A stretch of DNA of 64,000 nucleotides, from contig JAUCBJ010008603.1 in assembly GCA_032718475.1 (NCBI GenBank), forward strand, positions 1-64,000, written 5' to 3'. Both the position numbers and the translations under genes were made by a program. The notes below the pieces were generated by a model. The model made no database searches. It was not told the DNA's origin and saw only the letters and a program-made list of their open reading frames with translations. Source of the stretch: Nemertoderma westbladi. Taxonomy: Eukaryota; Animalia; Xenacoelomorpha. This document shows, one piece after another, positions 1-64,000 of this stretch (its first letter is position 1; each line of letters starts with the position of its first letter).

Positions 1-536
1 ATACACTATACATATATTCAGTGTTAACCCATTATTATTTGTTTACTTTAGTTTAGTTTTCTCAGTAATAAATTATTAGTTAGTTATTTTCTGTTTTTCC
101 CCGGTCCCTTGTTTCAGTCAAATGTATCCGTCAATGTAGCCTGTTGTTCATTTTTCTGAATTGTTAAGAATTTTTTTGCAAAATTATATGTTGTTGTCCC
201 GTGTATCACTGGGCCCTGACTAAAATTATGTGAAAAAAATGACTTATTGTCCAGAAATCATGGGAAAGTTGTATGATAGTTAGATTTTGGTGTGAAACTG
301 ATTTCTTATTTTTTGTGTAACGAGTGGGGGGGGGGGGGGGGGGGGGCTTTCCATTTGAGAAATAAATGAATCATAATCTTCAGGAACAACATTTACTATT
401 ATTCTCTCATTTACCAAAATATATAATATCTTCTTCACTAATTTATTTTTTCTATTATTTATTACCTTATAATTTTTATCACGAACCTTTTTTTTTATCC
501 GGCTTCCTATCTGCTTTCCATATAACAACTATAAAT

Positions 537-2511
537 ATGTCATCAACAAATTTGCAGTCATTGTCAGATCCCAATGAAAAGGACGATGATGACGATGCTT
601 ACATTAAGATGCATCCCATTAATAACTTTACTCCTCATCATTCTTCATTACCAAAAACCCATAGAGATGTCGAGGATGAAGTGGTTCGTGAATCAAACCA
701 AGAGACTGATCCTCTCAAGACACCAACCCAGAAGCCGAAGCATCATAGGATAGTGGAAGTGATACCTCCCCAGATACCTATAGATAAACAGCGGCGGGGT
801 CAGAATAAACCGATCAATATTCAATCAAAAAGGAGTTCTAAAAAAACACGTAAAGGTATTAATTTTGACGAGTATGATGATAGACCCCGTGTAACCTTCA
901 GCCATCCCCCTATGTGTGCAAAACTATTTAATCGAGTTCAATTGCCTATCGTGCTTTTGGTCTTAATGATATTCCTGCTGATGGTCCTCGTATTGGTTGT
1001 TATCATTTTAGCTGTGTTGGTCCATGATCAATCAATTGAACATGAACACCCTCTTGGCGGGAAGATGTGGGATGAACCCAGACTGCCCAAATCGTTGACT
1101 CCTTTTCATTACAAACTCGATTTTACTATCCGGCTCTTTCCCGAATGGGTGTTCGCAGGTCGGGCGATCCTGGGTTTGGAATGCGTCAATTCTACTAATA
1201 TAATCGTATTGCATTCTAATAGTCTGGATATAAACAAAGACAAGATTGCAATCACATCTAAAGACGTAGACATTCCTGATATTGAAAATGTTTTCTACAA
1301 CATTGATCGCCAATATGTCATTGTAAAATTAGCAGAGCCTCTTCGAATTGGTTGTAAAGTTTCTGTGGTTATGGAGTTCCAGGGTGAGATTGGAATAGGA
1401 CTGTTTCGCGGGTCATTTATTGACCCAAATGAGAACATGCTGTACTATGCGGCCACACAGTTCCAGCCAACTTCAGCACGTTCTGTTTTTCCTTGTTTGG
1501 ACGAACCTGCGTTTAGAGCACCTTTCGTCATCTCGATCCGACACCATACCGGTGATAATGCCTTTTCCAATATGGTAGTAAAAGAAACCCAGGACCGTGA
1601 TGGATGGAGGATCACTTCCTTTGAGGAAACACTGAGTATGCCTACCTATCTCGTTACATTTGCGGTTGGCAAACTTGATTCAATACGACAGTTTCAAGCC
1701 GCTGACATCCAAATGGAAGTAATAGCACCTTCAGTTTATGACACTTCTAGTTTCGTCTTCTTTGAACTTGTCACAAGTCGTTCACTCGAAATTTTATCAA
1801 AATATTTTCAGATCCCGTTTGCTTTACCAAAGCTATCTTCTTTAGTGATACCCGATTTTCATGGGGCAATGGAGAATTGGGGACTAATGGTCTTTGCCAC
1901 CGATGTAGCTGCTCTTCCCGAAGGCTCAGCGGAGTTCCTCTACCTAAAGAAAGTGATCGCAAAGTATGCTGCACGTGAGATTTCACATCAGTGGTTTGGT
2001 AACCTAGTAAGCTTCTCGTGGTGGGATGACTTGTGGCTCAGTGAATCTTTCGCGCAGTTTTGTTATTACGAGACCGTGAACGCAATATTTCCGCAATGGG
2101 GGCTTGAAAACACAGCTGTTTACGACAATCTTGTCTCCATGGAGATTGATGCCTTGACTATAACCCACCCTACTGTTACCAATGTGACTACGACCGACCA
2201 GATATGGGAGAACTTCGATGACATCGCTTATAAGAAGGGTGCGGCTTTCCTACGGATGGTTCAATCCCACCTGTCGCATAAAAACCAGACTTTTCGTGAA
2301 GGAGTCGTCAACTATCTCAAGGCGAACCAATACGGAAGTGGAACCCCGGCCCAGCTGTGGGACCATCTAAGGGAGGCGAATGGTCGCGACTTGGACTTCG
2401 ATACTGAATCGTGGACCAAACAGTCTGGGTTCCCCGTCGTCGGTGTGAATGTGAACCCAGCCAAGTCTAGCGTCACTGTGACGCAACAGAGGTTCCTTGT
2501 CGATACCAGAG
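537..2511 (+). CDS. M1 aminopeptidase N-like type II membrane protein, exon 1 of join(537..2511,2704..3848), ~1039 aa; zinc motif degenerate (REISH)
   Basis: Hydrophobic anchor LPIVLLVLMIFLLMVLVLVVIILAVLV; M1 motifs RLPKSLTPFHY, ATQFQPTSARSVFPCLDEP, MPTYLV, GAMENWG, REISHQWFGNLV..WLSESFA, FDDIAYKKG, WTKQSGFPVV. Donor AGA G|gtatgt after 2511. ATG 537 (MSSTN) preferred over 366. Confidence 0.88.
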
Positions 2512-2703
2512 GTATGTTGTTAAAGGGAAACTGAATAGTTCAAAAGTATAAACTGAACACATTTTTAGACGTTTTATCATGCTTTGGTTTTACCAACAGA
2601 ATTTGCTTTCATTACATGTAACAGTTTCTGTAAAATAATTTTTTTATATTAAAAATGTTCCTTTTTCTGATTATATTTTATTTCCTTCCATTATATACCT
2701 TAG

Positions 2704-3848
2704 ACAACAACGGGTATGAAGAAACTTGGGTGTTTCCTGTTGCGTACACCACGTCCAGTGGCTCATCTGCTAATATCCTTCTCACCCACACTAATTCCCC
2801 TGTTGAGGCTCCTTTAGTCGGATTCCCACTTACTGATGAGTATTGGCTGTTCAACCCAGGTCGCTATGGTTACTACCGCGTCAATTATAACGATTGGTCA
2901 CGTTTCTCTAACGTCTTGTCCAGTGACCCCAGTACATTCCAACCTGCAGATCGCATGGGTTTGATATCGGACGTGTTTGCCTTGACCAAGTCTGGCCACC
3001 AACCAATCGGAACCGCTCTGGAACTCATCCGTTACCTTGTTAACGGGATGGACCAGGATGGTTATGTATGGAAAGTAGTTGAGCGAGAGTTGGATTTTAT
3101 CTATACGATGCTCAAAAACAAATCAGACAAGGAGAAGTTTGAGAAATTTGTTGTGGAAAAAATTATTGCATCGAACTATGTGAATGCTAAGAGTGATGAC
3201 CCAGATAGCGATTATTTTGTTACTATCACCAGAATCGCTTGTCGATACAAACAAATGAACTGCATTAATTATGCCAAACAAAAGTACACAGATTGGTTGT
3301 CGCGTGGAGATGATGTTTTCAGTTCTGACATCTCAGACATTCGGTCCGAGGTGTTCTGCGTCGCAGTGAAGAGTTTCCAAACGGACGCATCGGAGAAGCT
3401 TTGGGCCGCGTTTCGAGCGACCACGGATATCGGCGCACAGCGGGAGATCGTGCAGGGTCTCGGGTGCGGCGACGTCGAGGTCCTCGCGGATATGTTCGGG
3501 AGGATGTTGGCAGGCGAGGTGGTGAGCTCGGTCTACTCGGGAGCCAATGACGAGCAGGAGTGGTGTCGTGAGGCCGGAGCCCGACGCTTCTGCTGGTCGT
3601 TCATGATGAATTCGGTCAGCCTCCAGTCACTAATGGATGTGTTCCCAGTAAACAAACGGCTTGTCGGTATCCTGGCCAATGGGTTGTCCACCCAAAGCGA
3701 CTTGATACAACTCACGAGTTTTCTTCAAGACAATAACGGTAAACTAGGATCGTACGGAAGTGTTTACAAACAGTCATTAAGTCAGATTAAACGGAATATT
3801 GCTTGGGTTGAAAACAACATGGCCGATTTATTGAAGAAGTTGGAATAA
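2704..3848 (+). CDS. M1 aminopeptidase N-like, exon 2 (ERAP1-like C-terminal domain)
   Basis: Acceptor ccttag|AC completes a phase-1 Asp codon. GYYRVNY and DRMGLISDVFAL, ending IKRNIAWVENN, typical of APN C-termini. TAA at 3846-3848. Confidence 0.88.
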
Positions 3849-3915
3849 CATTATTCAAACTGCTGAAATGAACTATCGTGCGTTTTGTACATTTTTATTC
3901 AGTTACGTTTTTCGG

Positions 3916-4168
3916 AGACGGGGCGGGGGGGGGGGGGAGGGGGACTTGACGCAAATCCCATCTCGGTGAATTTATTTATAATCTCAATAGTTATAATTAT
4001 AAATTAAGAGAAAGGAGCAGGTTATAGTTACACTGATACGTTATTCTAACCAATACTATAGACTATTTTATTTTAGGTAGTATCCGGTAATGAGCTGTTA
4101 TTTGCGTCGATTTTCCCCTGGGGGGAGGATAAACCTAGATTGCGTCGATAGTCCCCCGCCTGCCCTCT
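3916..4168. mobile_element. Short non-autonomous inverted-repeat element (MITE-like), same family as 44866-45678
   Basis: Ends GGGGACTTGACGCAAATC ... GATTGCGTCGATAGTCCCCC are inverted. Internal AAAGGAGCAGGTTA and GCTGTTATTTGCGTC match 44866-45678 in reverse complement. Confidence 0.45.
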
Positions 4169-4436
4169 CTTGTTTTATTAATTTGTGATTTTTATTAATT
4201 GGATTTTTACATTGCGTGATTATCGAACTGAACCAATTCAGCTGACCGTCTAACTTCTCTTAGACTTCTCTTATTTTATTATTTTAATTTCATTTCAGTA
4301 CTGGTCGAGGGCCATTAACATAACTTTCAACAGATGCCAAACTGAACGCCAAAGTAATTTTCTAAAACGCCTTTCTGGAGGGGGGGGGGGGGATTCGATA
4401 GAACTAATTGTAATAATTGTATTAAATGTCCAAGCA

Positions 4437-6155
4437 GGGTGTGGGTGTGGGTCTCTAGCGTTGAACGGTGGGTTGTGCAGGTAAGGTGGATGGGTGTGGG
4501 TGTGGGTCTCTAGCGTTGAACGGTGGGTTCTGCAGGTAAGGTGGATGGGTGTGGGTGTGGGTCTCTAGCGTTGAACGGTGGGTTGTGCAGGTAAGGTGGA
4601 TGGGTGTGAGTCAGTGGGTCTCTAGTGTCGAACGGTGGGTTGTGCAGGTAAGGTGAAAGGGTGTGTGTCAGTGGGTCTCTAGTGTCGAACGGTGGGTTGT
4701 GCAGGTAAGGTGAGATGGGTGTGGGTCAGTGGGTCTCTAGTGTCGAACGGTGGGTTGTGCAGGTAAGGTGGATGGGTGTGAGTCAGTGGGTCTCTAGTGT
4801 CGAACGGTGGGTTGTGCAGGTAAGGTGGATGGGTGTGGGTCAGTGGGTCTCTAGTGTCTGAACGGTGGGTTGTGCAGGTAAGGTGAATGGGTGTGGGTCA
4901 GTGGGTCTCTAGTGTCGAACGGTGGGTTGTGCAGGTAAGGTGGATGGGTGTGGGTCAGTGGGTCTCTAGTGTCGAACGGTGGGTTGTGCAGGTAAGGTGG
5001 ATGGGTGTGAGTCAGTGGGTCTCTAGCGTTGAACGGTGGGTTGTGCAGGTAAGGTGGATGGGTGTGAGTCAGTGGGTCTCTAGTGTCGAACGGTGGGTTG
5101 TGCAGGTAAGGTGGATGGGTGTGGGTCAGTGGGTCTCTAGTGTCGAACGGTGGGTTGTGCAGGTAAGGTGAAAGGGTGTGTGTCAGTGGGTCTCTAGTGT
5201 CGAACGGTGGGTTGTGCAGGTAAGGTGGATGGGTGTGGGTCAGTGGGTCTCTAGTGTCGAACGGTGGGTTGTGCAGGTAAGGTGGATGGGTGTGAGTCAG
5301 TGGGTCTCTAGTGTCGAACGGTGGGTTGTGCAGGTAAGGTGGATGGGTGTGGGTCAGTGGGTCTCTAGTGTCGAACGGTGGGTTGTGCAGGTAAGGTGAA
5401 TGGGTGTGGGTCAGTGGGTCTCTAGTGTCGAACGGTGGGTTGTGCAGGTAAGGTGGATGGGTGTGGGTCAGTGGGTCTCTAGTGTCGAACGGTGGGTTGT
5501 GCAGGTAAGGTGGATGGGTGTGAGTCAGTGGGTCTCTAGCGTTGAACGGTGGGTTGTGCAGGTAAGGTGGATGGGTGTGAGTCAGTGGGTCTCTAGTGTC
5601 GAACGGTGGGTTGTGCAGGTAAGGTGGATGGGTGTGGGTCAGTGGGTCTCTAGTGTCGAACGGTGGGTTGTGCAGGTAAGGTGGATGGGTGTGGGTCAGT
5701 GGGTCTCTAGTGTCGAACGGTGGGTTGTGCAGGTAAGGTGGATGGGTGTGGGTCAGTGGGTCTCTAGTGTCGAACGGTGGGTTGTGCAGGTAAGGTGGAT
5801 GGGTGTGGGTCAGTGGGTCTCTAGTGTCGAACGGTGGGTTGTGCAGGTAAGGTGGATGGGTGTGGGTCTCTAGTGTCGAACGGTGGGTTGTGCAGGTAAG
5901 GTAGATGGGTGAGGGTCAGTGGGTCTCTAGTGTCGAACTGTGGGTTGTGCAGGTAAGGTGGATGGGTGTGGGTCAGTGGGTCTCTAGTGTCGAACGGTGG
6001 GTTGTGCAGGTAAGGTGGATGGGTGTGGGTCAGTGGGTCTCTACCGTCGAACGGTGGGTTGCGCAGGTAAGGTGGATGGCTGTGGGTCAGTGGGTCTCTA
6101 GTGTCGAACTGTGGGTTGTGCAGGTAAGGTGGGTGGGTGTGGTAAGGTGGATGGG
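4437..6155 (+). repeat. 57-bp G-rich minisatellite, ~30 copies, containing CAG|GTAAG
   Basis: Unit GGGTGTGGGTCAGTGGGTCTCTAGTGTCGAACGGTGGGTTGTGCAGGTAAGGTGGAT; 19-aa periodic ORFs in the track. Confidence 0.97.
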
Positions 6156-6647
6156 TGGGATTATCACTGGTTTACAATTAATTAATACACCAGATTAATT
6201 GGGCTTCCCAATATATATTACTCGGTTACAGCAATAGGACGGGTTCTAACGCTACGCAGTGGTGTACAGCCTTCAACCGCAATATTGAACAAAAGTAAAA
6301 CTACAATGCTATTGATTCTCGTTTATTGTTTCTGCTGTCTTAGCGCTTTTCCGCTTTTACACACCAATATGGTCAGTTTAGTTTGCCAATGATATGAAAT
6401 CATACTATCATTGTCTTGTTATCATTACAACGACAACATATATCGGAATGGCTTCCATACATCCTTTTAACTCCAACTACTGTTTGTCTACTTCCTTTCG
6501 TGACTTTATGATGTGACCGTAGTATTAACCAATGTATTATTTAACTCAACTCAACAAGTAGTGCCACGCGTTCAGGTGGCTGCCGGGAAATAAATACAAA
6601 TCTCCTCACGAGTAACTCAATCACAAACATCTTTTAGGGTACGCATC

Positions 6648-7075
6648 AAACTTCGCCCGCGTCCAATCTTCGCCCGCAGGCAATCTTCGCCCACTAAACA
6701 ATTAGTGTTTTGGTTAGAAAGAACCGTCTCTGTAACCTGCTACTTTCCCTCAATTGGTAACAACAAACATCGTTTATTATTTTGGTAAGAAAAGGCCGTC
6801 TCTGTAACCTGCTCCTTTCCATCAATTTGTTACTAAATGGTTACTAACACAAATCTTATTAAATAATATAATTAACCGCTGGGGACTCCCCTGAATACTA
6901 AATAAGTTAGAGTTTACTGATCGATTTCTGGCACTCGGCCAAATGAACAAACAACCCCTAAAGTCGGCCTGCCGTACCATCTCAACAAATCTTATTGTGC
7001 GAAGGTTGCTTGCGGGCGAAGATTGGACACGGGCAAAGATTGAACGCGGGCGAAGGTTGGACGCGGGCGAAGTTT
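6648..7075. mobile_element. MITE-like element with terminal and subterminal inverted repeats
   Basis: AAACTTCGCCCGCGTCCAA (6648) and TTGGACGCGGGCGAAGTTT (ends 7075), with repeated CTTCGCCC/GGGCGAAG subterminal motifs. Internal CTGTAACCTGCTCCTTTCC also occurs near 45563. Confidence 0.55.
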
Positions 7076-7148
7076 TCACCCAACCTCTTTCAGTCACATT
7101 ATTCCAATCTGGTATTATTTTTAACTAATCTAAATTATTATGTTTTAG

Positions 7149-7317
7149 TCTTGCAGTGAATACTTAACTTTGGCACAAACGCATAAGAAGAAATTGCTGA
7201 AAGCATTGCATTTCGAGAGGGATCAAAGAATTCGTTTGGAGGAGACCATAGAAGTACTTGCCAAACAGCATATGCAATTAGAGCAAAGTTGTCGGAGGAG
7301 CAATTCTTTAGGCCGTA
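7149..7317 (+). CDS. OSBP: Oxysterol-binding protein, first visible exon (coiled-coil region). Model: join(7149..7317,7793..7898,10314..10452,11117..11311,12565..12813,12958..13074,14514..14752,14880..15017,15393..15610,21544..21686), 5'-partial
   Basis: ttttag|SCSEYLTLAQTHKKK..ALHFERDQRIRLEETIEVLAKQH, matching the OSBP 'LAQTH..ERDQRIRLEET..LAKQH' segment. Donor A|gtaagt. Confidence 0.85.
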
Positions 7318-7792
7318 GTAAGTATACAGATAATATTCGAGCAATGGACCGAGTGGTTAAAGTAGCCATTACGGGAGACTCATAAACTATAAAACTAAAT
7401 AATTAACTTTATAGGACTGCTTACTTATTTTACGACGATATCAATTTTATTCAAGCAGTGCAGAATAAAAAGAGAGAAAATTGAAGTTATTATAATTTAT
7501 AATTATACCGAATGAAATGCCTTTTGCGTACACTCTACAGAACGGGGTTATAATCGTTCGATATTTATACCGATATTATGTATATACCACATCTATACCA
7601 TTTCTCATGGAATTTTTAATAAGAATGTTGAAATGATTAAAAAATATGTCTCTCAGTTAGTATTTAGTGAGATTTTAAAGGAACTATTTTTATGTTTATA
7701 TTATAACAGTATTTGTCTCACCTACTAGAGCCGTCCTTTGTAAAGAAAGTCTAAATTGTATTGCTATTATTTGCCGATGTTACATTTTCTAG

Positions 7793-7898
7793 GTCAATCT
7801 CCCCCAGGCAGCGACGATGAACATTCCGATGACGAGTTTTACGACGCTTTTCAGGAGTTTGAAAAATCTAGCGGTGGTCGCAGTGGAAGTATTCACAG
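7793..7898 (+). CDS. OSBP: OSBP exon containing the FFAT motif
   Basis: ttctag|; translates SQSPPGSDDEHSDDEFYDAFQEF (FFAT-type EFYDA). Donor CACAG|gtgaga; phases 1/2 consistent. Confidence 0.85.
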
Positions 7899-9510
7899 GT
7901 GAGATAGCCAAACGTACTGTAGAGCACAGGTGTGATAGCCAAACGTACTGTAGAGCACAGGTGTGATAGCCAAACGTACTGTAGAGCACAGGTGAGATAG
8001 CCAAACGTACTGTAGAGCACAGGTGAGATAGCCAAACGTACTGTAGAGCACAGGTGTGATAGCCAAACGTACTGTAGAGCACAGGTGAGATAGCCAAACG
8101 TACTGTAGAGCACAGGTGGATAGCCAAACGTAGAGCACAGGTGTGATAGCCAAACGTAGAGCACAGGTGTGATAGCCAAACGTAGAGCACAGGTGTGATA
8201 GCCAAACGTACTGTAGAGCACAGGTGTGATAGCCAAACGTACTGTAGAGCACAGGTGTGATAGCCAAACGTAGAGCACAGGTGTGATAGCCAAACGTAGA
8301 GCACAGGTGTGATAGCCAAACGTACTGTAGAGCTCAGGTGAGATAGCCAAACGTACTGTAGAGCACAGGTGTGATAGCCAAACGTAGAGCACAGGTGTGA
8401 TAGCCAAACGTACTGTAGAGCACAGGTGAGATAGCCAAACGTACTGTAGAGCACAGGTGAGATAGCCAAACGTACTGTAGAGCACAGGTGAGATAGCCAA
8501 ACGTACTGTAGAGCACAGGTGAGATAGCCAAACGTACTGTAGAGCACAGGTGAGATAGCCAAACGTACTGTAGAGCACAGGTGGATAGCCGACGTAGAGC
8601 ACAGGTGTGATAGCCAAACGTAGAGCACAGGTGTGATAGCCAAACGTACTGTAGAGCACAGGTGAGATAGCCAAACGTACTGTAGAGCACAGGTGAGATA
8701 GCCAAACGTACTGTAGAGCACAGGTGAGATAGCCAAACGTACTGTAGAGCACAGGTGTGATAGCCAAACGTACTGTAGAGCACAGGTGAGATAGCCAAAC
8801 GTACTGTAGAGCACAGGTATGATAGCCAAACGTAGAGCACAGGTGTGATAGCCAAACGTAGAGCACAGGTGTGATAGCCAAACGTACTGTAGAGCACAGG
8901 TGAGATAGCCAAACGTACTGTAGAGCACAGGTGTGATAGCCAAACGTAGAGCACAGGTGAGATAGCCAAACGTACTGTAGAGCACAGGTGAGATAGCCAA
9001 ACGTACTGTAGAGCACAGGTGTGATAGCCAAACGTACTGTAGAGCACAGGTGTGATAGCCAAACGTACTGTAGAGCACAGGTGAGATAGCCAAACGTACT
9101 GTAGAGCACAGGTGTGATAGCCAAACGTACTGTAGAGCACAGGTGTGATAGCCAAACGTACTGTAGAGCACAGGTGTGATAGCCAAACGTACTGTAGAGC
9201 ACAGGTGTGATAGCCAAACGTACTGTAGAGCACAGGTGTGATAGCCAAACGTAGAGCACAGGTGTGATAGCCAAACGTAGAGCACAGGTGTGATAGCCAA
9301 ACGTAGAGCACAGGTGTGATAGCCAAACGTAGAGCACAGGTGAGATAGCCAAACGTAGAGCACAGGTGTGATAGCCAAACGTACTGTAGAGCACAGGTGT
9401 GATAGCCAAACGTACTGTAGAGCACAGCTGTGTGATAGCCAAACGTACTGTAGAGCACAGGTGTGATAGCCAAACGTACTGTAGAGCACAGGTGTGATAG
9501 CCGAGCACAG
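7894..9510 (+). repeat. 31/26-bp minisatellite starting at an OSBP splice donor, ~55 copies
   Basis: Unit CACAGGTG(A/T)GATAGCCAAACG(TACTG)TAGAG; the first CACAG is the exon end. Confidence 0.97.
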
Positions 9511-10313
9511 GCTGTGCTATATCTAAGAGTTTAAACACAGTAACATGTATTCCTTCCTTGAGGAGCGAGCCATGAAGTTAGTGGGATTTCGCATATACAC
9601 ACACATTAGCTATTACTATCACATTATCTACTACTTCTACCGTAATCAGCCTGGTGCATTGAAACTGCACATTGAGATTCTATGCGGGCTTATGGACAAA
9701 ATTGCGCCGCCACAACTCCCTAAACTATCCCCCATGACTTTCGCGAGATTATCCGCATCTTCAAGGCCAGTGTCCTTTTAGATGCGTCTCAAGAAAGTCA
9801 TGGGCTGTCCACCATGCTTATTCACTCCATGAGGCTGCCAAAGCACAACATTTTGCACTGGCTGGTCCTCACGGCGAAAGCAATGTCCTGCAAAGCGGAG
9901 GCGATTTTGTTATAGTGTCAAGCTTGGGGGAACCAATGAGACACCTCCAATGTTATATAGTGTCTGGTTGGAGATGTGTGCATTGTACTTGACACAATGA
10001 ACCCGGAGTAGCATTCTTGTGAGTATAAATGACGGCTCAATGATTGTTTACGTCACTCTCTTGGCAACGGTTCGTGAGAATAGAAGATATTGAAAATTAC
10101 AGAGACTTTCACACAGATAAGCCTCGCAACTCACTATCACAATTTCAGCACAGTTTCAGTATTTTCTCACAGATAATGCCTAGTTGGTCCGACTAAAAAG
10201 TTATTATTTTATAACTGTGTTAGTTAGTTAACCTTGTGTTACACTAGTTACAGACTGGATGTGACCTAGTATCCTTTACAGACGTAGCTATGGTAACCTT
10301 TGATTCTTTACAG

Positions 10314-10452
10314 ACGTAATCCCAGTGCAGCCAGTTTCGATGGGTCCACTGGTTCCGGAATATCTCGAGAATTAACCGAAGACAACCTCAGTAGCAACAG
10401 CGACGAGGATGTCACCGCATTGGAGAATGGCGACGCATCTAAACACAGTGGA
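10314..10452 (+). CDS. OSBP: OSBP exon (linker)
   Basis: tttacag|A CGT AAT.. RNPSAASFDG..KHSG|gtaagt; phases 2/0 fit the neighbours. Confidence 0.7.
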
Positions 10453-11116
10453 GTAAGTCGGATCTCATTACGGTTTACTGTTTACGGTTAAAGTGCGTGA
10501 AATTTATTGAAGCTTTTGAAATTACCTTTTTCATGTAAAGCAAAAATTGAAAGAAACGGTTAAGAAATGGCGGAGGAGTATTTTTCGTGCAAAAAATTTC
10601 ATTCTGAGATAATCGCCTTCAAAGTTCGAACCTTCCCGCGCAAAACTACCAAGTATGGGGGTCTGGTTGGTTAATAGTGTCTGACAGGAAGGAAGCACAC
10701 CGCCGAGCTAAAATTATATTTATGGGGGTTTTCGGGGTCGCTGATCTCATTTCCGATGTCAGTTTTAATATTTGGTGGAATTTAGTATGTCGGTTGTCTG
10801 TCTGTCTGTCTGTCTTACATTTTGAAAGACAGATTGGCAGACAGATATTCCACGATAACTCGAGAACTAAAAGAGATCTCTCTAAGCCGTTTTCAGATTT
10901 GAAATCCCCTTTTAATTCCGCTCTAGTTGCAATAAAATCCAAATTTATGAAATTTTTTGAGAGGCAGGGGCTCCCCCCCCCCCCCCCCCCCCCCTTCATT
11001 ATTATTGGGGGATAGGCAAAAAGACACAAAAAAGAATAATTTTAATGTTCAATATTCTGGATGTTGTTATTAATATCAAATATGTTTGCTTAGTTACCAA
11101 TCTGTGTTTATATTAG

Positions 11117-11311
11117 TTACCGAATGACGTGCGGAAGAGCGGCGGGTTGGGAAGGAGTCAGACACCCCCAGAGACGGTAACAAAACGCCCTATAACGCCG
11201 TTAAAGAGACAACGGAGGACTACAATACGGGAGAAACCGGAGATGGGATTGAACCTGTGGTCGACAATGAAGAACTGCATAGGGAAGGAGTTGTCCAAGA
11301 TACCAATGCCG
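11117..11311 (+). CDS. OSBP: OSBP exon, start of the ORD domain
   Basis: tattag|LPNDV..RRTTIREKP..LNLWSTMKNCIGKELSKIPMP|gttagt. Confidence 0.9.
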
Positions 11312-11559
11312 GTTAGTGACTGAAGAGCTTTTATTTTATGCTTACGGTATGCCCAGTTTTCCAGGTCCGGTGCTATTTAAGTACGTATGTTGGTATTAGA
11401 GGCGTTTGAATTCAGTTTCGTTCAACCTAATTAGTAACTGCAGAGGTCAGATTCAATTTGAGAGCCAGCAAACCCACGACAAGCGAGCAAATAAACTAGG
11501 AGTGTGAGAGACTCAGAACTGACAATGCAGTGAAGGATGCTTAAACATTTGAAGTACTC

Positions 11560-12480
11560 CAGTCAATGGACGAAGACCAGTCCGCCCATTCTATTTTCCA
11601 GAATATAATAATAGCCCTCAAGGAATCAGTCAAGAAGCTTTTGTTATGGAATACCTGAAGTAATTGTTGCTGGCATTGGATTGTTATATTGTGACACAGA
11701 AGCTCAGGTACTCTCACCAGATGGTGAAACTGAGTTTTTCTCAATCCTGGATGACATTGTTCTTCTTTCTAAAACGCTAGCAGGAGCACAGCTTCTACTG
11801 AATAAAATTCAGAGGGCTGGGAAACTTGACCACATTTAATAATAATCAATTGAGGAAAGTTGATTACTTGAGATATAGAGCAGCATAAAATAAAAGACAT
11901 AGAAGTTAAGAAAGCAAAGGCTTGGGTAGCTCTATCAAAAATGGATACCATCTGGAAATCAGATCTCTCCAGGCACCTGAAGACTAAGTTCTTTCGAGCC
12001 ACAGTGGAAAGTGTATTTTTATACGGGGGTGAGACCTGGACACTGACTAAATCACTTGAACAACGAATTGATGGTTGCTACACAAGACTACTAAGGGCAG
12101 CCCAAAACATCAGCTGGAGACAACACATGACAATCGCCGAGCTTTATGGTACAATACCACATGTATCAACCACCCTCCGTGAACGCAGATTAAGATTCAG
12201 TGGGCACTGCTGGCGAAGTAAAGACGATGTCAAACCAGATCTACTTCTCTGGCAACCAACTCATGGAAAGCGTAGTCGTGGACGACCGGCCATAACATAT
12301 ATAGATCAACTTGAAAGGGATACTGAACTTGGGAGAAACGAAATTGCGACAACTATGGAGAATCGGGAAGCCTGGAAGGATCTCATTTGCAATGTATGTC
12401 CGAGCTCGCTCGATCTAGTAGTTTATCTGCAATTTATATCATTCTGCCTCACTAATGCGCAGGAAGTAAGAAAGTCTAAG
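11560..12480 (+). mobile_element. 5'-truncated, degenerate RTE-like non-LTR retrotransposon fragment in an OSBP intron
   Basis: VLSPDGETE remnant near 11708. ORF 11941-12483 has IWKS..KFFRATVESVFLYGGETWTLTK..RRLRFSGHCWR..RGRPAITYID, typical of the RTE RT C-terminal region. Boundaries approximate. Confidence 0.8.
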
Positions 12481-12564
12481 TAGTTTTTGTTCTCACTAAA
12501 TGTCTCTGTGGAACAACAGACTTCCCACAGCCCCCACTAGATGGCGTTGTATTTAACTCCTCAG

Positions 12565-12813
12565 GTAAACTTCAGCGAACCGCTATCAATGCTACAACGA
12601 CTCACGGAGGAGATGGAATACTCCCGGATACTGGACCAAGCGGCGGCTACATCCGACCAATGGGAGCAGCTGGCTCTGGTCGCTGGATTCACTGCATCCG
12701 CCTACTCCACGACCGCCTCCCAGCGGACCACCAAGCCGTTCAACCCGTTGCTAGGGGAGACCTACGACTGCGATCGTGTAGACGACCTGGGGTGGCGATC
12801 CTTGGCGGAACAG
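12565..12813 (+). CDS. OSBP: OSBP exon (ORD)
   Basis: ctcag|VNFSEPLSMLQRLTEEMEYS..KPFNPLLGETY..AEQ|gttagc. Confidence 0.95.
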
Positions 12814-12957
12814 GTTAGCTCTATGTGTTGCTAGACCCGCCACACACTAGATCAACGGGGATATTGATCTCACATCTCTAATTTACTTTGGGCCTTTAGT
12901 GGTGCTACAATTGTAGACTTTCCTACACTGTATGAGTTAGTAATTCCTTATTTTTAG

Positions 12958-13074
12958 GTTTCACATCACCCTCCCGCCTGCGCTATACATGTTGAGGGTC
13001 GAGGCTGGACTAGTTGGCAAGAATTTACTATGACTTCCAAGTTTAGAGGGAAATATCTTCAGGTTATACCTCAG
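12958..13074 (+). CDS. OSBP: OSBP exon with the EQVSHHPP signature
   Basis: ttttag|VSHHPPACAIHVEGRGWTSWQEFTMTSKFRGKYLQVIPQ|gttagt. Confidence 0.95.
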
Positions 13075-14513
13075 GTTAGTTGGCAAGGAAACACGTAAAT
13101 AATATTAAATATTAAAGTTCGCATTAAATTTCGTAAATGGAACTAGTCCACGCCAACAAGTTTATATATACAACAACACTCATTTTGTTTAATAATCAAA
13201 TAAAATTGATATTTAATTATATTCATGTACCATATTGAGTAAAATGAAGAATGATTGTTAAGAAGTTAAAAATATATGTCCAGGGTTAAAAATAACCAAC
13301 TATTAGCTCGTTATATTAGGGTCGGGCTATAGTTAATATTGGGTAACCAAGAGATTTAGTATATTATGCGTTCAGAACATTTACCAGAACAATTTTAATG
13401 GGCAGAAGCTAAAAAATACGTAAGTGAACGTTTTAGTATCGGACCGCTATGTATTCCATAATGCGTTTTACTTTTAATTCTAACGAGATCGATCGTAATG
13501 GAAAGCAAGAGCTAATGAATTGATCTTCAACACCAGGATTTCCCATTTCGATATGAGCTGTAAGATTTGAGTCATTGGGTTCATTCGTATAAATGAGTAA
13601 CGATTCGATTCCTGGCAAGGATAATGACTTCCATGCGCCGACGTAACTACTGGTAAGACCTCTGTAGTTGTCCATTGGGTTACTGTGGTTCTTTATCAGG
13701 TTCACAGACTGAAACACAGAAAAGAACGGAAGACAATACTAACGGAACACACTTTAATGGATAGAGGTTTATAGTGAGTCACAGTGAGCACAGTGCGGCT
13801 CTCCGTTTAGAAATGCTGAGTATAGCCTGCTGAATAGTGAGAGTTGAGACATTTGGATTAGTGCATTCATAGTCACTACATGCTGTTTCAATTTTATCGT
13901 ATATATTTCTAGCTCTGGCATTTTTGGAGTAGTGTGTCACTGTGTCCTCCAGTTGGATTGTGTGGGTAATAGTATTGGATCTACCAGTGTTAGCTTCTCT
14001 ACATTGTTCCAGAAGTACCCCGGGGAACCAGTGGAACCAATCTATAGTCGTAGTAAACCGGTATGAATATGTAGACCTCGTCCTGCGACCATCTATCTGT
14101 ATCTCCAACTGCATTCAACTGAAAAAAAATCAATCAATACTCGTTATTGGCTCAAGGAACAACTTAACAACCTAACAACCCCCTAAATCTGTTGAAACCC
14201 CCCTAAAAGTCTTTCATATAAAAATAGCATATAGGCAAACATTAGATCAGATCTACACTCGAGTATAGAAAAATATTTTAAGTACAGAAATGAACGAAAT
14301 TAAACGCGCCTTATCGGAAAGGATTGAATCGCTGCACAGGTTGGCCAATATCATCCACTACTGCTGTGGTTGTATTCGGGTACAGAAACATTCCCTGTGA
14401 TCGCGATGGTTCCTGTATTCCGCAATATAATTTAGTCCAAATGTCACCTACACAAATTATTATCGTCGTTATTGCCTCAGTTTTGTTATTTTCCCTTCTC
14501 CATATTTGTTTAG

Positions 14514-14752
14514 GGAACTGCGCATCTCCGGTTCGAGAAGTCCGGCAACCACTACACGTGGAGAAAAGTCACGACAACCATCCACAATATTATAGTTGGT
14601 CGGTTGTGGATAGACCAGTCGGGAGAAATGGACATAATTAATCATAAAACAGGCGATAAATGCCACTTAAAGTATTCGGCGTACAGTTACTTTACTAGGG
14701 AAACCCCTCGTAAGGTAACGGGTATGGTCATGGATAAAGATGGAGACGCCAG
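14514..14752 (+). CDS. OSBP: OSBP exon (ORD)
   Basis: tttag|GTAHLRFEKSGNHYTWRKVTTTIHNIIVGRLWIDQSGEM..YSYF..RKVTG..AG|gtattt. Confidence 0.92.
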
Positions 14753-14879
14753 GTATTTATTATATTTTATAATACATAAGACGATTAAATTATTACTCAA
14801 AGTTATATGTAGTTTTGTAGAAACCCATCTCTCAATCCCGCAATATGAATAAGCCTTATAAACTATTTTTGCTACCTAG

Positions 14880-15017
14880 GTATATTATTTCGGGTACATG
14901 GGATGATCACATAGAAGGTGCTAAAGTTGTCTACGGTAAACGCAAAGCGAATTCCGATGAGAAGCCAAAGTTACACACGACGCAACCACGGGTGCTGTGG
15001 CAACGAGTATACCCGCC
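14880..15017 (+). CDS. OSBP: OSBP exon (ORD)
   Basis: cctag|G, then YIISGTWDDHIE..VLWQRVYP, CC|gtaagt. Confidence 0.9.
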
Positions 15018-15089
15018 GTAAGTAGTTGCCATTTATTCGACTAAAAGATAACCAGTGAAAAATAAAGTTAAGTTTTATTTGACCGTTAG

Positions 15090-15318
15090 GGATTACGCAC
15101 AAACTTATTTCCAGCGCGGTCCGCCCAGAACTTTACTCCCCAGAGGAAACTCCAGTACTCATTTAGCTACCATTTAAGGATGCAAGGCAGAGATGCGCCC
15201 TGGCTGGTCCCTTTAAAGCATTCGTGCCGAAACGAAAACTGCCCTGGCCCATGTGAGGATCGAACCCACGACCTACGGGAGATGTGAATTCAATGCAACC
15301 ACTACACCAAGGTGGCTA
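15090..15318 (-). mobile_element. tRNA-derived SINE-like sequence
   Basis: Minus strand has A-box TGGTGTAGTGG (15309-15299) and B-box GGTTCGATCC (15266-15257), followed by non-tRNA body; no clean cloverleaf. 3' boundary uncertain. Confidence 0.45.
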
Positions 15319-15392
15319 TTTGTGTTCCCTCCATTCTCCTCAGTTTCCGGGACTAACCAGTTGATGAATACCTGACCTGTTATTGTTTACAG

Positions 15393-15610
15393 GTCGACCT
15401 ACGAGAAAATGTACCACTTTACCGAGTTCGCGTGCTCTCTCAATGAGCCGGAGCCGGATTGCGCTCCGACCGACTCGAGATTGCGACCCGATCAACGGAT
15501 GTTGGAGGACGGAAACTGGCAGAAATCCAACGAACAGAAGATGAGGTTGGAAGAGAAGCAGCGATTGGCTAGACGGCTTAGGGAAGCCGAGATAGCGGGA
15601 GCTGATGGAG
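15393..15610 (+). CDS. OSBP: OSBP exon (ORD)
   Basis: ttacag|G, then STYEKMYHFTEFACSLNE..APTDSRLRPDQR..RLEEKQR..ADG G|gtgagt. Confidence 0.95.
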
Positions 15611-18600
15611 GTGAGTCAGTGAGGAGGCCGAGATAGCGGGAGCTGTTCGGGGTGAGTTAGTGAGGCCGAGATAGCGGGAGCTGATGGAGGTGAGTCAGTG
15701 AGGAGGCCGAGATAGCGGGAGCTGATGGAGGTGAGTTAGTGAGGCGGCCGAGATAGCGGGAGCTGATCGAGGTGAGTTAGTGAGGAGGCCGAGATAGCGG
15801 TGAGCTGTTCGGGGTGAGTCAGTGAGGAGGCCGAGATAGCGGGAGGTGATCGGGGTGAGTCAGTGAGGAGGCCGAGATAGCGGGAGCTGTTCGGGGTATG
15901 TTAGTGAGGCCGAGATAGCGCGAGCTGTTCGGGGTGAGTTAGTGAGGCCGAGATAGCGGGAGCTGTTCGGGGTGAGTTAGTGAGGAGGCCGAGATAGCGG
16001 GAGCTGATGGAGGTGAGTCAGTGAGGAGGCCGAGATAGCGGGAGCTGATGGAGGTGAGTTAGTGAGGAGGCCGAGATAGCGGGAGCTGATGGAGGTGAGT
16101 CAGTGAGGAGGCCGAGATAGCGGGAGCTGTTCGGGGTGAGTTAGTGAGGCCGAGATAGCGGGAGGTGATCGAGGTGAGTTAGTGAGGAGGCCGAGATAGC
16201 GAGAGCTGATGGAGGTGAGTTAGTGAGGAGGCCGAGATAGCGGGAGCTGATGGAGGTGAGTCAGTGAGGAGGCCGAGATAGCGGGAGCTGTTCGGGGTGA
16301 GTTAGTGAGGCCGAGATAGCGGGAGGTGTTCGGGGTGAATTAGTGAGGAGGCCGAGATAGCGGGAGCTGTTCGGGGTGAGTTAGCAAGGAGGCCGAGATA
16401 GCGGGAGGTGATCGAGGTGAATTAGTGAGGAGGCCGAGATAGCGGGAGCTGTTCGGGGTGAGTTAGTGAGGCCGAGATAGCGGGAGCTGATCGGGGTGAG
16501 TTAGTGAGGAGGCCGAGATAGCGGGAGCTGATGGAGGTGAGTTAGTGAGGAGGCCGAGATAGCGGGAGCTGTTCGGGGTGAGTTAGTGAGGCCGAGATAG
16601 CGGGAGCTGTTCGGGGTGAGTTAGTGAGGCCGAGATAGCGGGAGCTGATCGAGGTGAGTTAGTGAGGAGGCCGAGATAGCGGGAGCTGTTCGGGGTCAGT
16701 TAGTGAGGCCGAAATAGCGGGAGCTGATGGAGGTGAGTTAGTGAGGAGGCCGAGATAGCGGAAGGTGTTCGGGGTGAGTTAGTGAGGAGGCCGAGATAGC
16801 GGGAGCTGTTCGGGGTGAGTTAGTGAGGCCGAGATAGCGGGAGCTGATCGGGGTGAGTTAGTGAGGAGGCCGAGATAGCGGGAGCTGATGGAGGTGAGTT
16901 AGTGAGGAGGCCGAGATAGCGGAAGGTGTTCGGGGTGAGTTAGTGAGGAGGCCGAGATAGCGGGAGCTGATGGAGGTGAGTTAGTGAGGAGGCCGAGATA
17001 GCGGAAGGTGTTCGGGGTGAGTTAGTGAGGAGGCCGAGATAGCGGGAGCTGTTCGGGGTGAGTTAGTGAGGCCGAGATAGCGGGAGCTGATCGGGGTGAG
17101 TTAGTGAGGAGGCCGAGATAGCGGGAGCTGATGGAGGTGAGTTAGTGAGGAGGCCGAGATAGCGGGAGCTGATGGAGGTGAGTTAGTGAGGAGGCCGAGA
17201 TAGCGGGAGCTGTTCGGGGTGAGTTAGTGAGGAGGCCGAGATAGCGGGAGCTGTTCGGGGTGAGTTAGTGAGGAGGCCGAGATAGCGGGAGCTGATGGAG
17301 GTGAGTTAGTGAGGAGGCCGAGATAGCGGGAGCTGTTCGGGGTGAGTTAGTGAGGCCGAGAGAGCGGGAGCTGTTCGGGGTGAGTTAGTGAGGCCGAGAT
17401 AGCGGGAGCTGATCGAGGTGAGTTAGTGAGGCCGAGATAGCGGGAGCTGTTCGGGGTGAGTTAGTGAGGAGGCTGAGATAGCGGGAGCTGATGGAGGTGA
17501 GTTAGTGAGGAGGCCGAGATAGCGGGAGCTGTTCGGGGTGAGTTAGTGAGGAGGCTGAGATAGCGGGAGCTGTTCGGGGTGAGTTAGTGAGGAGGCCGAG
17601 ATAGCGGGAGCTGATGGAGGTGAGTTAGTGAGGAGGCCGAGATAGCGGGAGCTGATGGAGGTGAGTTAGTGAGGAAGCCGAGATAGCCGGAGCTGATGGA
17701 GGTGAGTTAGTGAGGAGGCCGAGATAGCGGGAGGTGAGTCAGTGAGGAGGCCGAGATAGCGGGAGCTGTTCGGGGTGAGTTAGTGAGGCCGAGATAGCGG
17801 GAGCTGATGGAGGTGAGTCAGTGAGGAGGCCGAGATAGCGGGAGCTGTTCGGGGTGAGTTAGTGAGGAGGCCGAGATAGCGGGAGCTGTACGGGGTGAGT
17901 TAGTGAGGAGGCCGAGATAGCGGGAGCTGATGGAGGTGAGTTAGTGAGGAGGCCGAGATAGCGGGAGCTGATGGAGGTGAGTTAGTGAGGAAGCCGAGAT
18001 AGCGGGAGCTGTTCGGGGTGAGTTAGTGAGGAGGCTGAGATAGCGGGAGCTGTTCGGGGTGAGTCAGTGAGGAGGCCGAGATAGCGGGAGGTGATCGGGG
18101 TGAGTCAGTGAGGAGGCCGGGATAGCGGGAGCTGATGGAGGTGAGTTAGTGAGGAAGCCGAGATAGCGGGAGGTGAGTCAGTGAGGAGGCCGAGATAGCG
18201 GGAGCTGTTCGGGGTGAGTTAGTGAGGTGGCCGGGATAGCGGGAGGTGAGTCAGTGAGGAGGCCGAGATAGCGGGAGCTGTTCGGGGTGAGTTAGTGAGG
18301 CCGAGATAGCGGGAGGTGATCGAGGTGAGTTAGTGAGGAGGCCGAGATAGCGGGAGCTGTTCGGGGTGAGTTAGTGAGGAGGCCGAGATAGCGGGAGGTG
18401 TTCGGGGTGAGTTAGTGAGGAGGCCGAGATAGCGGGAGCTGATGGAGGTGAGTTAGTGAGGAGGCCGAGATAGCGGGAGCTGTTCGGGGTGAGTTAGTGA
18501 GGCCGAGATAGCGGGAGCTGTTCGGGGTGCGTTAGTGAGGAGGCCGAGATAGCGGGAGCTGATGGAGGTGAGTTAGTGAGGAGGCCGAGATAGCGGGAGC

Positions 18601-19454
18601 TGTTCGGGGTGAGTTAGTGAGGTGGCCGGGATAGCGGGAGGTGATCGAGGTGAGTTAGTGAGGTGGCCGAGATAGCGGGAGCTGTTCGGGGTGAGTTAGT
18701 GAGGAGGCCGAGATAGCGGGAGCTGTACGGGGTGAGTTAGTGAGGAGGCCGAGATAGCGGGAGCTGATGGAGGTGAGTTAGTGAGAAGGCCGAGATAGCG
18801 GGAGCTGATGGAGGTGAGTTAGTGAGGAGGCCGAGATAGCGGGAGCTGTTCGGGGTGAGTTAGCAAGGAGGCCGAGATAGCGGGAGGTGATCGAGGTGAG
18901 TTAGTGAGGAGGCCGAGATAGCGGGAGGTGATCGAGGTGAGTTAGTGAGGCCGAGATAGCGGGAGCTGATCGAGGTGAGTTAGTGAGGTGGCCGGGATAG
19001 CGGGAGCTGATGGAGGTGAGTCAGTGAGGAGGCCGAGATAGCGGGAGCTGTTCGGGGTGAGTTAGTGAGGCCGAGATAGCGGGAGCTGTTCGGGATGAGT
19101 TAGTGAGGCCGAGATAGCGGGAGCTGATCGGGATGAGTTAGTGAGGCCGAGATAGCGGGAGCTGATCGAGGTGAGTTAGTGAGGCCGAGATAGCGGGAGG
19201 TGATCGAGGTGAGTTAGTGAGGAGGCCGAGATAGCGGGAGCTGTTCGGGATGAGTTAGTGAGGCCGAGATAGCGGGAGCTGATCGAGGTGAGTTAGTGAG
19301 GCCGAGATAGCGGGAGCTGTTCCAGGTGAGTTAGTGAGGCCGAGATAGCGGGAGCTGTTCGGGGTGAGTTAGTGAGGAGGCCGAGATAGCGGGAGCTGAT
19401 GGAGGTGAGTCAGTGAGGAGATAGCGGGAGCTGTTCGGGTTGAGTAAGTGAGGC
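15586..19454 (+). repeat. 38-41-bp minisatellite copying the OSBP exon end plus donor, ~95 copies
   Basis: Unit GCCGAGATAGCGGGAGCTGATGGAG|GTGAGT(C/T)AGTGAGGAG; the first 25 nt are identical to the last exon codons (AEIAGADG). Confidence 0.97.
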
Positions 19455-21503
19455 CTCTCAATCAATCACACAGCTTACGTCGCTCTCAACCAATCAATCA
19501 CACAACTCACTTTGCTCTCAATCAATCACACAGCTCACTTTGCTTTCAACCAATCACACAACTCACTTCGCTCTCAACCAATCAATCACACAGCTCACTT
19601 TGCTCTCAATCAATCACACAACTCACTTTGATCTCAATCAATCACACAGCTTACTTCGCTCTCAACCAATCAATCACACAGCTTACTTTGCTTTCATCCA
19701 ATCACACAGCTCACTTTGCTCTCAACCAATCACACAACTCACATTGCTCTCAACCAATCAATCACACCGATTACTTTACTTTCAACCAATCACACAGCTC
19801 ACTTTGCTCTCAATCAATCACACAGCTTACTTCGCTCTCAACCAATCAATCACACAGCTTACTTTGCTTTCAACCAATCACACAGCTCACTTTGCTCTCA
19901 ACCAATCACACAACTCACTTTGCTCTAAACCAATCAATCACACAGCTTACTTTACTCTCAATCAATCACACAGCTTACTTCGTTCTCAACCAATCAATCA
20001 CACAGCTTACTTTACTCTCAATCAATCACACAGCTTACTTCGCTCTCAACCAATCAATCACACAGCTCACTTTGCTTTCAACCAATCACACAGCTCACTT
20101 TGCTCTCAACCAATCACACAACTGACTTTCCTCTCAACCAATCAATCACACAGCTTACTTTACTCTCAATCAATCACACAGCTTACTTCGTTCTCAACCA
20201 ATCAATCACACAGCTTACTTTACTCTCAATCAATCACACAGCTTACTTCGCTCTCAACCAATCAATCACACAGCTCACTTTGCTTTCAACCAATCACACA
20301 GCTCACTTTGCTCTCAACCAATCACACAACTGACTTTCCTCTCAACCAATCAATCACACAGCTCACTTTACTCTCAATCAATCACACAGCTCACTTTGCT
20401 CTCAACCAATCAATCACACAGCTTACTTTGCTTTCAACCAATCACACAGCTCACTTTGCTTTCAACCAATCACACAGCTCACTTTGCTCTCAACCAATCA
20501 CACAGCTCACTTTACTCTCAATCAATCACACAGCTTACTACGCTCTCAACCAATCAATCACACAGCTTACTTTGCTTTCAACCAATCACACAGCTCACTT
20601 TGCTCTCAACCAATCACACAACTCACTTTGCTCTCAACCAATCAATCACACAGCTTACTTTGCTTTCAACCAATCACACAGCTCACTTTGCTCTCAACCA
20701 ATCACACAACTCACTTTGCTCTCAACCAATCAATCACACAGCTTACTTTACTCTCAATTAATCACACAGCTTACTTCGTTCTCAACCAATCAATCACACA
20801 GTTTACTTTACTCTCAATCAATCACACAGCTTACTTCGCTCTCAACCAATCAATCACACAGCTCACTTTGCTTTCAACCAATCACACAGCTCACTTTGCT
20901 CTCAACCAATCACACAACTCACTTTCCTCTCAACCAATCAATCACACAGCTCACTTTACTCTCAATCAATCACACAGCTTACTTCGCTCTCAACCAATCA
21001 ATCACACAGCTCACTTTGCTTTCAACCAATCACACAGCTCACTTTGCTCTCAACCAATCACACAGCTTACTTTACTCTCAATCAATCACACAGCTCTCAA
21101 CCAATCAATCACACAACTCACTTTGCTCTCAATCAATCACACAACTCACTTTGCTCTCAATCAATCACACAGCTCACTTTGCTCTCAACCAATCACACAG
21201 CTAACTTTGCTCTCAACCAATCACACAGCTTACTTCGCTCTCAACCAATCAATCACACAACTCACTTTGCTCTCAACCAATCAATCACACAGTTCACTTT
21301 GCTTTCAACCAATCAATCACACAGCTAACTTTGCTCTCAACCAAACAATCACACAGCTCACTTTACTCTCAATCAATCACACAGCTCACTTTACTCTCAA
21401 TCAATCACACAGCTTACTTTACTCTCAATCAATCACACAGCTTACTTTACTCTCAATCAATCACACAGCTTACTTTACTCTCAATCAATCACACAGCTTA
21501 CTT
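19455..21503 (+). repeat. ~27-31-bp C/A-rich minisatellite abutting the previous array
   Basis: Unit like CTCTCAACCAATC(AATC)ACACAGCT(C/T)ACTTTG. Confidence 0.95.
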
Positions 21504-21543
21504 TCGAGACTTTCACAGACATTTGAACCAATTTTATATGCAG

Positions 21544-21686
21544 GGCGTATTTCTGGAGATTGGGAGCCGACTTGGTTTCAGAAACAACTTGACCCCCAAA
21601 CTGGCAGCATTATACACAAGTTTAGCGGCGACTATTGGGATTGCAAGCAAAAGCAGCATTGGCAGAAATGCCCCAGTATATTCTAG
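21544..21686 (+). CDS. OSBP: OSBP terminal exon
   Basis: atgcag|GG completes a phase-1 Gly. WEPTWF..DPQTG..H.F.GDYWDCKQKQHWQKCPSIF* matches the OSBP C-terminus. Confidence 0.92.
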
Positions 21687-22069
21687 AGAATTCTATTAAC
21701 GCAGTATTATTATATAGGATTTAATGATAATTTCACTCATTCTGTCTATCGTCTTATAATTAGTATTTTGAGTTTTGTCACATATTATTTTATTAGTTAT
21801 AAATGTAGTGAAATTAAAACTATTGTGTAATGTTATTATATTATTTGAATACAAATATATCACATTCTGTCAATGATACTTGCCGATCACTATATTAAAC
21901 TATTTAATTTAATTTAATTTGTTTTTTTCCCTAACCCCCCCACCCCCTCGAAAATTATATTTTCTAAAAGTACCTAAAATTTTCATTCATTTCAACCATG
22001 TAACCCGCCAATGTTCTAATGAACTGAGGAGCCGTTGGGCTCCCTCTAGTGATTCTGAGAGTACTCCTA

Positions 22070-22308
22070 TAGTCATCAGCAAAGTCTAGATCAGTTAGGT
22101 ACAATACTCCTAGTCATCAGCAAAGTCTAGATCAGTTAGGTACAATACTCCTAGTCATCAGCAAAGTCTAGATCAGTTAGGTATAGTACTCCTAGTCATC
22201 AGCAAAGTCTAGATCAGTTAGGTACAATACTCCTAGTCATCAGCAAAGTCTAGATCAGTTAGGTATAGTACTCCTAGTCATCAGCAAAGTCTAGATCAGT
22301 TATGTACT
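22070..22308 (+). repeat. 41-bp tandem repeat, ~6 copies
   Basis: TAGTCATCAGCAAAGTCTAGATCAGTTAGGTA(CAA/TAG)TACTCC at 41-bp spacing. Confidence 0.9.
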
Positions 22309-23090
22309 TGGCAGGATTTCCTTGACTTCTGGAGCCAGTAAGTGGAGTCTAAAGTAAGATGTCTCCATCATCATTATGGTGATCGCAGAACATACTGTAG
22401 TTTCCACGAAACAACTAGATTCCACGAAAAGGTGGTCATCAGCTTGAGTTTTCCTATAATTAGTACTGAACACTGAAACTGAAATTAAAATCCGAAAGTG
22501 AAATTCAAGTTAAAAAATTTCAGTCTATGATTATCATAATTCAGCAGTTATTTATATTCAACTGAATCAATCTAACTACTGTACAACAGTTGTTGTAAAC
22601 GATTTGAAATGTAACTGAAATTCTTTGAATTAAATTTTAGTGTTCAGTACTACATAATATTGTAATCCAAACCATATTTACTCGTTACCTCACGTTTATT
22701 CTTAATAAATTTCCCGTCAAATTGTGACATTTGAAAACTGTGGCTGTGAAACATTAATTACATAATTTAGCTTTATAAGATTATAAGTAAGTTCAAATTA
22801 AAATAACACACCAATAATATACAATAATGCACCCAACATAATTATATTTATTTCGCTAACTACATCCAAAGGCACAGTTATCGGTGTAGCTTAAAATGCA
22901 CACAGGTAAAAAGTCTCTGTTGGTTGGTTCGACAAGTAAACATTTATTTTTATCAAATTTTCTGGCAACCATACAAATATATTCAAAATTCGATGTAGAT
23001 TCCAAAGGCGCAAATTTTTCAAAATTTGGCCCATTTTTTGTTCGTTTGAAATTTTTCTCCACCTCTTTGAAATTCCGAAAATCCCGCTGA

Positions 23091-23410
23091 CATCACCTGA
23101 CCCTAATCCCTAATCACCTGACCCTAATCACCTGACCCTAATCCCTAATCACCTGACCCTAATCCCTAATCACCTGACCCTAATCCCTAATCACCTGACC
23201 CTAATCCCTAATCACCTGACCCTAATCCCTATTCACCTGACCCTAATCCCTAATCACCTGACCATAATCCCTAATCACCTGACCCTAATCCCTAATCACC
23301 TGACCCTAATCCCTAATCACCTGACCCTAATCCCTAATCACCTGACCCTAATCCCTAATCACCTGACCCTAATCCCTAATCACCTGACCCTAATCACCTG
23401 ACCCTAATCC
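23091..23410 (+). repeat. 21-bp repeat containing telomere-like CCCTAA, ~15 copies
   Basis: Unit CACCTGACCCTAATCCCTAAT. Confidence 0.92.
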
Positions 23411-23681
23411 TTCAAAACTTAATTAATCATTAATGAATCACCTTTTATATTGGATCTTTGATTTCCAGATCAGTTTACACCTTTCGCGATATTGCGGAGG
23501 TCATTTTATTCATGTTACTTTTTCTCGAGATCTGTAAATCCAATTGCCATGACATTTTAGACCCTTATACAGAATTTCGAGCTGTACAAGTCTCTTCGAG
23601 CAGTACAAGTGGAACCTCATCAAATATTGCAAGAGTGGCCTATGGGAACATTTTTTGAAAAAAAAACTTTTTTTCATAAAT

Positions 23682-24890
23682 GGGCAATTCCATGGTATCG
23701 GACGTTACGGACATTCTCGATTTTTGAATGTTTTTCTTTAAATTTACGTTTAAATTATTTATTTATTTAATTTATTTATAAATCTTTCAGAATATCGCAA
23801 ATACCCTGCATTGGGAAACATTAGGCCTATTCTTCTTAAACAGTTGACTTTTAAAAAGGTGTCGGACTTTACAAAAATAGGACACTTTTTATTGTACATA
23901 TTTTACTTTTGATTGCAATTAATGCCGAAGACTGGGTATGTTATTATTTTTGGGCTCAAAATGTAGCTCAACTATTCTATTTTTCGCAGATCTTTTGAAG
24001 CCAACATTTGCAATTCAAAGTTGTGCGGAATGGCGTCGGACGTTACGTGTTGGACGTTACATAAAACTGAGCAATATTTAGCCACCTCTGTCGGCTTTAT
24101 TTTTCGTCTTGGGAATGTACTCTAGATATCATTAGAACCGCCTTCATCTGCAGATTCCGAATCTGAAAACCGTTTTAATTTTCACCAATAATTGCTAAGG
24201 TGTAAATTTTGAGTCGAAAATCGCAATTATTGAAACCTATGTTTATTTAGTTATGCATTTTACACTATACACTGCAATTTAGACTTTAAATACATTAAAT
24301 AATAATAGTGTCGGACGTTACAATGTGTCGGACGTTACAATGTGTCGGACGTTACAAACTTCATTCACTGAAATCACAGCCTTTATGGTAGCCTGGAGTG
24401 CTGTAAATGGCACAAGAGACGCCATCTTATGTCGGCATTGAGTCATTTTAATTTCGATATGGTTTGCCAAACAATAGAGAAGTAATTGAGAAAAAATGTA
24501 AAAAAAAAGTGTCGGACGTTACAATTGGGTACAGGTAGCTTTTAATGCTTATTGTATGAGAAGCGTTCTATGTTTATGGCGTAGAACTACAGTACCTCAT
24601 TGGAACGTGCATTTAAGGCTGAGCTGATTACAATGATACCAAGGATATATTGATAAACAGTAAAAAAATATTTCGCCTTGAATTTTGGTATTTTTTACGT
24701 GTTTTATGTTTTTTCTTGACGATGGTCGATATAATCGCAAAATTTCCTATTTTATACCCTCAAATCAATGTAAATTTTGTCAAATTCGAAAAATTTATGA
24801 AATTTTACCCAATAAATCATGACATATTATTGTTTATTTTTTAAAGTTTCATTTTTTTCATTTCATTTCCCATTTTCTGTGGAAATGCCC
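23682..24890. mobile_element. Nested non-autonomous TIR element with 4-bp AAAT target-site duplication (Sola-like)
   Basis: aaat|GGGCAATTCCA ... TGGAAATGCCC|aaat. Internal motif (G)TCGGACGTTAC(A) repeated about 8 times. Confidence 0.65.
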
Positions 24891-25043
24891 AAATGCTTAC
24901 TAATTTTTGAATGCTGTTTGGCAATCAGATCATGGGATTATGACTTTTGGCATCTACATCGAATTTTGAATGTATTGGGATGGTCTCCAGAAAATGTTAA
25001 AAAATGTTTACTTGTCGAACCACCTTAATTAGTCCATCATTTA

Positions 25044-25706
25044 TCAATCTCCTTGCCAACCAACATTCTGTCCGTGTTTTACATTATCCTCCTTCAGCCA
25101 GTCGTGTAGCGGCTTGAAGTATTTCAACATTCCGTCCGCCGATATCTTCCGGTTACCGGTAAACTTCTCCAGAACGTCGGGCCATGGTTTACTGCTGCCC
25201 ATCGCCAAGATCTCCTCGAACTTCTTTCCCGCCGGTTTGTTGTTGAAGAAGTCGCAGCGATGGAGTTCGTCAGTGTGGCCGGCTTTATCGCAGAGAGTCT
25301 CGTAGAACTGAAACTGAAGAACAAAGGAGAAGAAGTAGCGGATGTAGGGGACACCGGCGGGAACGTGGTACTTAGATCCCGCGTCGAAATCCTTATCGGT
25401 TCGTTTCACAGGGGGTTTTATTCCCTGGTACTTGGTCCGGAGTTGCCACCACTTTGTGTTGTAGAGTTCAGGTGGCGTCGATCCGTCAAACACGGACCAA
25501 CGCCACAGGTCTACGAGCATCCCAAAGGGGAGGAATGCCACTTTGTGTAGGGCTCTTTCCATAAGGTAGTTGATTGAGCTCTCTCGTGATTGGGTGTAGC
25601 TAGGCAACAGGCCGATGGTTTTCAGATGGTCCGGCGTTACCACACTCAGGGCTATTGTGTCGCCTACTGCCTCATGGAAGCCCGGATTTGCGCCGCCACG
25701 AAAAAC
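25044..25706 (-). CDS. ACE: Angiotensin-converting enzyme-like M2 peptidase, exon 6 (terminal). Model: complement join of 42322..42741,41556..41691,40859..41010,39248..39468,27936..28188,25044..25706, ~614 aa
   Basis: ttttcag|VFRGGANPGFHEAVGD..AFLPFG..WRWSVF..FDAGSKYHVP..YIRYF..QFQF..YFKPLHDWL; no C-terminal transmembrane segment. Confidence 0.95.
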   Translation of the reverse strand, partial: VFRGGANPGFHEAVGDTIALSVVTPDHLKTIGLLPSYTQSRESSINYLMERALHKVAFLPFGMLVDLWRWSVFDGSTPPELYNTKWWQLRTKYQGIKPPVKRTDKDFDAGSKYHVPAGVPYIRYFFSFVLQFQFYETLCDKAGHTDELHRCDFFNNKPAGKKFEEILAMGSSKPWPDVLEKFTGNRKISADGMLKYFKPLHDWLKEDNVKHGQNVGWQGD

Positions 25707-26269
25707 CTGAAAAAGATACGTAAACATTTAATGGACAAAAATGCAGCCATCGAGATTGTGCTGTGTGAAAGATTCACCTAATTTGCTCAGACCTACCCAA
25801 CCACCACTTGGGGTGTAAAGTACACCAATCACACTCATATTATTGAGGTCTGTAGGCCAAATAATACCTACAATCATCACACTACTACAGTACTATCGGT
25901 ATGGTGCATTGCAGCTGCATTATATATATATAATGCAGCTGCAATGCTGCATTATCATGGTTAGATTAATTAATAACAATTTTTTAACTTTATCTCATAC
26001 TATAAGCATAAATTTACCATCACTCCATCGGTAGACTGGTAGCTTATAATGTAGGATGGTTGAATTATCAAATGTAAACAGAGACTTGGTAATATATATG
26101 TGCATATTATAACCACCTATTGGACCTAACCTGCGCCAGGTTCGAACCCTACAATATATTTTTACCCAAGGTATCAATTTCAATACTTTGACACGGTCTA
26201 TTAACCCTTCGGCTCTTTCGACCTTTTGACACGCCAATTCGAGGTTTCGACCCTTTTGACCAGCAGAAA

Positions 26270-27900
26270 CGGATACTGTTTCTACTGCTGCCCTAAATAA
26301 TCGGACCTTGAGATTCCGTTTTTTTCTATGGGACTTCAAAATCCTGGAAAGTTTATCCAAGTTTATCCGTTCCCTTGCGTATTCCAAGGTCCTCACATGA
26401 CCTCCGGATCTATGATCCCAAGCGAACAAGATGTCCACATGCTCAAGCATACCATGTTTTGAGATTATGCTCATACGATCAGACAATTCCTGGGGGCTGT
26501 CGAAGATCTCTGTAAAAATTGTGTTCTTCTTTGTTTACAAAAAGACAAACTCAATATGCAGCCTTTTCTATTGAGCTGGAGAACAGTTTGGCTCCTTGTA
26601 GTTATTCTGACAGGACTCGTAAATCTATCAGCCAAGTCTAGATCGGTAAAAAGGTGCTTAGCTTGATTTCCTCTACCAGTAGGGGGCGTTACCATCACCC
26701 CACCTTTATTAACATGGTCTAAGGACATGCGTAGAACATAGTCAACCACAATTATGAATAAGAATGGTGCAAGAACACTCCCTTAAGACTTCGAATGGAT
26801 CTGTTTCACCATCAGCAGTAGACACAAGTGGTGGAACCTTCCTACAGTGTGATCTGATAGCTACAATAATTTCCTAGGAATCCCATATATCTCAAAAATT
26901 CCATTTTACCCTTCTGGAGGACAGTGAGGGGGTATACGATCTGCAAACACTCAGGAACTTTAAAATCCGCAGGGGGGGGATACCATCTAACGATCTACTC
27001 CAGTGGCACAATTGGTCATAATGCCTTCGGCAAAGGAGATATCAACGTGGGCCTTCCAACCTTTAGGCGTTCAGCTGGTTCCTCCCAGTCAGCATGGTGG
27101 TGATCGATCGACATTCCTGGGCTGATTGCCTGCTATCATCGGCATTGTTAATGACATCAACCTGCTTATTGATAAGCTGCTTCAGATTATCAGAGTATTC
27201 CTGAGGGACCTAGATGCTGCCTTAACTGCATTCTTGGCTGTCGTGTGCCCGAGTCGGCTGGACTAATTCTGCGCCTTAGAGAGAGAGGTCTTTTCGGCAC
27301 TTCCGAATTTTGTGGTCAGTCCAGGGGGCCCTTTTCCTGTTTCGAGGGTATACAGGAACTGTTTCTGCAGCTGCTAACTTAACTGCTTCTGTGAAGGCAG
27401 TGCCCGAGACGGCTGGACTAATTCTGCGCCTTAGAGAGAGAGGTCTTTTCGGCACTTCCGAATTTTGTGGTCAGTCCAGGGGGCCCTTTTCCTGTTTCGA
27501 GGGTATACAGGAACTGTTTCTGCAGCTGCTAACTTAACTGCTTCTGTGAAGGCAGTATAGCTCTCGCAGTGTTTGCCGCATCATCGACGAGAGCCTCATA
27601 CCTGTTGCTCAGATGTAGTGTAGAGCTGGATAACACTGGGCTGTTGCAACAGAGAGGACCAATCATGCTGTGGCAATCCAGGAAAGTTTAGAATGCATGC
27701 TGATCCACCCCATCAGTAGCTGCTTGTATATTGTGACAGAAATGTTCTACCTCCTCTACTGGGGCAACACTAGTTGGAGAATAGCACACAATCAGAACCC
27801 ACCTTAGGAAACTTCTTAGCCAGTCTTCCAGAACATGATGAGTGGCAACGGATGATGCTATTTTGTCCACTGCTGATGTATGTGCAGTTGGATTAATCAA
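26270..27900 (-). mobile_element. Degenerate RTE-like LINE remnant in ACE intron 5, with an internal ~155-bp tandem duplication (27245-27557)
   Basis: Minus-strand fragments VCYSPTS..EEVEHF (AP endonuclease-like), IVVDYVLR..DLDLAD (RT-like), KVRLFRAAVETV; many frameshifts. Confidence 0.65.
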
Positions 27901-27935
27901 TAGTCCACACCCACCCAATCTCCAATCACACTCAC

Positions 27936-28188
27936 CATAGGTTGGGGTCTGTAGGCCAAATAATACTGACAATGACCCATTTCGTGGTGGATTGTCTCTA
28001 AGTTCTTCTGATTAACGGATCCACACATCATTATCCTAACGTCTCCCTTTGCCGTTAGATCGAAGGCGGATGCATGGCAGACCATATCAACCCCTTCCGG
28101 TTTCTCCATTATCGTATAATTCCAGAACTCCGGGGTCATCTTAGGCATTCCTATAGACTGGTAGAACTCATCCGACAGTTCGAACATT
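27936..28188 (-). CDS. ACE: ACE-like exon 5 with intact HEMGH zinc motif
   Basis: caatag|A then MFELSDEFYQSIG..FW..VCHASAFDL..TIHHEMGHCQYYLAY..PM|gtgagt. Confidence 0.95.
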
Positions 28189-28209
28189 CTATTGGAGAAA
28201 ATGTTTCAG

Positions 28210-31200
28210 ATTTTTCAAACTTACTTGTGTATAGTTACCAAACTTACTTGTGTTCCGTAATCAAATTTGTGTACCGTTGACAAACTTACATGTGTAACCG
28301 GTACCAAACTTAATTGTGTACAGTAAACCAAATTTGTGTATCATTTGCAAACTTACTTGTGTACTGTATCTAAACTTGTGAACCGTTACCAAACTTACTT
28401 GTGTATAGTTACCAAACTTACTTGTGTATAGTTACCAAACTTACTTGTGTATAGTTACCAAACTTACTTATGTATAGTTACCAAACATTTACTTGTGTAC
28501 CGTAACCAAACTTACTTGTGTACCGTAACCAAACTTACTTGTGTACCGTTACCAAACTTACTTGTGTACCGTTACCAAACTTACTGTGTACCGTAACCAA
28601 ACTTACTTGTGTACCGTTGCGTTACCAAACTTACTTGTGCACCGTAACCAAACTTACTTGTGTACCGTAACCAAACTTACTTGTGTACCGTAACCAAACT
28701 TACTTGTGTACCGTAACCAAACTTACTTGTGAACCGTTACAAAACTTACTTGTGTATACCGTTACCAAACTTACTTGTGAACCGTTACCAAACTTACTTG
28801 TGTACCGTTACCAAACTTACTTGTGTACCGTTACCAAACTTACTTGTGAACCGTTACCAAACTTACTTGTGTATAGTTACCAAACTTACTTGTGTATAGT
28901 TACCAAATTTACTTGTGTATAGTTACCAAACTGACTTGTGTATAGTTACCAAACTTACTTGTGTATAGTTACCAAACTTACTTATGTATAGTTCCCAAAC
29001 TTTTACTTGTGTACCGTAACCAAACTTACTTGTGTATAGTTGCCAAACTTGTTTGTGTTCCGTAATCAAATTTGTGTACCGTTACCAAACTTACTTGTGT
29101 ACCGTAACCAAACTTACTTGTGTACCGTAACCAAACTTACTTGTGTACCGTTACCAAACTTACTTGTGTACCGTTACCAAACTTACTTGTGTACCGTTGC
29201 GTTACCAAACTTACTTGTGCACCGTTACCAAACTTACTTGTGTACCGTAACCAAACTTACTTGTGAACCGTTACCAAACTTACTTGTGCACCGTAACCAA
29301 ACTTACTTGTGTACCATTACCAAACTTACTTGTGTACCGTTACCAAACTTACTTGTGTACCGTTACCAAACTTACTTGTGTACCGTTACCAAACTTACTT
29401 GTGTACCGTTGCGTTACCAAACGTACTCGTGTACCATAACCAAACTTACTTGTGTACCGTAACCAAACTTACTTGTGCACCGTAACCAAACTTACTTGTG
29501 TACTGTAACCAAACTTACTTGTGTACCGTAACCAAACTTACTTGTGTACCGTAACCAAACTTACTTGTGTACCGTAACCAAACTTACTTGTGCACCGTAA
29601 CCAAACTTACTTGTGAACCGTTACCAAACTTACTTGTATACCGTAACCAAACTTACTTGTGTACCATTACCAAACGTACTCGTGTACCATAACCAAACTT
29701 ACTTGTGTACCGTAACCAAACTTACTTGTGTACCGTAACCAAACTTACTTGTGTACTGTAACCAAACTTACTTGTGTACCGTAACCAAACTTACTTGTGC
29801 ACCGTAACCAAACTTACTTGTGAACCGTTACCAAACTTACTTGTGTACCGTAACCAAACTTACTTGTGCACCGTAACCAAACTTACTTGTGAACCGTTAC
29901 CAAACTTACTTGTGCACCGTAACCAAACTTACTTGTGTACCATTACCAAACTTACTTGTGTACCGTAACCAAACTTACTTGTGTACTGTAACCAAACTTA
30001 CTTGTGTACCGTAACCAAACTTACTTGTGCACCGTAACCAAACTTACTTGTGAACCGTAACCAAACTTACTTGTGCACCGTAACCAAACTTACTTGTGAA
30101 CCGTTACCAAACTTACTTGTGTACCGTAACCAAACTTACTTGTATACCGTAACCAAACTTACTTGTGTACCATTACCAAACGTACTCGTGTACCATAACC
30201 AAACTTACTTGTGTACCGTAACCAAACTTACTTGTGTACCGTAACCAAACTTACTTGTGTACTGTAACCAAACTTACTTGTGTACCGTAACCAAACTTAC
30301 TTGTGCACCGTAACCAAACTTACTTGTGAACCGTTACCAAACTTACTTGTGTACCGTAACCAAACTTACTTGTGCACCGTAACCAAACTTACTTGTGAAC
30401 CGTTACCAAACTTACTTGTGTACCGTAACCAAACTTACTTGTGCACCGTAACCAAACTTACTTGTGAACCGTTACCAAACTTACTTGTGTACCGTAACCA
30501 AACTTAATTGTATACCGTAACCAAACTTACTTGTGTACCATTACCAAACGTACTCGTGTACCATAACCAAACTTACTTGTGTACCGTAACCAAACTTACT
30601 TGTGTACCGTAACCAAACTTACTTGTGTACTGTAACCAAACTTACTTGTGTACCGTAACCAAACTTACTTGTGCACCGTAACCAAACTTACTTGTGAACC
30701 GTTACCAAACTTACTTGTGTACCGTAACCAAACTTACTTGTGCACCGTAACCAAACTTACTTGTGAACCGTTACCAAACTTACTTGTGCACCGTAACCAA
30801 ACTTACTTGTGTACCATTACCAAACTTACTTGTGCACCGTTACCAAACTTACTTGTGTACCGTTACCAAACTTACTTGTGTACCGTTACCAAACTTACTT
30901 GTGTACCGTTGCGTTACGAAACTTACTTGTGCACTGTAACCAAACTTACTTGTGCACCGTAACCAAACTTACTTGTGAACCGTTACCAAACTTACTTGTG
31001 CACCGTAACCAAACTTACTTGTGCACTGTAACCAAACTTACTTGTGCACCGTAACCAAACTTACTTGTGAACCGTTACCAAACTTACTTGTGCACCGTAA
31101 CCAAACTTACTTGTGTACCATTACCAAACTTACTTGTGCACCGTTACCAAACTTACTTGTGTACCGTTACCAAACTTACTTGTGCACCGTTACCAAACTT

Positions 31201-34200
31201 ACTTGTGCACCGTTACCAAACTTACTTGCGTACCGTTACCAAACTTACTTGTGTACCAAAACCAAACTTACTTGTGTACCGTTGCGTTACCAAACGTACT
31301 TGTGTACCGTAACCAAACTTACTTGTGCACCGTAACCAAACTTACTTGTGAACCGTTACCAAACTTACTTGTATACCGTAACCAAACTTACTTGTGTACC
31401 ATTACCAAACGTACTCGTGTACCATAACCAAACTTACTTGTGTACCGTAACCAAACTTACTTGTGTACCATTACCAAACGTACTCGTGTACCATAACCAA
31501 ACTTACTTGTGTACCGTAACCAAACTTACTTGTGTACCGTAACCAAACTTACTTGTGTACTGTAACCAAACTTACTTGTGTACCGTAACCAAACTTACTT
31601 GTGCACCGTAACCAAACTTACTTGTGAACCGTTACCAAACTTACTTGTGAACCGTTACCAAACTTACTTGTGCACCGTAACCAAACTTACTTGTGTACCA
31701 TTACCAAACTTACTTGTGTACCGTTACCAAACTTACTTGTGTACCGTTACCAAACTTACTTGTGTACCGTTACCAAACTTACTTGTGTACCGTTGCGTTA
31801 CCAAACGTACTCGTGTACCATAACCAAACTTACTTGTGTACCGTAACCAAACTTACTTGTGCACCGTAACCAAACTTACTTGTGTACTGTAACCAAACTT
31901 ACTTGTGTACCGTAACCAAACTTACTTGTGTACCGTAACCAAACTTACTTGTGTACCGTAACCAAACTTACTTGTGCACCGTAACCAAACTTACTTGTGA
32001 ACCGTTACCAAACTTACTTGTATACCGTAACCAAACTTACTTGTGTACCATTACCAAACGTACTCGTGTACCATAACCAAACTTACTTGTGTACCGTAAC
32101 CAAACTTACTTGTGTACCGTAACCAAACTTACTTGTGTACTGTAACCAAACTTACTTGTGTACCGTAACCAAACTTACTTGTGCACCGTAACCAAACTTA
32201 CTTGTGAACCGTTACCAAACTTACTTGTGTACCGTAACCAAACTTACTTGTGCACCGTAACCAAACTTACTTGTGAACCGTTACCAAACTTACTTGTGCA
32301 CCGTAACCAAACTTACTTGTGTACCATTACCAAACTTACTTGTGTACCGTAACCAAACTTACTTGTGTACTGTAACCAAACTTACTTGTGTACCGTAACC
32401 AAACTTACTTGTGCACCGTAACCAAACTTACTTGTGAACCGTAACCAAACTTACTTGTGCACCGTAACCAAACTTACTTGTGAACCGTTACCAAACTTAC
32501 TTGTGTACCGTAACCAAACTTACTTGTATACCGTAACCAAACTTACTTGTGTACCATTACCAAACGTACTCGTGTACCATAACCAAACTTACTTGTGTAC
32601 CGTAACCAAACTTACTTGTGTACCGTAACCAAACTTACTTGTGTACTGTAACCAAACTTACTTGTGTACCGTAACCAAACTTACTTGTGCACCGTAACCA
32701 AACTTACTTGTGAACCGTTACCAAACTTACTTGTGTACCGTAACCAAACTTACTTGTGCACCGTAACCAAACTTACTTGTGAACCGTTACCAAACTTACT
32801 TGTGTACCGTAACCAAACTTACTTGTGCACCGTAACCAAACTTACTTGTGAACCGTTACCAAACTTACTTGTGTACCGTAACCAAACTTAATTGTATACC
32901 GTAACCAAACTTACTTGTGTACCATTACCAAACGTACTCGTGTACCATAACCAAACTTACTTGTGTACCGTAACCAAACTTACTTGTGTACCGTAACCAA
33001 ACTTACTTGTGTACTGTAACCAAACTTACTTGTGTACCGTAACCAAACTTACTTGTGCACCGTAACCAAACTTACTTGTGAACCGTTACCAAACTTACTT
33101 GTGTACCGTAACCAAACTTACTTGTGCACCGTAACCAAACTTACTTGTGCACCGTAACCAAACTTACTTGTGTACCATTACCAAACTTACTTGTGCACCG
33201 TTACCAAACTTACTTGTGTACCGTTACCAAACTTACTTGTGTACCGTTACCAAACTTACTTGTGTACCGTTGCGTTACGAAACTTACTTGTGCACTGTAA
33301 CCAAACTTACTTGTGCACCGTAACCAAACTTACTTGTGAACCGTTACCAAACTTACTTGTGCACCGTAACCAAACTTACTTGTGCACTGTAACCAAACTT
33401 ACTTGTGCACCGTAACCAAACTTACTTGTGAACCGTTACCAAACTTACTTGTGCACCGTAACCAAACTTACTTGTGTACCATTACCAAACTTACTTGTGC
33501 ACCGTTACCAAACTTACTTGTGTACCGTTACCAAACTTACTTGTGCACCGTTACCAAACTTACTTGTGCACCGTTACCAAACTTACTTGCGTACCGTTAC
33601 CAAACTTACTTGTGTACCAAAACCAAACTTACTTGTGTACCGTTGCGTTACCAAACGTACTTGTGTACCGTAACCAAACTTACTTGTGCACCGTAACCAA
33701 ACTTACTTGTGAACCGTTACCAAACTTACTTGTATACCGTAACCAAACTTACTTGTGTACCATTACCAAACGTACTCGTGTACCATAACCAAACTTACTT
33801 GTGTACCGTAACCAAACTTACTTGTGTACCGTAACCAAACTTACTTGTGTACTGTAACCAAACTTACTTGTGTACCGTAACCAAACTTACTTGTGTACCA
33901 TTACCAAACGTACTCGTGTACCATAACCAAACTTACTTGTGTACCGTAACCAAACTTACTTGTGTACCGTAACCAAACTTACTTGTGTACTGTAACCAAA
34001 CTTACTTGTGTACCGTAACCAAACTTACTTGTGCACCGTAACCAAACTTACTTGTGAACCGTTACCAAACTTACTTGTGAACCGTTACCAAACTTACTTG
34101 TGCACCGTAACCAAACTTACTTGTGTACCATTACCAAACTTACTTGTGTACCGTTACCAAACTTACTTGTGTACCGTTACCAAACTTACTTGTGTACCGT

Positions 34201-37200
34201 TACCAAACTTACTTGTGTACCGTTGCGTTACCAAACGTACTCGTGTACCATAACCAAACTTACTTGTGTACCGTAACCAAACTTACTTGTGCACCGTAAC
34301 CAAACTTACTTGTGTACTGTAACCAAACTTACTTGTGTACCGTAACCAAACTTACTTGTGTACCGTAACCAAACTTACTTGTGTACCGTAACCAAACTTA
34401 CTTGTGCACCGTAACCAAACTTACTTGTGAACCGTTACCAAACTTACTTGTATACCGTAACCAAACTTACTTGTGTACCATTACCAAACGTACTCGTGTA
34501 CCATAACCAAACTTACTTGTGTACCGTAACCAAACTTACTTGTGTACCGTAACCAAACTTACTTGTGTACTGTAACCAAACTTACTTGTGTACCGTAACC
34601 AAACTTACTTGTGCACCGTAACCAAACTTACTTGTGAACCGTTACCAAACTTACTTGTGTACCGTAACCAAACTTACTTGTGCACCGTAACCAAACTTAC
34701 TTGTGAACCGTTACCAAACTTACTTGTGCACCGTAACCAAACTTACTTGTGTACCATTACCAAACTTACTTGTGTACCGTAACCAAACTTACTTGTGTAC
34801 TGTAACCAAACTTACTTGTGTACCGTAACCAAACTTACTTGTGCACCGTAACCAAACTTACTTGTGAACCGTAACCAAACTTACTTGTGCACCGTAACCA
34901 AACTTACTTGTGAACCGTTACCAAACTTACTTGTGTACCGTAACCAAACTTACTTGTATACCGTAACCAAACTTACTTGTGTACCATTACCAAACGTACT
35001 CGTGTACCATAACCAAACTTACTTGTGTACCGTAACCAAACTTACTTGTGTACCGTAACCAAACTTACTTGTGTACTGTAACCAAACTTACTTGTGTACC
35101 GTAACCAAACTTACTTGTGCACCGTAACCAAACTTACTTGTGAACCGTTACCAAACTTACTTGTGTACCGTAACCAAACTTACTTGTGCACCGTAACCAA
35201 ACTTACTTGTGAACCGTTACCAAACTTACTTGTGTACCGTAACCAAACTTACTTGTGCACCGTAACCAAACTTACTTGTGAACCGTTACCAAACTTACTT
35301 GTGTACCGTAACCAAACTTAATTGTATACCGTAACCAAACTTACTTGTGTACCATTACCAAACGTACTCGTGTACCATAACCAAACTTACTTGTGTACCG
35401 TAACCAAACTTACTTGTGTACCGTAACCAAACTTACTTGTGTACTGTAACCAAACTTACTTGTGTACCGTAACCAAACTTACTTGTGCACCGTAACCAAA
35501 CTTACTTGTGAACCGTTACCAAACTTACTTGTGTACCGTAACCAAACTTACTTGTGCACCGAAACCAAACTTACTTGTGCACCGTAACCAAACTTACTTG
35601 TGTACCATTACCAAACTTACTTGTGCACCGTTACCAAACTTACTTGTGTACCGTTACCAAACTTACTTGTGTACCGTTACCAAACTTACTTGTGTACCGT
35701 TGCGTTACGAAACTTACTTGTGCACTGTAACCAAACTTACTTGTGCACCGTAACCAAACTTACTTGTGAACCGTTACCAAACTTACTTGTGCACCGTAAC
35801 CAAACTTACTTGTGCACTGTAACCAAACTTACTTGTGCACCGTAACCAAACTTACTTGTGAACCGTTACCAAACTTACTTGTGCACCGTAACCAAACTTA
35901 CTTGTGTACCATTACCAAACTTACTTGTGCACCGTTACCAAACTTACTTGTGTACCGTTACCAAACTTACTTGTGCACCGTTACCAAACTTACTTGTGCA
36001 CCGTTACCAAACTTACTTGCGTACCGTTACCAAACTTACTTGTGTACCAAAACCAAACTTACTTGTGTACCGTTGCGTTACCAAACGTACTTGTGTACCG
36101 TAACCAAACTTACTTGTGCACCGTAACCAAACTTACTTGTGAACCGTTACCAAACTTACTTGTATACCGTAACCAAACTTACTTGTGTACCATTACCAAA
36201 CGTACTCGTGTACCATAACCAAACTTACTTGTGTACCGTAACCAAACTTACTTGTGTACCGTAACCAAACTTACTTGTGTACTGTAACCAAACTTACTTG
36301 TGTACCGTAACCAAACTTACTTGTGCACCGTAACCAAACTTACTTGTGAACCGTTACCAAACTTACTTGTGTACCGTAACCAAACTTACTTGTGCACCGT
36401 AACCAAACTTACTTGTGAACCGTTACCAAACTTACTTGTGCACCGTAACCAAACTTACTTGTGTACCATTACCAAACTTACTTGTGCACCGTTACCAAAC
36501 TTACTTGTGTACCGTTACCAAACTTACTTGTGAACCGTTACCAAACTTACTTGTGTACCGTTGCGTTACGAAACTTACTTGTGCACTGTAACCAAACTTA
36601 CTTGTGTACCGTTGCGTTACGAAACTTACTTGAGTACTGTAACCAAACTTACTTGTGTACCGTAACCAAACTTACTTGTGCACCGTAACCAAACTTACTT
36701 GTGCACCGTAACCAAACTTACTTGTGTACCGTTACCAAACTTACTTGTGTACCGTTACCAAACTTACTTGTGTACCGTAACCAAACTTACTTGTGCACCG
36801 TAACCAAACGTACTCGTGTACCATAACCAAACTTACTTGTGTACCGTAACCAAACTTACTTGTGTACCGTAACCAAACTTACTTGTGTACTGTAACCAAA
36901 CTTACTTGTGTACCGTAACCAAACTTACTTGTGCACCGTAACCAAACTTACTTGTGAACCGTTACCAAACTTACTTGTGTACCGTAACCAAACTTACTTG
37001 TGCACCGTAACCAAACTTACTTGTGAACCGTTACCAAACTTACTTGTGCACCGTAACCAAACTTACTTGTGTACCATTACCAAACTAACTTGTGCACCGT
37101 TACCAAACTTACTTGTGTACCGTTACCAAACTTACTTGTGAACCGTTACCAAACTTACTTGTGTACCGTTGCGTTACGAAACTTACTTGTGCACTGTAAC

Positions 37201-39257
37201 CAAACTTACTTGTGTACCGTTGCGTTACGAAACTTACTTGAGTACTGTAACCAAACTTACTTGTGTACCGTAACCAAACTTACTTGTGCACCGTAACCAA
37301 ACTTACTTGTGCACTGTAACCAAACTTACTTGTGCACCGTAACCAAACTTACTTGTGAACCGTTACCAAACTTACTTGTGCACCGTAACCAAACTTACTT
37401 GTGTACCATTACCAAACTTACTTGTGCACCGTTACCAAACTTACTTGTGTACCGTTACCAAACTTACTTGTGCACCGTTACCAAACTTACTTGTGCACCG
37501 TTACCAAACTTACTTGCGTACCGTTACCAAACTTACTTGTGTACCAAAACCAAACTTACTTGTGTACCGTTGCGTTACCAAACGTACTTGTGTACCGTAA
37601 CCAAACTTACTTGTGCACCGTAACCAAACTTACTTGTGAACCGTTACCAAACTTACTTGTATACCGTAACCAAACTTACTTGTGTACCATTACCAAACGT
37701 ACTCGTGTACCATAACCAAACTTACTTGTGTACCGTAACCAAACTTACTTGTGTACCGTAACCAAACTTACTTGTGTACTGTAACCAAACTTACTTGTGT
37801 ACCGTAACCAAACTTACTTGTGCACCGTAACCAAACTTACTTGTGAACCGTTACCAAACTTACTTGTGTACCGTAACCAAACTTACTTGTGCACCGTAAC
37901 CAAACTTACTTGTGAACCGTTACCAAACTTACTTGTGCACCGTAACCAAACTTACTTGTGTACCATTACCAAACTTACTTGTGCACCGTTACCAAACTTA
38001 CTTGTGTACCGTTACCAAACTTACTTGTGAACCGTTACCAAACTTACTTGTGTACCGTTGCGTTACGAAACTTACTTGTGCACTGTAACCAAACTTACTT
38101 GTGTACCGTTGCGTTACGAAACTTACTTGAGTACTGTAACCAAACTTACTTGTGTACCGTAACCAAACTTACTTGTGCACCGTAACCAAACTTACTTGTG
38201 CACCGTAACCAAACTTACTTGTGTACCATTACCAAACTTACTTGTGCACCGTTACCAAACTTACTTGTGTACCGTTACCAAACTTACTTGTGTACCGTTA
38301 CCAAACTTACTTGTGTACCGTAACCAAACTTACTTGTGCACCGTAACCAAACTTACTTGTGAACCGTTACCAAACTTACTTGTGCACCGTAACCAAACTT
38401 ACTTGTGCACTGTAACCAAACTTACTTGTGCACCGTAACCAAACTTACTTGTGAACCGTTACCAAACTTACTTGTGCACCGTAACCAAACTTACTTGTGT
38501 ACCATTACCAAACTTACTTGTGCACCGTTACCAAACTTACTTGTGTACCGTTACCAAACTTACTTGTGCACCGTTACCAAACTTACTTGTGCACCGTTAC
38601 CAAACTTACTTGCGTACCGTTACCAAACTTACTTGTGTACCAAAACCAAACTTACTTGTGTACCGTTGCGTTACCAAACGTACTTGTGTACCATAACCAA
38701 ACTTACTTGTGTACCGTTGCGTTACCAAACTTACTTGTGCACCGTTACCAAACTTACTTGTGTACCGTTACCAAACTTACTTGTGTACCAAAACCAAACT
38801 TACTTGTGTACCGTTGCGTTACCAAACGTACTTGTGTACCATAACCAAACTTACTTGTGTACCGTTGCGTTACCAAACTTACTTGTGCACCGTTACCAAA
38901 CTTACTTGCGTACCGTTACCAAACTTACTTGTGTACCAAAACCAAACTTACTTGTGTACCGTTGCGTTACCAAACGTACTTGTGTACCATAACCAAACTT
39001 ACTTGTGTACCGTTGCGTTACCAAACGTACTTGTGTACCATAACCAAACTTACTTGTGTACCGTTGCGTTACCAAACTTACTTGTGCACCGTTACCAAAC
39101 TTACTTGTGTACCGTTACCAAACTTACTTGTGTACCATAACCAAACTTACTTGTGTACCGTTGCGTTACCAAACTTACTTGTGCACCGTTACCAAACTTA
39201 CTTGTGCACCGTAACCAAACTTACTTGTGCACTGTAACCAAACTTACTTGTGTACCG
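28210..39257 (-). repeat. ~11-kb 23-bp minisatellite (~480 copies) filling ACE intron 4; unit copies the exon end plus donor
   Basis: Plus unit ACCGT(A/T)ACCAAACTTACTTGTG(T/C/A) equals minus ACGGTACACAA|GTAAGTTTGGT(T/A); exon 4 ends ..ACGGTACACAA|gtaagt. Confidence 0.98.
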
Positions 39258-39468
39258 TGTAGCCTTGCTTTACTAGTTCGTCTGTAACATCTATTTCCGC
39301 GGCATCGGGATATGGTTTAACGATGTCCATTATCCCCCACTGTTGGGCCCACAAGTTGCCGAGTAGATGTGCCGGTATGAGGCCGTCATCCCCAATATTG
39401 GTGCAGCCGGAATCGTCACCAAAGTTGTTGTCCTCTTTGAGTTTACGTCGAACATACGCATGGAGTTG
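39248..39468 (-). CDS. ACE: ACE-like exon 4
   Basis: gtttag|QLHAYVRRKL..GLIPAHLLGNLWAQQW..KPYPD..DVTDELVKQGYTVH AA|gtaagt. Confidence 0.95.
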
Positions 39469-39496
39469 CTAAACGGTATGAAAAAGAAGAGATTTC

Positions 39497-40884
39497 GCTA
39501 CAATGGTTTCACTTGTTCCCATAAACATACCTGGTACAATGGTTTCACTTGTTCCCATAAACATACCTGGTACAATGGTTTCACTTGTTCCCATAAACAT
39601 ACCTGGTACAATGGTTTCACTTGTTCCCATAAACATACCTGGTACAATGGTTTCACTTGTTCCCATAAACATACCTGGTACAATGGTTTCACTTGTACCC
39701 ATAAACATACCTGGTATAATGGTTTCACTTGTTCCCATAAACATACCTGGTACAATGGTTTCACTTGTTCCCATAAACATACCTGGTACAATGGTTTCAC
39801 TTGTTCCCAAACATACCTGGTACAATGGTTTCGCTTGTTCCCATAAACATACCTGGTACAATGGTTTCACTTGTTCCCATAAACATACCTGGTACAATGG
39901 TTTCACTTGTACCCATAAACATACCTGGTACAATGGTTTCACTTGTTCCCATAAACATACCTGGTACAATGGTTTTACTTGTTCCCATAAACATACCTGG
40001 TACAATGGTTTCACTTGTACCCATAAACATACCTGGTACAATGGTTTCACTTGTTCCCAAACATACCTGGTACAATGGTTTCGCTTGTTCCCATAAACAT
40101 ACCTGGTACAATGGTTTCACTTGTTCCCATAAACATACCTGGTACAATGGTTTCACTTGTACCCATAAACATACCTGGTACAATGGTTTCACTTGTTCCC
40201 ATAAACATACCTGGTACAATGGTTTCACTTGTTCCCATAAACATACCTGGTACAATGGTTTCACTTGTACCCATAAACATACCTGGTACAATGGTTTTTC
40301 ACTTGTTCCCATAAACATACCTGGTACAATGGTTTCACTTGTTCCCATAAACATACCTGGTACAATGGTTTCACTTGTTCCCATAAACATACCTGGTACA
40401 ATGGTTTCACTTGTTACCATAAACATACCTGGTACAATGGTTTCACTTGTTCCCAAACATACCTGGTACATTGGTTTCACTTGTTCCCATAAACATACCT
40501 GGTACAATGGTTTCACTTGTTACCAAACATACCTGGTACAATGGTTTCACTTGTTCCCATAAACATACCTGGTACAATGGTTTCACTTGTTCCCATAAAC
40601 ATACCTGGTACAATGGTTTCACTTGTTCCCAAACATACCTGGTACAATGGTTTCGCTTGTTCCCATAAACATACCTGGTACAATGGTTTCACTTGTACCC
40701 ATAAACATACCTGGTACAATGGTTTCACTTGTACCCATAAACATACCTGGTACAATGGTTTCACTTGTACCCATAAACATACCTACCTGGTACAATGGTT
40801 TCACTTGTACCCATAAACATACCTGGTACAATGGTTTCACTTGTTCCCATAAACATACCTGGTACAATGGTTTTACTTGTTTCC
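39497..40884 (-). repeat. 36-bp minisatellite (~38 copies) filling ACE intron 3; unit copies the exon end plus donor
   Basis: Minus unit GGGAACAAGTGAAACCATTGTACCAG|GTATGTTTAT versus exon 3 end GGAAACAAGTAAAACCATTGTACCAG|gtatgt. Confidence 0.97.
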
Positions 40885-41010
40885 ATATATCCTCCACCAT
40901 TTCTTTCAGATTATCAACCTCGTAAACCCCTCGCCATACTTCCGACGCATCTGTGTAGTTTTGTGACGTAGCTCCTTTATTGCTTAGAGCTACCGACTCT
41001 ACATATAAGT
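40859..41010 (-). CDS. ACE: ACE-like exon 3
   Basis: atttag|(D)LYVESVALSNKGA..YTDASEVWRGVYE..VEDIWKQVKPLYQ|gtatgt. Confidence 0.92.
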
Positions 41011-41555
41011 CTAAATGAATAGATTAATGTTAAATATAGTTAAGTTATAAAGTTACGGTCACATAGAATTCGCAATCATTGTTTTAGTCAAGTTTGGGGT
41101 AAATCCTGTAACCATTGTGTGTTTAAAACATAACAGCTGTAGATAAACACCCCGGTAAACATGGTAACACGATTTACGATAAATGCTCAATCAAGGTTGT
41201 ATTGGAGACGGCGACACCCTCCTAAATATTGTTTAGTAGGGTCTAATGCGTACAAAACCGATGAAACATTTTATGGGTATAAAAAATCCGGTTCACCAAA
41301 TTCTATGGATTTTGCTGCCGGACTATAACTATGTGATCTTTCTTACCCTTCATAATATGATAATCTTCTAATGTACCAACAGCTGATTGTGCTTGGTGGT
41401 ATACAAATAAATGGTCGTAGAAATTTGTTAACAACAGTGTTAGAAATTATACTAATTATGAAATTTGCACAATAGACAAAGTATGTACCCAAACATTAAG
41501 TACCCATACATACCAAAACCTAAATAGTTATATATTGCTCAATAGCTTGATTTAC

Positions 41556-41691
41556 CTTTAAGCTTTGGTCCAGTGGCGTCCCTCCAACCTTGCCAATAGT
41601 ATAATAGTTTCTTGCAGTCCTTATCTGTGTTAAACATTAGCTCAATGTCAGGCTCACCCGGGATGCATTTGTGGCCACTTTTATTGCAAAC
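41556..41691 (-). CDS. ACE: ACE-like exon 2
   Basis: ttcag|VCNKSGHKCIPGEPDIE..LLYYWQGWRDATGPKLK G|gtaaat. Confidence 0.9.
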
Positions 41692-41810
41692 CTGAACCAA
41701 AAAACATTTCTATTATTTATTGTCCTTTTTATTTTAGGACAAGGTAGAAAAAAATAAAAAGTTTTACGAAAATTATTTTATATGTGTTTAACATCCATAG
41801 ATTGTATAAA

Positions 41811-41965
41811 TTAATAAGTAATTAAACAGGACTAAGGATGATCCAACGCTATAGCAAATGGAGCGGAAAAAATCAATTCGCTACCACGCTGGTGGCGAAT
41901 TGATTTTTTCCGCTTCATTTGCTATAGAGTTGGATCATCCTTAGTCCTGTTTAATTACTTATTAA
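41811..41965. repeat. Near-perfect ~155-bp palindrome (foldback/MITE-like)
   Basis: TTAATAAGTAATTAAACAGGACTAAGGATGATCCAAC..AATTCG / CGAATT..GTTGGATCATCCTTAGTCCTGTTTAATTACTTATTAA; ~70-bp arms with about 2 mismatches. Confidence 0.9.
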
Positions 41966-42321
41966 GTTTTACGAAAATATATAAGAAATAATAATATTTG
42001 CATATACACTTCGATCGAACACTCCGCTAGAAACTAGCTAATATTAATTTTCAACTACACACTATTTTATTGCACACTGCCTGAATTGCTCGTCCCAAAC
42101 CAAAATTAGTAAAATTTTCGTAATTATTATTTTATTCACCTTCGGTCTATTCTTGCTGTTAATTAAATATATAATATTTAACTAAATAGGCCTAACTAAG
42201 GCGTACTAGAAATAAGGATAGAGTTAAAAGTTGAGAGTAAAAGTTTAGTTCTAGAACGCCTTGTATATAACTAATATAAATAACAATGTAACATAATCTA
42301 TAAATAATTATATTTACTTAC

Positions 42322-42741
42322 CACAGCAGTACTAAACAATCTAGTCATATTGCTATCAATTTCTATTGCTCTCGCGATATCTTTGGGGTCGTTAAGTTTA
42401 CCGCCGTAGGTAATATCGTCTAACATCCTCGCTAAACTCCGATCCTTGTACCCATTCACGCCGGTAAACTTCTCCGCCTCATCGCGCAGTCTATTCTCCA
42501 CGGCGACGTGAGTTCTGCTGATATTCGCTAGAATTTCTTTGTTTTCCGGTGTCATATTCGATTGGAAGTTGAAATTAGCGAGAGAAGCTTCTCGGCTCTG
42601 GAGAGCAGATATCGTGTTGTACGACTTCAACCACAAACATGCTCGATTCTCTTCGGATGTGTCGTGTTTTTTACACTTAAACGACTCACATATCGGCGAT
42701 AGAAGTGTTAATACCACGATAATTCGCCTGATGTTGATCAT
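42322..42741 (-). CDS. ACE: ACE-like exon 1 with signal peptide
   Basis: MINIRRIIVVLTLLSPICES (signal-like)..ANFNFQSNMTPEN..MTRLFSTAV|gtaagt; phase 0 joins VC of exon 2. Confidence 0.85.
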
Positions 42742-43884
42742 TTTGGCGCAGTTGATGCCAGTTCTACTGACCTGGATAATATTTATTTGCGGGCCATCAA
42801 CTTAGGCCCCCCACTGATATAATAACGAACAAACAAAATATAACTATATATTATTTTAAACATAAATTATTAGCTAAATTGAGAGACAAACGAGGGATCT
42901 ATTACAAGTAGATATTTACTCCATAGAAACAAATAGAATTGAGTTCGGTATTCCTCTGAATTTATTCAGGCCTGTTACTGAACTGATAAACTCAAAGCTA
43001 GCATAATAATATACCAAAAATGACCAGAAATGATTCTTAAATTATTACTTTTTCGATCGAATATACCCAAAAATCGTGAGAAAAAGGGAGTATTTATTTT
43101 CTCTACGGAAAAGGACAGCATTGATTTTACTGTTTTCCCGGCGAAAAAGGTAAAATGAAATATTTTTGGTGGAATTTCTTAAATTATACAGTATTACATG
43201 TGTTGAAAGAGCATCGAAGTAGAAAAGGTTTGAACGTAATTTGGGCAAAATCCATTCACACACTCAAAAGTTATGGTAAATTTAGTGTCTGCGCGGCGAA
43301 CACCAAAACGGAACTCAATATCCAATATTGGTTTATGTTGTTAAGCGGCTCTCTAGTTACGTAATAAATATTCGAGAACACTAAATTATTTAACATTGAG
43401 TAAGGCAGCATCAGGAGTTGAAGAGTACAATAATATGAATCGCCGTAACTATGGAAGCAATATAGTAAAATACTGCAGTTCAATTTATTTTGTACCACTA
43501 TAATATCGCTCTATATCCTTTATAAAGAATTAAGCAGCAAAGTATTCTCTCGACCTATTCTCTTAACCTCGCTCGAGCTCGGTAAATAAAATGCCCCGAG
43601 AATAGTGAAAAAGTTTACCAAGTAATAAATAATTATATTATCTTTATAAAATGCAGATAAATACGCATCTCTTCCTAAAATGTTATGCTAATCCCCGTTT
43701 AGTATTTAATTATTATTTATACCTGACGTAATATTTTTTGACAAATATTATTAATTATTGCAAGTTCTTCCTTCTACGAATGGTAAATATTTACACGTAA
43801 AAAGTACAGTTTATGTCTTCCGATATATAAAGTTTTATAACAACCGAATGTTACGTTCTGGAAGACTATGGAAACTCATACGAA

Positions 43885-44022
43885 AACTAGTAAACTAGGC
43901 GGCTGATTCCAAAACTAAGGCGGCTGTTTCCAAAACTAAGGAGGTTGATTCCAAAACTAAGGCGGCTGATACCAAAACTAAGGCGGCTGTTTCCAAAACT
44001 AAGGCGGCTGATTCTAAAACTA
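43885..44022 (+). repeat. 21-bp tandem repeat, ~6 copies
   Basis: CCAAAACTAAGGCGGCTG(A/T)TT. Confidence 0.85.
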
Positions 44023-44865
44023 GACGCTGCCTTGGTCTCCCTTTCCCTAATATCACCTTCATCCATTCCATATGTGCAGTATTCTAAAATTATATTGAAA
44101 GGAAGAATAAAAAGCAAATAATTTGATTTGAAAAAACTATAACAAAATTAAGGCGGCTGATATCAAAACAAAAGTGACTGATACGCCACATACGGTATTA
44201 TTACTGGAACATCAGCAAAAAAGGGAAATAAAGCCTAGAAATAAATCTATCCACCCAATATATCCGCCATCTTTATTACAAAAATACTAATTTGTTTCCC
44301 TTGTATTCAAGTATTTGTTATTTAATCCTGCTGAATCGACGGTTATTTGTGGAATAAAAATGTTTATAAAACAATAATAAATCATCGTTTTAATACACTA
44401 TTAAACAAATTCCAATATAGGTCCCATTACTCTGTAGCTTTAATAAGAAATAGTTTAGTAGAATGGATAAGAAAACAGCAACCTTCTACCACTACAGGCC
44501 TACGTTGTTACCCATATTAAAAGGTAAGCTGTCATTATAACACAAAATGTGATTCAATTGCCAGCTGGCTCGCTCTTGGAGCGTAATATATAAGAGCACA
44601 CGACCTATGGAACCGGTATCCAATGAGTCTATATTGCACCTAGCTGTAATAGGCTCCACCATATGGAGGGGAGAGAGAGGCTTCCATTCATAAATAGCCA
44701 GTAGTATAAAGGATTCCATTGGGACATTGTTGTAAGTTCTATTGAATCTTACTTCTATTGAGTTCTATGGATTTCCCGACATCAACAGATGTCAATCCAA
44801 AATAATATCCCTCGGGTTCTCAATTATTTATTTACATAATTAATATACAATACTTTGGTCAGATA

Positions 44866-45678
44866 GGGGGGGGGGGGGGGGGGGGGGGATCTGGACGCAA
44901 TAAACATTCATCCCTCTCCAGGGGAAATTGGACGCAAATAACAGCTGTTTACGAGCAAAAATAGAACTGCAACCAGTTCTATTGTGTTTAGTTTATTGTT
45001 TATGATACAGACGTGCTATCCTGTTTTTTGCGCAGCTCCGCTTTGCAAATATGAAACAATTGTTTAACGGGTGAAAGTGCCTTGTAAAGAAGGCATATAT
45101 TTCAAAGGGTGAGGGTATATAGACCCAATGCATGCATAGTAATCATATATCATGCACATGAATAGCATGTATAGAAATATATAAACTGCACATCAATATT
45201 TAGAGATCAATAACCGAACCGTTAAACATCATTAAATAATTTACACTCAACCTTTATTACATTTTATGGAGGAAGAAAGGGGAGGTTGGTGGGTTAAAAT
45301 ATTCTGAATTCATCCGAAGGGTTGTAAGTTATCGGCTGTCAAGAAAGCCGAATAGATTGCTGCATAACCTTTGTTGTTTGATTTATACTGTATCCAGTAT
45401 AAGCAGTGACGGATAAGACTTGCTTTCCATTACACCACCTTGCGGCTTCTTTATTAATTTATATTCTACCCCGAGCGGATGCTCACGTTGCATCATAAAG
45501 TACATTGGGCTCAATATTCTACAATATCACCCAATAAATATTTTGGTTAAAATAACGTGCCACTGTAACCTGCTCCTTTCCCTAAATTGAGAATTTAACA
45601 TTGAGGCGGGACATTAATTCGCCAAGGCGGGTTTTGCGTCCAGCCCCCCTCCCCCCCCCCCCCCCCCCCCCTGTCTCA
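44866..45678. mobile_element. MITE-like element bounded by poly-G/poly-C inverted ends, related to 3916-4168
   Basis: G-run+ATCTGGACGCAA at left, TTGCGTCCAG+C-run at right; shares segments with 3916-4168 in opposite orientation. Confidence 0.45.
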
Positions 45679-45886
45679 CTTTGGTAATTAACACAATAAA
45701 TGCACCTTAATAGTTTGTAAGAAGTGTGACTCAATGTGTAGCTGCTACAATATTATTGATGCTTAGCTCAGAAAGGGGGAGTTTAAAACAAGCAAAGTTA
45801 AACATTCCACTAAATTTATTGCCTTTACAACCAATTCATAAACGACAATTCACCAGGAATAAATAAAGATTTGACTTTATTCAGCT

Positions 45887-48430
45887 ACAAATACATGGAC
45901 TGTAGTGAAATAAAGGAACAAATACATGGACTGTAGTGAAATAAAGGAACAAATACATGGACTGTAGTGAAATAAAGGAACAAATACATGGACTGTAGGG
46001 AAATAAAGGAACAAAGACATGGACTGTAGGGAAATAAAGGAACAAATACATGGACTGTAGGGAAATAAAGGAACAAATACATGGACTGTAGTGAAATAAA
46101 GGAACAAATACATGGACTGTAGGGAAATAAAGGAACAAATACATGGACTGTAGTGAAATAAAGGAACAAATACATGGACTGTAGTGAAATAAAGGAACAA
46201 ATACATGGACTGTAGTGAAATAAAGGAACAAATACATGGACTGTAGTGAAATAAAGGAACAAATACATGGACTGTAGTGAAATAAAGGAACAAATACATG
46301 GACTGTAGGGAAATAAAGGAACAAATACATGGACTGTAGGGAAATAAAGGAACAAATACATGGACTGTAGTGAAATAAAGGAACAAATACATGGACTGTA
46401 GTGAAATAAAGGAACAAATACATGGACTGTAGGGAAATAAAGGAACAAATACATGGACTGTAGTGAAATAAAGGAACAAATACATGGACTGTAGGGAAAT
46501 AAAGGAACAAATACATGGACTGTAGGGAAATAAAGGAACAAATACATGGACTGTAGTGAAATAAAGGAACAAATACATGGACTGTAGTGAAATAAAGGAA
46601 CAAATACATGGACTGTAGTGAAATAAAGGAACAAATACATGGACTGTAGGGAAATAAAGGAACAAATACATGGACTGTAGTGAAATAAAGGAACAAATAC
46701 ATGGACTGTAGGGAAATAAAGGAACAAATACATGGACTGTAGTGAAATAAAGGAACAAATACATGGACTGTAGTGGAAATAAAGGAACAAATACATGGAC
46801 TGTAGTGAAATAAAGGAACAAATACATGGACTGTAGTGAAATAAAGGAACAAATACATGGACTGTAGTGAAATAAAGGAACAAATACATGGACTGTAGTG
46901 AAATAAAGGAACAAATACATGGACTGTAGTGAAATAAAGGAACAAATACATGGACTGTAGTGAAATAAAGGAACAAATACATGGACTGTAGTGAAATAAA
47001 GGAACAAATACATGGACTGTAGTGAAATAAAGGAACAAATACATGGACTGTAGTGAAATAAAGGAACAAATACATGGACTGTAGTGAAATAAAGGAACAA
47101 ATACATGGACTGTAGGGAAATAAAGGAACAAATACATGGACTGTAGTGAAATAAAGGAACAAATACATGGACTGTAGGGAAATAAAGGAACAAATACATG
47201 GACTGTAGTGAAATAAAGGAACAAATACATGGACTGTAGTGAAATAAAGGAACAAATACATGGACTGTAGTGAAATAAAGGAACAAATACATGGACTGTA
47301 GTGAAATAAAGGAACAAATACATGGACTGTAGTGAAATAAAGGAACAAATACATGGACTGTAGTGAAATAAAGGAACAAATACATGGACTGTAGTGAAAT
47401 AAAGGAACAAATACATGGACTGTAGTGAAATAAAGGAACAAATACATGGACTGTAGTGAAATAAAGGAACAAATACATGGACTGTAGTGAAATAAAGGAA
47501 CAAATACATGGACTGTAGTGAAATAAAGGAACAAATACATGGACTGTAGTGAAATAAAGGAACAAATACATGGACTGTAGTGAAATAAAGGAACAAATAC
47601 ATGGACTGTAGTGAAATAAAGGAACAAATACATGGACTGTAGTGAAATAAAGGAACAAATACATGGACTGTAGTGAAATAAAGGAACAAATACATGGACT
47701 GTAGTGAAATAAAGGAACAAATACATGGACTGTAGTGAAATAAAGGAACAAATACATGGACTGTAGTGAAATAAAGGAACAAATACATGGACTGTAGGGA
47801 AATAAAGGAACAAATACATGGACTGTAGTGAAATAAAGGAACAAATACATGGACTGTAGTGAAATAAAGGAACAAATACATGGACTGTAGTGAAATAAAG
47901 GAACAAATACATGGACTGTAGTGAAATAAAGGAACAAATACATGGACTGTAGGGAAATAAAGGAACAAATACATGGACTGTAGTGAAATAAAGGAACAAA
48001 TACATGGACTGTAGTGAAATAAAGGAACAAATACATGGACTGTAGTGAAATAAAGGAACAAATACATGGACTGTAGGGAAATAAAGGAACAAATACATGG
48101 ACTGTAGGGAAATAAAGGAACAAATACATGGACTGTAGTGAAATAAAGGAACAAATACATGGACTGTAGTGAAATAAAGGAACAAATACATGGACTGTAG
48201 TGAAATAAAGGAACAAATACATGGACTGTAGGGAAATAAAGGAACAAATACATGGACTGTAGTGAAATAAAGGAACAAATACATGGACTGTAGTGAAATA
48301 AAGGAACAAATACATGGACTGTAGGGAAATAAAGGAACAAATACATGGACTGTAGTGAAATAAAGGAACAAATACATGGACTGTAGTGAAATAAAGGAAC
48401 AAATACATGGACTGTAGTGAAATAAAGGAA
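45887..48430. repeat. Highly homogeneous 31-bp minisatellite, ~82 copies
   Basis: Unit ACAAATACATGGACTGTAG(T/G)GAAATAAAGGA; essentially two variants. Confidence 0.98.
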
Positions 48431-48928
48431 AATTATTTTCCTAAAACTGCAGAATATTTGACAATGATCGAAATCAACATTATACTAAGTGATCGCGAGT
48501 ATATATGACCTACAGAACTATAGATACGACCCGCCATGCGCCCAGCTTTTGCAAAGCCCCTCAATTTAGTGGGCCAGTTATACTATAGTATCCGTGCTAC
48601 AATAGGTCTAACGGGTTGAGTGTAATTGGACCTAACTAAAATTATATCCTCTTTCAGTTGAGACAAATAAAAATTAAATTGGGTTTAATCCCGTAGTTTT
48701 AGAGATATGATGATTTCCTGTCACCCTTTTCAGCACGTTAGGAATTGAGAAATATTACTCAAAATACGCCACCCTTTAAAGACTTTGGTAACCAACCACA
48801 TTATTTGTTGGTGTTGAATAATTAATTATTAGTAATAATTTTGTGTCTATTAAAAATCTGTGTTTTGACTTAATCTAATTTACGATGATTGTTAATAATG
48901 AATTCAACACCCCAACAAATAATAATAT

Positions 48929-49467
48929 TGTTAGCTTATTCAATCCCGCCAACACCCCATAAAGTTGTAAGCCGATAAGCAATATTGGGAGCCACGAGAT
49001 TGGGCAATTAACCAACTCGTGCCATCCCAATAAGAGTGGGAAGGAAGCACACAATAGAGGGTCAGGGGCCAAACCCCTAACCCAGAGAGAACAGGTGGAG
49101 TGAACGGGAATACTCCACGGGGCGCCAACAAGGGTATTAACCAATCAGAGGGGGGGAATGGCATCGATTGAGTAGCAGTAAGGCCACCGTGCAATATAAC
49201 CAATAACCTATTAATCAGTGATTCAGTTATCTCAGTGCACCAGTGCTAGCGTAGGGTACAGCCAATTAGTTTAGTTAGGGGATCACGGGACTTTAGTTAC
49301 CGTATCCCGCCTACCGTATAATTCACAATATATCTATATCCTATAACCTATTATTATACACCGAACTTCAGAACTCAGTTATCTTTATTTCACTCTTATA
49401 CACGGCGGGGACGCGTGGACTAAATACCACATCGGATAAATCGGGATCCCTCCTGGATCCCGTCACA
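48929..49467 (+). repeat. 5' LTR
   Basis: TGTTAGCTTATTCAATCC..GGATCCCGTCACA; by eye ~9 substitutions plus 1 indel versus the 3' LTR. Confidence 0.95.
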
Positions 49468-49547
49468 GTAACTAAAGACGAGCTGCCGCCCCAGTTAAAC
49501 ACAAAGAACTCCACCCTAGCTAGCCGAACCATCAGCCACCAGACGAG

Positions 49548-52500
49548 ATGAGTGAGTCGGGCGAGACACCACCGCGGACCCCGGACGAAGACCTAACGAT
49601 CCGCGAGGCCGCGACCAAACGATACAGGCCCACGACGCCGGAGCCATCGATAACGGGCGAACCGGAAGCACAGGACGAGGAGGGCCTGGAACCCGAAGTC
49701 GAGCCAAGAGAGAAAGAGAGCGAGACGGAGGGAGAAGGAGATGAGTCAACACGGGACGGAGGACGGCGCGCCGATGTCGCCGGCCAGCTACCGGCCGAGG
49801 GCGACGAGCGGCCCACCGAACCGGTGGGGCCGACGGTGCGACGCCGGACGCGAAGAGATGGAGGAGAGATTGGTACCGATGTCGCCGGCCAGCTACAGGC
49901 CGAGGGCGACGGACGGCCCACCGGAACGGCGACGGTGGAGCCGCCGGTACGACGTCGGACCCAGAGGGACGGAGGAGAGGTCGGCGACGAGGACGTCGGG
50001 GTTTCTGAGCGACTTCGACGGGCCTACAACGCGACCCGGAAGCTGATAAACGACGCCAAGAAGGAAGGGGCGAAGGTAGACGAGGTGAGACTGAGAAAGC
50101 GACTAGGTGAGTCGGATAGACACTTAAATTACCTGATACGTTTTGGGCAGAGAGAACTAGCCGGGGAGAGAGCAAAGGGAATTGCAGGCGAACTGTTTGA
50201 ACTATGGGAGTGTGGGTGTATGGGACCTAGCATAGCGTCAGTGTACATAGGGCCATACTTAATCGATGCCCGGGGAGTAAAACCGGTGGGTTGGAGGGGA
50301 CTCGAAGGGGGCGAATCCGAGGTTAACACCGAGGATTCGGCCTCGTCGGTCGGAGAAAGCTCCGGGAAGCGGGGGAAAGTTAGTAGGTCGGGAAGGCGGG
50401 GGAAGTCCGTCGTAACCGATAAGTCTGTTACATCCTCCGCGAAAGAAAGAGCGGTGAGGAAAATAGGAGCCGCATACCGTCTCAGCATGGCAGAGCAAGG
50501 TCAGAGAGAAATGAAGGAACGGCTAGAGGAGGGAAGAGTGCGGTTAGAGAGGGAAACGGTATTGCTTAGAGAAACCGGAGAAAGGGCCGAAAGGGCTTTG
50601 AAAAGCCTAAGGGAGTATGATGAGATAGAGGAAAGGGAGTGTAGGGAGCGTGAAGCGAGAGAGGAAAGGGAACGCAGAGAGCGTGAGGCAAGGGAGGACG
50701 AGGAACGCAAGGAACGTGAGGCAAAAGGGGAAGAGGAACGCAAGGAACGTGAGGCAAAAAGGGAAAAGGAACGCAAGGAATATGAGACGAGAAAGGAAAA
50801 GGAACGCAAAGAGCGTGAGGCGAGACGAAGGGAGAGCATTAAGAGTGCCGCAGACTCGGCCATCAAGGACACCCAGGAGCGTGAGGGGAAAATGGCAGAG
50901 AGTGAAAAAGAGCGCAAGGAATTAGAGAAACGGCAGAGTGAGTTTGCGGGAAATATAATTAGAGGGGAGCACGAGTTGGAATACGTGCGAGCGACGCCGT
51001 CTGAAACCGGGGCCGGCTCGAGTATTTTTGAGGAGCCGAGGGCCGTAGATATATTTATTAATACTCCACTGACAGGGACCGCACGACAGACCCAAAACTG
51101 GTGCGACCGTACGGGCGGGGGGGGGTAATAATAATGGTACAGTAGACGTTGTTGATATTAATAGTACCGTATGGGATAACGCTAATCAAACCTTTATTAC
51201 AGGAAATACTTTGCCTAGTGGTAGTAATTTAAATTTAAATCAGAACAATCCCAGTGTTAATGTAGAAAATAATCCTAATATTGATGTAGTTACGCAAAAT
51301 AATTCAAATAATCAAAATAATAACTCGAATTCGGACCTACAAAATAACTTAAATAACGCAATTACACAGAATAATTCGAATAATTCAAATAATGATCTTA
51401 GCCCGAGTTTACAAAATAATTCAGATAACGTAGTCGCGCAGAATAATACAAATGATTTTGTTTCAAATGAGCAAATTAATTCCGTTTCCAATATGGGTGC
51501 TATTAATGTAAACACGTCGGGCCTACGTAACCAGGGAGCAGAGGGCCTGGTAGGCCACGTAGTTAGTAGACAGGGAGCAGAGGGCCTGGTAGGCCACGTA
51601 GTTAGTAGACAGGGAGCAGAGGGCCTGGTAGGCCACGTAGTTAGTAGACAGGGAGCAGAGGGCCTGGTAGGCCGCGTGGTTGGTAGGCAGGGAGTAGAGG
51701 GCCTGGAAGGCCACGCAATAGCAGAGGGAGAGGCGGGGGTGAACAGACCCGACTGTGGTAGGGTTGATCTGTCGACTAGAGAGATATATAGTGGCGGGGC
51801 GAGAGGTAGCGAAGTAGAATGTAGCGGGTGGGGGGGGGGCTACAAGGGCCCCACAACAGAGAGTTAGCGGCGAGAGGGGGGGGGGCAGAGAGTGTCCCAC
51901 AGCCGTCAGCGGACAATGCGAGGGCCGAACAAGGTAAACCGCAACAACCGGCGACGGAAAGTAATAGGGGGATTGCGAGTATCCCCAGCGACGTGCGATC
52001 GAGCAGAGAAAGGCAGGTTGACGTCGCGGGAGGGCAGACGGAGCGTCGAGCCCGATCAGAGGAGGAAAGAAGAACAGTGGGGTTTAACCGGGAGGTCGAC
52101 GAGAGATCTCGTGAGCGGGAATACTCCACTGATAGGAGAAGAGAGGAAGACAGTAGTAGAAGTATCGCCGCAAACGATAGAAGAGCGAGGACGGACAGCG
52201 AGCCGTCGGTAGTCGAGATGAGAACGGAGAGTCAGTGGGGTCGGACTCCGGGAGATTGCCGTCGCCCCGGAGGGATGCGATCCGGTGAGACGCATTACAC
52301 GCCGAGAGAGGGGTACGCGATGTACCGGTACGAAGATGAAAACAGTGGAGAGGGGGGTCGAAGAGAAACTTTCCGACGGAATATACCTACCGATCGAGAA
52401 TACGGTAGCCGCGGGGAGGATTATTCGAGAAGAATAAACTTCAATCCCGAGCAACACATGCAGACTGTAGGGCATACTGTAGGTCTTACTGCACATACCG

Positions 52501-52826
52501 TAGGCCATACTGAGAGAGGCAATGTAGGCGATAGGATAGCGCGGACAACGGGATTAAACCCGGAAGTCGCGGAATACATACCGGCGAGTAGGCCAGAAGC
52601 TGATAGGCCTATACCGGTACCAGCACAGCAGTATGACTACAGCATGCAGGGACATAACATATACCCAGGGGAGGGGGGAATTATTGCGGATAGGTGTATG
52701 GGCCCCAACATATTAACATCAACCCCAGTACCAGACATACCGGTGGGGGGGGGGGACAGGGTGACATTCCCCCATCACAATATCAACAATATACCCCGAC
52801 AGGAACAAGAACAACGAGACCCCTAG
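49548..52826 (+). CDS. Long low-complexity 5' coding region of the BEL element (ORFs 49548-51128, ~51124-51867, 51828-52826), probably the N-terminal extension of gag-pol broken at G homopolymers
   Basis: Three overlapping open frames (E/R coiled-coil, Asn-rich, 13-aa repeats); each frame switch coincides with a G9-G11 run. Confidence 0.55.
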
Positions 52827-55800
52827 ATGAAAACAGGTCGTGTGATACAGACATATGGAGGGGGCCGCTACCCCCGATGACATATCCGAGTCAGAGAAGA
52901 TCAAGAAATAGGACGGACGAACCGCACCAGACAGGGGAAACTATACAGCACCCGTCGAATCCATTAGAAGCGCAGGCAATGGGGATGGCCACGTTGATCG
53001 ATGCGTTGAAAACGAGGATCGAATTACCACCCGTGGAACCGTTCAAATTCGATGGGAGCAGGCCGGAAGAATACTTACAGTTTCGGCGAATGTATAGTAA
53101 CGAAATACTAACAAAAAACTTGACGCAGGCGGAGTGCCTAAAGTATCTACAAGTATACACGGGAGGCCCAGCATACGACATCGTGAGGCAATATCAGGGA
53201 ATAGAGGGCGGCTTCACGACAGCATGGCGGGCACTGGATAGGGAATACGGGCACCCGGCCAAGATCATCAGGCAAACGCTGAGAGGCATAACATCGGGTG
53301 GCCTACAGGATAATCCCGTTAGCATTAAGACGTTTGCTAACAAAGTCGAGAAGGCGCTGATCGTGCTGAAGACGCTAGACGCGCCATACGAGCTCAACGC
53401 GTCCAATAACATCACCACGATAGCGCAGGCACTACCGAGCTGGCTGCGCAACAAATGGAGGAAGATCGCTTTCTCCACCCGAGACAAGAAGGGTGCGGAA
53501 CCAGGTTTAGAAGAAATGTCAAACTTCTTAAATTACGAGGCTGAACTAATAACTGACCCAGTCTATAGCGAAGACAGCCTGGGAAAGGGACCAAAGACAG
53601 ACTACCATAGACCAAAGCCAGAGCACAACACATCGAACGCATTACCGAGACTCAGGCAATCATTGCCGTATGCAGCGACGCAGGGGACTGCAAGTCCACA
53701 GACAAACGAAGATAAGACAACATCAAGGGACGGACAGGGGAACAATAACAACATGAATAAACATAACCCCAGTACGTCCAGTAGGCCAAACCCAGTCAAT
53801 AAGAATAGTAGGGACTTTGGTACGAATATAACTGCGATACGCAATGCATTGTATAAAGAGGGCTACGACCCAAAGAGCAAATGCCAGTTACACGCAAATG
53901 CGCTTCATAAAACTATGAATTGCAGGTACTGGCAGGCGCTACCGAGGCAAGACCAGATAGATTACGCGTCGAGCAATAAAATCTGCTCGCGATGTGTGAA
54001 GAGTGGACACAAGGCCAGGGAATGCCAAGAGAAGCCGGTCAAGTTTGGCCAAAGGAGAGGCCAGACGATGGCAACGAGCACAGTAGGGGCGAAGAAGAGA
54101 GGAACAGTGCTACTTGGAGTAGTACCAGTACGAGTGATCGGGGAAGGCAATCGATCAGTAACAACACTAATGCTGGTTGATAGTGGAGCTGCCTTCACAT
54201 TAGTTGAGGAATGGGTAGCCGAAGAAATAGGGTTGAGAACGAGGCCAAGCAGGATGGCGGTGACAACCATCTCTAGCAAAGACGAGATCCTAGAGATGAG
54301 GACAGGACGGTGCGCAATTGCAGCAGTGGCACCAGGATGCGATTATGGGGCAACCATCGACCCCATCCAAGTAATAGAGTCAATTAACATCAATGCCAGG
54401 CGGCCAACCAACATCGAGGTCGAGCAATACAAATTCCTGGACAACATTGACTTCTCAATCCCAGACGTGGACGTTGGGAAGGTATCCATCATAGTAGGCA
54501 TGGACTGCCCAACGGCCCACGAGAGAATGCAAACGGTCTTCGGCGAAGACAAGCAGAGCGACCCGGTGGCCATATTAACGCCATTCGGGTGGACGCTGAG
54601 TGGTCCAATTAAGAGCAAGATACCATTCAGGATGTCGGAGACATCAGGATGCATGTTCGCGGGAACAATGCAGGAAATGGGTGACGAGGGAGCAGAGGAG
54701 CAGCTTAAAAGACTGCTCAGACAAGACTTCGAGGGACTGAAAGAGACCGGGGTCGGGACCTCGGTAGAAGACAAGCAGGCTCTACAAAGTGTGGAGGAAT
54801 CGATGACGTGTGATGAGGGGCGGTATACAATAGGAATGGTATGGAAACTACCGAAGATACCGCTACCCGATAATAGAGGGATGGTACTCACGAGACTCCG
54901 CAAGCTGAAACAAACACTACAACGGAGCCCCGAGAAGAACGAGTACATTCACAAAACGATCAAGAAGTACGTCGAGAAGGGATGGGCCGTGGAGTTACCG
55001 GTCGACGAACCGAACACGGACAGGACATACTACCTGCCACTCCACGTAGCTTTAGACCCAAAGAAAGGTAAACTTAGGATGGTAGTCGATGCATCGGCAA
55101 AGACCGACGGAAAGTGCTTAAACGATTACCTACTAGAGGGCCCAAACATATACAATTCGGGCATAGAAGTACTACTTAGATTTAGGAATGGGAAACACGC
55201 CTTCACGTGTGACATAGAAGGCATGTTCAACCAAGTCCGAGTAACAGAGGAAGATAGCGATAGTCAACGCTTCTTATGGTATAACGGCGAAGAAGAACCG
55301 CCTATAATACCGGCATATAAGATGGTAGTACAAAACATGGGGGCCAAGTCGTCCTCATTTACGACGACTATGGCAGTGAGAGACACGGTAAAAGGGAAGG
55401 AAGATAGATATAGCAGTAGGGCCGTCGATATGATCAGACGCGGCTTCTACGTAGACGACGGTATGGAGTCTGGAAATACGGTTGAGGAGATACTGGAAAC
55501 AGGGCGCGAGGTTCGCGACATCCTGAAAGGATCCGGCTTCAACCTGACCAAATTCCAATCCAGTTCAGAAGAATTCATCAAGGAAATAGAAGACAAGAAA
55601 CCAGAATCGACCATGGACAACCCTACAACAGCCAAAGGACAGGACATGGCGATTAAGAGAACGGAATCCCAGCAGAAGGCATTGGGAATCGTGTGGGATA
55701 GGAAAACAGACGAACTGAAGTATCAGCTGAGCCAGGAGGGCGCGGACACCCATACGAAGAGGGGTTATGTATCGTATATAGCAAGGATATACGATCCCCT

Positions 55801-58084
55801 AGGCCTAGCATCCCCACTACTAATCACGGGGAAACAGATACTCAAGAGAGTATATAAATTGAAGGATGAGTGGGATGTAGAGGTACCAGAGGACATCAAG
55901 AAACAGTGGAGCAAATGGACAGGGGACTTGGAGAGGATGGGAACATACAACATGCCGCGAGTGTATTTTCCGGACGGGAACATGACGAGTCTGGACTTAC
56001 ATATGTTCTCCGACGCGTCGTTAGAGGCATACGGAGCGGCACTCTATTTGGTACAGCGGGAGGGGCCTCACAAGCCCAGACTAGCCTTTAGCAAAGCTAA
56101 GTCAACGCCGCCAGATTCAGCATCTGTTCCCAAGCTAGAATTGACAGCTGCGAGACTAGGAGTTAGAGCCACAGCCTACCTAGTGGATACAATTCCCAAC
56201 ATAGTGGAGACACACTACTGGACGGACTCCATGGTAGTGCTTGGTTGGCTACACAACGAAAAGACGAGATACCCGATATTCGTCGCGAATAGAGTGGACG
56301 AAATAAGGGCGAGCACAGAACTGGAAAGGTGGCACTACTGCCCAACAGATGAGAACCCAGCGGACTTGCTGTCGAGGGGCGTGGAACGCCACACTTTCCT
56401 GAAGAAGGAAGTATTGTGGCAACATGGGCCACAATTTCTGAGCGATAGAGAGGCCTGGCCGCCGATGAAGAAGGTGGACCCGGGCTCGGAACCAGTATCA
56501 GAAGGAGAGGGAGATTCAGAGGGAGAAGAGATATACTCCCAGATGGTGAGGGAGATTAGGGACGTGCAACCAGGAAGGGAACTGTGCGATAACCCGACGG
56601 ATAAACTCCTCAGCTACAGTTCTAGTTGGTATAAGACCAAGAAACTAGTGGCGTACTGGAGAGCCTTTGGGAATTTCCTTGCGGGAGTCGGCAAGGACAA
56701 GAAGACCAGGACAACCATAGATCTGGAAGGAGCGGCCAAGGCAGTGATCCGCTATGAACAACGCAAGAACTACGGCGACGAGGTGGAACGTGTCGGTAAC
56801 CAACAGCACCTCCGACGGGATAGCGAGTTGATCACGCTGTCGCCACAACTCAACAAGGATGGGATCCTAGTAATGAATTCTAGGGTGGGATATAACAACA
56901 GTATAGTCGTGCCACCGAAACCCATCATCATTCCCACAGGATCGCCTATAGTCCACCAGATCATATGGGACTCCCACAAATCGATACTGCATGGGGGCAC
57001 CAACCGAACCCTCACAGAGATAAGAAGGACCTATTGGGTCAAACAATTAAGGAAAAAGGTGAAAGCGGTAGTGGGGCAGTGCCAGACCTGCCGACGAGCG
57101 AAGAAGGAGCGAGCCGTACAGGAGATGGCGCCACTACCGGCGAGTAGGGTAAGACAGCACGACCCGCCATTTACGCATTGCGGTGTGGACATGTTCGGGC
57201 CGATAAAGATCAAAGTGATGCGACACACGGAGAAACGTTACGGCATTATCTTCGTATGCAACAATACGCGGGCGGTGGGGATAGAACTCGCCCAAGATGC
57301 AACCGCATCAGCGTTCATTAACGCCTTAGAAAGGTTTAGGGACCGCAAGGGTGGGACGATCGCAGTGATATACAGCGACAACGGCACCAACTTTGTGGGC
57401 GCAGAGAGTGAGATGGCAGAGGCCTTGGACATCTTAGAAGGAGAAGAAGTCAGGGCGGCCATGAGAAGACGACAAGTAAAGTGGGAGAGAAGGACGCCGT
57501 ATGCACCACATACACTAGGATGCGTCGAGAGATTGGTGGGCAGTTCAAAGCGTCTAATGACGAAGTTAATGAACACCCACATGGTCACTGAGGACGTTTT
57601 ACGAACAGTACTTGCGAAGTGCGAGGGGATCATTAATAGCAGACCGCTATATCCGGAGAATGATGACCCTGAGTCATTAGACGTGTTGACGCCTAGCCAT
57701 TTTCTAATGGAAAGGCCAGCGACCATCGATATGCGGGGTGTAGACCCAGATGACATACATTCCCGCCAGAGTTGGAAAGTCGCTAAAGCAATAAGCGCAG
57801 AGTATTGGAGGAGGTGGGTAGAAGAATACCTACCCACGCTCCATAAGCGAAGCAAGTGGAGGAAGCCAAACAGGGAGTTAAGAGAGGGAGATCTCGTAAT
57901 CGTCACGGATGATACTATCATCAACAACCAATGGCGGTTGGCGAGAGTTGTAGGCACCTACTCCAACGAGGACGGAAGAGTCCGATCGGTAGAAGTGCGG
58001 ATAGGTGGAAAGATAGGTGCGAAGGACAGAAAAACCTACAGGAGAGCGGTAGGTAAATGCTGTCTCTTAGAAGGAGCACCTTAG
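52694..58084 (+). CDS. BEL/Pao gag-pol polyprotein
   Basis: Gag-like PFKFDG..YLQF, CSRC..H..C knuckle; protease LVDSGA; RT DIEGMFNQV..YVDDG; RNase H HMFSDAS..WTDS..NPADLLSRG; integrase H..H..CQTC, GVDMFGP, SDNGTNF, VERLV; C-terminal W..EYLPTL..GDLV..W.LARV domain. Confidence 0.97.
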   Translation: MYGPQHININPSTRHTGGGGGQGDIPPSQYQQYTPTGTRTTRPLDENRSCDTDIWRGPLPPMTYPSQRRSRNRTDEPHQTGETIQHPSNPLEAQAMGMATLIDALKTRIELPPVEPFKFDGSRPEEYLQFRRMYSNEILTKNLTQAECLKYLQVYTGGPAYDIVRQYQGIEGGFTTAWRALDREYGHPAKIIRQTLRGITSGGLQDNPVSIKTFANKVEKALIVLKTLDAPYELNASNNITTIAQALPSWLRNKWRKIAFSTRDKKGAEPGLEEMSNFLNYEAELITDPVYSEDSLGKGPKTDYHRPKPEHNTSNALPRLRQSLPYAATQGTASPQTNEDKTTSRDGQGNNNNMNKHNPSTSSRPNPVNKNSRDFGTNITAIRNALYKEGYDPKSKCQLHANALHKTMNCRYWQALPRQDQIDYASSNKICSRCVKSGHKARECQEKPVKFGQRRGQTMATSTVGAKKRGTVLLGVVPVRVIGEGNRSVTTLMLVDSGAAFTLVEEWVAEEIGLRTRPSRMAVTTISSKDEILEMRTGRCAIAAVAPGCDYGATIDPIQVIESININARRPTNIEVEQYKFLDNIDFSIPDVDVGKVSIIVGMDCPTAHERMQTVFGEDKQSDPVAILTPFGWTLSGPIKSKIPFRMSETSGCMFAGTMQEMGDEGAEEQLKRLLRQDFEGLKETGVGTSVEDKQALQSVEESMTCDEGRYTIGMVWKLPKIPLPDNRGMVLTRLRKLKQTLQRSPEKNEYIHKTIKKYVEKGWAVELPVDEPNTDRTYYLPLHVALDPKKGKLRMVVDASAKTDGKCLNDYLLEGPNIYNSGIEVLLRFRNGKHAFTCDIEGMFNQVRVTEEDSDSQRFLWYNGEEEPPIIPAYKMVVQNMGAKSSSFTTTMAVRDTVKGKEDRYSSRAVDMIRRGFYVDDGMESGNTVEEILETGREVRDILKGSGFNLTKFQSSSEEFIKEIEDKKPESTMDNPTTAKGQDMAIKRTESQQKALGIVWDRKTDELKYQLSQEGADTHTKRGYVSYIARIYDPLGLASPLLITGKQILKRVYKLKDEWDVEVPEDIKKQWSKWTGDLERMGTYNMPRVYFPDGNMTSLDLHMFSDASLEAYGAALYLVQREGPHKPRLAFSKAKSTPPDSASVPKLELTAARLGVRATAYLVDTIPNIVETHYWTDSMVVLGWLHNEKTRYPIFVANRVDEIRASTELERWHYCPTDENPADLLSRGVERHTFLKKEVLWQHGPQFLSDREAWPPMKKVDPGSEPVSEGEGDSEGEEIYSQMVREIRDVQPGRELCDNPTDKLLSYSSSWYKTKKLVAYWRAFGNFLAGVGKDKKTRTTIDLEGAAKAVIRYEQRKNYGDEVERVGNQQHLRRDSELITLSPQLNKDGILVMNSRVGYNNSIVVPPKPIIIPTGSPIVHQIIWDSHKSILHGGTNRTLTEIRRTYWVKQLRKKVKAVVGQCQTCRRAKKERAVQEMAPLPASRVRQHDPPFTHCGVDMFGPIKIKVMRHTEKRYGIIFVCNNTRAVGIELAQDATASAFINALERFRDRKGGTIAVIYSDNGTNFVGAESEMAEALDILEGEEVRAAMRRRQVKWERRTPYAPHTLGCVERLVGSSKRLMTKLMNTHMVTEDVLRTVLAKCEGIINSRPLYPENDDPESLDVLTPSHFLMERPATIDMRGVDPDDIHSRQSWKVAKAISAEYWRRWVEEYLPTLHKRSKWRKPNRELREGDLVIVTDDTIINNQWRLARVVGTYSNEDGRVRSVEVRIGGKIGAKDRKTYRRAVGKCCLLEGAP

Positions 58085-58197
58085 AGCGGAGTTAGAGTGG
58101 AGTTTAGTCGTCCAAGTTTTGGACTGAGGGGGGTGGGATTGAGGGCGAGACGCCCTTCCCACACAAATAAAAATAAAATAAAATAAAAAAAATAATA

Positions 58198-59112
58198 GTT
58201 AATTAGTTAGTAGGTACGTAGTACCTAGAGTTAGTTAGTTAGTAGGTACGTAGTGCCTAGAGTTAGTTAGTTAGTAGGTACGTAGTGCCTAGAGTTAGTT
58301 AGTCAGTAGGTACGTAGTACCTAGAGTTAGTTAGTTAGTAGGTACGTAGTGCCTAGAGTTAGTTAGTTAGTAGGTACGTAGTACCTAGAGTTAGAGAGTT
58401 AGTAGGTACGTAGTACCTAGAGTTAGTTAGTTAGTAGGTACGTAGTACCTAGAGTTAGAGGGTTAGTAGGTACGTAGTACCTAGAGTTAGTTAGTTAGTA
58501 GGTACGTAGTACCTAGAGTTAGAGGGTTAGTAGGTACGTAGTACCGATAGTTAGAGAGTTAGTAGGTACGTAGTACCTAGTTAGAGTTAGAGTTAGAGGG
58601 TACGTAGTACCGATAGTTAGAGAGTTAGTAGGTACGTAGTACCAATAGTTAGTTAGTTAGAGGGTACGTAGTACCGATAGTTAGAGAGTTAGTAGGTACG
58701 TAGTACCTAGTTAGAGTTAGAGTCAGAGGGTACGTAGTACCGATAGTTAGAGAGTTAGTAGGTGCGTAGTACCTAGTTAGAGTTAGAGTTAGAGGGTACG
58801 TAGTACCGATAGTTAGAGAGTTAGAGGGTACGTAGTACCAATAGTTAGTTAGAGTTAGAGGGTACGTAGTACCGATAGTTAGAGAGTTAGTAGGTACGTA
58901 GTACCTAGTTAGAGTTAGAGTTAGAGGGTACGTAGTACCAATAGTTAGTTAGTTAGAGGGTACGTAGTACCGATAGTTAGAGAGTTAGTAGGTACGTAGT
59001 ACCTAGTTAGAGTTAGAGTTAGAGGGTACGTAGTACCAATAGTTAGTTAGAGTTAGTAGGTACGTAGTACCTAGTTAGAGTTAGAGTTAGTAGGTACGTA
59101 GTACCATTAGTT
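58198..59112 (+). repeat. Internal ~36-42-bp tandem array of TAGGTAC-GTA-GTACCTA hairpin units within the retrotransposon
   Basis: About 24 copies of GGTACGTAGTACC separated by (GTTA/GAGTTA)n spacers. Confidence 0.92.
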
Positions 59113-59617
59113 AGAGAGAGAGAGTGAGAGATAAAAGGGGTAAATAGGATATAGATATTAGTTAGCAGTAAGCAGAGTTAGTAGCGAGAGGGGGGCATAT
59201 GAGTACAGCTGGATAAATCGTGTGGCCACACGACGCATACTGCTGTACTGCATAGGCCCACTGAGTAGGCCAGAATATGGATCAGAGAGAGAATAGAATA
59301 AATCCATAGGCAGTAGTAAGTAGTAGGACAGTAGAATCAAAGCAAAATAAATAAATAAATAGAATAGGGCAAAAATCGGAAAATAGTGGTAACACAAGGA
59401 AAGTCGTTCTAGAACATAATAAAAGTAACGGACAGAAATTGTAAATTAGGCTGATTTACTAGCTCCGAAATTAATTAGATTAAATTAAGCTTGAAAGGCG
59501 CAGTTAAGTAGAAAAGTAGGCCATTATCGAACTGTACGAAACATCTTAATACATCACTCATCTGTATTGCGCCTTGGTAAGGCACCACTCTACAGGTGAG
59601 CGAGTGTAGTGTTCGGA

Positions 59618-62152
59618 ATGGCAAGTAAGCTGATCAGGAAGAGAAAGGCGGAGTCAGGAGGAAAAGAAATATTGGTGGATTTCACCGAAAGACACCCAGA
59701 GGAGAAGACGAGAGGATACTACGAGAGGTTGGAAAGGGGTCACGCGGCACGAGCGCTGCAGGATCACTTCCGGGAGGCGCACGAACAGCGGTTGGTCGGG
59801 ACCTACGGGACGCCGTCGCTGGACAACGCGATCTTCCAACACTTCCACTACGTGGTGAAAGGAGACGAGGCGAAGTTCGGGATTCCGAAGTATCCGAGGG
59901 AATCGCCGAGGAAGGACTGGAAAAGATTCATAGAGTCCGTCAACAGAGGAGGATATATGATCCTAGATGACGAGGGAACCGTGGAAGACGAAGCGGGTTC
60001 GAGACGAGGAACGGCAGGGTCGGCCAGGACCATACTCCTACATTTGGCCGCGCCAAATGGGGACATCTTCTTATTCGATTTAGGGACGTATGGGAAGAAG
60101 GACGGGCCGAAATTAGACCGATTGCCGAAAGCGGTACAAGTCTTAGTAAGAGAGAAGTCGACGACGAAAGTGGGATCGGCGATTCGCGAGGACGCGGAGA
60201 GGATCATCGGTCCGGACGCCACCAACCTCCTGGATATGCAGAAAGTCTTTATGGCTATGACGGCACCGGATGGATTGGGGGTGGTCGAAAACACAGGCCA
60301 ATGCGGGGCGGTGGCGATGGGCCAATTATTGGGGCTCGTATGCCACAAACCGATGGACTGGGGAAAGTTTAGGGAAGAATACGGAGCAGAACTGGCGAAC
60401 TCGCTGAAGTGGGGAGCGAGACCGGGAAAGCAGGAGGTATATCAGTTTCGCAGAGGAGCGATAAAGGTATATCAGAAGCGATATATCCTGCAGGAGGACT
60501 GGATGATGATAAGTTTGCTTAACTTATTCATGACCGTAGTCATCGAGAGGGAACCAGGAGCATTTCTGTTATCGGGATCACCCCTAAGCTACAGGAGAGC
60601 CTTTAAAGTGGCCTTTGACGGTCTGGTAGACCACCCGGGGCTGAAGGGCGAGTCGGTGTACTACAACAGCCGACATCTGGTAGACGGGGAGACAGATACA
60701 CCGTATCAGAGATGGGAGCAGCTAGAGGCGGACAGACGAGAAGCAAAGCGACTGGAAGAAGTCGCTAGACGGGAGAGGATAGAAGCAGAGGAGAGGGAAG
60801 AGGAGGCCAGGGCACAGAGTTACGGCTTCGAGGAACAGGCGGGCCTAGACGAACTTCATTGGACTTCGTCAGGGAGTTCGGGGGAGTCTCTAGGGCGAGA
60901 ATTGGGATGGACGGTGGGATCGCCGAAACAGTCGACGTCGGGGTTGCAAACGATGCCCATACCAGTGGGCGCCGAGGGCGACCAACCGCCAAGGAAGTTA
61001 AGGGAGCTAGAGGGATGGAGAGCTACGGGCGAGAGTCAAGGCGGGAAGGGACATAGTGGATCCATCGGGATACCGGGATTGGAGACACTACCAGAAGAGG
61101 AGGACGGCGACGACGAGTTCGGAGAGATCCCGGCCATCGAGAGGATAGGCCACTCGGACACGGACTGGGTTGGCGGAAGGGTGGTGACAGCCAGTGGGGC
61201 GAGGGCCTTCTGGAACAGATCCGGCAAGCGGACCTGGGTGCACGAGGAGCCGGCGATGGATTTCGCGGGGAGCACCATCAGGTTGGGCGAGCAACCGGGG
61301 ACGGCACCACGGATAGTATTCGGGGAGACGATGCCCGAAAGGGGCGGAGAGATAGACGTAAACAGGGAGAGCAACGTAGAGAAGTTCACCTACCAGCGAC
61401 TCCATAGACCGCGGAGATCGCTTGGGACGAAAGACGAGGTGGGACGGGAGACATTGGTACTCGGCTGCGACTACTGTGGGAGACAGACCCATCGGGAAAG
61501 CAGCTGCCTATACCGGTTCCAACGGGGAACCTTTTGTCTCTATTGTAGAGAACCAAGTCACAGGATGGGGGCGTGTCCACGGTTGCATAACCGATGTCCA
61601 AAGTGCCACTTTCGGGGACACTACGGACGCGAGTGCGACTGGATGAGCGACGAGGAGAAGTTCACGAGGTTCGAGGAGTGGGCCGACGTCGGGGCCATGA
61701 CGCGCCAGCGCATGAAGGCCCAAGAGTTCAAGTGGGGTTTCTTCCTCATAAACCAGGAGACCCACATGGAAATCATAAAGCGAAGGTTACCGTTTACCTA
61801 TCAAGAGGTAGCTACGGCGGCATCGTTCGCCGGAGTTATGAACACGCAACGGTACCTGGACAGGTGGACACCAGAGAACCGGAGGGAGTTTAGGGATTTC
61901 TTGGCGGAACACGTACCAAAGGCAATGAAAATGATCCTATGGGACGCCACACGAGGGAGACAACCAGGCCATTCTGAGGGGCCACCGGCGAAGCGGTATC
62001 GGGCTTTAATAACACCAGCGCCCAAGGAGCCGACGACCGGGATCAGCAAGGAAGTGGCAGCGAAGGTCCGGAAGCAGAAAGCGGATGATGCCAGAGGAGC
62101 GGTGATAACCAAGAAACGGGCCAGGGAAGAGGACGTGAGGAGGAACAGATAA
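59618..62152 (+). CDS. Extra retrotransposon ORF (~844 aa): putative DEDDy 3'-5' exonuclease domain + coiled-coil/disordered linker + three CCHC zinc knuckles
   Basis: Intact 2.5-kb ORF between pol and the 3' LTR. ExoI-like ILDDEG, LLHLA..IFLFDL, LP..V..LV....KVGSAIRED, LLDMQ, ExoIII-like QKRYILQED; knuckles CDYC..H..C, CLYC..H..C, CPKC..H..C. Confidence 0.75.
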   Translation: MASKLIRKRKAESGGKEILVDFTERHPEEKTRGYYERLERGHAARALQDHFREAHEQRLVGTYGTPSLDNAIFQHFHYVVKGDEAKFGIPKYPRESPRKDWKRFIESVNRGGYMILDDEGTVEDEAGSRRGTAGSARTILLHLAAPNGDIFLFDLGTYGKKDGPKLDRLPKAVQVLVREKSTTKVGSAIREDAERIIGPDATNLLDMQKVFMAMTAPDGLGVVENTGQCGAVAMGQLLGLVCHKPMDWGKFREEYGAELANSLKWGARPGKQEVYQFRRGAIKVYQKRYILQEDWMMISLLNLFMTVVIEREPGAFLLSGSPLSYRRAFKVAFDGLVDHPGLKGESVYYNSRHLVDGETDTPYQRWEQLEADRREAKRLEEVARRERIEAEEREEEARAQSYGFEEQAGLDELHWTSSGSSGESLGRELGWTVGSPKQSTSGLQTMPIPVGAEGDQPPRKLRELEGWRATGESQGGKGHSGSIGIPGLETLPEEEDGDDEFGEIPAIERIGHSDTDWVGGRVVTASGARAFWNRSGKRTWVHEEPAMDFAGSTIRLGEQPGTAPRIVFGETMPERGGEIDVNRESNVEKFTYQRLHRPRRSLGTKDEVGRETLVLGCDYCGRQTHRESSCLYRFQRGTFCLYCREPSHRMGACPRLHNRCPKCHFRGHYGRECDWMSDEEKFTRFEEWADVGAMTRQRMKAQEFKWGFFLINQETHMEIIKRRLPFTYQEVATAASFAGVMNTQRYLDRWTPENRREFRDFLAEHVPKAMKMILWDATRGRQPGHSEGPPAKRYRALITPAPKEPTTGISKEVAAKVRKQKADDARGAVITKKRAREEDVRRNR

Positions 62153-62864
62153 GTTCCCGGAGACGAGGGAATGAGACTGAGACTGGGAAGTGGTGCGCCT
62201 GGAAGGCGCCGCATGTAACGTACGAACTATTAAGTATAAATTTAATTAATGCAAATAACTATATAAGTGCAATTTGTATGTACGTACGTAGTGATTAGCA
62301 GTAAAATACATACGTTTGGAGTAAGTACTATAGTCATACAACCTTTCTCAATTAGCTACTGGGACTGGGGGACAACTGACTATGGCACTATGGACGAGAC
62401 AACTGACAATTTCACGCTTCTTGAGTGCGACGGCACGAGAGGGGGGGGGGGAGGGGGTTCGTCAGGAGAGATAAAACAGTCAAAGTGGAGTTGAGAATCG
62501 GAATAAGAGTGCGAAGTGCGGAGAGAGTGCGAACGCAATTCTAGTGTGGGGGGGGAGAATAAGAGGCTGAGTGAGGGACGAGGAGGTCCGGGGGTATGAG
62601 AGAGTTAGGGTGAGAGTGAAGGTGAGATAGGGCGAAAATGTTGGGGAAACAAAAATCGCGTGAAGAGGTGAGCGCGATCGGCCCGACATGAGACGCCAGG
62701 CACACAGGGTAGCGTTATCATACCCAGAGGGAGCGGCCTGGAAAGCCGACTCCGAGAGAAAAGATTTCCACCCCACACCCGATGCTAGATCGGGATCCAG
62801 CGGGATTGTAACGCACTTTTTGGTTGATGCTATCTTCTTACCGGGAAGATAGCATGGGGGGGAG

Positions 62865-63402
62865 TGTTAGCTTATTCAATCCCGCCAACACCCCATAAAG
62901 TTATAAGCCGATAAGCAATATTGGGAGCCACGAGATTGGGCAATTAACCAACTCGTGCCATCCCAATAAGAGTGGGAAGGAAGCACATAATAGAGGGTCA
63001 GGGGCCAAACCCCTAACCCAAGGAGAGCAGGTGGAGTGAACGGGAATACTCCACGGGGCGCCAACAAGGATATTAACCAATCAGAGGGGGGAATGGCATC
63101 GATTGAGTAGCAGTAAGGCCACCGTGCAATATAACCAATAACCTATTAATCAGTGATTCAGTTATCTCAGTGCAGCAGTGCTAGCGTAGGGTACAGTCAA
63201 TTAGTTTAGTTAGGGGATCACGGGACTTTAGTTACCGTATCCCGCCTACCGTATAATTCACAATATATCTATATCCTATAACCTATTATTATACACCGAA
63301 CTTCAGAACTCAGTTATCTTTATTTCACTCTTATACACGGCGGGGACGCGTGGACTAAATCCCACATCGGATAAATCGGGATCCCTCCTGGATCCCGTCA
63401 CA
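62865..63402 (+). repeat. 3' LTR
   Basis: Direct repeat of 48929-49467, preceded by the PPT. Confidence 0.95.
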
Positions 63403-64000
63403 GGAGTGGACCAAAAAACGGGTTAGCTAGCAGTTGAAGCAGGACTTACCTATTAGTGAGTGGACCAACAAACGGGTTAGCTAGTAGTTGAATCAGGACT
63501 TACCTATTAGTGAGTGGGAGTGGACCAAAAACGGGTTAGCTAGCAGTTGAAGCAGGACTTACCTATTAGTGAGTGGACCAACAAACGGGTTAGCTAGCAG
63601 TTGAACCAGGACTTACCTATTAGTGAGTAGGAGTGGACCAACAAACTGGTTAGCTAGTAGTTGAACCAGGACTTACCTGTTAGTGAGTGGACCAACAATC
63701 GGTTTAGCTAGCAGTTGAACCAGGACTTACCTATTAGTGAGTGGCCCAACAAACGGGTTAGCTAACAGTTGAACCAGGACTTACCTGTTAGTGAGTGGAC
63801 CAACAAACGGGTTAGCTAGCAGTTGAATCTGGACTTACCTATTAGTTAGTGGGAGTGGACCAACAAACGGGTTAGCTAGTAGTTGAACCAGGACTTACCT
63901 GTTAGTGAGTGAATCAGGAAACGGGTTAGCTAGCAGTTGAACCAGGACTTACCTATTAGTGAGTGGACCAACAACCGGGTTACCTAGCAGTTGAACCAGG
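63403..64000 (-). repeat. 54/60-bp minisatellite running off the window; minus strand carries TAG|GTAAGT
   Basis: Unit GAGTGGACCAACAAACGGGTTAGCTAGCAGTTGAACCAGGACTTACCTATTAGT. Confidence 0.93.

What the first reader, a model, noticed from the sequence alone, without database searches (positions are those of the whole stretch)
7894..40884. Recurrent splice-donor-anchored minisatellites: introns expand by amplifying their own exon/intron junction
Seen: 4 of the 15 introns modelled here, in two unrelated genes on opposite strands, begin with a tandem array whose first unit overlaps the exon end and whose every unit retains the donor. These are OSBP 7898| (CACAG|GTGAG), OSBP 15610| (GGAG|GTGAGT), ACE 40859| (CCAG|GTATGT) and ACE 39248| (ACAA|GTAAGT). 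The units are unrelated in sequence (31, ~40, 36, 23 bp), so this is not one mobile repeat. Two more arrays (4437-6155, 63403-64000) also carry consensus donors. Inference: a splice-site-coupled mutational process or selective filter builds kb-scale arrays of tens to hundreds of decoy 5' splice sites, and the spliceosome must still choose the first. I know of no established name for this as a genome-wide system.
Basis: partly seen in the sequence, partly recalled or inferred. Interest (0 to 1): 0.85.

Follow-up and report, generated by a model that had tools for sequence, protein, structure and literature searches.

The report
Repeated splice donors inflate four introns
In two neighbouring genes of an unidentified animal, the end of an exon plus its splice signal has been copied head-to-tail about 40 to 475 times into four introns, but the assembled RNA uses the first signal each time, so these are likely tolerated repeats of a kind already named "mirage" minisatellites in lancelets and known from several human genes.

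Summary
Four of 15 modelled introns (OSBP 7898| and 15610|, ACE 40859| and 39248|) open with unrelated tandem arrays copied from their own exon/donor junction, together 62% of modelled intron length. RNA-type contigs of run X4 join all four exons at the first donor. A second individual's DNA contig runs into both ACE arrays, so those junctions are not assembly artefacts; array lengths are unverified. Four of 5 intronic arrays sit on donors (P about 1e-5, uncorrected for window choice). 'Every unit retains the donor' is only roughly true. The two extra arrays could not be tied to an exon. The claim that no name exists is wrong: these are 'mirage' minisatellites (PMC3087553) with human counterparts (F7, PMC1557585; ABCA7 reaches 10.7 kb, PMC5954066). 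This scan has noted the same kind before on other DNA (14 findings, at least 11 genomes). Likely mechanism: local duplication, minisatellite turnover, and tolerance because the first donor wins. Why donors are favoured is open: a short-intron filter fits three of four introns; a donor-biased mutation is not excluded and was not testable without a genome.

The parts
7894..9502 (+). 31-bp array (26-bp deletion variant in 14 of 54 units) starting 5 nt inside OSBP exon 2; donor 7898|; CACAGG occurs at the donor and again at the array's far end
15582..19453 (+). 38/41-bp array holding about 29 nt of the penultimate OSBP exon plus donor 15610|
   Evidence: X4 contig joins 15610 to the exon at 21544
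19455..21504 (+). 28/32-bp C-rich array in the same intron, ending 40 nt before the acceptor; not a junction copy (the 1 of 5 intronic arrays that is not on a donor)
39499..40887 (-). 36-bp array holding 29 nt of ACE exon 3 plus donor 40859|; leaves 30 nt of unique intron before the acceptor
   Evidence: X4 contig carries the exon's letters, not the unit's
28216..39258 (-). 23-bp array, about 475 units, 11 kb, holding 11-13 nt of ACE exon 4 plus donor 39248|; leaves about 28 nt of unique intron; distal tenth most decayed
   Evidence: X4 and X5 contigs join 39248 to 28188
25825..25874 (-). single dispersed 52-nt copy of the ACE intron-5 donor junction (27922-27973), 85% identical, GT lost
10262..10318 (+). 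decayed two-copy duplication (period 32) across the OSBP intron-2 acceptor; RNA uses the downstream, true AG
7149..21686 (+). OSBP-family gene, 10 exons in window (7149-7317, 7793-7898, 10314-10452, 11117-11311, 12565-12813, 12958-13074, 14514-14752, 14880-15017, 15393-15610, 21544-21686); 5' PH-domain exons not found in window
25044..42741 (-). single-domain ACE-family (peptidase M2) gene, 6 exons (42741-42322, 41691-41556, 41010-40859, 39468-39248, 28188-27936, 25706-25044), 614 aa
4437..6142 (+). 57-bp array with a strong donor 9-mer in each unit; no adjoining exon found
63404..64000 (-). 54-bp array with strong donor 9-mers on the - strand, runs off the window; host exon unknown

Best explanation
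These are four independent junction-spanning ('mirage') minisatellites whose host exons are spliced at the first donor in the assembled RNA; each likely began as a 23-41 bp local duplication across its own 5' splice site, likely grew by slippage or unequal exchange, and likely persists as near-neutral DNA because the most upstream donor wins. Shown: local origin of each unit, first-donor use in the main transcript, unique acceptor regions left intact. Inferred: seeding at short direct repeats (CACAGG flanks the OSBP-2 unit; exon TTAGGGAAGCC resembles unit TTAGTGAGGCC in OSBP 9); first-donor choice by 5'-to-3' scanning or exon definition as on human F7; nonsense-mediated decay as a backstop for OSBP 2 and ACE 4, where read-through meets a stop at intron base 2. 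The donor bias is most likely a filter: duplications inside exons or over the branch point/acceptor are purged, so in a short intron nearly every tolerated duplication straddles the donor.
For: Units match their own exon tails and nothing else in the window. X4 contigs (depth about 1000-3000) join all four exons at the first donor; X5, from another study, agrees for ACE 4. In ACE 3 the second and third donors would give stop-free, in-frame insertions, yet the single X4 record laid there carries exon letters only, so decay cannot explain that choice. X2, with many SNPs against the window, has one contig running from the 23-mer through the exon into the 36-mer with no difference. The three shortest collapsed introns (50, 66, 109 nt) are all array introns (P = 0.009 post hoc); with the last 30 nt barred, 4 of 5 on donors is expected for 60-nt introns (P = 0.95) and plausible at 80 nt (0.25). 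Array consensus has drifted from the exon copy (2 of 29 nt in ACE 3) and the distal end of ACE 4 is most decayed, as in ordinary turnover. Same anatomy and silent decoys in PMC3087553, PMC3902484, PMC1557585.
Against: The short-intron filter fails for longer introns (P = 0.07 at 100 nt, 0.0075 at 150 nt); none of the 11 array-free introns is under 127 nt, and OSBP 2 collapses to 842 nt. Short residues could be a result of array turnover rather than its cause. A fifth donor-junction copy in ACE intron 5 makes 5 of 15 donors duplicated against 1 of 15 acceptors, which suits a mutational bias as well. Contigs drop rare variants, so minor use of downstream donors is not excluded; ABCA7 shows such use. 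Acceptor-side arrays exist in amphioxus, so the filter is not absolute.
Confidence: 0.7

Rival explanations
1. A mutational process tied to 5' splice sites (R-loops, polymerase pausing, or repair templated at the exon/intron step) seeds or expands duplications preferentially at donors across this genome.
For: 4 of 5 intronic arrays on donors, P about 1e-5 under a uniform null; a further dispersed donor copy in ACE intron 5; all four arrays are G-skewed on the sense strand (+0.21 to +0.61 against +0.03 in array-free introns); two orphan arrays carry strong donors.
Against: One window, chosen for the pattern; G skew follows partly from the donor motif itself; orphan-array donor scores are marginal (p = 0.089, 0.037) and the other 6 of 8 non-junction arrays show nothing (p 0.12-0.93); a short-intron filter reproduces the count.
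Confidence: 0.18
2. The decoy donors are kept by selection, for example as U1-binding sites that protect enlarged introns from premature polyadenylation, or as back-up donors or length-tuned splicing regulators.
For: GT kept in 626 of 636 in-register copies; no substitution in the donor 9-mer of the ACE-3 array against 6 alleles in the other 27 positions; no AATAAA in any of the four arrays.
Against: 32 of 55 sites in the OSBP-2 array carry a weakened donor; donor positions vary about as much as the rest in OSBP 2 (2/9 vs 3/22) and ACE 4 (11/9 vs 23/14); copies are not independent; absence of AATAAA from four short units is expected by chance; no isoform using a decoy was seen.
Confidence: 0.06
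3. The introns were created by tandem duplication of exonic AG|GT sequence (Rogers model), or are removed stepwise by recursive splicing at each unit.
For: 31-mer and 36-mer units end in AG directly before GT; ACE introns 3 and 4 are almost wholly array.
Against: The intronic part of each unit does not match the start of the downstream exon, and each intron ends in a unique pyrimidine-rich acceptor; best acceptor scores of the four units (3.5, 1.6, 0.7, -4.5) are below all 15 real acceptors (lowest 4.8).
Confidence: 0.03
4. The arrays are assembly or amplification artefacts.
Against: Unit contigs at depth far above the unique flanks in two DNA runs of two studies, and an X2 contig bridging exon into both ACE arrays; units carry many distinct variants (9, 44, 12, 38 distinct units) with a decay gradient.
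Confidence: 0.03

Closest known systems
'Mirage' minisatellites of amphioxus (Adh3, globins BflGb6/BflGb9, troponin C, PGBD5). Seen: passages of PMC3087553 and PMC3902484; the original Adh3 paper (Canestro et al. 2002) was not held
   Same: [quoted passage not shown]
   Different: Here all four multi-copy junction arrays are donor-side, copy numbers are higher than the globin cases (38-475 against 2-6), and the animal has no close match in three protein searches. Somatic instability not tested here.
Human F7 intron-7 37-bp VNTR, with CBS, 6-16, LMNB2 and PDGF cases cited there. Seen: abstract, introduction, discussion and passages of PMC1557585
   Same: First unit spans the exon/intron boundary, identical pseudo-donors follow, only the most upstream is normally used.
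   Different: F7 has 5-9 copies in one intron; here 4 of 15 neighbouring introns with up to 423 identical donors. Scanning was tested by mutation in F7 and is only inferred here.
Human ABCA7 intron-18 25-bp VNTR. Seen: passages of PMC5954066
   Same: Starts at the donor; largest allele 10,678 bp, about 427 units, close to the 11-kb ACE array; inflates the intron.
   Different: ABCA7 shows minor use of the second donor and length-dependent exon skipping; neither was seen here, at contig-level sensitivity only.

Membership tests
mirage / junction-spanning minisatellite | Head-to-tail array whose first unit spans a real exon-intron boundary | tested here: met
   boundaries confirmed by RNA-type contigs
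mirage / junction-spanning minisatellite | Unit derived from the host junction and specific to the locus | tested here: met
   units match own exon tail and not each other or elsewhere in the window; rest of genome not available
mirage / junction-spanning minisatellite | Many, not all, units keep the splice signal | tested here: met
   GT kept in 626 of 636 in-register copies; identical 9-mer in 517 of 636
mirage / junction-spanning minisatellite | Regular splicing through the authentic site | tested here: met
   main X4 contigs use the first donor at 4 of 4; X5 at 1 of 1 covered; rare isoforms not visible in contigs
mirage / junction-spanning minisatellite | Length polymorphism or somatic instability | tested here: inconclusive
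   summed contig depth X1 vs X2: about 1042 vs 50 (41-mer), 1733 vs about 290 (36-mer), 12000 vs 7800 (23-mer), unique flanks about 17 vs 22-27; depth is not a copy number and library bias could do this
mirage / junction-spanning minisatellite | Concerted evolution with boundary units left out | tested here: met
   ACE-3 consensus differs from the exon at 2 of 29 nt; ACE-4 distal tenth averages 4.2 differences against 1.0-1.5 in the first eight tenths; no clear gradient in OSBP 2 or ACE 3
Intron gain by tandem duplication (Rogers model) | Both splice sites come from a duplicated exonic AG|GT segment, so the intron start matches the downstream exon | tested here: not met
   intron starts do not match downstream exon starts; unique acceptors
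Recursive (ratchet) splice sites | AG|GT preceded by a polypyrimidine tract of acceptor strength | tested here: not met
   unit acceptor scores below all 15 real acceptors; nascent-RNA test not available
Mobile or dispersed satellite family | Related units at several loci | tested here: not met
   four unrelated consensus units, no cross-match in self-comparison; window only
Genome-wide donor-coupled amplification system | Enrichment of arrays at donors across the genome beyond a length-aware null | not testable with these tools
   no genome held; no other notes on this genome

The most novel reading that the evidence does not exclude
In this lineage a mutational process coupled to 5' splice sites seeds and amplifies junction duplications genome-wide, making donor-anchored minisatellites a main engine of intron and genome growth (here 62% of modelled intron length) and giving hundreds of natural tests of first-donor selection against up to about 420 identical decoys.
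Probability: 0.18. Interest if true: 0.7.

Novelty: new member of a known kind. Interest (0 to 1): 0.3.

Why it matters
As it stands it is a dense, RNA-checked example of a described repeat type: it extends mirage minisatellites to another animal lineage and shows that first-donor choice holds against hundreds of identical decoys over 11 kb. It would matter more if a genome-wide test showed a real donor bias in where duplications arise, because the origin of mirages is stated to be unclear (PMC3087553) and my nine literature searches turned up no genome-wide enrichment test; that library lacks most subscription papers, so this is not proof that none exists.

Tried and rejected
Whole-genome test: no genome held. 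Naming the animal: three protein searches gave no close relative (best listed identities 38%, 63%, 78%); left as a divergent animal. Run search listed no holder on record as RNA, but X4 and X5 contigs skip GT..AG introns and were treated as RNA. No X4 contig covered 15661 or the intron-only part of the ACE arrays; as contigs drop rare variants this is not evidence of absence. Exon for the 4437 array or OSBP's PH domain: tblastn with 8 OSBP homologues found nothing upstream of 7140. Acceptor reading of the 45887-48430 array: score 6.1, p = 0.17, untested. Idea that the ACE-3 array keeps an ancestral residue (E against the exon's K): the site is variable in homologues (K 15, E 13 of 104 domains), uninformative. 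Donor-versus-rest variation for OSBP 9 was mis-phased and dropped (3 of 4 arrays used). Markov-shuffle p-values are floor-limited (200 or 50 shuffles). Intron-position conservation against other animals could not be tested. Papers not held: Canestro 2002 and Turri 1995. PMC10078293 passages concern other mechanisms. Extra retrotransposon ORF: no Pfam hit; the atlas did not answer. No supplements were read; those of PMC3087553 hold the mirage alignments.

Full report
Setting. The window is eukaryotic, from an animal with no close match in three protein searches; no whole genome is held. It contains an aminopeptidase N-like gene (566-3860, +), the 3' ten exons of an OSBP-family gene (+), a six-exon ACE-family gene (-) and a Bel/Pao LTR element at 48929-63403.

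Observation. TRF finds the four arrays, and each begins inside the exon that precedes the stated donor, taking 5, about 29, 29 and 11-13 exonic bases. GT is kept in 626 of 636 in-register copies and the exact authentic 9-mer in 517 of 636; the OSBP-2 array is the exception, with only 18 of 54 identical. The four arrays supply 17,839 of 28,870 modelled intron bases. Five arrays lie in modelled introns; four sit on a donor and none on an acceptor. Under uniform placement this has P = 9e-6, or 8e-5 for 4 of 11 non-LTR arrays window-wide, uncorrected for the choice of window.

RNA and DNA. Six runs were listed, none on record as RNA; four were laid. X4 and X5 contigs skip GT..AG introns, so they behave as RNA. 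In X4 one contig enters exon 3 of OSBP preceded by exon-2 letters ending at 7898, and another leaves 15610 directly into the last exon. One X4 contig covers ACE exon 4, continues into exon 5 at 28188, and on the other side carries the exon-3 variant of the duplicated 29 bases followed by upstream exon-3 sequence; X5 confirms the exon 4-5 join. So the main transcript uses the first donor in 4 of 4. Contigs lose rare variants, so minor use of later donors is open. For DNA, X2 differs from the window at many sites and comes from another study, yet one X2 contig runs from the 23-mer across the exon into the 36-mer with no difference, and unit contigs lie far deeper than unique flanks in X1 and X2. 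Depth ratios differ between X1 and X2, a weak hint of length variation only.

How it likely works. Each unit matches only its own junction. Short direct repeats bound two of the units, which fits the recalled model of minisatellite birth by slippage between short repeats (Haber and Louis; from memory, not read here). Unit variants, drift of the array consensus from the exon copy and a decayed distal end in ACE 4 fit ordinary turnover. Read-through into the array meets a stop at intron base 2 (OSBP 2, ACE 4) or 24 (OSBP 9); only donors 2 and 3 of ACE 3 would give stop-free in-frame products, and these were not seen, which points to real first-donor choice rather than decay alone. Human F7 shows by mutation that the most upstream of identical donors is selected (PMC1557585; abstract, introduction and discussion read).

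Why donors. Three of the four array introns collapse to 50, 66 and 109 bases, the three shortest of 15. If introns were about 60-80 bases and the last 30 could not be disturbed, most tolerated duplications would straddle the donor (P = 0.95 and 0.25 for 4 of 5); at 100 and 150 bases this fails (0.07, 0.0075). Against it, no array-free intron here is under 127 bases, OSBP 2 collapses to 842, and short residues may be an effect of turnover. A fifth donor junction, in ACE intron 5, has one dispersed copy, and one acceptor (OSBP 2) has a decayed two-copy duplication. A donor-biased mutational process therefore stays open. Selection on the decoys has no clear support. Intron gain by duplication and recursive splicing failed their tests.

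What is known. Repeats spanning exon-intron boundaries are named 'mirages' in amphioxus, occur on both donor and acceptor sides, do not disturb splicing, and are suggested to be general in that lineage, with unclear origin (passages of PMC3087553 and PMC3902484). Human F7, CBS, 6-16, LMNB2 and PDGF have the same anatomy, and the ABCA7 VNTR reaches 10,678 bp, about 427 donor-bearing units (passages of PMC5954066), so even the size has precedent. The scan's own notes list 14 such findings in at least 11 other genomes and gave me the lead to the word 'mirage'; they are unchecked AI notes and I verified only the papers. Nine literature searches showed no genome-wide enrichment test.

Verdict. Real, RNA-checked, and a new member of a known kind. 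The density in one window is striking and the cause of the donor bias is an open, testable question, but nothing shown here goes beyond mirage minisatellites. Interest 0.3; the novel reading has probability about 0.18.

Noticed in passing
window 25825-25874 (-) vs 27922-27973: A 52-nt second copy of the ACE intron-5 donor junction lies about 2 kb into the intron, with its GT lost; could be a two-unit array split by a later insertion or a long target-site duplication.
   Followed up: partly
window 10262-10318 (+): Decayed two-copy duplication (period 32) across the OSBP intron-2 acceptor; the X4 contig uses the downstream AG.
   Followed up: partly
window 45887-48430 (-): 31-bp x82 array whose - strand unit is a pyrimidine run ending in CAG; after the last unit comes a short frame to a stop and an AATAAA, as if an acceptor-side array before a terminal exon. 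Score not significant (p = 0.17), no RNA laid.
   Followed up: partly
window 566-3860 (+) and 7149 onward: OSBP's PH-domain exons are not in the window while its RNA contig extends about 280 nt beyond exon 7149, so the aminopeptidase gene probably lies nested on the same strand inside an OSBP intron.
   Followed up: partly
window 48929-63403 (+): Bel/Pao LTR retrotransposon, LTRs 98% identical over 540 nt, no target-site duplication, 3' LTR abutting the 54-bp array; it has its own 32-bp and 39-bp internal arrays.
   Followed up: partly
window 59600-62152 (+): Extra 850-aa ORF inside the retrotransposon after pol, with Cys/His knuckle-like motifs and an acidic stretch that looks by eye like a 3'-5' exonuclease (impression from recall); no Pfam hit even at E 1.
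   Followed up: partly
window 19455-21504 (+): C-rich 28/32-bp array fused directly to the end of the G-rich donor array in OSBP intron 9, ending 40 nt before the acceptor; the intron is two opposite-skew arrays back to back.
   Followed up: partly
window 23092-23395: 21-bp array containing a TTAGGG telomere-like hexamer and a donor-like CAG|GTGATT on the - strand, between the two genes' 3' ends.
   Followed up: no
window 41804-41972 and 25906-25947: Palindromic (inverted-repeat) elements of 169 and 42 nt inside ACE introns 1 and 5, possibly MITE-like.
   Followed up: no

Follow-up and report, generated by a model that had tools for sequence, protein, structure and literature searches.

A third gene with a predicted DEDDy exonuclease fold and three zinc knuckles in a lineage of BEL/Pao LTR retrotransposons

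The element and its third gene

The window analysed here is a stretch of 64,000 nucleotides from a Nemertoderma westbladi contig. It contains an LTR retrotransposon that carries an additional open reading frame, ORF3, between pol and the 3' LTR. The features of the element are:

48929..49467, + strand: 5' LTR with TG...CA ends, matching the 3' LTR at 98.1% identity over 540 nt
49548..51128, + strand: 526-aa ORF opening the gag region; the frame breaks after it, near G runs
52877..58084, + strand: BEL/Pao gag-pol ORF with gag core, CCHC, PR, RT, RNase H region and IN
58197..59105, no strand assigned: 32-bp tandem repeat of 27.9 copies, inside the 1.5-kb pol-ORF3 spacer
59588..59601, + strand: candidate splice site ahead of ORF3, resembling both an acceptor and a donor, from sequence only
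59618..62152, + strand: ORF3, 844 aa, with predicted DEDDy-fold domain, linker, three CCHC knuckles and helical tail
62856..62864, + strand: polypurine tract adjoining the 3' LTR
62865..63402, + strand: 3' LTR with TG...CA ends and a 54-bp satellite directly after it

By its LTR pair, its polypurine tract and its pol profiles, the element is a BEL/Pao LTR retrotransposon (Belpaoviridae). The gag-pol ORF matches the Pfam profiles PF03564, PF13650, PF00078, PF05380 (5.5e-40), PF17921, PF00665 and PF18701; its domains are in gag-PR-RT-RH-IN order and the profiles PF05380, PF18701 and PF03564 are Pao-specific. All of the best 120 database relatives of this pol have PF05380, at identities of 34-40%. 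The 526-aa ORF has no Pfam match. Neither a target-site duplication at the LTR flanks nor a TGG-type tRNA primer-binding site after the 5' LTR was found in this copy. These two absences make the copy atypical rather than non-BEL, since the superfamily is defined by pol.

ORF3 is an intact sense frame within the LTR pair and downstream of pol, as the original prediction described it, with no stop across 59618-62152. The same prediction held that it has neither signal peptide nor transmembrane segment. A simple hydropathy scan agrees: the maximum over 19 residues is 1.3 and the N-terminus reaches no more than -0.43. There was also no envelope protein among the matches listed from viral and PDB fold searches. 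On the hydropathy scan, ORF3 lacks the signal peptide and the transmembrane anchor of an env-like protein.

A predicted nuclease fold joined to zinc knuckles

Within ORF3 the following parts can be distinguished:

59810..60568, + strand: predicted DEDDy-type 3'-5' exonuclease domain, aa 65-317, by profile, conservation and structural match
59966 (D117), 59972 (E119), 60191 (D192), 60482 (Y289) and 60494 (E293), + strand: catalytic-type residues
60833..61447, + strand: predicted disordered linker, aa 406-610, pLDDT <50
61466..61636, + strand: three C-x2-C-x4-H-x4-C zinc knuckles, aa 617-673
61649..61897, + strand: conserved helical tail, aa 678-760, with the pattern FE..A..G..T..R...WGF and pLDDT of about 80-95

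As a lone query ORF3 had no Pfam match at E<=1 and no PDB-sequence match at E<=10, and a word-based protein search found nothing, either with ORF3 or with the family alignment A1. A single-sequence AlphaFold model was discarded at a pLDDT of 31. At E<=0.001 an exhaustive protein search returned 75 proteins, 73 of them via the knuckle region; P0044 and P0058 were excluded as unrelated before profiles were built. Because these relatives were chosen by their C-termini, their N-termini are an independent test of the exonuclease domain. A profile of the relatives' N-terminal domains, with the query left out, gives ORF3 100 bits over aa 65-317, against a maximum of 2.6 bits among 500 shuffles.

The ExoI-like D and E and the ExoII-like D lie exactly at the predicted positions, and these acidic residues are kept in the family: D117 and E119 are each present in 16 of 21 relatives and D192 in 14, with Y289 in 20. 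The ExoIII-like motif that had been proposed reads Y289-x3-E293, so its fourth acid is Glu and not Asp. At position 293 the 21 relatives have D in 10 cases and E in 8, and the Y-x3-E form is common to the nearest domains, P0005, P0009 and P0006. The window's domain, an intact one, groups with P0005 and P0009 (support 0.91). Having Glu as the fourth acid makes the activity of this copy uncertain.

The family profile A1, of 31 sequences, matches EXD2 (1.2e-11), Egalitarian (1.2e-4) and WRN (7.3e-4), while PF01612 is touched by 4 of the 31 members, at best 6.2e-5, below the cut-off. An AlphaFold model resting on only these 31 sequences has an ordered exonuclease domain, an ordered knuckle-tail region and a disordered linker. 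Residues 56-349 of the model match Nibbler with Z 14.6, an rmsd of 3.9 and 205 aligned residues, followed by a second Nibbler EXO row (14.4), WRN (13.3), RNase D (12.8) and Exd1 (12.1), where rows within 1 Z unit were treated as tied. The top Foldseek ranks are T. brucei RNase D, Egalitarian, Nibbler and EXD2, and giant-virus 3'-5' exonucleases are among the matches to viral models. Pfam does not recognise ORF3 alone, whereas Foldseek and structural comparison give the DnaQ-like fold, of WRN/EXD/Nibbler type, that had been anticipated. The N-terminal domain is predicted to have a DEDDy fold, on the strength of the profile match to EXD2 and the model's match to Nibbler. The nearest cellular subfamily is EXD2 by profile and Nibbler by structure, with a margin of about 1 Z unit. 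Nibbler outscores WRN, diDNase and RNase D by no more than about 1 Z unit, so the fold picks no pathway.

The three knuckles reported earlier are confirmed at 61466-61507, 61535-61576 and 61595-61636. Their ligands are invariant at 11 of 12 positions among 31 family members, and it is via the knuckles that the family profile matches those of Lin28 and of nucleocapsid proteins. In the 31-member alignment, the knuckles and the tail are better conserved than the active site. The helical tail is a conserved region without a family name, and the whole protein belongs to an unnamed family that is invisible to Pfam as a single sequence. An unnamed protein family and a conserved post-knuckle domain are thereby defined.

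Occurrence, inheritance and selection in the family

A DNA motif made from the knuckles alone was scanned in metagenomes and identified at least 120 loci, 80 of them flanked. Loci L081-L120 (40 of the 120 listed), with about 300 bases of flank each, are excluded from all counts. There were no matches to the motif in viral contigs, and the match at L071, in a bacterial contig, is due to chance. Among the at least 120 loci, the exonuclease domain is upstream of the knuckles in 59 of the 80 flanked loci, and in 42 of the 80 it is accompanied by an upstream BEL integrase on the same strand. Where the matches listed have at least 3.5 kb upstream, the BEL integrase is just before the exonuclease in 28 of 29, the exception being L012. 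Exonuclease and knuckles share one open frame in 33 of 42 loci among the matches listed, and the complete pol ORFs of listed loci all score PF05380, BEL/Pao (22 of 22). At L023 an LTR pair encloses the whole element including ORF3. At L047 and L059, ORF3 has the knuckles but no detectable exonuclease domain. One contig-name series accounts for 67 of the 80 flanked loci and, among the 42 linked loci, for 39 (the others are L010, L044 and L079), so the loci may represent few host species.

The family is also abundant and diverse in the host. In one sequencing run (X1), 1347 contigs align to 561 bp. Across the host runs the summed depth of ORF3, which is not a copy number, is of the same order as that of pol, and contigs covering ORF3 range from 99% to under 90% identity alike. 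None of the three outcomes that would have undone the original prediction came about: a DnaQ-like fold is predicted, the acidic residues are conserved, and instead of being a one-off insertion ORF3 is present across host copies and distant relatives and is tied to the BEL integrase. The proposal of a captured nuclease holds in that a DEDDy-fold gene occupies the env position, but the capture is old and lineage-wide rather than this element's own. ORF3 is a standing, family-wide, selected part of the element.

The route of expression may differ among members. In the window's element, stops within the 1.5 kb between pol and ORF3 preclude a Pol fusion, and the protein would be made from a separate transcript, either spliced or started internally. 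The sequence CTCTACAG, earlier put forward as a splice acceptor, does end at 59595; GTGAG directly after CTCTACAG makes the candidate site equally donor-like. Among the matches listed, ORF3 is in frame with pol behind a single TGA in 12 of 42 relatives, as TGA-C in 10 of these 12. Some relatives may make ORF3 as a stop-readthrough extension of Pol. The readthrough linkers are poorly conserved (pN/pS 0.64-0.81) and these loci are mutually related.

The trees of ORF3 and pol were compared for 24 elements, namely 23 loci and the window, with L047 and L059 omitted because they have no exonuclease match. Of 21 splits, 13 are common to the RT-RNase H and ORF3 trees. The distances in ORF3 and pol are correlated with a Mantel rho of 0.88, and none of 5000 permutations was as high. 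The splits that are not shared are mostly weak, and there are two supported conflicts (L002; L031/L069). The shared splits and the Mantel result together indicate that ORF3 has long been co-inherited with pol. Pol proteins of the lineage are about 30-35% identical to that of the window's element. In a wider pol tree without an outgroup the 25 locus pols group with a support of 0.989; the window's pol is on a long branch between them and the best 120 database matches in this unrooted tree.

Selection was assessed across host copies and relatives, a check that the original prediction had called for. There are 63 variants in the exonuclease region among host copies, and of the 40 best supported, a choice that favours common variants, 34 are synonymous, against a synonymous expectation of 34% for transitions (p 4e-11). 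None of these best 40 of the 63 variants falls in a catalytic codon. Both this excess and the low dN/dS values of relatives point to purifying selection.

The catalytic residues are not kept throughout the family. Of 87 aligned domains, 69 have all motif columns; the four acids are kept in 41 of these and the Tyr also in 37. The D-x-E is gone from one clade (support 0.999) that comprises 20 of 73 domains, and the 11 members of this dead clade that have a full pol also form a clade in pol (support 99). The dN/dS of the dead clade's exonuclease domain is 0.04-0.53 (8 pairs), compared with 0.05-0.51 (10 pairs) for the intact type, by simple counting with dS near 1 and with 2 His-branch pairs saturated. 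The exonuclease domain of the dead clade remains under purifying selection. Since a clade without the catalytic residues is still selected, nuclease activity cannot be the whole function, and it is probably RNA binding, not cutting, that is the shared job.

These results bear on whether ORF3 might be neutral cargo, a chance-captured host gene or a protein of envelope type. That ORF3 alone matches nothing in Pfam or PDB would be in keeping with this. The rotifer paper cited here as PMC5408684 is that of Rodriguez, Kenefick and Arkhipova 2017. In its available text, the DEDDy and GDSL ORF3s of rotifers show no significant departure from neutrality (PMC5408684). However, the absence of a hydrophobic segment, the purifying selection, the co-divergence with pol and the BEL integrase found at 28 of 29 loci all go against such an explanation, which is largely refuted and which we consider extremely improbable.

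Possible function and relation to known systems

We tentatively favour the reading that ORF3 is an accessory factor that works on RNA of the element itself, a proposal that we hold to be a little short of probable. ORF3 would be an old, vertically inherited accessory gene of the BEL/Pao lineage, in which single-stranded RNA would be held by the knuckles and the tail, and a structured RNA end by the exonuclease fold, much as Egalitarian and Exd1 use the fold for RNA binding. In the available part of one study, Egalitarian keeps the DEDDy residues and binds RNA signals, including that of the I factor, without needing catalysis (10.1101/2025.08.03.668247). The target could be the element's genomic RNA or its particle, which ORF3 may protect, transport, package or trim at its end. 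Because the fold, knuckles and tail are common to all members, RNA binding is likely to be the central role, with most of them also retaining trimming; 3'-end trimming is likely in the catalytically intact majority, which includes the window's element. Long co-inheritance with pol fits a benefit in cis and, together with the in-frame TGA-C link to pol, suggests work in cis on the RNA or the particle. Vertical inheritance and purifying selection would equally be seen if ORF3 suppressed silencing to the advantage of its own family. DEDDy folds also act on DNA, as in WRN and EXD2, which counts against a reading restricted to RNA.

Nibbler, Mut-7 and Exd1 operate in small-RNA pathways. It is conceivable, though in our view unlikely, that ORF3 counters silencing, a Nibbler/Mut-7-like enzyme over-trimming or degrading piRNAs or siRNAs and the dead clade serving as a binder or decoy. 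The top structural matches to Nibbler EXO, and that to Exd1, agree with this, as do the separate ORF3 of the window's element, which leaves it free to act in trans, and the abundance and diversity of the family in the host. That Nibbler, Mut-7 and Exd1 take part in small-RNA pathways is established knowledge and is discussed in the rotifer paper (PMC5408684). Against it stand the small edge of Nibbler over WRN, diDNase and RNase D and the fact that 12 of 42 relatives may fuse ORF3 to Pol, which points to the particle; moreover purifying selection alone was seen, without an arms-race signal, in the variant counts and pairwise dN/dS. We are similarly doubtful of its fuller form, in which an ancient, so far unrecognised BEL/Pao lineage carries a Nibbler-like trimmer with knuckles that suppresses piRNA silencing and one branch has become a dead RNA decoy made via Pol readthrough. 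If it were true, this would be a counter-defence enzyme of an animal LTR retrotransposon, with an active-versus-dead comparison at hand.

A helper of reverse transcription on the DNA side, proofreading or trimming cDNA 3' ends in the manner of DnaQ domains or nidovirus ExoN, seems to us distinctly unlikely. The fold is common to WRN and the exonucleases of family-A polymerases (Z 12-13.5), a Pol fusion is possible in relatives, and 3'-end processing has been proposed for the DEDDy domain of Dada DNA transposons in the available text of PMC3706591. However, a whole clade, with 11 loci supported in pol, replicates without the catalytic residues, and the knuckles and tail are conserved above the active site.

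The absent tRNA site raises another possibility, that the exonuclease makes a primer for reverse transcription by trimming the element's RNA back to a duplex between LTR and primer-binding site. Two further features are relevant:

49291..49300, + strand: 10 nt within the LTR, the exact complement of the 10 nt after the 5' LTR
49468..49477, + strand: primer-binding position, pairing with 49291-49300; possible self-priming

A complement of this length was matched in 3 of 3000 LTR shuffles. However, ordinary TGG-type tRNA sites are present, for example, in the relatives L013, L029, L036, L053 and L076, and also in L033, L060, L062 and L069. They occur alike in relatives with an intact and with a dead exonuclease, and primer-making is on this account rejected as a function of the family; we give the idea very little credence.

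The preferred reading, that of an accessory factor for the element's own RNA, can be set against what is known of third genes in mobile elements. The known extra genes of BEL/Pao elements are env-like, with Cer7, Tas and roo carrying membrane glycoproteins between pol and the 3' LTR. ORF3 has the same gene slot but encodes instead a protein of predicted nuclease fold with no hydrophobic segment. In animal LTR retrotransposons a third gene is as a rule assumed to be env, and here the gene is of a nuclease-fold type and likely RNA-binding.

DEDDy ORF3s are described in the available text of PMC5408684 from the Juno and Vesta LTR elements of bdelloid rotifers and from Athena/Terminon elements, with a proposed role in 3'-end processing or silencing and without clear selection. 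The reviews PMC6431247, PMC5718144 and PMC6338049 mention, in their available parts, the rotifer case only. As far as the available text and published descriptions of the ORFs allow comparison, the rotifer ORF3s resemble the one described here in being exonuclease ORFs after pol in the env position, with no transmembrane segment and with an altered acid pattern (PMC5408684). They differ in their carriers, which belong to the Juno, Vesta, TelKA and Mag clades rather than to BEL/Pao (PF05380), and in having a Cys-His-Cys motif in two families in place of three CCHC knuckles and a helical tail. The acids are DEED there and DEDE/DEDD here, and gain there was interpreted as recent and repeated without clear selection, in contrast to the co-divergence and purifying selection of the present family (PMC5408684). 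Both the presence of DEDDy ORF3s in LTR retrotransposons and the two functional guesses are therefore already known from the rotifer elements, on the available text of PMC5408684. New here are the BEL/Pao carrier, the triple-knuckle fusion, the deep co-inheritance with pol and the conserved dead clade. No BEL/Pao case of a DEDDy ORF3 was found among the openly accessible papers listed, and an earlier mention, for instance in Repbase reports or subscription journals, is possible. The intact and dead clades form a natural pair with which to ask whether such proteins cut RNA, carry RNA or blunt piRNA silencing.

Among cellular proteins, EXD2, Nibbler/Mut-7, WRN, Egalitarian and Exd1 have the same fold and the same order of ExoI D-x-E, ExoII D and ExoIII Y-x3-acid. 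ORF3 is at most 20% identical to these in the structural rows, and is distinguished by being intronless, LTR-borne and fused to knuckles. T. brucei RNase D (PDB 7c4c, 7c45), the best Foldseek match (6.2e-5), is a cellular protein with the exonuclease-plus-knuckle design of ORF3 at about 17% identity, and its CCHC region matches the family profile (2.6e-5). Its knuckles are near the nuclease, whereas ORF3 has a 300-aa linker and three knuckles, and the shared design is probably convergent. The Dada DNA transposons are also mobile elements with a DEDDy exonuclease, but there, in the available text, it is inserted in the DDE transposase (PMC3706591), while ORF3 is a separate retroelement ORF with knuckles.

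Genomic setting and primer position

The BEL/Pao element of the window is flanked by the 31-bp and 54-bp satellites, and it has no target-site duplication. The features of the surrounding sequence are as follows.

366-3848: host M1 aminopeptidase, two long ORFs (Pfam PF01433, PF17900, PF11838)
about 28450-41000: 23-bp satellite
45887-48430: 31-bp satellite
63404-64000: 54-bp satellite

This element has no tRNA-type primer site after its 5' LTR. The 10 nt directly 3' of the LTR (49468-49477) are exactly complementary to 49291-49300 within it, and a complement of this length arose in 3 of 3000 LTR shuffles. This pairing encloses a U5 hairpin (fold z -1.83) and resembles the self-priming of Tf1/Tj1 (PMC4600332). 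Judged by titles and abstract openings, no case of self-priming in a BEL element was found among the matching papers listed.

The gag-pol frame and its junction with ORF3

In the related elements gag and pol form one frame of 2100-2400 codons, whereas the 5' part of gag in the window (49548-52876) is broken into several frames, with the breaks close to G runs. These breaks may reflect either decay or sequencing error.

A single TGA separates pol from an in-frame ORF3, the exonuclease and zinc-knuckle ORF, in 12 related loci (L007, L021, L029, L031, L034, L039, L065, L066, L068, L069, L076, and L080), and in 10 of these it is directly followed by C. It is possible that this junction undergoes programmed readthrough, which would yield a Pol-exonuclease-knuckle fusion.

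Variation in ORF3

The ExoIII tyrosine is replaced by histidine (H-x3-D) in a divergent branch of the exonuclease domains (L010, L044, L077, and L079). The ORF3 of two other BEL elements (L047:3341-6529 and L059:6880-9648) has the knuckles and tail, with no exonuclease domain detected and no convincing Pfam match; its N-terminus is either a different module or a very divergent one. Among the host copies, contigs of sequencing runs X1 and X3 include a variant without window positions 61630-62175, a skip that leaves a minority of copies without the ORF3 tail. In L005, L043, L051, and L015, ORF3 extends to 1300-1600 codons, with 500-950 low-complexity residues upstream of the exonuclease.
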